In this document: in pieces, positions 1 to 64,000 of the stretch
How the letters are laid out: every line of letters begins with the position of its first letter
Numbering within the stretch: position 1 is the first letter of the stretch
Notes under the pieces: generated by a model
What the model was told of the DNA's origin: nothing
Databases searched by the model: none
Seen by the model: the letters and a program-made list of their open reading frames with translations, nothing else
Source of the DNA: Eledone cirrhosa
Taxonomy: Eukaryota
Direction of reading: 5' to 3'
Assembly: GCA_964016885.1 (NCBI GenBank)
Contig: OZ024741.1
Coordinates: 262,260,001-262,324,000, forward strand
DNA length: 64,000 bases
Translations under genes and position numbers: made by a program

Positions 1-3000
1 TGTTTTGACTTACGGGTGTTTCGGCTTACGAGTTTTTCGACTTACGAGTGTTTTGACTTACGAGTGATCTGATTTACGGATGTTTCGACATACGAGTGTT
101 TCGACTTACGAGTGTTTCGACTTATGAGTATTTCGACTTACGAGTGTTTCGACTTACGAGTGTTTCGACTTACGAGTGTTCCGACTTACGAGTGTTTCGG
201 CTTACGAGTGTTTTGGGTTACGAGTGTTTCGACATACGAGTGTTTCGACTTACGAGTGTTCCGACTTACGAGTGTTTCGACTTACGAGTGTTCCGACTTA
301 CGAGTGTTTCGGCTTACGAGTGTTTCGGCTCACGAGTGTTTCGACTTACGAGTGTTTCGACTTACGAGTGTTTCGACTTACGAGTGCTTTTGCCATACGG
401 GTGTTTCGGTTTACGAGTGTTTCGACATACGAGTGTTCTGACTTACGAGTGTTCCGACCTACGAGTGTTTCGGCTTACGGGTGTTCCGACTTACGAGTGT
501 TCCGACTTACGAGTGTTTTGTCTTACGAGTGTTTCGGCTTACGAGTGTTTCGGCTCACGAGTTTTTCGACTTACGAGTGTTTCGGATTACGGATGTTTCG
601 ACTTACGGGTGTTTCGACTCACGAGTGTTTCTACTTACGAGTGTTTCGACTTACGAGTGTTTTCACTTACGAGTGTTCCGACTTACGAGTGTTTCGGCTT
701 ACGAGTGTTCCGACCTACGAGGGTTTCGGCTTACGGGTGTTCCGACTTACGAGTATTTTCGGCTTACGAGTGTTTCGACTTACGAGTGTTTTGACTTACG
801 ATTGTTTCGGCTTACGAGTGTTTCGACTTACGAGTGTTTTGACTTACGGGTGTTTTGACATAAGAGTGTTTCGATACGAGTGTTCTGACTTACGAGTGTT
901 CTGACTTACGAGTGTTCTGACTTACGGGTGTTCTGACTTACGAGTGTTCCGACTTACGAGTGTTTCGGATTATGAGTGTTTCGGCTTACGAGCGTTTCGA
1001 CTACGAGTGTTTCGAATTACGAATGTTTTTGCTTACGAGTGTTTCGACTTACGAATGTTTTTGCTTACGAATGTTTTTGCTTACGAGTGTTCTGACTTAC
1101 GAGTGTTTTGACTTACGAGTGTTCCGACTTACGACTGTTTTGGTTTACGTGTGTTTCGACTTACGAATGTTTCGGCTTACGAGTGTTTCGACTTACGAGT
1201 GTTTGACTTACGGGTGTTTCGGCTTACGAGTGTTCGACTTACGAGTGTTTTGGTTTACGTGTGTTTCGACTTACTAATGTTTCGGCTTACGAGTGTTTAG
1301 AATTACGAGTGTTTCGACTTACGGTTGTTCTGACTTACGGGTATTCCGACTTACGAGTGATTTGGCATACGAGTGTTTCGACTTACGAGTGTTTTCGGCT
1401 TACGAGTGTTTCGACTTACGAGTGTTTTGACTTACGATTGTTTCGGCTTACGAGTGTTTCGACTTACGAGTGTTTCGGCTTATGAGTGTTTCGGCTTATG
1501 AGTGTTTTGACTTAAGGGTGTTTCGACGAGTGTTTCGATACGAGTGTTTCGACTTACGGGTGTTCTGACTTACGAGTGTTCTGATTTGCGGATGTTTCGA
1601 ATTATGAGTGTTTCGACTACGAGTGTTTCGACTTACGAATGTTTTTGCTTACGAGTGTTTCGACTTACGAATGTTTTTGCTTACGAGTGTTTCGGCTTAC
1701 GAGTGTTTCGACTTACAAGTGTTTCGACTTACGAGTGTTTTGACTTACCGGTGTTTCGACTTACGGGTGTTTCGACTTACGAGAGTTTCGACTTACGAGT
1801 GTTCTGACTTACGAGTGTTCTGACTTACGAGTGTTCCGACTTGCGAGTGTTTCGGCTTACGAGTGTTTCGAAATGCGAGTGTTTTGACTTACGGATGTTT
1901 CGACTTACGGATGTTTCGACTCACGAGTGTTTCTACTTACGAGTGTTTCGACTTACGAGTGTTCCGACTTACGAGTGTTTTGACTTACGAGTGTTCCGAC
2001 TTACGAGTGTTTCGGCTTACGAGTGTTTCGGCTCACGAGTGTTTCGACTTACGAGTGTTTTGAATTACGAATGTTTTGCCTTACGGGTGTTTCGGTTTAC
2101 GAGTGTTTTGACTTACGAGTGTTCTGACTTACGAGTATTCCGGCTTACGAGTGTTTCGGCTTACGAGTGTTTCGACTTACGAGTGTTCCGACCTACGAGT
2201 GTTTCGGCTACGGATGTTCCGACTTACGAGTGTTTCGACTTACGAGTGTTTTGACTTACGGGTGTTTCGACTTACGAGATTTTTTACTTACGGGTGTTTC
2301 GACTTACGCGTGTTTCGGCTTACGAATGTTTTGACTTACGAGTGTTTTGACTTACGGGTGTTTTGACATGCGAGTGTTTCGATACGAGTGTTTCGACTTA
2401 CGAGTGTTCTGACTTACGAGTGTTTCGACTTACGAGTGTTTCGACTTACGAGTGTTTCGACTTACGAGTGTTTCCACTTACGAGTGCTTTTGCCATACGG
2501 GTGTTTCGGTTTACGAGTGTTTCGACTTACGAGTGTTCTGACTTACGAGTGTTCCGACTTACGAGTGTTTCGACTTACGAGTGTTTCGGCTTAAGAGTGT
2601 TTCGACATGCGAGTGTTTTGAATTACGGATGTTTCGACTTACTGGTGTTTCGACTCACGAGTGTTTCTACTTACGAGTGTTCCGACTTACGAGTGTTTCG
2701 GCTTACGAGTGTTTCGGCTCACGAGTTTTTCGACTTAAGAGTGTTTTGAATTACGAATGTTTTGCCTTACGGGTGTTTCGGTTTACGAGTGTTTTGACTT
2801 ACGAGTATTCTGACTTACGAGTGTTCCGACTTACGGGTGTTTCGACTTACGAGTGTTTCGACATACGAGTGTTCCGACCTACGAGGGTTTCGGCTTACGG
2901 GTGTTCCGACTTACGCGTATTTTCGACTTACGAGTGTTTCGACTTACGAGTGTTTTGACTTACGATTGTTTCGGCTTACGAGTGTTTCGACTTACGAGTG

Positions 3001-5485
3001 TTTTGGCTTACGGGTGTTTTGACATACTAGTGTTTCGATACGAGTGTTCTGACTTACGAGTGTTCCGACTTACGAGTGTTTCGGCTTATGAGTGTTTCGG
3101 CTTACGAGCGTTTCGACTACGAGTGTTTCGACTTACGAATGTTTTTGCTTACGAGTGTTTCGACTTACGAATGTTTTTGCTTACGAATGTTTTTGCTTAC
3201 GAGTGTTCTGACTTACGAGTGTTTTGACTTACGAGTGTTCCGACTTACGAGTGTTTTGGTTTACGTGTGTTTTGACTTACGAATGTTTAGGCTTACGAGT
3301 GTTTCGACTTACGAGTATTCCGACCTACGAGTGTTTCGGCTACGGATGTTCCGACTTACGAGTATTTTCGGCTTACGAGTGTTTTGACTTACGATTGTTT
3401 TGACTTACGATTGTTTCGGCTTACGAGTGTTTTGACTTAAGAATATTTTGACTTACGGGTGTTTCGGCTTACGAGTGTTTCGACTTACGAGTGTTTTGTC
3501 TTACGGGTGTTTCGACTTACGAGTGTTTTGGTTTACGTGTGTTTCGACTTACGAATGTTTCGGCTTACGAGTGTATCGACTTACGAGTGTTTCGACTTAC
3601 GGTTGTTCTGACTTACGGGTATTCCAACTTACGAGTGATTTTGCATACGAGTGTTTTGACTTACGAGATTTTTTACTTACGGATGTTTCGACTTACGCGT
3701 GTTTCGGCTTATGAATGTTTTGACTTACGAGTGTTTTGACTTACGGGTGTTTTGACATACGAGTGTTTCGATACGAGTGTTTCGACTTACGAGTGTTTCG
3801 GCTTACGATGTTTCGGCTCACGAGTGTTTTGACTTAAGAGTGTTTCGACTTACGAGTGTTTCGACTTACGAGTGTTTCGACTTACGTGTGCTTTTGCCAT
3901 ACGGGTGTTTCGGTTTACGAGTGTTTCGACTTACGAGTGTTCTGACTTACGAGTGTTCCGACTTACGAGTGTTTCGACTTACGAGTGTTTCGACTTACGA
4001 GTGTTCCGACCTACGAGTGTTTCGGCTTACGGGTGTTCCGACCTACGAGTGTTTCGACTGACGAGTGTTTTGACTTACGATTGTTTCGGCTTACGAGTGT
4101 TTCGACTTACGAGTGTTTCGACTTACGAGTGTTCTGACTTACGAGTGTTCTGACTTACGAGTGTTCCGACTTACGAGTGTTTCGGCTTACGAGTGTTTCG
4201 ACATGCGAGTGTTTTGACTTACGGATGTTTCGACTTACGGGTGTTTCGACTCACGAGTGTTTCTACTTGCGAGTGTTTCGACTTACGAGTGTTCCGACTT
4301 ACGAGTGTTTTGACTTACGAGTGTTCCGACTTACGAGTGTTTCGGCTTACGAGTGTTTCGGCTCACGAGTTTTTCGACTTACGAGTGTTTTGAATTACGA
4401 ATGTTTTGCCTTACGGGTGTTTCGGTTTACGAGTGTTTTGACTTACGAGTATTCTGACTTACGAGTGATCCGACTTACGGGTGTTTCGACGTACGAGTGT
4501 TTCGACTTACGAGTATTCCGACCTACGAGGGTTTCGGCTTACGGGTGTTCCGACTTACGAGTATTTTCGGCTTACGAGTGTTTCGACTTACGAGTGTTTT
4601 GTCTTACGATTGTTTCGGCTTACGAGTGTTTCGACTTACGAGTGTTTTGACTTACGGTGTTTCGGTTTACGCGTGTTTCGACTTACGAGTGTTTTGACTT
4701 ACGGGTGTTTTGACATACGAGTGTTTCGATACGAGTGTTCTGACTTACGAGTGTTCTGACTTACGAGTGTTCTGACTTTCGGGTGTTCTGACTTACGAGT
4801 GTTCCGACTTACGACTGTTTCGGCTTATGAGTGTTTCGGCTTACGAGCGTTTCGACTACGAGTGTTTCGACTTACGAATGTTTTTGCTTACGAGTGTTTC
4901 GACTTACGAATGTTTTTGCTTACGAATGTTTTTGCTTACGAGTGTTCTGACTTACGAGTGTTTTGACTTACGAGTGTTCCGACTTACAAGTGTTTTGGTT
5001 TACGTGTGTTTCGACTTACGAATGTTTCGGCTTACGAGTGTTTCGACTTACGAGTGTTCCGACCTACGAGTGTTTCGGCTACGGATGTTCCGACTTACGA
5101 GTATTTTCGGCTTACGAGTGTTTTGACTTACGATTGTTTTGACTTACGATTGTTTCGGCTTACGAGTGTTTCGACTTACGTGTGTTTCGATTTACGAGTG
5201 TTTTGACTTAAGAATATTTTGACTTACGGGTGTTTCGGCTTACGAGTGTTTCGACTTACGAGTGTTTTGTCTTACGGGTGTTTCGACTTACGAGTGTTTT
5301 GGTTTAAGTGTGTTTCGACTTACGAGTGTTTCGGCTTACGAGTGTTTCGACATACGAGTGTTTCGACTTACGAGTGTTCCGACTAACGAGTGTTCCGACT
5401 TACGAGTGTTTCGGCTTACGAGTGTTTCGGCTTACAAGTGTTTCGACTTACGAGTGTTTCGGCTTACGAGTGTTTCGACTTACAA
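1..5485 (+). repeat. Cassette-free, more diverged satellite zone with imperfect 1.4-2.3-kb duplications
   Basis: No AT-rich cassette. Private markers recur at irregular spacing: tttgccatac at ~392, 2492 and 3896; gagcgtttcgactacg at ~990, 3106 and 4845. Matching artefactual ORFs occur at 960/3076 and 1863/4193. Confidence 0.85.
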
Positions 5486-5554
5486 AAATAACAAATAGAC
5501 CCGGTTTCAAATCTCTATGCTTTTCAAATTCATTACATTAATCTTTATTTATAC
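5486..5554. repeat. AT-rich cassette, first copy, allele GAC-CC-GG (5 copies: 5486, 7134, 13433, 13723, 14477)
   Basis: Reads aaataacaaatagacccggtttcaaatc...tttatttatac. Confidence 0.95.
5544..5553 (-). promoter_or_regulatory. Overlapping TATAAATA (TATA-box consensus) and AATAAA (poly(A) hexamer) motifs in the cassette; present in all copies, function unproven
   Basis: The minus strand of the cassette begins GTATAAATAAAGATT. This is a motif match only, in 75% AT sequence. Confidence 0.2.
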
Positions 5555-8443
5555 GTTTTGCTTTACGTGTGTTTCGGCTTACGAGTGTCTCGACTTACGA
5601 GTGTTTTTACTTACGGGTGTTTCGACTTACGAGTGTTTTGCCCTACGAATGTTTTGACTTACGGGTGTTTCGGCTTACCAGTGTTTCGACTTACGAGTGT
5701 TTCGGCTTACGAGTGTTTCGACTTACTAAGGTTTTACTTACGAGTGTTTAGGCGTACGAGAGTTTTGACTTACGAGTGTTTCGACTTACAAGTGTTTCGA
5801 CTTACGAGTGTTTTGACTTACGAATGTTTTGACTTACGGGTGTTTCGGCTTACGGGTGTTTTGATTTACGGATGTTTCGACATACGAGTGTTTCGACTTA
5901 CGAGTGTTTCGACTTATGAGTGTTTCGACTTACGAGTGTTTCGACTTATGAGTGTTTCGGCTTACGAGTGTTTCGACTTACGAGTGTTTTGACTTACGGT
6001 GTTTCGGCTTACGAGTGTTTCGACTTACGAGTGTTTTAACTTACGGGTGTTTTGACATACGAGTGTTTCGACTAACTAATGTTTTTACTTACGAGTGTTT
6101 CTGCGTACGAGAGTTTGGACTTACGAGTGTTTCGACTTACGAGTGTTTCGACTTGCGAGCGTTTTGAATTACGAATGTTTCGACTTACGGGTGTTTCGGC
6201 TTACCAGTGTTTCGACTTACGAGTCTTTCGGCTTACGAGTGTTTCGACTTACTAATGTTTTTACTTACGAGTGTTTCGGCGTACGAGTGTTTCGACTTAC
6301 GAGTGTTTCGACTTACGGGTGTTTTGACTTACGGGTGTTTCGGCTTACGAGTGTTTCGACTTACGAGTGTTTTGACTTACGAGTGATCTGATTTACGGAT
6401 GTTTCGACATACGAGTGTTTCGACTTACGAGTGTTTCGACTTATGAGTATTTCGACTTACGAGTGTTTCGGCGTACGATTGTTTCGACTTACGAGTGTTT
6501 TAACTTACGAGTGTTTCGGCTTACGAGTGTTTCCGGCTTACGAGTGTTTCGACTTACGAGTGTTTTGACTTACGGTGTTTCGGCTTACGAGTGATTCGAC
6601 TTACGAGTGTTTTGACTTACGGGTGTTTTGACTTACGGGTGTTGTGAATTACGAGTGTTCCGATTTACGAGTGTTTTGACTTACGGTGTTTCGGCTTACG
6701 AGTGATTCGACTTACGAATGTTTTGACTTACGGGTGTTTCGGCTTGCGAGTGTTTCGACTTACGAGTGTTTCGGCTTGCGAGTGTTTCGACTTACTAATG
6801 TTTTTACTTACGAGTGTTTCGGCGTACGAGTGTTTCGACTTACGAGTGTTTCGACTTACTGGTGCTTTGACTTACGGGTGTTTCGGCTTACGAGTGTTTC
6901 GACTTACGAGTGTTTTGACTTAAGGGTGTTTCGACTTACGAGTGTTTCGACTTACGAGTGTTTCGACTTACGAGTGTTTCGGCTTACGAGTGTTTCGACA
7001 TACGAGTGTTTCGTCTTACGAGTGTTCCGACTAACGAGTGTTCCGACTTACGAGTGTTTCGGCTTACGAGTGTTTCGGCTTACGAGTGTTTCGACTTACG
7101 AGTGTTTCGGCTTACGAGTGTTTCGACTTACGAAAATAACAAATAGACCCGGTTTCAAATCTCTATGCTTTTCAAATTCATTACATTAATCTTTATTTAT
7201 ACGTTTCGCTTTACGAGTGTTTCGGCGTACGATTGTTTCGACTTACGAGTGTTTTAACTTACGTGTGTTTCGGCTTACGAGTGTTTCGACTTACGAGTGT
7301 TTTTACTTACGGTGTTTCGGCTTACGAGTGTTTCGACATACGAGTGTTTTGACTTACGGGTGTTTCGACTTACGAGTGTTTTGACTTACGAATGTTTTGA
7401 CTTACGGGTGTTTCGGCTTACCAGTGTTTCGACTTACGAGTGTTTCGGCTTACGAGTGTTTCGACTTACTAAGGTTTTTACTTACGAGTGTTTCGGCGTA
7501 CGAGTGTTTTGACTTACGAGTGTTTCGACTTACGAGTGTTTTCACTTACGAATGTTTTTCAGCTTACGGGTGTTTCGGCTTACGAGTGTTTCGACTTACG
7601 AGTGTTTCGGCTTGCGAGTGTTTCGACTTACTAATGTTTTTACTTACGAGTGTTTCGGCGTACGAGTGTTTCGACTTACGAGTGTTTCGACTTACGGGTG
7701 CTTTGACTTACGGGTGTTTCGACTTACGAGTGTTTCGACTTACGAGTGTTTTGACTTAAGGGTGTTTCGACTTACGAGTGTTTCGACTTACGAGTGTTTC
7801 GACTTACGAGTGTTTCGGCTTACAAGTGTTTTGACTTAAGTATGTTTCGACTTACGAGTGTTTCGATACGAATGTTTCGACTTACGAGTGTTCTGACTTA
7901 CGAGTGTTCTGATTTACGGATGTTTCGACATACGAGTGTTTCGACTTACGAGTGTTTCGACTTACGAGTGTTTTGACTTACGGGTGTTTTGACATACGAG
8001 TGTTTCGATACGAGTGTTTCGACTTACGAATGTTCTAACTTACGAGTGTTCTGACTTACGAGTGTTCTGACTTACGAGTGTTCTGACTTATGAGTGTTCT
8101 GACTTACGAGTGTTCCGACTTACGAGTGTTCCGACTTACGAGTGTTTCGGCATACGAGTGTTTCGGCTTACGAGTGTTTCGACTTACGAGTGTTTCGACT
8201 TACGAGTGTTCCGACTTACGGGTGCTTCGACATACGAGTGTTTGGGCTTACGGTGTTTCGGCTTACGAGTGTTTCGAGTTACGAGTGTTTTGACTTACGC
8301 GTGTTTTGACATACGAGTTTTTCGATACGAGTGTTCTGACTTACGAGTGTTCTGACTTACGAGTGTTCTGACTTACGAGTGTTCCGACTTTACGAGTGTT
8401 TCGGCTCACGAGTGTTTCGGCTTACGAGTGTTTCGACTTACGA

Positions 8444-8512
8444 AAATAACAAATAGACGCGGTTTCAAATCTCTATGCTTTTCAAATTCATTACATTAAT
8501 CTTTATTTATAC
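8444..8512. repeat. AT-rich cassette, allele GAC-GC-GG (17 copies; 8444, 15787, 24235 and most copies from 35845 onward)
   Basis: Reads aaatagacgcggtttc; preceded by the ccgactttacg/ggctcacg variant monomers. Confidence 0.95.
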
Positions 8513-9102
8513 GTTTCGCTTTACGAGTGTTTCGACATACGAGTGTTTCGACTTACGAATGTTTGTGCTTACGAGTGTTTCGGCTTACGAGTGTTCCGAC
8601 TTACGAGTGTTCCGACTTACGAGTGTTTCGGCTTACGAGTGTTTCCGGCTTACGAGTGTTTCGACTTACGGGTGTTTCGACTTACGAGTGTTTTGACTTA
8701 CGGTGTTTCGGCTTACGAGTGTTTTCAGCTTACGAGTGATTCGACTTACGAGTGTTTTGACTTACGGGTGTTTTGAGTTACGGGTGTTGTGAATTACGAG
8801 TGTTCAGATTTACGAGTGTTTTGACTTTCGGTGTTTCGGCTTACGAGTGATTCGACTTATGAGTATTTCGACTTACGAGTGTTTAGACTTACGAGTGTTT
8901 CGACTTACGAGTGTTCCGACTTACGAGTGTTTCGGCTTACGAGTGTTTCGGCTGACGAGTGTTTCGACATACGAGTGTTTCGACTTACGAGTGTTCCGAC
9001 TAACGAGTGTTCCGAGTTACGAGTGTTTCGGCTTACGAGTGTTTCGGCTTACGAGTGTTTCGACTTACGAGTGTTTCGGCTTACGAGTGTTTCGAATTAC
9101 GA

Positions 9103-9171
9103 AAATAACAAATAGACGGGGTTTCAAATCTCTATGCTTTTCAAATTCATTACATTAATCTTTATTTATAC
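9103..9171. repeat. AT-rich cassette, allele GAC-GG-GG (11 copies, 9103-33906; marks the 2273-bp HOR)
   Basis: Reads aaatagacggggtttc; always preceded by the ttcgaattacg variant. Confidence 0.95.
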
Positions 9172-11375
9172 GTTTCGCTTTACGAGTGTTTCGGCGTACG
9201 AGTGTTTCGACTTACGAGTGTTTTAACTTACGTGTGTTTCGGCTTATGAGTGTTTCGACTTACGAGTGTTTTTACTTACGGTGTTTCGGCTTACGAGTAT
9301 TTCGACATACGAGTGTTTTGACTTAAGAGTGTTTCGACTTACGAGTGTTTCGACTTACGAGTGTTTCGACTTACGAGTGTTTCGTCTTACGAGTGTTTTG
9401 ACTTAAGGATGTTTCGACTTACGAGAGTTTCGATACGAGTGTTTCGACTTACGAGTGTTTTGACTTACGGTGTGTCGGCTTACGAGTGTTTCGACTAACG
9501 AGTGTTTTGACTTACGGGTGTTTTGACATACGATTGTTTCGATACGAGTGTTCTGACTTACGAGTGTTCTGACTTACGTGTTTTGACTTACGAGTGTTCT
9601 GACTTACGAGTGTTCCGACTTACGAGTGTTCCGACTTACGAGTGTTTCGGCTTACGAGTGTTTCCGGCTTACGAGTGTTTCGACTTACGAGTGTTTTGAC
9701 TTACGGTGTTTCGGCTTACGAGTGATTCGACTTACGAATGTTTTGACTTACGGGTGTTTCGGCTTGCGAGTGTTTCGACTTACGAGTGTTTCGGCTTATG
9801 AGTGTTTCGACTTACTAATGTTTTTACTTACGAGTGTTTCGGCGTACGAGTGTTTTGACTTACGAGTGTTTCGACTTACGAGTGTTTTGACTTACGAATG
9901 TTTTGACTTACGGGTGTTTCGGCTTACGAGTGTTTCGACTTACGAGTGTTTCGGCTTGCGAGTGTTTCGACTTACTAATGTTTTTACTTAAGAGTGTTTC
10001 GGCGTACGAGTGTTTCGACTTACGAGTGTTTCGACTTACAGGTGCTTTGACTTAAGGGTGTTTCGACTTACGAGTGTTTCGACTTACGAGTGTTTCGACT
10101 TACGAGTGTTTCGGCTTACGAGTGTTTTGACTTAAGGATGTTTCGACTTACGAGTGTTTCGATACGAGTGTTTCGACTTACGAGTGTTTCGACTTACGAG
10201 TGTTTCGACTTACGAATGTTCTGACTTACGAGTGCTCTGACTTACGAGTGTTCTGATTTACGAGTGTTCTGACTTACGAGTGTTCTGACTTACGAGCGTT
10301 CTGATTTACGAGTGTTCCGACTTACGAGTGTTTCGGCTTACGAGTGTTTCGACATACGAGTGTTTCGACTTAGGAGTGTTCCGACTAACGAGTGTTCCGA
10401 CATACGGTGTTTCGGCTTACGAGTGATTCGACTTACGAGTGTTTTGACTTACGGGTGTTTTGACTTACGGGTGTTGTGAATTACGAGTGTTCCGATTTAC
10501 GAGTGTTTTGACCTACGGTGTTTCGGCTTACGAGTGTTTTCAGCTTACGAGTGATTCGACTTACGAGTGTTTTGACTTACGGGTGTTTTGACTTACGGGT
10601 GTTGTGAATTACGAGTGTTCCGATTTACGAGTGTTTTGACTTACGGTGTTTAGGCTTACGAGTGTTTCGATTTACGAGTGTTTCGGCTTATGAGTGTTTC
10701 GACTTACGAGTGTTTTGACTTACGGGTGTTTTGACATACGAGTGTTTCGACTGACGAGTGTTTCGATACGAGTGTTTCGACTTACGAGTGTTCTGACTTA
10801 CGAGTGTTCTGACTTACGAGTGTTCTGACTTACGAGTGTTCCGACTTACGAGTGTTCCGACTTACGAGTGTTTCGGCTTACGAGTGTTTCGGCTTACGAG
10901 TGTTTCGACTTACGAGTGTTTCGACTTACGAGTGTTCCGACTTACGGGTGTTTCGACTTACGAGTGTTTTGGCTTACGGTGTTTCGGCTTACGAGTGTTT
11001 CGAGTTACGAGTGTTTTGACTTACGCGTGTTTTGACATACGAGTGTTTCGATACGAGTGTTCTGACTTACGAGTGTTCCGATTTACGAGTGTTTTGACTT
11101 TCGGTGTTTCGGCTTACGAGTGATTCGACTTATGAGTATTTCGACTTACGAGTGTTTAGACTTACGAGTGTTTCGACTTACGAGTGTTCCGACTTACGAG
11201 TGTTTCGGCTTACGAGTGTTTCGGCTGACGAGTGTTTCGACATACGAGTGTTTCGACTTACGAGTGTTCCGACTAACGAGTGTTCCGACTTACGAGTGTT
11301 TCGGCTTACGAGTGTTTCTGCTTACGTGTGTTTCGACTTACGAGTGTTTCGGCTTACGAGTGTTTCGAATTACGA
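9103..11375 (+). repeat. 2273-bp higher-order repeat unit (about 138-140 monomers plus one cassette), first full copy
   Basis: Cassette-to-cassette distance 9103 to 11376 is 2273, with the same order of variant monomers as the later copies. Confidence 0.9.
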
Positions 11376-14300
11376 AAATAACAAATAGACGGGGTTTCAA
11401 ATCTCTATGCTTTTCAAATTCATTACATTAATCTTTATTTATACGTTTCGCTTTACGAGTGTTTCGGCGTACGAGTGTTTCGACTTACGAGTGTTTTAAC
11501 TTACGTGTGTTTCGGCTTACGAGTGTTTCGACTTACGAGTGTTTTTACTTACGGTGTTTCGGCTTACGAGTGTTTCGACATACGAGTGTTTTGACTTAAG
11601 AGTGTTTCGACTTACGAGTGTTTCGACTTACTAGTGTTTCGACTTACGAGTGTTTCGTCTTACGAGTGTTTTGACTTAAGGATGTTTCGACTTACGAGAG
11701 TTTCGATACGAGTGTTTCGACTTACGAGTGTTTTGACTTACGGTGTGTCGGCTTACGAGTGTTTCGACTTACGAGTGTTTTGACTTACGGGTGTTTTGAC
11801 ATACGATTGTTTCGATACGAGTGTTCTGACTTACGAGTGTTCTGACTTACGTGTTTTGACTTACGAGTGTTCTGACTTACGAGTGTTCCGACTTACGAGT
11901 GTTCCGACTTACGAGTGTTTCGGCTTACGAGTGTTTCCGGCTTACGAGTGTTTCGACTTACGAGTGTTTTGACTTACGGTGTTTCGGCTTACGAGTGATT
12001 CGACTTACGAATGTTTTGACTTACGGGTGTTTCGGCTTGCGAGTGTTTCGACTTACGAGTGTTTCGGCTTATGAGTGTTTAGACTTACTAATGTTTTTAC
12101 TTACGAGTGTTTCGGCGTACGAGTGTTTTGACTTACGAGTGTTTCGACTTACGAGTGTTTTGACTTACGAATGTTTTGACTTACGGGTGTTTCGGCTTAC
12201 GAGTGTTTCGACTTACGAGTGTTTCGGCTTGCGAGTGTTTCGACTTACTAATGTTTTTACTTAAGAGTGTTTCGGCTTACGAGTGTTTTGACTTACGGTG
12301 TTTCGGCTTACGAGTGTTTCGACTTACGAGTGTTTTAACTTACGGGTGTTTTGACATACGAGTGTTTCGACTAACTAATGTTTTTACTTACGAGTGTTTC
12401 TGCGTACGAGAGTTTGGACTTACGAGTGTTTCGACTTACGAGTGTTTCGACTTGCGAGCGTTTTGAATTACGAATGTTTCGACTTACGGGTGTTTCGGCT
12501 TACCAGTGTTTCGACTTACGAGTCTTTCGGCTTACGAGTGTTTCGACTTACTAATGTTTTTACTTACGAGTGTTTCGGCGTACGAGTGTTTCGACTTACG
12601 AGTGTTTCGACTTACGGGTGTTTTGACTTACGGGTGTTTCGGCTTACGAGTGTTTCGACTTACGAGTGTTTTGACTTACGAGTGATCTGATTTACGGATG
12701 TTTCGACATACGAGTGTTTCGACTTACGAGTGTTTCGACTTATGAGTATTTCGACTTACGAGTGTTTCGACTTACGAGTGTTTCGACTTACGAGTGTTCC
12801 GACTTACGAGTGTTTCGGCTTACGAGTGTTTCCGGCTTACGAGTGTTTCGACTTACGAGTGTTTTGACTTACGGTGTTTCGGCTTACGAGTGATTCGACT
12901 TACGAGTGTTTTGACTTACGGGTGTTTTGACTTACGGGTGTTGTGAATTACGAGTGTTCCGATTTACGAGTGTTTTGACTTACGGTGTTTCGGCTTACGA
13001 GTGATTCGACTTACGAATATTTTGACTTACGGGTGTTTCGGCTTGCGAGTGTTTCGACTTACGAGTGTTTCGGCTTGCGAGTGTTTCGACTTACTAATGT
13101 TTTTACTTACGAGTGTTTCGGCGTACGTGTGTTTCGACTTACGAGTGTTTCGACTTACTGGTGCTTTGACTTACGGGTGTTTCGGCTTACGAGTGTTTCG
13201 ACTTACGAGTGTTTTGACTTAAGGGTGTTTCGACTTACGAGTGTTTCGACTTACGAGTGTTTCGACTTACGAGTGTTTCGGCTTACGAGTGTTTCGACAT
13301 ACGAGTGTTTCGTCTTACGAGTGTTCCGACTAACGAGTGTTCCGACTTACGAGTGTTTCGGCTTACGAGTGTTTCGGCTTACGAGTGTTTCGACTTACGA
13401 GTGTTTCGGCTTACGAGTGTTTCGACTTACGAAAATAACAAATAGACCCGGTTTCAAATCTCTATGCTTTTCAAATTCATTACATTAATCTTTATTTATA
13501 CGTTTCGCTTTACGAGTGTTTCGGCGTACGATTGTTTCGACTTACGAGTGTTTTAACTTACGTGTGTTTCGGCTTACGAGTGTTTCGACTTACGAGTGTT
13601 TTTACTTACGGTGTTTCGGCTTACGAGTGTTTCGACATACGAGTGTTTTGACTTACGGGTGTTTCGGCTTACGAGTGTTTCGACTTACGAGTGTTTCGGC
13701 TTACGAGTGTTTCGACTTACGAAAATAACAAATAGACCCGGTTTCAAATCTCTATGCTTTTCAAATTCATTACATTAATCTTTATTTATACGTTTCGCTT
13801 TACGAGTGTTTCGGCGTACGATTGTTTCGACTTACGAGTGTTTTAACTTACGAGTGTTTCGGCTTACGAGTGTTTCCGGCTTACGAGTGTTTCGACTTAC
13901 GAGTGTTTTGACTTACGGTGTTTCGGCTTACGAGTGATTCGACTTACGAGTGTTTTGACTTACGGGTGTTTTGACTTACGGGTGTTGTGAATTACGAGTG
14001 TTCCGATTTACGAGTGTTTTGACTTACGGTGTTTCGGCTTACGAGTGATTCGACTTACGAATGTTTTGACTTACGGGTGTTTCGGCTTGCGAGTGTTTCG
14101 ACTTACGAGTGTTTCGGCTTGCGAGTGTTTCGACTTACTAATGTTTTTACTTACGAGTGTTTCGGCGTACGAGTGTTTCGACTTACGAGTGTTTCGACTT
14201 ACTGGTGCTTTGACTTACGGGTGTTTCGGCTTACGAGTGTTTCGACTTACGAGTGTTTTGACTTAAGGGTGTTTCGACTTACGAGTGTTTCGACTTACGA

Positions 14301-16445
14301 GTGTTTCGACTTACGAGTGTTTCGGCTTACGAGTGTTTCGACATACGAGTGTTTCGTCTTACGAGTGTTCCGACTAACGAGTGTTCCGACTTACGAGTGT
14401 TTCGGCTTACGAGTGTTTCGGCTTACGAGTGTTTCGACTTACGAGTGTTTCGGCTTACGAGTGTTTCGACTTACGAAAATAACAAATAGACCCGGTTTCA
14501 AATCTCTATGCTTTTCAAATTCATTACATTAATCTTTATTTATACGTTTCGCTTTACGAGTGTTTCGGCGTACGATTGTTTCGACTTACGAGTGTTTTAA
14601 CTTACGTGTGTTTCGGCTTACGAGTGTTTCGACTTACGAGTGTTTTTACTTACGGTGTTTCGGCTTACGAGTGTTTCGACATACGAGTGTTTTGACTTAC
14701 GGGTGTTTCGACTTACGAGTGTTTTGACTTACGAATGTTTTGACTTACGGGTGTTTCGGCTTACCAGTGTTTCGACTTACGAGTGTTTCGGCTTACGAGT
14801 GTTTCGACTTACTAAGGTTTTTACTTACGAGTGTTTCGGCGTACGAGTGTTTTGACTTACGAGTGTTTCGACTTACGAGTGTTTTCACTTACGAATGTTT
14901 TTCAGCTTACGGGTGTTTCGGCTTACGAGTGTTTCGACTTACGAGTGTTTCGGCTTGCGAGTGTTTCGACTTACTAATGTTTTTACTTACGAGTGTTTCG
15001 GCGTACGAGTGTTTCGACTTACGAGTGTTTCGACTTACGGGTGCTTTGACTTACGGGTGTTTCGACTTACGAGTGTTTCGACTTACGAGTGTTTTGACTT
15101 AAGGGTGTTTCGACTTACGAGTGTTTCGACTTACGAGTGTTTCGACTTACGAGTGTTTCGGCTTACAAGTGTTTTGACTTAAGTATGTTTCGACTTACGA
15201 GTGTTTCGATACGAATGTTTCGACTTACGAGTGTTCTGACTTACGAGTGTTCTGATTTACGGATGTTTCGACATACGAGTGTTTCGACTTACGAGTGTTT
15301 CGACTTACGAGTGTTTTGACTTACGGGTGTTTTGACATACGAGTGTTTCGATACGAGTGTTTCGACTTACGAATGTTCTAACTTACGAGTGTTCTGACTT
15401 ACGAGTGTTCTGACTTACGAGTGTTCTGACTTATGAGTGTTCTGACTTACGAGTGTTCCGACTTACGAGTGTTCCGACTTACGAGTGTTTCGGCATACGA
15501 GTGTTTCGGCTTACGAGTGTTTCGACTTACGAGTGTTTCGACTTACGAGTGTTCCGACTTACGGGTGCTTCGACATACGAGTGTTTGGGCTTACGGTGTT
15601 TCGGCTTACGAGTGTTTCGAGTTACGAGTGTTTTGACTTACGCGTGTTTTGACATACGAGTTTTTCGATACGAGTGTTCTGACTTACGAGTGTTCTGACT
15701 TACGAGTGTTCTGACTTACGAGTGTTCCGACTTTACGAGTGTTTCGGCTCACGAGTGTTTCGGCTTACGAGTGTTTCGACTTACGAAAATAACAAATAGA
15801 CGCGGTTTCAAATCTCTATGCTTTTCAAATTCATTACATTAATCTTTATTTATACGTTTCGCTTTACGAGTGTTTCGACATACGAGTGTTTCGACTTACG
15901 AATGTTTGTGCTTACGAGTGTTTCGGCTTACGAGTGTTCCGACTTACGAGTGTTCCGACTTACGAGTGTTTCGGCTTACGAGTGTTTCCGGCTTACGAGT
16001 GTTTCGACTTACGGGTGTTTCGACTTACGAGTGTTTTGACTTACGGTGTTTCGGCTTACGAGTGTTTTCAGCTTACGAGTGATTCGACTTACGAGTGTTT
16101 TGACTTACGGGTGTTTTGAGTTACGGGTGTTGTGAATTACGAGTGTTCAGATTTACGAGTGTTTTGACTTTCGGTGTTTCGGCTTACGAGTGATTCGACT
16201 TATGAGTATTTCGACTTACGAGTGTTTAGACTTACGAGTGTTTCGACTTACGAGTGTTCCGACTTACGAGTGTTTCGGCTTACGAGTGTTTCGGCTGACG
16301 AGTGTTTCGACATACGAGTGTTTCGACTTACGAGTGTTCCGACTAACGAGTGTTCCGAGTTACGAGTGTTTCGGCTTACGAGTGTTTCGGCTTACGAGTG
16401 TTTCGACTTACGAGTGTTTCGGCTTACGAGTGTTTCGAATTACGA

Positions 16446-19400
16446 AAATAACAAATAGACGGGGTTTCAAATCTCTATGCTTTTCAAATTCATTACATTA
16501 ATCTTTATTTATACGTTTCGCTTTACGAGTGTTTCGGCGTACGAGTGTTTCGACTTACGAGTGTTTTAACTTACGTGTGTTTCGGCTTATGAGTGTTTCG
16601 ACTTACGAGTGTTTTTACTTACGGTGTTTCGGCTTACGAGTATTTCGACATACGAGTGTTTTGACTTAAGAGTGTTTCGACTTACGAGTGTTTCGACTTA
16701 CGAGTGTTTCGACTTACGAGTGTTTCGTCTTACGAGTGTTTTGACTTAAGGATGTTTCGACTTACGAGAGTTTCGATACGAGTGTTTCGACTTACGAGTG
16801 TTTTGACTTACGGTGTGTCGGCTTACGAGTGTTTCGACTAACGAGTGTTTTGACTTACGGGTGTTTTGACATACGATTGTTTCGATACGAGTGTTCTGAC
16901 TTACGAGTGTTCTGACTTACGTGTTTTGACTTACGAGTGTTCTGACTTACGAGTGTTCCGACTTACGAGTGTTCCGACTTACGAGTGTTTCGGCTTACGA
17001 GTGTTTCCGGCTTACGAGTGTTTCGACTTACGAGTGTTTTGACTTACGGTGTTTCGGCTTACGAGTGATTCGACTTACGAATGTTTTGACTTACGGGTGT
17101 TTCGGCTTGCGAGTGTTTCGACTTACGAGTGTTTCGGCTTATGAGTGTTTCGACTTACTAATGTTTTTACTTACGAGTGTTTCGGCGTACGAGTGTTTTG
17201 ACTTACGAGTGTTTCGACTTACGAGTGTTTTGACTTACGAATGTTTTGACTTACGGGTGTTTCGGCTTACGAGTGTTTCGACTTACGAGTGTTTCGGCTT
17301 GCGAGTGTTTCGACTTACTAATGTTTTTACTTAAGAGTGTTTCGGCGTACGAGTGTTTCGACTTACGAGTGTTTCGACTTACAGGTGCTTTGACTTAAGG
17401 GTGTTTCGACTTACGAGTGTTTCGACTTACGAGTGTTTCGACTTACGAGTGTTTCGGCTTACGAGTGTTTTGACTTAAGGATGTTTCGACTTACGAGTGT
17501 TTCGATACGAGTGTTTCGACTTACGAGTGTTTCGACTTACGAGTGTTTCGACTTACGAATGTTCTGACTTACGAGTGCTCTGACTTACGAGTGTTCTGAT
17601 TTACGAGTGTTCTGACTTACGAGTGTTCTGACTTACGAGCGTTCTGATTTACGAGTGTTCCGACTTACGAGTGTTTCGGCTTACGAGTGTTTCGACATAC
17701 GAGTGTTTCGACTTAGGAGTGTTCCGACTAACGAGTGTTCCGACATACGGTGTTTCGGCTTACGAGTGATTCGACTTACGAGTGTTTTGACTTACGGGTG
17801 TTTTGACTTACGGGTGTTGTGAATTACGAGTGTTCCGATTTACGAGTGTTTTGACCTACGGTGTTTCGGCTTACGAGTGTTTTCAGCTTACGAGTGATTC
17901 GACTTACGAGTGTTTTGACTTACGGGTGTTTTGACTTACGGGTGTTGTGAATTACGAGTGTTCCGATTTACGAGTGTTTTGACTTACGGTGTTTAGGCTT
18001 ACGAGTGTTTCGATTTACGAGTGTTTCGGCTTATGAGTGTTTCGACTTACGAGTGTTTTGACTTACGGGTGTTTTGACATACGAGTGTTTCGACTGTCGA
18101 GTGTTTCGATACGAGTGTTTCGACTTACGAGTGTTCTGACTTACGAGTGTTCTGACTTACGAGTGTTCTGACTTACGAGTGTTCCGACTTACGAGTGTTC
18201 CGACTTACGAGTGTTTCGGCTTACGAGTGTTTCGGCTTACGAGTGTTTCGACTTACGAGTGTTTCGACTTACGAGTGTTCCGACTTACGGGTGTTTCGAC
18301 TTACGAGTGTTTTGGCTTACGGTGTTTCGGCTTACGAGTGTTTCGAGTTACGAGTGTTTTGACTTACGCGTGTTTTGACATACGAGTGTTTCGATACGAG
18401 TGTTCTGACTTACGAGTGTTCCGATTTACGAGTGTTTTGACTTTCGGTGTTTCGGCTTACGAGTGATTCGACTTATGAGTATTTCGACTTACGAGTGTTT
18501 AGACTTACGAGTGTTTCGACTTACGAGTGTTCCGACTTACGAGTGTTTCGGCTTACGAGTGTTTCGGCTGACGAGTGTTTCGACATACGAGTGTTTCGAC
18601 TTACGAGTGTTCCGACTAACGAGTGTTCCGACTTACGAGTGTTTCGGCTTACGAGTGTTTCTGCTTACGTGTGTTTCGACTTACGAGTGTTTCGGCTTAC
18701 GAGTGTTTCGAATTACGAAAATAACAAATAGACGGGGTTTCAAATCTCTATGCTTTTCAAATTCATTACATTAATCTTTATTTATACGTTTCGCTTTACG
18801 AGTGTTTCGGCGTACGAGTGTTTCGACTTACGAGTGTTTTAACTTACGTGTGTTTCGGCTTACGAGTGTTTCGACTTACGAGTGTTTTTACTTACGGTGT
18901 TTCGGCTTACGAGTGTTTCGACATACGAGTGTTTTGACTTAAGAGTGTTTCGACTTACGAGTGTTTCGACTTACTAGTGTTTCGACTTACGAGTGTTTCG
19001 TCTTACGAGTGTTTTGACTTAAGGATGTTTCGACTTACGAGAGTTTCGATACGAGTGTTTCGACTTACGAGTGTTTTGACTTACGGTGTGTCGGCTTACG
19101 AGTGTTTCGACTTACGAGTGTTTTGACTTACGGGTGTTTTGACATACGATTGTTTCGATACGAGTGTTCTGACTTACGAGTGTTCTGACTTACGTGTTTT
19201 GACTTACGAGTGTTCTGACTTACGAGTGTTCCGACTTACGAGTGTTCCGACTTACGAGTGTTTCGGCTTACGAGTGTTTCCGGCTTACGAGTGTTTCGAC
19301 TTACGAGTGTTTTGACTTACGGTGTTTCGGCTTACGAGTGATTCGACTTACGAATGTTTTGACTTACGGGTGTTTCGGCTTGCGAGTGTTTCGACTTACG

Positions 19401-22400
19401 AGTGTTTCGGCTTATGAGTGTTTCGACTTACTAATGTTTTTACTTACGAGTGTTTCGGCGTACGAGTGTTTTGACTTACGAGTGTTTCGACTTACGAGTG
19501 TTTTGACTTACGAATGTTTTGACTTACGGGTGTTTCGGCTTACGAGTGTTTCGACTTACGAGTGTTTCGGCTTGCGAGTGTTTCGACTTACTAATGTTTT
19601 TACTTAAGAGTGTTTCGGCGTACGAGTGTTTCGACTTACGAGTGTTTCGACTTACGGGTGCTTTGACTTAAGGGTGTTTCGACTTACGAGTGTTTCGACT
19701 TACGAGTGTTTCGACTTACGAGTGTTTCGGCTTACGACTGTTTTGACTTAAGGATGTTTCGACTTACGAGTGTTTCGATACGAGTGTTTCGACTTACGAG
19801 TTTTTTGACTTACGAGTGTTTCGACTTACGAATGTTCTGACTTACGAGTGCTCTGACTTACGAGTGTTCTGATTTACGAGTGTTCTGACTTACGAGTGTT
19901 CTGACTTACGAGCGTTCTGATTTACGAGTGTTCCGACTTACGAGTGTTTCGGCTTACGAGTGTTTCGACATACGAGTGTTTCGACTTAGGAGTGTTCCGA
20001 CTAACGAGTGTTCCGACATACGGTGTTTCGGCTTACGAGTGATTCGACTTACGAGTGTTTTGACTTACGGGTGTTTTGACTTACGGGTGTTGTGAATTAC
20101 GAGTGTTCCGATTTACGAGTGTTTTGACTTACGGTGTTTCGGCTTACGAGTGTTTTCAGCTTACGAGTGATTCGACTTACGAGTGTTTTGACTTACGGGT
20201 GTTTTGACTTACGGGTGTTGTGAATTACGAGTGTTCCGATTTACGAGTGTTTTGACTTACGGTGTTTAGGCTTACGAGTGTTTCGATTTACGAGTGTTTC
20301 GGCTTATGAGTGTTTCGACTTACGAGTGTTTTGACTTACGGGTGTTTTGACATACGAGTGTTTCGACTGACGAGTGTTTCGATACGAGTGTTTCGACTTA
20401 CGAGTGTTCTGACTTACGAGTGTTCTGACTTACGAGTGTTCTGACTTACGAGTGTTCCGACTTACGAGTGTTCCGACTTACGAGTGTTTCGGCTTACGAG
20501 TGTTTCGGCTTACGAGTGTTTCGACTTACGAGTGTTTCGACTTACGAGTGTTCCGACTTACGGGTGTTTCGACTTACGAGTGTTTTGGCTTACGGTGTTT
20601 CGGCTTACGAGTGTTTCGAGTTACGAGTGTTTTGACTTACGCGTGTTTTGACATACGAGTGTTTCGATACGAGTGTTCTGACTTACGAGTGTTCCGATTT
20701 ACGAGTGTTTTGACTTTCGGTGTTTCGGCTTACGAGTGATTCGACTTATGAGTATTTCGACTTACGAGTGTTTAGACTTACGAGTGTTTCGACTTACGAG
20801 TGTTCCGACTTACGAGTGTTTCGGCTTACGAGTGTTTCGGCTGACGAGTGTTTCGACATACGAGTGTTTCGACTTACGAGTGTTCCGACTAACGAGTGTT
20901 CCGACTTACGAGTGTTTCGGCTTACGAGTGTTTCTGCTTACGTGTGTTTCGACTTACGAGTGTTTCGGCTTACGAGTGTTTCGAATTACGAAAATAACAA
21001 ATAGACGGGGTTTCAAATCTCTATGCTTTTCAAATTCATTACATTAATCTTTATTTATACGTTTCGCTTTACGAGTGTTTCGGCGTACGAGTGTTTCGAC
21101 TTACGAGTGTTTTAACTTACGTGTGTTTCGGCTTACGAGTGTTTCGACTTACGAGTGTTTTTACTTACGGTGTTTCGGCTTACGAGTGTTTCGACATACG
21201 AGTGTTTTGACTTAAGAGTGTTTCGACTTACGAGTGTTTCGACTTACTAGTGTTTCGACTTACGAGTGTTTCGTCTTACGAGTGTTTTGACTTAAGGATG
21301 TTTCGACTTACGAGAGTTTCGATACGAGTGTTTCGACTTACGAGTGTTTTGACTTACGGTGTGTCGGCTTACGAGTGTTTCGACTTACGAGTGTTTTGAC
21401 TTACGGGTGTTTTGACATACGATTGTTTCGATACGAGTGTTCTGACTTACGAGTGTTCTGACTTACGTGTTTTGACTTACGAGTGTTCTGACTTACGAGT
21501 GTTCCGACTTACGAGTGTTCCGACTTACGAGTGTTTCGGCTTACGAGTGTTTCCGGCTTACGAGTGTTTCGACTTACGAGTGTTTTGACTTACGGTGTTT
21601 CGGCTTACGAGTGATTCGACTTACGAATGTTTTGACTTACGGGTGTTTCGGCTTGCGAGTGTTTCGACTTACGAGTGTTTCGGCTTATGAGTGTTTCGAC
21701 TTACTAATGTTTTTACTTACGAGTGTTTCGGCGTACGAGTGTTTTGACTTACGAGTGTTTCGACTTACGAGTGTTTTGACTTACGAATGTTTTGACTTAC
21801 GGGTGTTTCGGCTTACGAGTGTTTCGACTTACGAGTGTTTCGGCTTGCGAGTGTTTCGACTTACTAATGTTTTTACTTAAGAGTGTTTCGGCGTACGAGT
21901 GTTTCGACTTACGAGTGTTTCGACTTACGGGTGCTTTGACTTAAGGGTGTTTCGACTTACGAGTGTTTCGATACGAGTGTTTCGACTTACGAGTGTTTCG
22001 ACTTACGAGTGTTTCGACTTACGAATGTTCTGACTTACGAGTGCTCTGACTTACGAGTGTTCTGATTTACGAGTGTTCTGACTTACGAGTGTTCTGACTT
22101 ACGAGCGTTCTGATTTACGAGTGTTCCGACTTACGAGTGTTTCGGCTTACGAGTGTTTCGACATACGAGTGTTTCGACTTAGGAGTGTTCCGACTAACGA
22201 GTGTTCCGACATACGGTGTTTCGGCTTACGAGTGATTCGACTTACGAGTGTTTTGACTTACGGGTGTTTTGACTTACGGGTGTTGTGAATTACGAGTGTT
22301 CCGATTTACGAGTGTTTTGACTTACGGTGTTTCGGCTTACGAGTGTTTTCAGCTTACGAGTGATTCGACTTACGAGTGTTTTGACTTACGGGTGTTTTGA

Positions 22401-23184
22401 CTTACGGGTGTTGTGAATTACGAGTGTTCCGATTTACGAGTGTTTTGACTTACGGTGTTTAGGCTTACGAGTGTTTCGATTTACGAGTGTTTCGGCTTAT
22501 GAGTGTTTCGACTTACGAGTGTTTTGACTTACGGGTGTTTTGACATACGAGTGTTTCGACTGACGAGTGTTTCGATACGAGTGTTTCGACTTACGAGTGT
22601 TCTGACTTACGAGTGTTCTGACTTACGAGTGTTCTGACTTACGAGTGTTCCGACTTACGAGTGTTCCGACTTACGAGTGTTTCGGCTTACGAGTGTTTCG
22701 GCTTACGAGTGTTTCGACTTACGAGTGTTTCGACTTACGAGTGTTCCGACTTACGGGTGTTTCGACTTACGAGTGTTTTGGCTTACGGTGTTTCGGCTTA
22801 CGAGTGTTTCGAGTTACGAGTGTTTTGACTTACGCGTGTTTTGACATACGAGTGTTTCGATACGAGTGTTCTGACTTACGAGTGTTCCGATTTACGAGTG
22901 TTTTGACTTTCGGTGTTTCGGCTTACGAGTGATTCGACTTATGAGTATTTCGACTTACGAGTGTTTAGACTTACGAGTGTTTCGACTTACGAGTGTTCCG
23001 ACTTACGAGTGTTTCGGCTTACGAGTGTTTCGGCTGACGAGTGTTTCGACATACGAGTGTTTCGACTTACGAGTGTTCCGACTAACGAGTGTTCCGACTT
23101 ACGAGTGTTTCGGCTTACGAGTGTTTCTGCTTACGTGTGTTTCGACTTACGAGTGTTTCGGCTTACGAGTGTTTCGAATTACGA
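16446..23184 (+). repeat. HOR array: 2273 + 2273 + 2193 bp
   Basis: Cassette starts 16446, 18719, 20992, 23185. The third unit lacks 80 bp (5 monomers) near 21960. Confidence 0.92.
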
Positions 23185-24893
23185 AAATAACAAATAGACG
23201 GGGTTTCAAATCTCTATGCTTTTCAAATTCATTACATTAATCTTTATTTATACGTTTCGCTTTACGAGTGTTTCGGCGTACGAGTGTTTCGACTTACGAG
23301 TGTTTTAACTTACGTGTGTTTCGGCTTACGAGTGTTTCGACTTACGAGTGTTTTTACTTACGGTGTTTCGGCTTACGAGTGTTTCGACATACGAGTGTTT
23401 TGACTTAAGAGTGTTTCGACTTACGAGTGTTTCGACTTACTAGTGTTTCGACTTACGAGTGTTTCGTCTTACGAGTGTTTTGACTTAAGGATGTTTCGAC
23501 TTACGAGAGTTTCGATACGAGTGTTTCGACTTACGAGTGTTTTGACTTAAGGGTGTTTCGACTTACGAGTGTTTCGACTTACGAGTGTTTCGACTTACGA
23601 GTGTTTCGGCTTACAAGTGTTTTGACTTAAGGATGTTTCGACTTACGAGTGTTTCGATACGAATGTTTCGACTTACGAGTGTTCTGACTTACGAGTGTTC
23701 TGATTTACGGATGTTTCGACATACGAGTGTTTCGACTTACGAGTGTTTCGACTTACGAGTGTTTTGACTTACGGGTGTTTTGACATACGAGTGTTTCGAT
23801 ACGAGTGTTTCGACTTACGAATGTTCTAACTTACGAGTGTTCTGACTTACGAGTGTTCTGACTTACGAGTGTTTTGACTTATGAGTGTTCTGACTTACGA
23901 GTGTTCCGACTTACGAGTGTTCCGACTTACGAGTGTTTCGGCATACGAGTGTTTCGGCTTACGAGTGTTTCGACTTACGAGTGTTTCGACTTACGAGTGT
24001 TCCGACTTCCGGGTGCTTCGACATACGAGTGTTTGGGCTTACGGTGTTTCGGCTTACGAGTGTTTCGAGTTACGAGTGTTTTGACTTACGCGTGTTTTGA
24101 CATACGAGTTTTTCGATACGAGTGTTCTGACTTACGAGTGTTCTGACTTACGAGTGTTCTGACTTACGAGTGTTCCGACTTTACGAGTGTTTCGGCTCAC
24201 GAGTGTTTCGGCTTACGAGTGTTTCGACTTACGAAAATAACAAATAGACGCGGTTTCAAATCTCTATGCTTTTCAAATTCATTACATTAATCTTTATTTA
24301 TACGTTTCGCTTTACGAGTGTTTCGACATACGAGTGTTTCGACTTACGAATGTTTGTGCTTACGAGTGTTTCGGCTTACGAGTGTTCCGACTTACGAGTG
24401 TTCCGACTTACGAGTGTTTCGGCTTACGAGTGTTTCCGGCTTACGAGTGTTTCGACTTACGGGTGTTTCGACTTACGAGTGTTTTGACTTACGGTGTTTC
24501 GGCTTACGAGTGTTTTCAGCTTACGAGTGATTCGACTTACGAGTGTTTTGACTTACGGGTGTTTTGAGTTACGGGTGTTGTGAATTACGAGTGTTCAGAT
24601 TTACGAGTGTTTTGACTTTCGGTGTTTCGGCTTACGAGTGATTCGACTTATGAGTATTTCGACTTACGAGTGTTTAGACTTACGAGTGTTTCGACTTACG
24701 AGTGTTCCGACTTACGAGTGTTTCGGCTTACGAGTGTTTCGGCTGACGAGTGTTTCGACATACGAGTGTTTCGACTTACGAGTGTTCCGACTAACGAGTG
24801 TTCCGACTTACGAGTGTTTCGGCTTACGAGTGTTTCGGCTTACGAGTGTTTCGACTTACGAGTGTTTCGGCTTACGAGTGTTTCGAATTACGA

Positions 24894-27800
24894 AAATAAC
24901 AAATAGACGGGGTTTCAAATCTCTATGCTTTTCAAATTCATTACATTAATCTTTATTTATACGTTTCGCTTTACGAGTGTTTCGGCGTACGAGTGTTTCG
25001 ACTTACGAGTGTTTTAACTTACGTGTGTTTCGGCTTATGAGTGTTTCGACTTACGAGTGTTTTTACTTACGGTGTTTCGGCTTACGAGTATTTCGACATA
25101 CGAGTGTTTTGACTTAAGAGTGTTTCGACTTATGAGTGTTTCGACTTACGAGTGTTTCGACTTACGAGTGTTTCGTCTTACGAGTGTTTTGACTTAAGGA
25201 TGTTTCGACTTACGAGAGTTTCGATACGAGTGTTTCGACTTACGAGTGTTTTGACTTACGGTGTGTCGGCTTACGAGTGTTTCGACTTACGAGTGTTTTG
25301 ACTTACGGGTGTTTTGACATACGATTGTTTCGATACGAGTGTTCTGACTTACGAGTGTTCTGACTTACGTGTTTTGACTTACGAGTGTTCTGACTTACGA
25401 GTGTTCCGACTTACGAGTGTTCCGACTTACGAGTGTTTCGGCTTACGAGTGTTTCCGGCTTACGAGTGTTTCGACTTACGAGTGTTTTGACTTACGGTGT
25501 TTCGGCTTACGAGTGATTCGACTTACGAATGTTTTGACTTACGGGTGTTTCGGCTTGCGAGTGTTTCGACTTACGAGTGTTTCGGCTTATGAGTGTTTCG
25601 ACTTACTAATGTTTTTACTTACGAGTGTTTCGGCGTACGAGTGTTTTGACTTACGAGTGTTTCGACTTACGAGTGTTTTGACTTACGAATGTTTTGACTT
25701 ACGGGTGTTTCGGCTTACGAGTGTTTCGACTTACGAGTGTTTCGGCTTGCGAGTGTTTCGACTTACTAATGTTTTTACTTAAGAGTGTTTCGGCGTACGA
25801 GTGTTTCGACTTACGAGTGTTTCGACTTACAGGTGCTTTGACTTAAGGGTGTTTCGACTTACGAGTGTTTCGACTTACGAGTGTTTCGACTTACGAGTGT
25901 TTCGGCTTACGAGTGTTTTGACTTAAGGATGTTTCGACTTACGAGTGTTTCGATACGAGTGTTTCGACTTACGAGTGTTTCGACTTACGAGTGTTTCGAC
26001 TTACGAATGTTCTGACTTACGAGTGCTCTGACTTACGAGTGTTCTGATTTACGAGTGTTCTGACTTACGAGTGTTCTGACTTACGAGCGTTCTGATTTAC
26101 GAGTGTTCCGACTTACGAGTGTTTCGGCTTACGAGTGTTTCGACATACGAGTGTTTCGACTTAGGAGTGTTCCGACTAACGAGTGTTCCGACATACGGTG
26201 TTTCGGCTTACGAGTGATTCGACTTACGAGTGTTTTGACTTACGGGTGTTTTGACTTACGGGTGTTGTGAATTACGAGTGTTCCGATTTACGAGTGTTTT
26301 GACCTACGGTGTTTCGGCTTACGAGTGTTTTCAGCTTACGAGTGATTCGACTTACGAGTGTTTTGACTTACGGGTGTTTTGACTTACGGGTGTTGTGAAT
26401 TACGAGTGTTCCGATTTACGAGTGTTTTGACTTACGGTGTTTAGGCTTACGAGTGTTTCGATTTACGAGTGTTTCGGCTTATGAGTGTTTCGACTTACGA
26501 GTGTTTTGACTTACGGGTGTTTTGACATACGAGTGTTTCGACTGACGAGTGTTTCGATACGAGTGTTTCGACTTACGAGTGTTCTGACTTACGAGTGTTC
26601 TGACTTACGAGTGTTCTGACTTACGAGTGTTCCGACTTACGAGTGTTCCGACTTACGAGTGTTTCGGCTTACGAGTGTTTCGGCTTACGAGTGTTTCGAC
26701 TTACGAGTGTTTCGACTTACGAGTGTTCCGACTTACGGGTGTTTCGACTTACGAGTGTTTTGGCTTACGGTGTTTCGGCTTACGAGTGTTTCGAGTTACG
26801 AGTGTTTTGACTTACGCGTGTTTTGACATACGAGTGTTTCGATACGAGTGTTCTGACTTACGAGTGTTCCGATTTACGAGTGTTTTGACTTTCGGTGTTT
26901 CGGCTTACGAGTGATTCGACTTATGAGTATTTCGACTTACGAGTGTTTAGACTTACGAGTGTTTCGACTTACGAGTGTTCCGACTTACGAGTGTTTCGGC
27001 TTACGAGTGTTTCGGCTGACGAGTGTTTCGACATACGAGTGTTTCGACTTACGAGTGTTCCGACTAACGAGTGTTCCGACTTACGAGTGTTTCGGCTTAC
27101 GAGTGTTTCTGCTTACGTGTGTTTCGACTTACGAGTGTTTCGGCTTACGAGTGTTTCGAATTACGAAAATAACAAATAGACGGGGTTTCAAATCTCTATG
27201 CTTTTCAAATTCATTACATTAATCTTTATTTATACGTTTCGCTTTACGAGTGTTTCGGCGTACGAGTGTTTCGACTTACGAGTGTTTTAACTTACGTGTG
27301 TTTCGGCTTACGAGTGTTTCGACTTACGAGTGTTTTTACTTACGGTGTTTCGGCTTACGAGTGTTTCGACATACGAGTGTTTTGACTTAAGAGTGTTTCG
27401 ACTTACGAGTGTTTCGACTTACTAGTGTTTCGACTTACGAGTGTTTCGTCTTACGAGTGTTTTGACTTAAGGATGTTTCGACTTACGAGAGTTTCGATAC
27501 GAGTGTTTCGACTTACGAGTGTTTTGACTTACGGTGTGTCGGCTTACGAGTGTTTCGACTTACGAGTGTTTTGACTTACGGGTGTTTTGACATACGATTG
27601 TTTCGATACGAGTGTTCTGACTTACGAGTGTTCTGACTTACGTGTTTTGACTTACGAGTGTTCTGACTTACGAGTGTTCCGACTTACGAGTGTTCCGACT
27701 TACGAGTGTTTCGGCTTACGAGTGTTTCCGGCTTACGAGTGTTTCGACTTACGAGTGTTTTGACTTACGGTGTTTCGGCTTACGAGTGATTCGACTTACG

Positions 27801-30800
27801 AATGTTTTGACTTACGGGTGTTTCGGCTTGCGAGTGTTTCGACTTACGAGTGTTTCGGCTTATGAGTGTTTCGACTTACTAATGTTTTTACTTACGAGTG
27901 TTTCGGCGTACGAGTGTTTTGACTTACGAGTGTTTCGACTTACGAGTGTTTTGACTTACGAATGTTTTGACTTACGGGTGTTTCGGCTTACGAGTGTTTC
28001 GACTTACGAGTGTTTCGGCTTGCGAGTGTTTCGACTTACTAATGTTTTTACTTAAGAGTGTTTCGGCGTACGAGTGTTTCGACTTACGAGTGTTTCGACT
28101 TACGGGTGCTTTGACTTAAGGGTGTTTCGACTTACGAGTGTTTCGACTTACGAGTGTTTCGACTTACGAGTGTTTCGGCTTACGACTGTTTTGACTTAAG
28201 GATGTTTCGACTTACGAGTGTTTCGATACGAGTGTTTCGACTTACGAGTGTTTCGACTTACGAGTGTTTCGACTTACGAATGTTCTGACTTACGAGTGCT
28301 CTGACTTACGAGTGTTCTGATTTACGAGTGTTCTGACTTACGAGTGTTCTGACTTACGAGCGTTCTGATTTACGAGTGTTCCGACTTACGAGTGTTTCGG
28401 CTTACGAGTGTTTCGACATACGAGTGTTTCGACTTAGGAGTGTTCCGACTAACGAGTGTTCCGACATACGGTGTTTCGGCTTACGAGTGATTCGACTTAC
28501 GAGTGTTTTGACTTACGGGTGTTTTGACTTACGGGTGTTGTGAATTACGAGTGTTCCGATTTACGAGTGTTTTGACCTACGGTGTTTCGGCTTACGAGTG
28601 TTTTCAGCTTACGAGTGATTCGACTTACGAGTGTTTTGACTTACGGGTGTTTTGACTTACGGGTGTTGTGAATTACGAGTGTTCCGATTTACGAGTGTTT
28701 TGACTTACGGTGTTTAGGCTTACGAGTGTTTCGATTTACGAGTGTTTCGGCTTATGAGTGTTTCGACTTACGAGTGTTTTGACTTACGGGTGTTTTGACA
28801 TACGAGTGTTTCGACTGACGAGTGTTTCGATACGAGTGTTTCGACTTACGAGTGTTCTGACTTACGAGTGTTCTGACTTACGAGTGTTCTGACTTACGAG
28901 TGTTCCGACTTACGAGTGTTCCGACTTACGAGTGTTTCGGCTTACGAGTGTTTCGGCTTACGAGTGTTTCGACTTACGAGTGTTTCGACTTACGAGTGTT
29001 CCGACTTACGGGTGTTTCGACTTACGAGTGTTTTGGCTTACGGTGTTTCGGCTTACGAGTGTTTCGAGTTACGAGTGTTTTGACTTACGCGTGTTTTGAC
29101 ATACGAGTGTTTCGATACGAGTGTTCTGACTTACGAGTGTTCCGATTTACGAGTGTTTTGACTTTCGGTGTTTCGGCTTACGAGTGATTCGACTTATGAG
29201 TATTTCGACTTACGAGTGTTTAGACTTACGAGTGTTTCGACTTACGAGTGTTCCGACTTACGAGTGTTTCGGCTTACGAGTGTTTCGGCTGACGAGTGTT
29301 TCGACATACGAGTGTTTCGACTTACGAGTGTTCCGACTAACGAGTGTTCCGACTTACGAGTGTTTCGGCTTACGAGTGTTTCTGCTTACGTGTGTTTCGA
29401 CTTACGAGTGTTTCGGCTTACGAGTGTTTCGAATTACGAAAATAACAAATAGACGGGGTTTCAAATCTCTATGCTTTTCAAATTCATTACATTAATCTTT
29501 ATTTATACGTTTCGCTTTACGAGTGTTTCGGCGTACGAGTGTTTCGACTTACGAGTGTTTTAACTTACGTGTGTTTCGGCTTACGAGTGTTTCGACTTAC
29601 GAGTGTTTTTACTTACGGTGTTTCGGCTTACGAGTGTTTCGACATACGAGTGTTTTGACTTAAGAGTGTTTCGACTTACGAGTGTTTCGACTTACTAGTG
29701 TTTCGACTTACGAGTGTTTCGTCTTACGAGTGTTTTGACTTAAGGATGTTTCGACTTACGAGAGTTTCGATACGAGTGTTTCGACTTACGAGTGTTTTGA
29801 CTTACGGTGTGTCGGCTTACGAGTGTTTCGACTTACGAGTGTTTTGACTTACGGGTGTTTTGACATACGATTGTTTCGATACGAGTGTTCTGACTTACGA
29901 GTGTTCTGACTTACGTGTTTTGACTTACGAGTGTTCTGACTTACGAGTGTTCCGACTTACGAGTGTTCCGACTTACGAGTGTTTCGGCTTACGAGTGTTT
30001 CCGGCTTACGAGTGTTTCGACTTACGAGTGTTTTGACTTACGGTGTTTCGGCTTACGAGTGATTCGACTTACGAATGTTTTGACTTACGGGTGTTTCGGC
30101 TTGCGAGTGTTTCGACTTACGAGTGTTTCGGCTTATGAGTGTTTCGACTTACTAATGTTTTTACTTACGAGTGTTTCGGCGTACGAGTGTTTTGACTTAC
30201 GAGTGTTTCGACTTACGAGTGTTTTGACTTACGAATGTTTTGACGTACGGGTGTTTCGGCTTACGAGTGTTTCGACTTACGAGTGTTTCGGCTTGCGAGT
30301 GTTTCGACTTACTAATGTTTTTACTTAAGAGTGTTTCGGCGTACGAGTGTTTCGACTTACGAGTGTTTCGACTTACGGGTGCTTTGACTTAAGGGTGTTT
30401 CGACTTACGAGTGTTTCGACTTACGAGTGTTTCGACTTACGAGTGTTTCGGCTTACGACTGTTTTGACTTAAGGATGTTTCGACTTACGAGTGTTTCGAT
30501 ACGAGTGTTTCGACTTACGAGTGTTTCGACTTACGAGTGTTTCGACTTACGAATGTTCTGACTTACGAGTGCTCTGACTTACGAGTGTTCTGATTTACGA
30601 GTGTTCTGACTTACGAGTGTTCTGACTTACGAGCGTTCTGATTTACGAGTGTTCCGACTTACGAGTGTTTCGGCTTACGAGTGTTTCGACATACGAGTGT
30701 TTCGACTTAGGAGTGTTCCGACTAACGAGTGTTCCGACATACGGTGTTTCGGCTTACGAGTGATTCGACTTACGAGTGTTTTGACTTACGGGTGTTTTGA

Positions 30801-33800
30801 CTTACGGGTGTTGTGAATTACGAGTGTTCCGATTTACGAGTGTTTTGACTTACGGTGTTTCGGCTTACGAGTGTTTTCAGCTTACGAGTGATTCGACTTA
30901 CGAGTGTTTTGACTTACGGGTGTTTTGACTTACGGGTGTTGTGAATTACGAGTGTTCCGATTTACGAGTGTTTTGACTTACGGTGTTTAGGCTTACGAGT
31001 GTTTCGATTTACGAGTGTTTCGGCTTATGAGTGTTTCGACTTACGAGTGTTTTGACTTACGGGTGTTTTGACATACGAGTGTTTCGACTGACGAGTGTTT
31101 CGATACGAGTGTTTCGACTTACGAGTGTTCTGACTTACGAGTGTTCTGACTTACGAGTGTTCTGACTTACGAGTGTTCCGACTTACGAGTGTTCCGACTT
31201 ACGAGTGTTTCGGCTTACGAGTGTTTCGGCTTACGAGTGTTTCGACTTACGAGTGTTTCGACTTACGAGTGTTCCGACTTACGGGTGTTTCGACTTACGA
31301 GTGTTTTGGCTTACGGTGTTTCGGCTTACGAGTGTTTCGAGTTACGAGTGTTTTGACTTACGCGTGTTTTGACATACGAGTGTTTCGATACGAGTGTTCT
31401 GACTTACGAGTGTTCCGATTTACGAGTGTTTTGACTTTCGGTGTTTCGGCTTACGAGTGATTCGACTTATGAGTATTTCGACTTACGAGTGTTTAGACTT
31501 ACGAGTGTTTCGACTTACGAGTGTTCCGACTTACGAGTGTTTCGGCTTACGAGTGTTTCGGCTGACGAGTGTTTCGACATACGAGTGTTTCGACTTACGA
31601 GTGTTCCGACTAACGAGTGTTCCGACTTACGAGTGTTTCGGCTTACGAGTGTTTCTGCTTACGTGTGTTTCGACTTACGAGTGTTTCGGCTTACGAGTGT
31701 TTCGAATTACGAAAATAACAAATAGACGGGGTTTCAAATCTCTATGCTTTTCAAATTCATTACATTAATCTTTATTTATACGTTTCGCTTTACGAGTGTT
31801 TCGGCGTACGAGTGTTTCGACTTACGAGTGTTTTAACTTACGTGTGTTTCGGCTTACGAGTGTTTCGACTTACGAGTGTTTTTACTTACGGTGTTTCGGC
31901 TTACGAGTGTTTCGACATACGAGTGTTTTGACTTAAGAGTGTTTCGACTTACGAGTGTTTCGACTTACTAGTGTTTCGACTTACGAGTGTTTCGTCTTAC
32001 GAGTGTTTTGACTTAAGGATGTTTCGACTTACGAGAGTTTCGATACGAGTGTTTCGACTTACGAGTGTTTTGACTTACGGTGTGTCGGCTTACGAGTGTT
32101 TCGACTTACGAGTGTTTTGACTTACGGGTGTTTTGACATACGATTGTTTCGATACGAGTGTTCTGACTTACGAGTGTTCTGACTTACGTGTTTTGACTTA
32201 CGAGTGTTCTGACTTACGAGTGTTCCGACTTACGAGTGTTCCGACTTACGAGTGTTTCGGCTTACGAGTGTTTCCGGCTTACGAGTGTTTCGACTTACGA
32301 GTGTTTTGACTTACGGTGTTTCGGCTTACGAGTGATTCGACTTACGAATGTTTTGACTTACGGGTGTTTCGGCTTGCGAGTGTTTCGACTTACGAGTGTT
32401 TCGGCTTATGAGTGTTTCGACTTACTAATGTTTTTACTTACGAGTGTTTCGGCGTACGAGTGTTTTGACTTACGAGTGTTTCGACTTACGAGTGTTTTGA
32501 CTTACGAATGTTTTGACTTACGGGTGTTTCGGCTTACGAGTGTTTCGACTTACGAGTGTTTCGGCTTGCGAGTGTTTCGACTTACTAATGTTTTTACTTA
32601 AGAGTGTTTCGGCGTACGAGTGTTTCGACTTACGAGTGTTTCGACTTACGGGTGCTTTGACTTAAGGGTGTTTCGACTTACGAGTGTTTCGATACGAGTG
32701 TTTCGACTTACGAGTGTTTCGACTTACGAGTGTTTCGACTTACGAATGTTCTGACTTACGAGTGCTCTGACTTACGAGTGTTCTGATTTACGAGTGTTCT
32801 GACTTACGAGTGTTCTGACTTACGAGCGTTCTGATTTACGAGTGTTCCGACTTACGAGTGTTTCGGCTTACGAGTGTTTCGACATACGAGTGTTTCGACT
32901 TAGGAGTGTTCCGACTAACGAGTGTTCCGACATACGGTGTTTCGGCTTACGAGTGATTCGACTTACGAGTGTTTTGACTTACGGGTGTTTTGACTTACGG
33001 GTGTTGTGAATTACGAGTGTTCCGATTTACGAGTGTTTTGACTTACGGTGTTTCGGCTTACGAGTGTTTTCAGCTTACGAGTGATTCGACTTACGAGTGT
33101 TTTGACTTACGGGTGTTTTGACTTACGGGTGTTGTGAATTACGAGTGTTCCGATTTACGAGTGTTTTGACTTACGGTGTTTAGGCTTACGAGTGTTTCGA
33201 TTTACGAGTGTTTCGGCTTATGAGTGTTTCGACTTACGAGTGTTTTGACTTACGGGTGTTTTGACATACGAGTGTTTCGACTGACGAGTGTTTCGATACG
33301 AGTGTTTCGACTTACGAGTGTTCTGACTTACGAGTGTTCTGACTTACGAGTGTTCTGACTTACGAGTGTTCCGACTTACGAGTGTTCCGACTTACGAGTG
33401 TTTCGGCTTACGAGTGTTTCGGCTTACGAGTGTTTCGACTTACGAGTGTTTCGACTTACGAGTGTTCCGACTTACGGGTGTTTCGACTTACGAGTGTTTT
33501 GGCTTACGGTGTTTCGGCTTACGAGTGTTTCGAGTTACGAGTGTTTTGACTTACGCGTGTTTTGACATACGAGTGTTTCGATACGAGTGTTCTGACTTAC
33601 GAGTGTTCCGATTTACGAGTGTTTTGACTTTCGGTGTTTCGGCTTACGAGTGATTCGACTTATGAGTATTTCGACTTACGAGTGTTTAGACTTACGAGTG
33701 TTTCGACTTACGAGTGTTCCGACTTACGAGTGTTTCGGCTTACGAGTGTTTCGGCTGACGAGTGTTTCGACATACGAGTGTTTCGACTTACGAGTGTTCC

Positions 33801-33905
33801 GACTAACGAGTGTTCCGACTTACGAGTGTTTCGGCTTACGAGTGTTTCTGCTTACGTGTGTTTCGACTTACGAGTGTTTCGGCTTACGAGTGTTTCGAAT
33901 TACGA
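24894..33905 (+). repeat. HOR array: 2273 x3 + 2193 bp, followed by a truncated unit to ~35750
   Basis: Cassette starts 24894, 27167, 29440, 31713, 33906. The same 80-bp deletion is near 32680, and the next unit has a further 48-bp deletion near 34535. Confidence 0.92.
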
Positions 33906-36900
33906 AAATAACAAATAGACGGGGTTTCAAATCTCTATGCTTTTCAAATTCATTACATTAATCTTTATTTATACGTTTCGCTTTACGAGTGTTTCGGCGT
34001 ACGAGTGTTTCGACTTACGAGTGTTTTAACTTACGTGTGTTTCGGCTTACGAGTGTTTCGACTTACGAGTGTTTTTACTTACGGTGTTTCGGCTTACGAG
34101 TGTTTCGACATACGAGTGTTTTGACTTAAGAGTGTTTCGACTTACGAGTGTTTCGACTTACTAGTGTTTCGACTTACGAGTGTTTCGTCTTACGAGTGTT
34201 TTGACTTAAGGATGTTTCGACTTACGAGAGTTTCGATACGAGTGTTTCGACTTACGAGTGTTTTGACTTACGGTGTGTCGGCTTACGAGTGTTTCGACTT
34301 ACGAGTGTTTTGACTTACGGGTGTTTTGACATACGATTGTTTCGATACGAGTGTTCTGACTTACGAGTGTTCTGACTTACGTGTTTTGACTTACGAGTGT
34401 TCTGACTTACGAGTGTTCCGACTTACGAGTGTTCCGACTTACGAGTGTTTCGGCTTACGAGTGTTTCCGGCTTACGAGTGTTTCGACTTACGAGTGTTTT
34501 GACTTACGGTGTTTCGGCTTACGAGTGATTCGACTTACGAGTGTTTCGGCTTATGAGTGTTTCGACTTACTAATGTTTTTACTTACGAGTGTTTCGGCGT
34601 ACGAGTGTTTTGACTTACGAGTGTTTCGACTTACGAGTGTTTTGACTTACGAATGTTTTGACTTACGGGTGTTTCGGCTTACGAGTGTTTCGACTTACGA
34701 GTGTTTCGGCTTGCGAGTGTTTCGACTTACTAATGTTTTTACTTAAGAGTGTTTCGGCGTACGAGTGTTTCGACTTACGAGTGTTTCGACTTACGGGTGC
34801 TTTGACTTAAGGGTGTTTCGACTTACGAGTGTTTCGATACGAGTGTTTCGACTTACGAGTGTTTCGACTTACGAGTGTTTCGACTTACGAATGTTCTGAC
34901 TTACGAGTGCTCTGACTTACGAGTGTTCTGATTTACGAGTGTTCTGACTTACGAGTGTTCTGACTTACGAGCGTTCTGATTTACGAGTGTTCCGACTTAC
35001 GAGTGTTTCGGCTTACGAGTGTTTCGACATACGAGTGTTTCGACTTAGGAGTGTTCCGACTAACGAGTGTTCCGACATACGGTGTTTCGGCTTACGAGTG
35101 ATTCGACTTACGAGTGTTTTGACTTACGGGTGTTTTGACTTACGGGTGTTGTGAATTACGAGTGTTCCGATTTACGAGTGTTTTGACTTACGGTGTTTCG
35201 GCTTACGAGTGTTTTCAGCTTACGAGTGATTCGACTTACGAGTGTTTTGACTTACGGGTGTTTTGACTTACGGGTGTTGTGAATTACGAGTGTTCCGATT
35301 TACGAGTGTTTTGACTTACGGTGTTTAGGCTTACGAGTGTTTCGATTTACGAGTGTTTCGGCTTATGAGTGTTTCGACTTACGAGTGTTTTGACTTACGG
35401 GTGTTTTGACATACGAGTGTTTCGACTGACGAGTGTTTCGATACGAGTGTTTCGACTTACGAGTGTTCTGACTTACGAGTGTTCTGACTTACGAGTGTTC
35501 TGACTTACGAGTGTTCCGACTTACGAGTGTTCCGACTTACGAGTGTTTCGGCTTACGAGTGTTTCGGCTTACGAGTGTTTCGACTTACGAGTGTTTCGAC
35601 TTACGAGTGTTCCGACTTACGGGTGTTTCGACTTACGAGTGTTTTGGCTTACGGTGTTTCGGCTTACGAGTGTTTCGAGTTACGAGTGTTTTGACTTACG
35701 CGTGTTTTGACATACGAGTGTTTCGATACGAGTGTTCTGACTTACGAGTGTTCTGACTTACGAGTGTTCTGACTTACGAGTGTTCCGACTTTACGAGTGT
35801 TTCGGCTCACGAGTGTTTCGGCTTACGAGTGTTTCGACTTACGAAAATAACAAATAGACGCGGTTTCAAATCTCTATGCTTTTCAAATTCATTACATTAA
35901 TCTTTATTTATACGTTTCGCTTTACGAGTGTTTCGACTTACGAGTGTTTCGGCTTACGTGAGTTTCGACTTAAGAGTGTTCTGATTTACGAGTGTTCTGA
36001 CTTGCGGGTGTTCTGATTTACGAGTGTTCCGACTTACGAGGGTTCTGACTTACGAGTGTTCCGAATTACGAGTGTTTCGGCTATGAGTGTTTCGACTTAT
36101 GGGTGTTTCGACTTACGAGTGTTTTTACTTACGGTGTTTCGGCTTACGAGTGTTTCGACATACGAGTGTTTTGACTTACGGGTGTTTCGACTTACGAGTG
36201 TTTTGACTTACGAATGTTTTGACTTACGGGTGTTTCGGCTTACGAGTGTTTCGACTTACGAGTGTTTCGGCTTACGAGTGTTTCGACTTACTAATGTTTT
36301 TACTTACGAGTGTTTCTGCGTACGAGAGTTTTGACTTACGAGTGTTTCGACTTACGAGTGTTCTGACTTACGAGTGTTCCGAGTTACGAGTGTTCCGACT
36401 TACGAGTGTTTCGGCTTACGAGTGTTTCGTCTTACGAGTGTTTCGCCTTACGAGTGTTCCGACTTACGGGTGCTTCGACTTACGAGTGTTTGGGCTTACG
36501 GTATTTCGGCTTACGAGTGTTTCGAGTTACGAGTGTTTTGACTTACGGGTGTTGTGAATTACGAGTGTTCCGATTTACGAGTGTTTTGACTTACGGTGTT
36601 TCGGCTTACGAGTGTTTTCAGCTTACGAGTGATTCGACTTACGAGTGTTTTGACTTACGGGTGTTTTGACTTACGGGTGTTGTGAATTACGAGTGTTCCG
36701 ATTTACGAGTGTTTTGACTTACGGTGTTTAGGCTTACGAGTGTTTCGATTTACGAGTGTTTCGGCTTATGAGTGTTTCGACTTACGAGTGTTTTGACTTA
36801 CGGGTGTTTTGACATACGAGTGTTTCGACTGACGAGTGTTTCGATACGAGTGTTTCGACTTACGAGTGTTCTGACTTACGAGTGTTCTGACTTACGAGTG

Positions 36901-38939
36901 TTCTGACTTACGAGTGTTCCGACTTACGAGTGTTCCGACTTACGAGTGTTTCGGCTTACGAGTGTTTCGGCTTACGAGTGTTTCGACTTACGAGTGTTTC
37001 GACTTACGAGTGTTCCGACTTACGGGTGTTTCGACTTACGAGTGTTTTGGCTTACGGTGTTTCGGCTTACGAGTGTTTCGAGTTACGAGTGTTTTGACTT
37101 ACGCGTGTTTTGACATACGAGTGTTTCGATACGAGTGTTCTGACTTACGAGTGTTCTGACTTACGAGTGTTCTGACTTACGAGTGTTCCGACTTTACGAG
37201 TGTTTCGGCTCACGAGTGTTTCGGCTTACGAGTGTTTCGACTTACGAAAATAACAAATAGACGCGGTTTCAAATCTCTATGCTTTTCAAATTCATTACAT
37301 TAATCTTTATTTATACGTTTCGCTTTACGAGTGTTTCGACTTACGAGTGTTTCGGCTTACGTGAGTTTCGACTTAAGAGTGTTCTGATTTACGAGTGTTC
37401 TGACTTGCGGGTGTTCTGATTTACGAGTGTTCCGACTTACGAGGGTTCTGACTTACGAGTGTTCCGAATTACGAGTGTTTCGGCTATGAGTGTTTCGACT
37501 TATGGGTGTTTCGACTTACGAGTGTTTTTACTTACGGTGTTTCGGCTTACGAGTGTTTCGACATACGAGTGTTTTGACTTACGGGTGTTTCGACTTACGA
37601 GTGTTTTGACTTACGAATGTTTTGACTTACGGGTGTTTCGGCTTACGAGTGTTTCGACTTACGAGTGTTTCGGCTTACGAGTGTTTCGACTTACTAATGT
37701 TTTTACTTACGAGTGTTTCTGCGTACGAGAGTTTTGACTTACGAGTGTTTCGACTTACGAGTGTTCTGACTTACGAGTGTTCCGAGTTACGAGTGTTCCG
37801 ACTTACGAGTGTTTCGGCTTACGAGTGTTTCGTCTTACGAGTGTTTCGCCTTACGAGTGTTCCGACTTACGGGTGCTTCGACTTACGAGTGTTTGGGCTT
37901 ACGGTATTTCGGCTTACGAGTGTTTCGAGTTACGAGTGTTTTGACTTACGCGTGTTTTGACATACGAGTTTTTCGATACGAGTGTTCTTACTTACGAGTG
38001 TTCTGATTACGAGTGTTCTGACTTACGAGTGTTCCGACTTTACGAGTGTTTCGGCTCACGAGTGTTTCGGCTTACGAGTGTTTCGACTTACGAAAATAAC
38101 AAATAGACGCGGTTTCAAATCTCTATGCTTTTCAAATTCATTACATTAATCTTTATTTATACGTTTCGCTTTACGAGTGTTTCGACTTACGAGTGTTTCG
38201 GCTTACGTGAGTTTCGACTTAAGAGTGTTCTGATTTACGAGTGTTCTGACTTGCGGGTGTTCTGATTTACGAGTGTTCCGACTTACGAGGGTTCTGACTT
38301 ACGAGTGTTCCGACTTACGAGTGTTTCGGCTATGAGTGTTTCGACTTATGGGTGTTTCGACTTACGAGTGTTTTTACTTACGGTGTTTCGGCTTACGAGT
38401 GTTTCGACATACGAGTGTTTTGACTTACGGGTGTTTCGACTTACGAGTGTTTTGACTTACGAATGTTTTGACTTACGGGTGTTTCGGCTTACGAGTGTTT
38501 CGACTTACGAGTGTTTCGGCTTACGAGTGTTTCGACTTACTAATGTTTTTACTTACGAGTGTTTCGGCGTACGAGAGTTTTGACTTACGAGTGTTTCGAC
38601 TTACGAGTGTTCTGACTTACGAGTGTTGCGACTTACGAGTGTTCCGACTTACGAGTGTTTCGGCTTACGAGTGTTTCGACTTACGAGTGTTTCGACTTAC
38701 GAGTGTTCCGACTTACGGGTGCTTCGACTTACGAGTGTTTGGGCTTACGGTATTTCGGCTTACGAGTGTTTCGAGTTACGAGTGTTTTGACTTACGCGTG
38801 TTTTGACATACGAGTTTTTCGATACGAGTGTTCTGACTTACGAGTGTTCTGATTACGAGTGTTCTGACTTACGAGTGTTCCGACTTTACGAGTGTTTCGG
38901 CTCACGAGTGTTTCGGCTTACGAGTGTTTCGACTCACGA

Positions 38940-39008
38940 AAATAACAAATAGACGTGGTTTCAAATCTCTATGCTTTTCAAATTCATTACATTAATCTTT
39001 ATTTATAC
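38940..39008. repeat. AT-rich cassette, allele GAC-GT-GG (5 copies: 38940, 43245, 46926, 51368, 56229)
   Basis: Reads aaatagacgtggtttc; always preceded by the gactcacg variant. Confidence 0.95.
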
Positions 39009-42000
39009 GTTTCGCTTTACGAGTGTTTCGACTTACGAGTGTTTCGACATACGAGTGTTTCGACTTACGAATGTTTTTGCTTACGAGTGTTTCGGCTTAC
39101 GAGTGTTCCGACTTACGAGTGTTCTGACTTACGAGTGTTTCGGCTTACGAGTGTTTCCGGCTTACGAGTGTTTTGACATACGGGTGTTTTGACTTACGGG
39201 TGTTTCGGCTTACGAGTTTTTCGACTTACGAGTGTTTTGACTTACGAGTGATCTGATTTACGGATGTTTCGACATACGAGTGTTTCGACTTACGAGTGTT
39301 TCGACTTATGAGTATTTCGACTTACGAGTGTTTCGACTTACGAGTGTTTCGACTTACGAGTGTTCCGACTTACGAGTGTTTCGGCTTACGAGTGTTTTGG
39401 GTTACGAGTGTTTCGACATACGAGTGTTTCGACTTACGAGTGTTCCGACTAACGAGTGTTCCGACTTACGAGTGTTTCGGCTTACGAGTGTTTCGGCTTA
39501 CCAGTGTTTCGACTTACGAGTGTTTTAACTTACGTGTGTTTCGGCTTACGAGTGTTTCGACTTACCAGTGTTTTTACTTACGGTGTTTCGGCTTACGAGT
39601 GTTTCGACATACGAGTGTTTTGACTTAAGGGTGTTTCGACTTACGAGTGTTTCGACTTACGAGTGTTTCGGCTTACGAGTGTTTTGACTTAAGGATGTTT
39701 CGACTTACGAGTGTTTCGATACGAGTGTTTCGACTTACGAGTGTTTTGACTTACGGTGTGTCGGCTTACGAGTGTTTCGACTTACGAGTGTTTTGACTTA
39801 CGGGTGTTTTGACATACGATTGTTTCGATACGAGTGTTCTGACTTACGAGTGTTCTGACTTACGTGTTTTGACTTACGAGTGTTCTGACTTACGAGTGTT
39901 CCGACTTACGAGTGTTCCGACTTACGAGTGTTTCGGCTTACGAGTGTTTCCGGCTTACGAGTGTTTCGACTTACGAGTGTTTTGACTTACGGTGTTTCGG
40001 CTTACGAGTGATTCGACTTACGAATGTTTTGACTTACGGGTGTTTCGGCTTGCGAGTGTTTCGACTTACGAGTGTTTCGGCTTATGAGTGTTTCGACTTA
40101 CTAATGTTTTTACTTACGAGTGTTTCGGCGTACGAGTGTTTTGACTTACGAGTGTTTCGACTTACGAGTGTTTTGACTTACGAATGTTTTGACTTACGGG
40201 TGTTTCGGCTTACGAGTGTTTCGACTTACGAGTGTTTCGGCTTGCGAGTGTTTCGACTTACTAATGTTTTTACTTAAGAGTGTTTCGGCGTACGAGTGTT
40301 TCGACTTACGAGTGTTTCGACTTACGGGTGCTTTGACTTAAGGGTGTTTCGACTTACGAGTGTTTCGACTTACGAGTGTTTCGGCTTACGAGTGTTTTGA
40401 CTTAAGGATGTTTCGACTTACGAGTGTTTCGATACGAGTGTTTCGACTTACGAGTGTTTCGACTTACGAGTGTTTCGACTTACGAATGTTCTGACTTACG
40501 AGTGCTCTGACTTACGAGTGTTCTGATTTACGAGTGTTCTGACTTACGAGTGTTCTGACTTACGAGCGTTCTGATTTACGAGTGTTCCGACTTACGAGTG
40601 TTTCGGCTTACGAGTGTTTCGACATACGAGTGTTTCGACTTAGGAGTGTTCCGACTAACGAGTGTTCCGACATACGGTGTTTCGGCTTACGAGTGATTCG
40701 ACTTACGAGTGTTTTGACTTACGGGTGTTTTGACTTACGGGTGTTGTGAATTACGAGTGTTCCGATTTACGAGTGTTTTGACTTACGGTGTTTCGGCTTA
40801 CGAGTGTTTTCAGCTTACGAGTGATTCGACTTACGAGTGTTTTGACTTACGGGTGTTTTGACTTACGGGTGTTGTGAATTACGAGTGTTCCGATTTACGA
40901 GTGTTTTGACTTACGGTGTTTAGGCTTACGAGTGTTTCGATTTACGAGTGTTTCGGCTTATGAGCGTTTCGACTTACGAGTGTTTTGACTTACGGGTGTT
41001 TTGACATACGAGTGTTTCGACTGACGAGTGTTTCGATACGAGTGTTTCGACTTACGAGTGTTCTGACTTACGAGTGTTCTGACTTACGAGTGTTCTGACT
41101 TACGAGTGTTCCGACTTACGAGTGTTCCGACTTACGAGTGTTTCGGCTTACGAGTGTTTCGGCTTACGAGTGTTTCGACTTACGAGTGTTTCGACTTACG
41201 AGTGTTCCGACTTACGGGTGTTTCGACTTACGAGTGTTTTGGCTTACGGTGTTTCGGCTTACGAGTGTTTCGAGTTACGAGTGTTTTGACTTACGCGTGT
41301 TTTGACATACGAGTGTTTCGATACGAGTGTTCTGACTTACGAGTGTTCTGACTTACGAGTGTTCTGACTTACGAGTGTTCCGACTTTACGAGTGTTTCGG
41401 CTCACGAGTGTTTCGGCTTACGAGTGTTTCGACTTACGAAAATAACAAATAGACGCGGTTTCAAATCTCTATGCTTTTCAAATTCATTACATTAATCTTT
41501 ATTTATACGTTTCGCTTTACGAGTGTTTCGACTTACGAGTGTTTCGGCTTACGTGAGTTTCGACTTAAGAGTGTTCTGATTTACGAGTGTTCTGACTTGC
41601 GGGTGTTCTGATTTACGAGTGTTCCGACTTACGAGGGTTCTGACTTACGAGTGTTCCGAATTACGAGTGTTTCGGCTATGAGTGTTTCGACTTATGGGTG
41701 TTTCGACTTACGAGTGTTTTTACTTACGGTGTTTCGGCTTACGAGTGTTTCGACATACGAGTGTTTTGACTTACGGGTGTTTCGACTTACGAGTGTTTTG
41801 ACTTACGAATGTTTTTACTTACGGGTGTTTCGGCTTACGAGTGTTTCGACTTACGAGTGTTTCGGCTTACGAGTGTTTCGACTTACTAATGTTTTTACTT
41901 ACGAGTGTTTCGGCGTACGAGAGTTTTGACTTACGAGTGTTTCGACTTACGAGTGTTCTGACTTACGAGTGTTCCGAGTTACGAGTGTTCCGACTTACGA

Positions 42001-45000
42001 GTGTTTCGGCTTACGAGTGTTTCGGCTTACGAGTGTTTCGCCTTACGAGTGTTCCGACTTACGGGTGCTTCGACTTACGAGTGTTTGGGCTTACGGTATT
42101 TCGGCTTACGAGTGTTTCGAGTTACGAGTGTTTTGACTTACGCGTGTTTTGACATACGAGTTTTTCGATACGAGTGTTCTTACTTACGAGTGTTCTGATT
42201 ACGAGTGTTCTGACTTACGAGTGTTCCGACTTTACGAGTGTTTCGGCTCACGAGTGTTTCGGCTTACGAGTGTTTCGACTTACGAAAATAACAAATAGAC
42301 GCGGTTTCAAATCTCTATGCTTTTCAAATTCATTACATTAATCTTTATTTATACGTTTCGCTTTACGAGTGTTTCGACTTACGAGTGTTTCGACATACGA
42401 GTGTTTCGACTTACGAATGTTTTTGCTTACGAGTGTTTCGGCTTACGAGTGTTCCGACTTACGAGTGTTTCGGCTTACGAGTGTTTCCGGCTTACGAGTG
42501 TTTCGACTTACGGGTGTTTCGACTCACGAGTGTTCTGATTTACGAGTGTTCTGACTTGCGGGTGTTCTGATTTACGACTGTTCCGACTTACGAGGGTTCT
42601 GACTTACGAGTGTTCCGACTTACGAGTGTTTCGGCTATGAGTGTTTCGACTTATGGGTGTTTCGACTTACGAGTGTTTTTACTTACGGTGTTTCGGCTTA
42701 CGAGTGTTTCGACATACGAGTGTTTTGACTTACGGGTGTTTCGACTTACGAGTGTTTTGACTTACGAATGTTTTTACTTACGGGTGTTTCGGCTTACGAG
42801 TGTTTCGACTTACGAGTGTTTCGGCTTACGAGTGTTTCGACTTACTAATGTTTTTACTTACGAGTGTTTCGGCGTACGAGAGTTTTGACTTACGAGTGTT
42901 TCGACTTACGAGTGTTCTGACTTACGAGTGTTGCGACTTACGAGTGTTCCGACTTACGAGTGTTTCGGCTTACGAGTGTTTCGGCTTACGAGTGTTTCGA
43001 CTTACGAGTGTTCCGACTTACGGGTGCTTCGACTTACGAGTGTTTGGGCTTACGGTATTTCGGCTTACGAGTGTTTCGAGTTACGAGTGTTTTGACTTAC
43101 GCGTGTTTTGACATACGAGTTTTTCGATACGAGTGTTCTGACTTACGAGTGTTCTGATTACGAGTGTTCTGACTTACGAGTGTTCCGACTTTACGAGTGT
43201 TTCGGCTCACGAGTGTTTCGGCTTACGAGTGTTTCGACTCACGAAAATAACAAATAGACGTGGTTTCAAATCTCTATGCTTTTCAAATTCATTACATTAA
43301 TCTTTATTTATACGTTTCGCTTTACGAGTGTTTCGACTTACGAGTGTTTCGACATACGAGTGTTTCGACTTACGAATGTTTTTGCTTACGAGTGTTTCGG
43401 CTTACGAGTGTTCCGACTTACGAATGTTCCGACTTACGAGTGTTTCGGCTTACGAGTGTTTCCGGCTTACGAGTGTTTTGACTTACGGGTGTTTTGACTT
43501 ACGGGTGTTTCGGCTTACGAGTTTTTCGACTTACGAGTGTTTTGACTTACGAGTGATCTGATTTACGGATGTTTCGACATACGAGTGTTTCGACTTACGA
43601 GTGTTTCGACTTATGAGTATTTCGACTTACGAGTGTTTCGACTTACGAGTGTTTCGACTTACGAGTGTTCCGACTTACGAGTGTTTCGGCTTACGAGTGT
43701 TTTGGGTTACGAGTGTTTCGACATACGAGTGTTTCGACTTACGAGTGTTCCGACTAACGAGTGTTCCGACTTACGAGTGTTTCGGCTTACGAGTGTTTCG
43801 GCTTACCAGTGTTTCGACTTACGAGTGTTTTAACTTACGTGTGTTTCGGCTTACGAGTGTTTCGACTTACCAGTGTTTTTACTTACGGTGTTTCGGCTTA
43901 CGAGTGTTTCGACATACGAGTGTTTTGACTTAAGGGTGTTTCGACTTACGAGTGTTTCGACTTACGAGTGTTTCGGCTTACGAGTGTTTTGACTTAAGGA
44001 TGTTTCGACTTACGAGTGTTTCGATACGAGTGTTTCGACTTACGAGTGTTTTGACTTACGGTGTGTCGGCTTACGAGTGTTTCGACTTACGAGTGTTTTG
44101 ACTTACGGGTGTTTTGACATACGATTGTTTCGATACGAGTGTTCTGACTTACGAGTGTTCTGACTTACGTGTTTTGACTTACGAGTGTTCTGACTTACGA
44201 GTGTTCCGACTTACGAGTGTTCCGACTTACGAGTGTTTCGGCTTACGAGTGTTTCCGGCTTACGAGTGTTTCGACTTACGAGTGTTTTGACTTACGGTGT
44301 TTCGGCTTACGAGTGATTCGACTTACGAATGTTTTGACTTACGGGTGTTTCGGCTTGCGAGTGTTTCGACTTACGAGTGTTTCGGCTTATGAGTGTTTCG
44401 ACTTACTAATGTTTTTACTTACGAGTGTTTCGGCGTACGAGTGTTTTGACTTACGAGTGTTTCGACTTACGAGTGTTTTGACTTACGAATGTTTTGACTT
44501 ACGGGTGTTTCGGCTTACGAGTGTTTCGACTTACGAGTGTTTCGGCTTGCGAGTGTTTCGACTTACTAATGTTTTTACTTAAGAGTGTTTCGGCGTACGA
44601 GTGTTTCGACTTACGAGTGTTTTGACTTACGGTGTTTCGGCTTACGAGTGATTCGACTTACGAATGTTTTGACTTACGGGTGTTTCGGCTTGCGAGTGTT
44701 TCGACTTACGAGTGTTTCGGCTTATGAGTGTTTCGACTTACTAATGTTTTTACTTACGAGTGTTTCGGCGTACGAGTGTTTTGACTTACGAGTGTTTCGA
44801 CTTACGAGTGTTTTGACTTACGAATGTTTTGACTTTCGGGTGTTTCGGCTTACGAGTGTTTCGACTTACGAGTGTTTCGGCTTGCGAGTGTTTCGACTTA
44901 CTAATGTTTTTACTTAAGAGTGTTTCGGCGTACGAGTGTTTCGACTTACGAGTGTTTCGACTTACGGGTGCTTTGACTTAAGGGTGTTTCGACTTACGAG

Positions 45001-48000
45001 TGTTTCGACTTACGAGTGTTTCGGCTTACGAGTGTTTTGACTTAAGGATGTTTCGACTTACGAGTGTTTCGATACGAGTGTTTCGACTTACGAGTGTTTC
45101 GACTTACGAGTGTTTCGACTTACGAATGTTCTGACTTACGAGTGCTCTGACTTACGAGTGTTCTGATTTACGAGTGTTCTGACTTACGAGTGTTCTGACT
45201 TACGAGCGTTCTGATTTACGAGTGTTCCGACTTACGAGTGTTTCGGCTTACGAGTGTTTCGGCATACGAGTGTTTCGACTTAGGAGTGTTCCGACTAACG
45301 AGTGTTCCGACATACGGTGTTTCGGCTTACGAGTGATTCGACTTACGAGTGTTTTGACTTACGGGTGTTTTGACTTACGGGTGTTGTGAATTACGAGTGT
45401 TCCGATTTACGAGTGTTTTGACTTACGGTGTTTCGGCTTACGAGTGTTTTCAGCTTACGAGTGATTCGACTTACGAGTGTTTTGACTTACGGGTGTTTTG
45501 ACTTACGGGTGTTGTGAATTACGAGTGTTCCGATTTACGAGTGTTTTGACTTACGGTGTTTAGGCTTACGAGTGTTTCGATTTACGAGTGTTTCGGCTTA
45601 TGAGCGTTTCGACTTACGAGTGTTTTGACTTACGCGTGTTTTGACATACGAGTGTTTCGACTGACGAGTGTTTCGATACGAGTGTTTCGACTTACGAGTG
45701 TTCTGACTTACGAGTGTTCTGACTTACGAGTGTTCTGACTTACGAGTGTTCCGACTTACGAGTGTTCCGACTTACGAGTGTTTCGGCTTACGAGTGTTTC
45801 GGCTTACGAGTGTTTCGACTTACGAGTGTTTCGACTTACGAGTGTTCCGACTTACGGGTGTTTCGACTTACGAGTGTTTTGGCTTACGGTGTTTCGGCTT
45901 ACGAGTGTTTCGAGTTACGAGTGTTTTGACTTACGCGTGTTTTGACATACGAGTGTTTCGATACGAGTGTTCTGACTTACGAGTGTTCTGACTTACGAGT
46001 GTTCTGACTTACGAGTGTTCCGACTTTACGAGTGTTTCGGCTCACGAGTGTTTCGGCTTACGAGTGTTTCGACTTACGAAAATAACAAATAGACGCGGTT
46101 TCAAATCTCTATGCTTTTCAAATTCATTACATTAATCTTTATTTATACGTTTCGCTTTACGAGTGTTTCGACTTACGAGTGTTTCGGCTTACGTGAGTTT
46201 CGACTTAAGAGTGTTCTGATTTACGAGTGTTCTGACTTGCGGGTGTTCTGATTTACGAGTGTTCCGACTTACGAGGGTTCTGACTTACGAGTGTTCCGAA
46301 TTACGAGTGTTTCGGCTATGAGTGTTTCGACTTATGGGTGCTTCGACTTACGAGTGTTTTTACTTACGGTGTTTCGGCTTACGAGTGTTTCGACATACGA
46401 GTGTTTTGACTTACGGGTGTTTCGACTTACGAGTGTTTTGACTTACGAATGTTTTTACTTACGGGTGTTTCGGCTTACGAGTGTTTCGACTTACGAGTGT
46501 TTCGGCTTACGAGTGTTTCGACTTACTAATGTTTTTACTTACGAGTGTTTCGGCGTACGAGAGTTTTGACTTACGAGTGTTTCGACTTACGAGTGTTCTG
46601 ACTTACGAGTGTTGCGACTTACGAGTGTTCCGACTTACGAGTGTTTCGGCTTACGAGTGTTTCGGCTTACGAGTGTTTCGACTTACGAGTGTTCCGACTT
46701 ACGGGTGCTTCGACTTACGAGTGTTTGGGCTTACGGTATTTCGGCTTACGAGTGTTTCGAGTTACGAGTGTTTTGACTTACGCGTGTTTTGACATACGAG
46801 TTTTTCGATACGAGTGTTCTGACTTACGAGTGTTCTGATTACGAGTGTTCTGACTTACGAGTGTTCCGACTTTACGAGTGTTTCGGCTCACGAGTGTTTC
46901 GGCTTACGAGTGTTTCGACTCACGAAAATAACAAATAGACGTGGTTTCAAATCTCTATGCTTTTCAAATTCATTACATTAATCTTTATTTATACGTTTCG
47001 CTTTACGAGTGTTTCGACTTACGAGTGTTTCGACATACGAGTGTTTCGACTTACGAATGTTTTTGCTTACGAGTGTTTCGGCTTACGAGTGTTCCGACTT
47101 ACGAATGTTCCGACTTACGAGTGTTTCGGCTTACGAGTGTTTCCGGCTTACGAGTGTTTTGACTTACGGGTGTTTTGACTTACGGGTGTTTCGGCTTACG
47201 AGTTTTTCGACTTACGAGTGTTTTGACTTACGAGTGATCTGATTTACGGATGTTTCGACATACGAGTGTTTCGACTTACGAGTGTTTCGACTTATGAGTA
47301 TTTCGACTTACGAGTGTTTCGACTTACGAGTGTTTCGACTTACGAGTGTTCCGACTTACGAGTGTTTCGGCTTACGAGTGTTTTGGGTTACGAGTGTTTC
47401 GACATACGAGTGTTTCGACTTACGAGTGTTCCGACTAACGAGTGTTCCGACTTACGAGTGTTTCGGCTTACGAGTGTTTCGGCTTACCAGTGTTTCGACT
47501 TACGAGTGTTTTAACTTACGTGTGTTTCGGCTTACGAGTGTTTCGACTTACCAGTGTTTTTACTTACGGTGTTTCGGCTTACGAGTGTTTCGACATACGA
47601 GTGTTTTGACTTAAGGGTGTTTCGACTTACGAGTGTTTCGACTTACGAGTGTTTCGGCTTACGAGTGTTTTGACTTAAGGATGTTTCGACTTACGAGTGT
47701 TTCGATACGAGTGTTTCGACTTACGAGTGTTTTGACTTACGGTGTGTCGGCTTACGAGTGTTTCGACTTACGAGTGTTTTGACTTACGGGTGTTTTGACA
47801 TACGATTGTTTCGATACGAGTGTTCTGACTTACGAGTGTTCTGACTTACGTGTTTTGACTTACGAGTGTTCTGACTTACGAGTGTTCCGACTTACGAGTG
47901 TTCCGACTTACGAGTGTTTCGGCTTACGAGTGTTTCCGGCTTACGAGTGTTTCGACTTACGAGTGTTTTGACTTACGGTGTTTCGGCTTACGAGTGATTC

Positions 48001-51000
48001 GACTTACGAATGTTTTGACTTACGGGTGTTTCGGCTTGCGAGTGTTTCGACTTACGAGTGTTTCGGCTTATGAGTGTTTCGACTTACTAATGTTTTTACT
48101 TACGAGTGTTTCGGCGTACGAGTGTTTTGACTTACGAGTGTTTCGACTTACGAGTGTTTTGACTTACGAATGTTTTGACTTACGGGTGTTTCGGCTTACG
48201 AGTGTTTCGACTTACGAGTGTTTCGGCTTGCGAGTGTTTCGACTTACTAATGTTTTTACTTAAGAGTGTTTCGGCGTACGAGTGTTTCGACTTACGAGTG
48301 TTTTGACTTACGGTGTTTCGGCTTACGAGTGATTCGACTTACGAATGTTTTGACTTACGGGTGTTTCGGCTTGCGAGTGTTTCGACTTACGAGTGTTTCG
48401 GCTTATGAGTGTTTCGACTTACTAATGTTTTTACTTACGAGTGTTTCGGCGTACGAGTGTTTTGACTTACGAGTGTTTCGACTTACGAGTGTTTTGACTT
48501 ACGAATGTTTTGACTTACGGGTGTTTCGGCTTACGAGTGTTTCGACTTACGAGTGTTTCGGCTTGCGAGTGTTTCGACTTACTAATGTTTTTACTTAAGA
48601 GTGTTTCGGCGTACGAGTGTTTCGACTTACGAGTATTTCGACTTACGGGTGCTTTGACTTAAGGGTGTTTCGACTTACGAGTGTTTCGACTTACGAGTGT
48701 TTCGGCTTACGAGTGTTTTGACTTAAGGATGTTTCGACTTACGAGTGTTTCGATACGAGTGTTTCGACTTACGAGTGTTTCGACTTACGAGTGTTTCGAC
48801 TTACGAATGTTCTGACTTACGAGTGCTCTGACTTACGAGTGTTCTGATTTACGAGTGTTCTGACTTACGAGTGTTCTGACTTACGAGCGTTCTGATTTAC
48901 GAGTGTTCCGACTTACGAGTGTTTCGGCTTACGAGTGTTTCGGCATACGAGTGTTTCGACTTAGGAGTGTTCCGACTAACGAGTGTTCCGACATACGGTG
49001 TTTCGGCTTACGAGTGATTCGACTTACGAGTGTTTTGACTTACGGGTGTTTTGACTTACGGGTGTTGTGAATTACGAGTGTTCCGATTTACGAGTGTTTT
49101 GACTTACGGAGTTTCGGCTTACGAGTGTTTTCAGCTTACGAGTGATTCGACTTACGAGTGTTTTGACTTACGGGTGTTTTGACTTACGGGTGTTGTGAAT
49201 TACGAGTGTTCCGATTTACGAGTGTTTTGACTTACGGTGTTTAGGCTTACGAGTGTTTCGATTTACGAGTGTTTCGGCTTATGAGCGTTTCGACTTACGA
49301 GTGTTTTGACTTACGCGTGTTTTGACATACGAGTGTTTCGACTGACGAGTGTTTCGATACGAGTGTTTCGACTTACGAGTGTTCTGACTTACGAGTGTTT
49401 TGACTTACGGGTGTTTTGACTTACGGGTGTTGTGAATTACGAGTGTTCCGATTTACGAGTGTTTTGACTTACGGTGTTTAGGCTTACGAGTGTTTCGATT
49501 TACGAGTGTTTCGGCTTATGAGCGTTTCGACTTACGAGTGTTTTGACTTACGGGTGTTTTGACATACGAGTGTTTCGACTGACGAGTGTTTCGATACGAG
49601 TGTTTCGACTTACGAGTGTTCTGACTTACGAGTGTTCTGACTTACGAGTGTTCTGACTTACGAGTGTTCCGACTTACGAGTGTTTCGGCTTACGAGTGTT
49701 TCGGCATACGAGTGTTTCGACTTAGGAGTGTTCCGACTAACGAGTGTTCCGACATACGGTGTTTCGGCTTACGAGTGATTCGACTTACGAGTGTTTTGAC
49801 TTACGGGTGTTTTGACTTACGGGTGTTGTGAATTACGAGTGTTCCGATTTACGAGTGTTTTGACTTACGGTGTTTCGGCTTACGAGTGTTTTCAGCTTAC
49901 GAGTGATTCGACTTACGAGTGTTTTGACTTACGGGTGTTTTGACTTACGGGTGTTGTGAATTACGAGTGTTCCGATTTACGAGTGTTTTGACTTACGGTG
50001 TTTAGGCTTACGAGTGTTTCGATTTACGAGTGTTTCGGCTTATGAGCGTTTCGACTTACGAGTGTTTTGACTTACGCGTGTTTTGACATACGAGTGTTTC
50101 GACTGACGAGTGTTTCGATACGAGTGTTTCGACTTACGAGTGTTCTGACTTACGAGTGTTCTGACTTACGAGTGTTCTGACTTACGAGTGTTCCGACTTA
50201 CGAGTGTTCCGACTTACGAGTGTTTCGGCTTACGAGTGTTTCGGCTTACGAGTGTTTCGACTTACGAGTGTTTCGACTTACGAGTGTTCCGACTTACGGG
50301 TGTTTCGACTTACGAGTGTTTTGGCTTACGGTGTTTCGGCTTACGAGTGTTTCGAGTTACGAGTGTTTTGACTTACGCGTGTTTTGACATACGAGTGTTT
50401 CGATACGAGTGTTCTGACTTACGAGTGTTCTGACTTACGAGTGTTCTGACTTACGAGTGTTCCGACTTTACGAGTGTTTCGGCTCACGAGTGTTTCGGCT
50501 TACGAGTGTTTCGACTTACGAAAATAACAAATAGACGCGGTTTCAAATCTCTATGCTTTTCAAATTCATTACATTAATCTTTATTTATACGTTTCGCTTT
50601 ACGAGTGTTTCGACTTACGAGTGTTTCGGCTTACGTGAGTTTCGACTTAAGAGTGTTCTGATTTACGAGTGTTCTGACTTGCGGGTGTTCTGATTTACGA
50701 GTGTTCCGACTTACGAGGGTTCTGACTTACGAGTGTTCCGAATTACGAGTGTTTCGGCTATGAGTGTTTCGACTTATGGGTGCTTCGACTTACGAGTGTT
50801 TTTACTTACGGTGTTTCGGCTTACGAGTGTTTCGACATACGAGTGTTTTGACTTACGGGTGTTTCGACTTACGAGTGTTTTGACTTACGAATGTTTTTAC
50901 TTACGGGTGTTTCGGCTTACGAGTGTTTCGACTTACGAGTGTTTCGGCTTACGAGTGTTTCGACTTACTAATGTTTTTACTTACGAGTGTTTCGGCGTAC

Positions 51001-54000
51001 GAGAGTTTTGACTTACGAGTGTTTCGACTTACGAGTGTTCTGACTTACGAGTGTTGCGACTTACGAGTGTTCCGACTTACGAGTGTTTCGGCTTACGAGT
51101 GTTTCGGCTTACGAGTGTTTCGACTTACGAGTGTTCCGACTTACGGGTGCTTCGACTTACGAGTGTTTGGGCTTACGGTATTTCGGCTTACGAGTGTTTC
51201 GAGTTACGAGTGTTTTGACTTACGCGTGTTTTGACATACGAGTTTTTCGATACGAGTGTTCTGACTTACGAGTGTTCTGATTACGAGTGTTCTGACTTAC
51301 GAGTGTTCCGACTTTACGAGTGTTTCGGCTCACGAGTGTTTCGGCTTACGAGTGTTTCGACTCACGAAAATAACAAATAGACGTGGTTTCAAATCTCTAT
51401 GCTTTTCAAATTCATTACATTAATCTTTATTTATACGTTTCGCTTTACGAGTGTTTCGACTTACGAGTGTTTCGACATACGAGTGTTTCGACTTACGAAT
51501 GTTTTTGCTTACGAGTGTTTCGGCTTACGAGTGTTCCGACTTACGAATGTTCCGACTTACGAGTGTTTCGGCTTACGAGTGTTTCCGGCTTACGAGTGTT
51601 TTGACTTACGGGTGTTTTGACTTACGGGTGTTTCGGCTTACGAGTTTTTCGACTTACGAGTGTTTTGACTTACGAGTGATCTGATTTACGGATGTTTCGA
51701 CATACGAGTGTTTCGACTTACGAGTGTTTCGACTTATGAGTATTTCGACTTACGAGTGTTTCGACTTACGAGTGTTTCGACTTACGAGTGTTCCGACTTA
51801 CGAGTGTTTCGGCTTACGAGTGTTTTGGGTTACGAGTGTTTCGACATACGAGTGTTTCGACTTACGAGTGTTCCGACTAACGAGTGTTCCGACTTACGAG
51901 TGTTTCGGCTTACGAGTGTTTCGGCTTACCAGTGTTTCGACTTACGAGTGTTTTAACTTACGTGTGTTTCGGCTTACGAGTGTTTCGACTTACCAGTGTT
52001 TTTACTTACGGTGTTTCGGCTTACGAGTGTTTCGACATACGAGTGTTTTGACTTAAGGGTGTTTCGACTTACGAGTGTTTCGACTTACGAGTGTTTCGGC
52101 TTACGAGTGTTTTGACTTAAGGATGTTTCGACTTACGAGTGTTTCGATACGAGTGTTTCGACTTACGAGTGTTTTGACTTACGGTGTGTCGGCTTACGAG
52201 TGTTTCGACTTACGAGTGTTTTGACTTACGGGTGTTTTGACATACGATTGTTTCGATACGAGTGTTCTGACTTACGAGTGTTCTGACTTACGTGTTTTGA
52301 CTTACGAGTGTTCTGACTTACGAGTGTTCCGACTTACGAGTGTTCCGACTTACGAGTGTTTCGGCTTACGAGTGTTTCCGGCTTACGAGTGTTTCGACTT
52401 ACGAGTGTTTTGACTTACGGTGTTTCGGCTTACGAGTGATTCGACTTACGAATGTTTTGACTTACGGGTGTTTCGGCTTGCGAGTGTTTCGACTTACGAG
52501 TGTTTCGGCTTATGAGTGTTTCGACTTACTAATGTTTTTACTTACGAGTGTTTCGGCGTACGAGTGTTTTGACTTACGAGTGTTTCGACTTACGAGTGTT
52601 TTGACTTACGAATGTTTTGACTTACGGGTGTTTCGGCTTACGAGTGTTTCGACTTACGAGTGTTTCGGCTTGCGAGTGTTTCGACTTACTAATGTTTTTA
52701 CTTAAGAGTGTTTCGGCGTACGAGTGTTTCGACTTACGAGTGTTTTGACTTACGGTGTTTCGGCTTACGAGTGATTCGACTTACGAATGTTTTGACTTAC
52801 GGGTGTTTCGGCTTGCGAGTGTTTCGACTTACGAGTGTTTCGGCTTATGAGTGTTTCGACTTACTAATGTTTTTACTTACGAGTGTTTCGGCGTACGAGT
52901 GTTTTGACTTACGAGTGTTTCGACTTACGAGTGTTTTGACTTACGAATGTTTTGACTTACGGGTGTTTCGGCTTACGAGTGTTTCGACTTACGAGTGTTT
53001 CGGCTTGCGAGTGTTTCGACTTACTAATGTTTTTACTTAAGAGTGTTTCGGCGTACGAGTGTTTCGACTTACGAGTATTTCGACTTACGGGTGCTTTGAC
53101 TTAAGGGTGTTTCGACTTACGAGTGTTTCGACTTACGAGTGTTTCGGCTTACGAGTGTTTTGACTTAAGGATGTTTCGACTTACGAGTGTTTCGATACGA
53201 GTGTTTCGACTTACGAGTGTTTCGACTTACGAGTGTTTCGACTTACGAATGTTCTGACTTACGAGTGCTCTGACTTACGAGTGTTCTGATTTACGAGTGT
53301 TCTGACTTACGAGTGTTCTGACTTACGAGCGTTCTGATTTACGAGTGTTCCGACTTACGAGTGTTTCGGCTTACGAGTGTTTCGGCATACGAGTGTTTCG
53401 ACTTAGGAGTGTTCCGACTAACGAGTGTTCCGACATACGGTGTTTCGGCTTACGAGTGATTCGACTTACGAGTGTTTTGACTTACGGGTGTTTTGACTTA
53501 CGGGTGTTGTGAATTACGAGTGTTCCGATTTACGAGTGTTTTGACTTACGGTGTTTCGGCTTACGAGTGTTTTCAGCTTACGAGTGATTCGACTTACGAG
53601 TGTTTTGACTTACGGGTGTTTTGACTTACGGGTGTTGTGAATTACGAGTGTTCCGATTTACGAGTGTTTTGACTTACGGTGTTTAGGCTTACGAGTGTTT
53701 CGATTTACGAGTGTTTCGGCTTATGAGCGTTTCGACTTACGAGTGTTTTGACTTACGCGTGTTTTGACATACGAGTGTTTCGACTGACGAGTGTTTCGAT
53801 ACGAGTGTTTCGACTTACGAGTGTTCTGACTTACGAGTGTTTTGACTTACGGGTGTTTTGACTTACGGGTGTTGTGAATTACGAGTGTTCCGATTTACGA
53901 GTGTTTTGACTTACGGTGTTTAGGCTTACGAGTGTTTCGATTTACGAGTGTTTCGGCTTATGAGCGTTTCGACTTACGAGTGTTTTGACTTACGGGTGTT

Positions 54001-57000
54001 TTGACATACGAGTGTTTCGACTGACGAGTGTTTCGATACGAGTGTTTCGACTTACGAGTGTTCTGACTTACGAGTGTTCTGACTTACGAGTGTTCTGACT
54101 TACGAGTGTTCCGACTTACGAGTGTTCCGACTTACGAGTGTTTCGGCTTACGAGTGTTTCGGCTTACGAGTGTTTCGACTTACGAGTGTTTCGACTTACG
54201 AGTGTTCCGACTTACGGGTGTTTCGACTTACGAGTGTTTTGGCTTACGGTGTTTCGGCTTACGAGTGTTTCGAGTTACGAGTGTTTTGACTTACGCGTGT
54301 TTTGACATACGAGTGTTTCGATACGAGTGTTCTGACTTACGAGTGTTCTGACTTACGAGTGTTCCGACTTTACGAGTGTTTCGGCTCACGAGTGTTTCGG
54401 CTTACGAGTGTTTCGACTTACGAAAATAACAAATAGACGCGGTTTCAAATCTCTATGCTTTTCAAATTCATTACATTAATCTTTATTTATACGTTTCGCT
54501 TTACGAGTGTTTCGACTTACGAGTGTTTCGGCTTACGTGAGTTTCGACTTAAGAGTGTTCTGATTTACGAGTGTTCTGACTTGCGGGTGTTCTGATTTAC
54601 GAGTGTTCCGACTTACGAGGGTTCTGACTTACGAGTGTTCCGAATTACGAGTGTTTCGGCTATGAGTGTTTCGACTTATGGGTGCTTCGACTTACGAGTG
54701 TTTTTACTTACGGTGTTTCGGCTTACGAGTGTTTCGACATACGAGTGTTTTGACTTACGGGTGTTTCGACTTACGAGTGTTTTGACTTACGAATGTTTTT
54801 ACTTACGGGTGTTTCGGCTTACGAGTGTTTCGACTTACGAGTGTTTCGGCTTACGAGTGTTTCGACTTACTAATGTTTTTACTTACGAGTGTTTCGGCGT
54901 ACGAGAGTTTTGACTTACGAGTGTTTCGACTTACGAGTGTTCTGACTTACGAGTGTTCCGAGTTACGAGTGTTCCGACTTACGAGTGTTTCGGCTTACGA
55001 GTGTTTCGGCTTACGAGTGTTTCGCCTTACGAGTGTTCCGACTTACGGGTGCTTCGACTTACGAGTGTTTGGGCTTACGGTATTTCGGCTTACGAGTGTT
55101 TCGAGTTACGAGTGTTTTGACTTACGCGTGTTTTGACATACGAGTTTTTCGATACGAGTGTTCTTACTTACGAGTGTTCTGATTACGAGTGTTCTGACTT
55201 ACGAGTGTTCCGACTTTACGAGTGTTTCGGCTCACGAGTGTTTCGGCTTACGAGTGTTTCGACTTACGAAAATAACAAATAGACGCGGTTTCAAATCTCT
55301 ATGCTTTTCAAATTCATTACATTAATCTTTATTTATACGTTTCGCTTTACGAGTGTTTCGACTTACGAGTGTTTCGACATACGAGTGTTTCGACTTACGA
55401 ATGTTTTTGCTTACGAGTGTTTCGGCTTACGAGTGTTCCGACTTACGAGTGTTTCGGCTTACGAGTGTTTCCGGCTTACGAGTGTTTCGACTTACGGGTG
55501 TTTCGACTCACGAGTGTTCTGATTTACGAGTGTTCTGACTTGCGGGTGTTCTGATTTACGAGTGTTCCGACTTACGAGGGTTCTGACTTACGAGTGTTCC
55601 GACTTACGAGTGTTTCGGCTATGAGTGTTTCGACTTATGGGTGTTTCGACTTACGAGTGTTTTTACTTACGGTGTTTCGGCTTACGAGTGTTTCGACATA
55701 CGAGTGTTTTGACTTACGGGTGTTTCGACTTACGAGTGTTTTGACTTACGAATGTTTTGACTTACGGGTGTTTCGGCTTACGAGTGTTTCGACTTACGAG
55801 TGTTTCGGCTTACGAGTGTTTCGACTTACTAATGTTTTTACTTACGAGTGTTTCGGCGTACGAGAGTTTTGACTTACGAGTGTTTCGACTTACGAGTGTT
55901 CTGACTTACGAGTGTTGCGACTTACGAGTGTTCCGACTTACGAGTGTTTCGGCTTACGAGTGTTTCGGCTTACGAGTGTTTCGCCTTACGAGTGTTCCGA
56001 CTTACGGGTGCTTCGACTTACGAGTGTTTGGGCTTACGGTATTTCGGCTTACGAGTGTTTCGAGTTACGAGTGTTTTGACTTACGCGTGATTTGACATAC
56101 GAGTTTTTCGATACGAGTGTTCTGACTTACGAGTGTTCTGATTACGAGTGTTCTGACTTACGAGTGTTCCGACTTTACGAGTGTTTCGGCTCACGAGTGT
56201 TTCGGCTTACGAGTGTTTCGACTCACGAAAATAACAAATAGACGTGGTTTCAAATCTCTATGCTTTTCAAATTCATTACATTAATCTTTATTTATACGTT
56301 TCGCTTTACGAGTGTTTCGACTTACGAGTGTTTCGACATACGAGTGTTTCGACTTACGAATGTTTTTGCTTACGAGTGTTTCGGCTTACGAGTGTTCCGA
56401 CTTACGAGTGTTCCGACTTACGAGTGTTTCGGCTTACGAGTGTTTCCGGCTTACGAGTGTTTTGACTTACGGGTGTTTTGACTTACGGGTGTTTCGGCTT
56501 ACGAGTTTTTCGACTTACGAGTGTTTTGACTTACGAGTGATCTGATTTACGGATGTTTCGACATACGAGTGTTTCGACTTACGAGTGTTTCGACTTACGA
56601 GTGTTCCGACTTACGAGTGTTTCGGCTTACGAGTGTTTTGGGTTACGAGTGTTTCGACATACGAGTGTTTCGACTTACGAGTGTTCCGACTAACGAGTGT
56701 TCCGACTTACGAGTGTTTCGGCTTACGAGTGTTTCGGCTTACCAGTGTTTCGACTTACGAGTGTTTTAACTTACGTGTGTTTCGGCTTACGAGTGTTTCG
56801 ACTTACCAGTGTTTTTACTTACGGTGTTTCGGCTTACGAGTGTTTCGACATACGAGTGTTTTGACTTAAGGGTGTTTCGACTTACGAGTGTTTCGACTTA
56901 CGAGTGTTTCGGCTTACGAGTGTTTTGACTTAAGGATGTTTCGACTTACGAGTGTTTCGATACGAGTGTTTCGACTTACGAGTGTTTTGACTTACGCTGT

Positions 57001-58680
57001 GTCGGCTTACGAGTGTTTCGACTTACGAGTGTTTTGACTTACGGGTGTTTTGACATACGATTGTTTCGATACGAGTGTTCTGACTTACGAGTGTTCTGAC
57101 TTACGTGTTTTGACTTACGAGTGTTCTGACTTACGAGTGTTCCGACTTACGAGTGTTCCGACTTACGAGTGTTTCGGCTTACGAGTGTTTCCGGCTTACG
57201 AGTGTTTCGACTTACGAGTGTTTTGACTTACGGTGTTTCGGCTTACGAGTGATTCGACTTACGAATGTTTTGACTTACGGGTGTTTCGGCTTGCGAGTGT
57301 TTCGACTTACGAGTGTTTCGGCTTATGAGTGTTTCGACTTACTAATGTTTTTACTTACGAGTGTTTCGGCGTACGAGTGTTTTGACTTACGAGTGTTTCG
57401 ACTTACGAGTGTTTTGACTTACGAATGTTTTGACTTACGGGTGTTTCGACTTACGAGTGTTTCGACTTACGAGTGTTTCGGCTTGCGAGTGTTCCGACTT
57501 ACTAATGTTTTTACTTAAGAGTGTTTCGGCGTACGAGTGTTTCGACTTACGAGTGTTTCGACTTACGGGTGCTTTGACTTAAGGGTGTTTCGACTTACGA
57601 GTGTTTCGACTTACGAGTGTTTCGGCTTACGAGTGTTTTGACTTAAGGATGTTTCGACTTACGAGTGTTTCGATACGAGTGTTTCGACTTACGAGTGTTT
57701 CGACTTACGAGTGTTTCGACTTACGAATGTTCTGACTTACGAGTGCTCTGACTTACGAGTGTTCTGATTTACGAGTGTTCTGACTTACGAGTGTTCTGAC
57801 TTACGAGCGTTCTGATTTACGAGTGTTCCGACTTACGAGTGTTTCGGCTTACGAGTGTTTCGACATACGAGTGTTTCGACTTAGGAGTGTTCCGACTAAC
57901 GAGTGTTCCGACATACGGTGTTTCGGCTTACGAGTGATTCGACTTACGAGTGTTTTGACTTACGGGTGTTTTGACTTACGGGTGTTGTGAATTACGAGTG
58001 TTCCGATTTACGAGTGTTTTGACTTACGGTGTTTCGGCTTACGAGTGTTTTCAGCTTACGAGTGATTCGACTTACGAGTGTTTTGACTTACGGGTGTTTT
58101 GACTTACGGGTGTTGTGAATTACGAGTGTTCCGATTTACGAGTGTTTTGACTTACGGTGTTTAGGCTTACGAGTGTTTCGATTTACGAGTGTTTCGGCTT
58201 ATGAGCGTTTCGACTTACGAGTGTTTTGACTTACGGGTGTTTTGACATACGAGTGTTTCGACTGACGAGTGTTTCGATACGAGTGTTTCGACTTACGAGT
58301 GTTCTGACTTACGAGTGTTCTGACTTACGAGTGTTCTGACTTACGAGTGTTCCGACTTACGAGTGTTCCGACTTACGAGTGTTTCGGCTTACGAGTGTTT
58401 CGGCTTACGAGTGTTTCGACTTACGAGTGTTTCGACTTACGAGTGTTCCGACTTAGGGGTGTTTCGACTTACGAGTGTTTTGGCTTACGGTGTTTCGGCT
58501 TACGAGTGTTTCGAGTTACGAGTGTTTTGACTTACGCGTGTTTTGACATACGAGTGTTTCGATACGAGTGTTCTGACTTACGAGTGTTCTGACTTACGAG
58601 TGTTCTGACTTACGAGTGTTCCGACTTTACGAGTGTTTCGGCTCACGAGTGTTTCGGCTTACGAGTGTTTCGACTTACGA

Positions 58681-61600
58681 AAATAACAAATAGACGCGGT
58701 TTCAAATCTCTATGCTTTTCAAATTCATTACATTAATCTTTATTTATACGTTTCGCTTTACGAGTGTTTCGACTTACGAGTGTTTCGGCTTACGTGAGTT
58801 TCGACTTAAGAGTGTTCTGATTTACGAGTGTTCTGACTTGCGGGTGTTCTGATTTACGAGTGTTCCGACTTACGAGGGTTCTGACTTACGAGTGTTCCGA
58901 ATTACGAGTGTTTCGGCTATGAGTGTTTCGACTTATGGGTGTTTCGACTTACGAGTGTTTTTACTTACGGTGTTTCGGCTTACGAGTGTTTCGACATACG
59001 AGTGTTTTGACTTACGGGTGTTTCGACTTACGAGTGTTTTGACTTACGAATGTTTTTACTTACGGGTGTTTCGGCTTACGAGTGTTTCGACTTACGAGTG
59101 TTTCGGCTTACGAGTGTTTCGACTTACTAATGTTTTTACTTACGAGTGTTTCGGCGTACGAGAGTTTTGACTTACGAGTGTTTCGACTTATGAGTGTTCT
59201 GACTTACGAGTGTTCCGAGTTACGAGTGTTCCGACTTACGAGTGTTTCGGCTTACGAGTGTTTCGGCTTACGAGTGTTTCGCCTTACGAGTGTTCCGACT
59301 TACGGGTGCTTCGACTTACGAGTGTTTGGGCTTACGGTATTTCGGCTTACGAGTGTTTCGAGTTACGAGTGTTTTGACTTACGCGTGTTTTGACATACGA
59401 GTTTTTCGATACGAGTGTTCTTACTTACGAGTGTTCTGATTACGAGTGTTCTGACTTACGAGTGTTCCGACTTTACGAGTGTTTCGGCTCACGAGTGTTT
59501 CGGCTTACGAGTGTTTCGACTTACGAAAATAACAAATAGACGCGGTTTCAAATCTCTATGCTTTTCAAATTCATTACATTAATCTTTATTTATACGTTTC
59601 GCTTTACGAGTGTTTCGACTTACGAGTGTTTCGACATACGAGTGTTTCGACTTACGAATGTTTTTGCTTACGAGTGTTTCGGCTTACGAGTGTTCCGACT
59701 TACGAGTGTTTCGGCTTACGAGTGTTTCCGGCTTACGAGTGTTTCGACTTACGGGTGTTTCGACTCACGAGTGTTCTGATTTACGAGTGTTCTGACTTGC
59801 GGGTGTTCTGATTTACGAGTGTTCCGACTTACGAGGGTTCTGACTTACGAGTGTTCCGACTTACGAGTGTTTCGGCTATGAGTGTTTCGACTTATGGGTG
59901 TTTCGACTTACGAGTGTTTTTACTTACGGTGTTTCGGCTTACGAGTGTTTCGACATACGAGTGTTTCGACTTACGAGTGTTTCGACTTACGAATGTTCTG
60001 ACTTACGAGTGCTCTGACTTACGAGTGTTCTGATTTACGAGTGTTCTGACTTACGAGTGTTCTGACTTACGAGCGTTCTGATTTACGAGTGTTCCGACTT
60101 ACGAGTGTTTCGGCTTACGAGTGTTTCGGCATACGAGTGTTTCGACTTAGGAGTGTTCCGACTAACGAGTGTTCCGACATACGGTGTTTCGGCTTACGAG
60201 TGATTCGACTTACGAGTGTTTTGACTTACGGGTGTTTTGACTTACGGGTGTTGTGAATTACGAGTGTTCCGATTTACGAGTGTTTTGACTTACGGTGTTT
60301 CGGCTTACGAGTGTTTTCAGCTTACGAGTGATTCGACTTACGAGTGTTTTGACTTACGGGTGTTTTGACTTACGGGTGTTGTGAATTACGAGTGTTCCGA
60401 TTTACGAGTGTTTTGACTTACGGTGTTTAGGCTTACGAGTGTTTCGATTTACGAGTGTTTCGGCTTATGAGCGTTTCGACTTACGAGTGTTTTGACTTAC
60501 GCGTGTTTTGACATACGAGTGTTTCGACTGACGAGTGTTTCGATACGAGTGTTTCGACTTACGAGTGTTCTGACTTACGAGTGTTCTGACTTACGAGTGT
60601 TCTGACTTACGAGTGTTCCGACTTACGAGTGTTCCGACTTACGAGTGTTTCGGCTTACGAGTGTTTCGGCTTACGAGTGTTTCGACTTACGAGTGTTTCG
60701 ACTTACGAGTGTTCCGACTTACGGGTGTTTCGACTTACGAGTGTTTTGGCCTACGGTGTTTCGGCTTACGAGTGTTTCGAGTTACGAGTGTTTTGACTTA
60801 CGCGTGTTTTGACATACGAGTGTTTCGATACGAGTGTTCTGACTTACGAGTGTTCTGACTTACGAGTGTTCTGACTTACGAGTGTTCCGACTTTACGAGT
60901 GTTTCGGCTCACGAGTGTTTCGGCTTACGAGTGTTTCGACTTACGAAAATAACAAATAGACGCGGTTTCAAATCTCTATGCTTTTCAAATTCATTACATT
61001 AATCTTTATTTATACGTTTCGCTTTACGAGTGTTTCGACTTACGAGTGTTTCGGCTTACGTGAGTTTCGACTTAAGAGTGTTCTGATTTACGAGTGTTCT
61101 GACTTGCGGGTGTTCTGATTTACGAGTGTTCCGACTTACGAGGGTTCTGACTTACGAGTGTTCCGAATTACGAGTGTTTCGGCTATGAGTGTTTCGACTT
61201 ATGGGTGTTTCGACTTACGAGTGTTTTTACTTACGGTGTTTCGGCTTACGAGTGTTTCGACATACGAGTGTTTTGACTTACGGGTGTTTCGACTTACGAG
61301 TGTTTTGACTTACGAATGTTTTTACTTACGGGTGTTTCGGCTTACGAGTGTTTCGACTTACGAGTGTTTCGGCTTACGAGTGTTTCGACTTACTAATGTT
61401 TTTACTTACGAGTGTTTCGGCGTACGAGAGTTTTGACTTACGAGTGTTTCGACTTATGAATGTTCTGACTTACGAGTGTTCCGAGTTACGAGTGTTCCGA
61501 CTTACGAGTGTTTCGGCTTACGAGTGTTTCGGCTTACGAGTGTTTCGCCTTACGAGTGTTCCGACTTACGGGTGCTTCGACTTACGAGTGTTTGGGCTTA

Positions 61601-63212
61601 CGGTATTTCGGCTTACGAGTGTTTCGAGTTACGAGTGTTTTGACTTACGCGTGTTTTGACATACGAGTTTTTCGATACGAGTGTTCTTACTTACGAGTGT
61701 TCTGATTACGAGTGTTCTGACTTACGAGTGTTCCGACTTTACGAGTGTTTCGGCTCACGAGTGTTTCGGCTTACGAGTGTTTCGACTTACGAAAATAACA
61801 AATAGACGCGGTTTCAAATCTCTATGCTTTTCAAATTCATTACATTAATCTTTATTTATACGTTTCGCTTTACGAGTGTTTCGACTTACGAGTGTTTCGA
61901 CATACGAGTGTTTCGACTTACGAATGTTTTTGCTTACGAGTGTTTCGGCTTACGAGTGTTCCGACTTACGAGTGTTTCGGCTTACGAGTGTTTCCGGCTT
62001 ACGAGTGTTTCGACTTACGGGTGTTTCGACTCACGAGTGTTCTGATTTACGAGTGTTCTGACTTGCGGGTGTTCTGATTTACGAGTGTTCCGACTTACGA
62101 GGGTTCTGACTTACGAGTGTTCCGACTTACGAGTGTTTCGGCTATGAGTGTTTCGACTTATGGGTGTTTCGACTTACGAGTGTTTTTACTTACGGTGTTT
62201 CGGCTTACGAGTGTTTCGACATACGAGTGTTTCGACTTACGAGTGTTTCGACTTACGAATGTTCTGACTTACGAGTGCTCTGACTTACGAGTGTTCTGAT
62301 TTACGAGTGTTCTGACTTACGAGTGTTCTGACTTACGAGCGTTCTGATTTACGAGTGTTCCGACTTACGAGTGTTTCGGCTTACGAGTGTTTCGGCATAC
62401 GAGTGTTTCGACTTAGGAGTGTTCCGACTAACGAGTGTTCCGACATACGGTGTTTCGGCTTACGAGTGATTCGACTTACGAGTGTTTTGACTTACGGGTG
62501 TTTTGACTTACGGGTGTTGTGAATTACGAGTGTTCCGATTTACGAGTGTTTTGACTTACGGTGTTTCGGCTTACGAGTGTTTTCAGCTTACGAGTGATTC
62601 GACTTACGAGTGTTTTGACTTACGGGTGTTTTGACTTACGGGTGTTGTGAATTACGAGTGTTCCGATTTACGAGTGTTTTGACTTACGGTGTTTAGGCTT
62701 ACGAGTGTTTCGATTTACGAGTGTTTCGGCTTATGAGCGTTTCGACTTACGAGTGTTTTGACTTACGCGTGTTTTGACATACGAGTGTTTCGACTGACGA
62801 GTGTTTCGATACGAGTGTTTCGACTTACGAGTGTTCTGACTTACGAGTGTTCTGACTTACGAGTGTTCTGACTTACGAGTGTTCCGACTTACGAGTGTTC
62901 CGACTTACGAGTGTTTCGGCTTACGAGTGTTTCGGCTTACGAGTGTTTCGACTTACGAGTGTTTCGACTTACGAGTGTTCCGACTTACGGGTGTTTCGAC
63001 TTACGAGTGTTTTGGCTTACGGTGTTTCGGCTTACGAGTGTTTCGAGTTACGAGTGTTTTGACTTACGCGTGTTTTGACATACGAGTGTTTCGATACGAG
63101 TGTTCTGACTTACGAGTGTTCTGACTTACGAGTGTTCTGACTTACGAGTGTTCCGACTTTACGAGTGTTTCGGCTCACGAGTGTTTCGGCTTACGAGTGT
63201 TTCGACTTACGA
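58681..63212 (+). repeat. 2266-bp HOR (846 + 1420 bp), two full copies, continuing to the window end
   Basis: 58681 to 60947 to 63213 and 59527 to 61793 are all 2266 apart; ORF landmarks at 58347/60613/62879 share this offset. Confidence 0.9.
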
Positions 63213-64000
63213 AAATAACAAATAGACGCGGTTTCAAATCTCTATGCTTTTCAAATTCATTACATTAATCTTTATTTATACGTTTCGCTTTACGAGTGTT
63301 TCGACTTACGAGTGTTTCGGCTTACGTGAGTTTCGACTTAAGAGTGTTCTGATTTACGAGTGTTCTGACTTGCGGGTGTTCTGATTTACGAGTGTTCCGA
63401 CTTACGAGGGTTCTGACTTACGAGTGTTCCGAATTACGAGTGTTTCGGCTATGAGTGTTTCGACTTATGGGTGCTTCGACTTACGAGTGTTTTTACTTAC
63501 GGTGTTTCGGCTTACGAGTGTTTCGACATACGAGTGTTTTGACTTACGGGTGTTTCGACTTACGAGTGTTTTGACTTACGAATGTTTTTACTTACGGGTG
63601 TTTCGGCTTACGAGTGTTTCGACTTACGAGTGTTTCGGCTTACGAGTGTTTCGACTTACTAATGTTTTTACTTACGAGTGTTTCGGCGTACGAGAGTTTT
63701 GACTTACGAGTGTTTCGACTTACGAGTGTTCTGACTTACGAGTGTTGCGACTTACGAGTGTTCCGACTTACGAGTGTTTCGGCTTACGAGTGTTTCGGCT
63801 TACGAGTGTTTCGACTTACGAGTGTTCCGACTTACGGGTGCTTCGACTTACGAGTGTTTGGGCTTACGGTATTTCGGCTTACGAGTGTTTCGAGTTACGA
63901 GTGTTTTGACTTACGCGTGTTTTGACATACGAGTTTTTCGATACGAGTGTTCTGACTTACGAGTGTTCTGATTACGAGTGTTCTGACTTACGAGTGTTCC

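What the first reader, a model, noticed from the sequence alone, without database searches (positions are those of the whole stretch)
5486..63281. A near-invariant 69-bp AT-rich cassette punctuates the satellite every 0.3-3.6 kb
Seen: 38 copies in the same orientation and at the same monomer phase (replacing the GT of CTTACGA-GT-GTTTCG), with no target-site duplication. By eye they are identical at 67 of 69 positions, while neighbouring monomers often differ from consensus. Every HOR type right of 5.5 kb (2273, 846, 1403, 2266 and the 3.7-4.9-kb units) retains at least one complete cassette, and I saw no truncated copy. Inference: one ancestral insertion spread by array recombination. It is either a passive hitch-hiker or a functional punctuation element (protein-binding box, nucleosome-depleted site or transcription signal), analogous in role but not sequence to the CENP-B box of alpha satellite. 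Intact copies are also expected if recombination occurs only within monomers.
Basis: partly seen in the sequence, partly recalled or inferred. Interest (0 to 1): 0.75.

Follow-up and report, generated by a model that had tools for sequence, protein, structure and literature searches.

The report
Trapped Helitron fragment inside its satellite
The 69-base block that punctuates this 16-base satellite is a piece of a small rolling-circle transposon that carries the same repeat, likely trapped by one duplication as the satellite grew out of that transposon and likely a passenger rather than a centromere-like signal.

Summary
Observation confirmed: 38 copies, one orientation and phase, 67/69 columns invariant. 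It is not an insertion into the satellite. The cassette is the native spacer just 5' of the 16-bp repeats of a young (~1% diverged), ~515-bp non-autonomous Helitron-like element dispersed in the genome. A variant lacking 8 bp reproduces the cassette; its 5' end occurs four times, each heading a satellite array, including this window's. A complete 2.65-kb intermediate exists. One monomer-to-cassette duplication junction was then amplified (2,132 exact hits). Cassettes do change ~2.5-fold less than neighbouring monomers, but so do the unique flank and trapped 3' arms. Most excess is shuffling of common monomer alleles. Across 194 array copies, 28/69 columns vary; deleted copies and cassette-free higher-order repeats exist; other arrays are punctuated by the 3' arm instead. 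Likely neutral passenger; a CENP-B-like role is unsupported but chromatin is untested. Satellites from Helitron central repeats are known, and the scan noted this origin on two nearby windows. Unexplained: bulk monomers are ~8% from the founder type versus ~1% for the cassette.

The parts
1..64000 (+). 16-bp satellite array (TRF consensus TGTTTCGACTTACGAG, ~4016 periods); expanded central repeat of a non-autonomous Helitron-like element whose 5' end heads the array about 217 kb upstream (G000:C2:262,043,169)
   Evidence: continuity sampled, not read in full (L078, L099, L064, L050, L054)
1..5484 (+). cassette-free satellite stretch
5485..5553 (+). cassette (17G>C haplotype)
7133..7201 (+). cassette (17G>C)
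8443..8511 (+). cassette (founder/transposon haplotype)
9102..9170 (+). cassette (18C>G)
11375..11443 (+). cassette (18C>G)
13432..13500 (+). cassette (17G>C)
13722..13790 (+). cassette (17G>C)
14476..14544 (+). cassette (17G>C)
15786..15854 (+). cassette (founder haplotype)
16445..16513 (+). cassette (18C>G)
18718..18786 (+). cassette (18C>G)
20991..21059 (+). cassette (18C>G)
23184..23252 (+). cassette (18C>G)
24234..24302 (+). cassette (founder haplotype)
24893..24961 (+). cassette (18C>G)
27166..27234 (+). cassette (18C>G)
29439..29507 (+). cassette (18C>G)
31712..31780 (+). cassette (18C>G)
33905..33973 (+). cassette (18C>G)
35844..35912 (+). cassette (founder haplotype)
37247..37315 (+). 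cassette (founder haplotype)
38093..38161 (+). cassette (founder haplotype)
38939..39007 (+). cassette (18C>T)
41439..41507 (+). cassette (founder haplotype)
42285..42353 (+). cassette (founder haplotype)
43244..43312 (+). cassette (18C>T)
46079..46147 (+). cassette (founder haplotype)
46925..46993 (+). cassette (18C>T)
50521..50589 (+). cassette (founder haplotype)
51367..51435 (+). cassette (18C>T)
54423..54491 (+). cassette (founder haplotype)
55269..55337 (+). cassette (founder haplotype)
56228..56296 (+). cassette (18C>T)
58680..58748 (+). cassette (founder haplotype)
59526..59594 (+). cassette (founder haplotype)
60946..61014 (+). cassette (founder haplotype)
61792..61860 (+). cassette (founder haplotype)
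63212..63280 (+). cassette (founder haplotype)

Best explanation
The cassette is the stretch that lies directly 5' of the 16-bp repeats in a small Helitron-like transposon of this genome; it was likely trapped inside the array by one tandem duplication in the founder copy and likely spread since as a neutral passenger of in-register recombination. Steps: (1, shown) ~515-bp dispersed elements read 5' TC, a short microsatellite, the cassette, usually 3-4 monomers, an AT-rich arm, a hairpin and CTAG. (2, shown) A variant lacking 8 bp has the cassette's exact start, and all four of its 5' ends head satellite arrays. (3, inferred) In that copy the monomers expanded, and one illegitimate join (1-nt microhomology) put a monomer in front of a second copy of the cassette. 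(4, inferred) Unequal exchange and conversion, which pair monomer with monomer or cassette with cassette, then copied or removed whole cassettes. This gives the fixed phase, fixed orientation, lack of a target-site duplication and near-identity. (5, inferred) The cassette looks conserved because the family is young, because it is CpG-poor, and because it cannot pick up variants from out-of-register neighbours as monomers do.
For: 51 of 53 dispersed loci fetched hold the element, with cassette plus 3-14 monomers. There are 184 exact transposon-type junctions, 94 forward and 90 reverse, versus 2,132 satellite-type junctions; the 100 listed all lie in three arrays. The 8-bp-shorter 5' end occurs 4 times and 4 of 4 head arrays. 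Two related elements carry the 8 bp, so its loss is derived. A complete 2,647-bp element on C4 has the 5' end, two internal satellite-type cassettes, the 3' arm and CTAG. All 9 array-trapped 3' arms examined share one derived allele, pointing to one founder. Dispersed copies with 7 and 14 monomers show early expansion. Divergence: array cassettes 0.84% non-CpG and 5.7% CpG (194 copies); dispersed-copy cassettes 0.7%, arms 1.0% (45 copies); trapped arms 0.3-1.8%. Between three segmental duplicates, unique flank differs 0-0.4%, 5' end plus cassette 0-0.8% and monomers 1.3-2.3%. 248 of 440 sister-pair monomer differences involve the 12 commonest alleles; the rest run at 0.67% versus 0.61% in cassettes. 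3 of 31 10-kb blocks lack cassettes, and cassette-free HORs of 2773 and 2830 bp exist. 88 of 100 derived 3' arms lie in the same C2 domain as a second kind of punctuation. Deleted cassettes exist.
Against: Cassettes differ less than held-out orthologous monomers in sister pairs (59/9729 = 0.61% versus 463/30574 = 1.51%; pairs not independent), also at non-CpG sites (0.57% versus 1.25%). Corrected for the number of possible alleles, even rare monomer alleles run somewhat higher (0.81%; mid-frequency 1.1%). Bulk monomers lie ~8% from the founder type, and 5-6% even in the small arrays. Shuffling alone does not predict this if all parts are equally old. 28 of 31 blocks keep cassettes. No autonomous partner with matching ends was found in 32 loci. 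No chromatin, methylation or protein data were examined.
Confidence: 0.87

Rival explanations
1. Same transposon origin, but the cassette has been co-opted as a functional punctuation mark (protein-binding box or nucleosome-depleted site) of a young chromosome-specific, possibly centromeric, domain and is kept by selection.
For: Cassettes change about 2.5-fold less than flanking monomers and lie ~1% versus ~8% from the founder type. 28 of 31 sampled blocks carry them. The satellite forms a domain of roughly 8 Mb in mid-contig on C2.
Against: The same low divergence holds for unique flank, trapped 3' arms and dispersed copies. 28 of 69 columns vary, spread along the length. 11- and 12-bp deletions occur, the latter at three loci. 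Cassette-free HORs and 10-kb blocks exist. Density ranges 0-8 per 10 kb with no regular spacing. 78 of 78 hits of one rare monomer variant are on C2, so the repeat does not look pan-centromeric in this assembly (one variant only, and it may be lineage-biased).
Confidence: 0.06
2. An older, already diverged satellite was captured by, or recombined with, a young Helitron copy through the shared monomers, so the transposon parts (cassette, arms) are younger than the monomer pool.
For: It would explain ~8% monomer versus ~1% cassette and arm divergence. The 2.65-kb C4 element has ~6% monomers but a 0.4% arm. Filler capture by Helitrons is discussed in PMC7492417 (passages). The C1 array has no transposon ends.
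Against: The commonest monomers equal the transposon's own monomers. The C1 array carries the same junction and cassette. No cassette-free array unrelated to the founder lineage was found among the blocks sampled. Even so, the cassette would still be a transposon-derived passenger.
Confidence: 0.05
3. The repeated cassettes were produced directly by aborted rolling-circle replication (repeated 5' parts, one 3' end) rather than by later host recombination.
For: Arrays have many cassettes between a single 5' end and a 3' arm. This mechanism is described for plant Helitrons in review PMC12628747 (passages). The genome holds many Rep/helicase sequences (3,704 candidates, 150 scored).
Against: The internal junction starts about 60 nt inside the element, not at the 5' TC. 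Unit lengths vary from 243 bp to kilobases, and nested HORs point to ongoing unequal exchange. At most it could have made the first junction.
Confidence: 0.02

Closest known systems
Cg_HINE elements of Crassostrea gigas with satellite-like central repeats (PMC7492417; 12 passages read)
   Same: Non-autonomous rolling-circle element with a 5' microsatellite, a spacer of variable length before the first repeat (the position the cassette occupies), central tandem repeats in fixed orientation and a 3' palindrome; central repeats related to a classical satellite.
   Different: Cg_HINEs are Helentrons with subTIRs and 100-500-bp monomers in short arrays. Here there are TC/CTAG ends, no subTIRs, a 16-bp monomer and megabase arrays that still carry the spacer periodically.
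DINE-1 / DINE-TR1 central repeats giving rise to satellites in Drosophila (DINE-1 structure from PMC4067079 passages; Dias et al. 2015 seen only as a reference title)
   Same: Satellite born from the central repeat of a non-autonomous rolling-circle element.
   Different: DINE-1 is a Helentron (subTIRs, TT target). Periodic retention of the 5' spacer inside the array was not seen in the passages read.
Canonical non-autonomous Helitrons (definition in PMC4067079, passage)
   Same: 5' TC, 3' CTAG, GC-rich palindrome ending 11 nt from the end, no target-site duplication.
   Different: The hairpin extends to a 17-bp stem that includes the CTAG. The base before the 5' TC is usually G because the element is joined to an upstream module. 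No autonomous partner was found.
Helitron-associated 'intermediate' arrays and tandem truncated Helitrons (review PMC12628747; 12 passages read)
   Same: Arrays with Helitron parts on one side only (as at C2:241 Mb) or with tandemized element parts (3' arm HORs at C2:257-261 Mb).
   Different: The repeated internal piece here starts inside the element, not at its 5' end.
CENP-B box of alpha satellite (recalled, no call)
   Same: A recurrent motif at a fixed phase in a satellite.
   Different: The CENP-B box is part of the monomer, regularly spaced and found on most chromosomes. This cassette is non-monomer transposon DNA, irregularly spaced, dispensable in HORs and concentrated on one contig.

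Membership tests
Canonical non-autonomous Helitron (source element) | 5' TC terminus | tested here: met
   47 of 51 element-bearing loci start with the same TC-led 5-mer
Canonical non-autonomous Helitron (source element) | 3' CTRR terminus | tested here: met
   48 of 51 end in CTAG
Canonical non-autonomous Helitron (source element) | 16-20-nt palindrome about 11 bp from the 3' end | tested here: met
   The 15-nt GC-rich core ends 11 nt before the end, inside a 17-bp stem of -17.9 kcal/mol; longer than the textbook form
Canonical non-autonomous Helitron (source element) | no target-site duplication | tested here: met
   0 of 45 full copies have a direct flank repeat of 3 nt or more; the true 5' end may lie further upstream
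Canonical non-autonomous Helitron (source element) | insertion between A and T | tested here: inconclusive
   T follows in 48 of 48, but the preceding base is G in 35, A in 11 and T in 1 of 47; most copies are joined to a shared upstream module. Empty sites were not examined
Canonical non-autonomous Helitron (source element) | autonomous Rep/helicase partner sharing the ends | tested here: inconclusive
   PF14214 is abundant (3,704 candidates, 150 scored), but none of 32 loci examined carried matching ends
Helentron/HINE (DINE-1, Cg_HINE) | subterminal inverted repeats of 11-15 bp | tested here: not met
   Longest inverted match between the first and last 70 nt is 6 nt of TA repeat
Helentron/HINE (DINE-1, Cg_HINE) | TT target, T-flanked ends | tested here: not met
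   Ends are TC...CTAG; the preceding base is T in 1 of 47
Helentron/HINE (DINE-1, Cg_HINE) | 5' microsatellite, central tandem repeats, 3' palindrome | tested here: met
Satellite derived from transposon central repeats | monomer present as a short array inside dispersed elements | tested here: met
   3-14 monomers in 51 of 51 elements
Satellite derived from transposon central repeats | long arrays bounded by element ends in native order; intermediates exist | tested here: met
   4 of 4 founder 5' ends head arrays; complete 2.65-kb element; arrays ending in the 3' arm. The C1 array has no ends
CENP-B-box-like functional box | conserved beyond neutral non-monomer DNA of the same age | tested here: not met
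   Equal to unique flank, trapped arms and dispersed copies
CENP-B-box-like functional box | retained regularly in HORs and on most chromosomes | tested here: not met
   Cassette-free HORs and blocks; satellite concentrated on C2 with small arrays on C1 and C4. The genome-wide list of junctions was cut at 100 of 2,132
CENP-B-box-like functional box | bound by a protein or marked in chromatin | not testable with these tools
   No ChIP, ATAC or methylation data available

The most novel reading that the evidence does not exclude
The trapped cassette and 3' arms act as built-in neutral clocks. They show that 16-bp monomers of the same founder diverged about 7-fold faster (about 8% versus 1%), more than shuffling of existing variants can give. 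Short-period satellites would then be mutagenic to themselves during expansion, or would preferentially keep imperfect monomers. This locus, with every stage from 3 monomers to megabases preserved, would let that be measured directly. A bolder and much less likely extension (about 0.05) is that the cassette has been co-opted as a protein-binding box of a newborn centromere on C2.
Probability: 0.3. Interest if true: 0.58.

Novelty: new member of a known kind. Interest (0 to 1): 0.3.

Why it matters
It removes a tempting false lead: a 'near-invariant box' in a satellite can be a young transposon fragment that merely cannot exchange variants with its neighbours, and the right control is other non-monomer DNA of the same age. 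It also gives an unusually complete record of satellite birth in one genome: 3-4 monomers in dispersed elements, 7 and 14 monomers, a 2.65-kb element with the duplication junction, and a domain of roughly 8 Mb still headed by the element's 5' end. The cassette haplotypes are useful markers for array history and for measuring how fast monomers change.

Tried and rejected
Fuzzy regex scan timed out; replaced by BLAST. Insertion-into-satellite model: rejected because the right junction is native to the element. Homology of the cassette to the 5' cores of neighbouring Helitron-like families: not significant in 9 of 9 comparisons against 300 shuffles (best p about 0.12). Structured RNA or DNA: the cassette folds at -0.1 kcal/mol; Rfam on L079 gave 21 sub-gathering hits, 19 on the flanking TA/CA microsatellite and none on a cassette. 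Autonomous partner: no matching ends in 32 Rep/helicase loci; only a small sample of 3,704 candidates. Cross-species conservation: the look-up of sequencing runs listed 24 runs, 20 with a share of the words and none with half; no RNA holder was listed, which is no evidence on expression. Six runs were laid in two calls. One shows very high depth across satellite, cassette and the 8-bp-longer form. Five runs with other organism labels show satellite pieces, and in some the junction, at depth of about 2-10. Trace carry-over and true sharing cannot be told apart, so this is not used as evidence. C4 beyond 114.05 Mb and C2 beyond 263.2 Mb: sampled blocks had no satellite. Earlier-findings look-ups: none near the window and one irrelevant 2-word match. 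Paper searches: Helitron + octopus + satellite DNA + centromere listed two general reviews only; the four-term central-repeat search listed two reviews. These are listings and cannot show that this satellite is undescribed. No supplements were consulted.
Full report
Observation. The window is one 16-bp tandem array of about 4,016 periods. BLAST with one cassette finds 38 full-length, ungapped copies, all on the + strand, 290-3596 bp apart; they are the only non-satellite stretches. 67 of 69 columns are invariant, and both variable columns lie in the cassette's single CpG run. The 48 adjacent monomer sites are almost as uniform here (5 distinct changes versus 3 in the cassette), so the window alone cannot show constraint.

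Source of the cassette. The window lies at G000:C2:262.26-262.32 Mb in a 3.0-Gb assembly. That it is an octopod rests on my recall of a flanking SINE-like repeat and on earlier AI notes and was not tested. A 32-nt core has 1,541 exact matches (reversed control 0), many of them isolated. I fetched 53 isolated loci (13; 40 from among the first 100 of 184 places listed). 51 hold a ~515-bp element: 5' TC, short GTCT-type microsatellite, the cassette, 16-bp monomers (12 copies with about 3, 35 with 4, 2 with 5, one with 7, one with 14), an AT-rich arm, a 17-bp hairpin and CTAG. Two loci hold a related family. The ends fit the canonical Helitron definition (PMC4067079, passage): TC start in 47 of 51, CTAG end in 48 of 51, no target-site duplication in 0 of 45 full copies, and no subTIRs. 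The A|T target is unclear, because most copies are joined to a shared upstream module. The genome is rich in Helitron Rep/helicase sequence, but I found no autonomous partner in 32 loci. In 45 full copies (6 dropped for damaged ends) divergence from consensus is 0.56% in the 5' end, 0.70% in the cassette, 1.0% in the arm and 1.7% in the monomers, with CpG sites about 3-6-fold higher. The family is young.

From element to satellite. The dispersed element shares 64 of the 69 bp and continues natively into the first monomer, so the right junction is not an insertion junction. A variant lacking 8 bp supplies the remaining 5 bp exactly. Its 5' end occurs 4 times in the genome, and each heads an array: C2:254.735, 257.768 and 262.043 Mb (three segmental duplicates of one locus, the last heading this window's array as far as sampled) and C4:114.054 Mb. 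The related family carries the 8 bp, so the loss is derived. The C4 copy is a complete 2,647-bp element with two internal monomer-to-cassette junctions and the 3' arm. Arrays at C2:240.96 and 258.94 Mb run into the 3' arm. All 9 trapped arms examined share one derived allele. The internal junction has 2,132 exact matches; the 100 listed are all in arrays. It joins a monomer to a point about 60 nt inside the element with 1 nt of microhomology. I infer one illegitimate tandem duplication followed by in-register unequal exchange. That accounts for orientation, phase, absence of a target-site duplication and whole-or-nothing copying. In Arabidopsis centromeres, indels add or remove whole repeat units and point changes are about tenfold higher through non-allelic conversion (bioRxiv 10.1101/2025.06.02.657473, abstract only).

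Is it constrained? Of 202 cassette hits in array loci, 194 were scored; 4 element-5' copies, 2 edge-cut copies and 2 deletion copies were set aside. 28 of 69 columns vary, and mean divergence is 0.84% at non-CpG and 5.7% at CpG sites, about 1.1% overall by my arithmetic, no lower than in dispersed copies. Copies with 1-, 11- and 12-bp deletions exist, the last at three loci. But between the three segmental duplicates the unique upstream flank differs at 0-0.4%, the element 5' end plus cassette at 0-0.8% and the monomers at 1.3-2.3%; trapped arms are 0.3-1.8% from consensus. So the monomers are fast; the cassette is not slow. 248 of 440 monomer differences involve the 12 commonest pool alleles, and the rest run at 0.67%, close to the cassette; corrected per possible allele, rare ones run at 0.81% and mid-frequency ones at 1.1%. 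3 of 31 10-kb array blocks have no cassette, and HORs of 2773 and 2830 bp lack it. The 2830-bp HOR is punctuated instead by 811 bp of 3' arm and flank, and 88 of 100 derived arms lie in C2:256.6-261.7 Mb, many about 3 kb apart (26 of 30 fetched loci in satellite). Whatever element DNA touched the monomers was carried along. All 78 matches of one rare monomer variant are at C2:254.7-262.9 Mb, with small arrays on C1 and C4, so the satellite does not look pan-centromeric in this assembly; C2 alone could still be centromeric.

What remains unexplained. Bulk monomers average about 8% from the founder type (17,637 gap-free monomers; 5-6% in the small arrays) against about 1% for cassette and arms. 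Four alleles account for most of this and may be early jackpots, but about 3% remains by my arithmetic. Conversion shuffles variants without raising mean distance from the founder. So monomer-specific mutagenesis, preferential survival of imperfect monomers, or capture of an older array remain open. None of these needs the cassette to have a function.

Known kinds and novelty. Satellites from central repeats of non-autonomous rolling-circle elements are described in oyster (PMC7492417, 12 passages), where the left flank also ends in a microsatellite and a spacer before the first repeat. They are reviewed in PMC9659126 and PMC12628747 (12 passages each). This is a new member of that kind, with Helitron rather than Helentron ends. 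Two earlier AI notes on windows about 3.3 Mb upstream reached the same origin for this satellite; I saw them after my own tests, and they are not independent support. My paper searches did not list a description of this satellite, but they cannot search by sequence.

Verdict. The feature is real and is a transposon remnant, likely a neutral passenger (0.87). A co-opted box is unlikely (0.06) but chromatin is untested. Interest 0.3.

Noticed in passing
L011-L023, L100-L139 (dispersed element copies): The element's 3' CTAG is followed by TCT in 45 of 48 copies, usually what looks like the 5' start of various other Helitron-like elements; this suggests targeting of other Helitrons' starts.
   Followed up: partly
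L079/L080 (G000:C4:114.052-114.054 Mb): Complete 2,647-bp expanded element with three cassettes: an intermediate between the 515-bp element and the megabase arrays, or a re-mobilised derivative.
   Followed up: yes
L075, L052, L067, L177-L201 (G000:C2:256.6-261.7 Mb): Arrays punctuated about every 3 kb by the element's 3' arm plus the start of the next element; one 2830-bp HOR has no cassette.
   Followed up: yes
window and array loci, monomer position 5-6: At one CpG of the monomer C>T is at 33% but G>A at 0.9%; decay is strongly asymmetric between strands or is an early jackpot.
   Followed up: no
G000:C2:257.8-263 Mb: Array blocks change orientation (+ at 257.8-258.3, - at 258.9-260.2, + from 260.3 Mb), and three blocks share the same unique upstream flank.
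   Followed up: partly
L057, L058 (G000:C1:279.297-279.393 Mb): A ~96-kb array with no element ends, wedged between two other tandem repeats (a TTAG-rich short repeat and a ~22-24-bp repeat).
   Followed up: no
G000:C20 3.5-5.2 Mb, C27 13-15.5 Mb, C19, C16: Near-identical Helitron Rep hits recur at roughly 100-150-kb spacing, suggesting very large tandem units.
   Followed up: no
L048 (G000:C2:86.72 Mb): Local cluster of several partial and full copies of the element and its 3' arm.
   Followed up: no
runs X2-X5, X8: Satellite pieces, and in some runs the monomer-to-cassette junction, occur at depth of about 2-10 in runs with other organism labels; carry-over or real sharing not resolved.
   Followed up: partly
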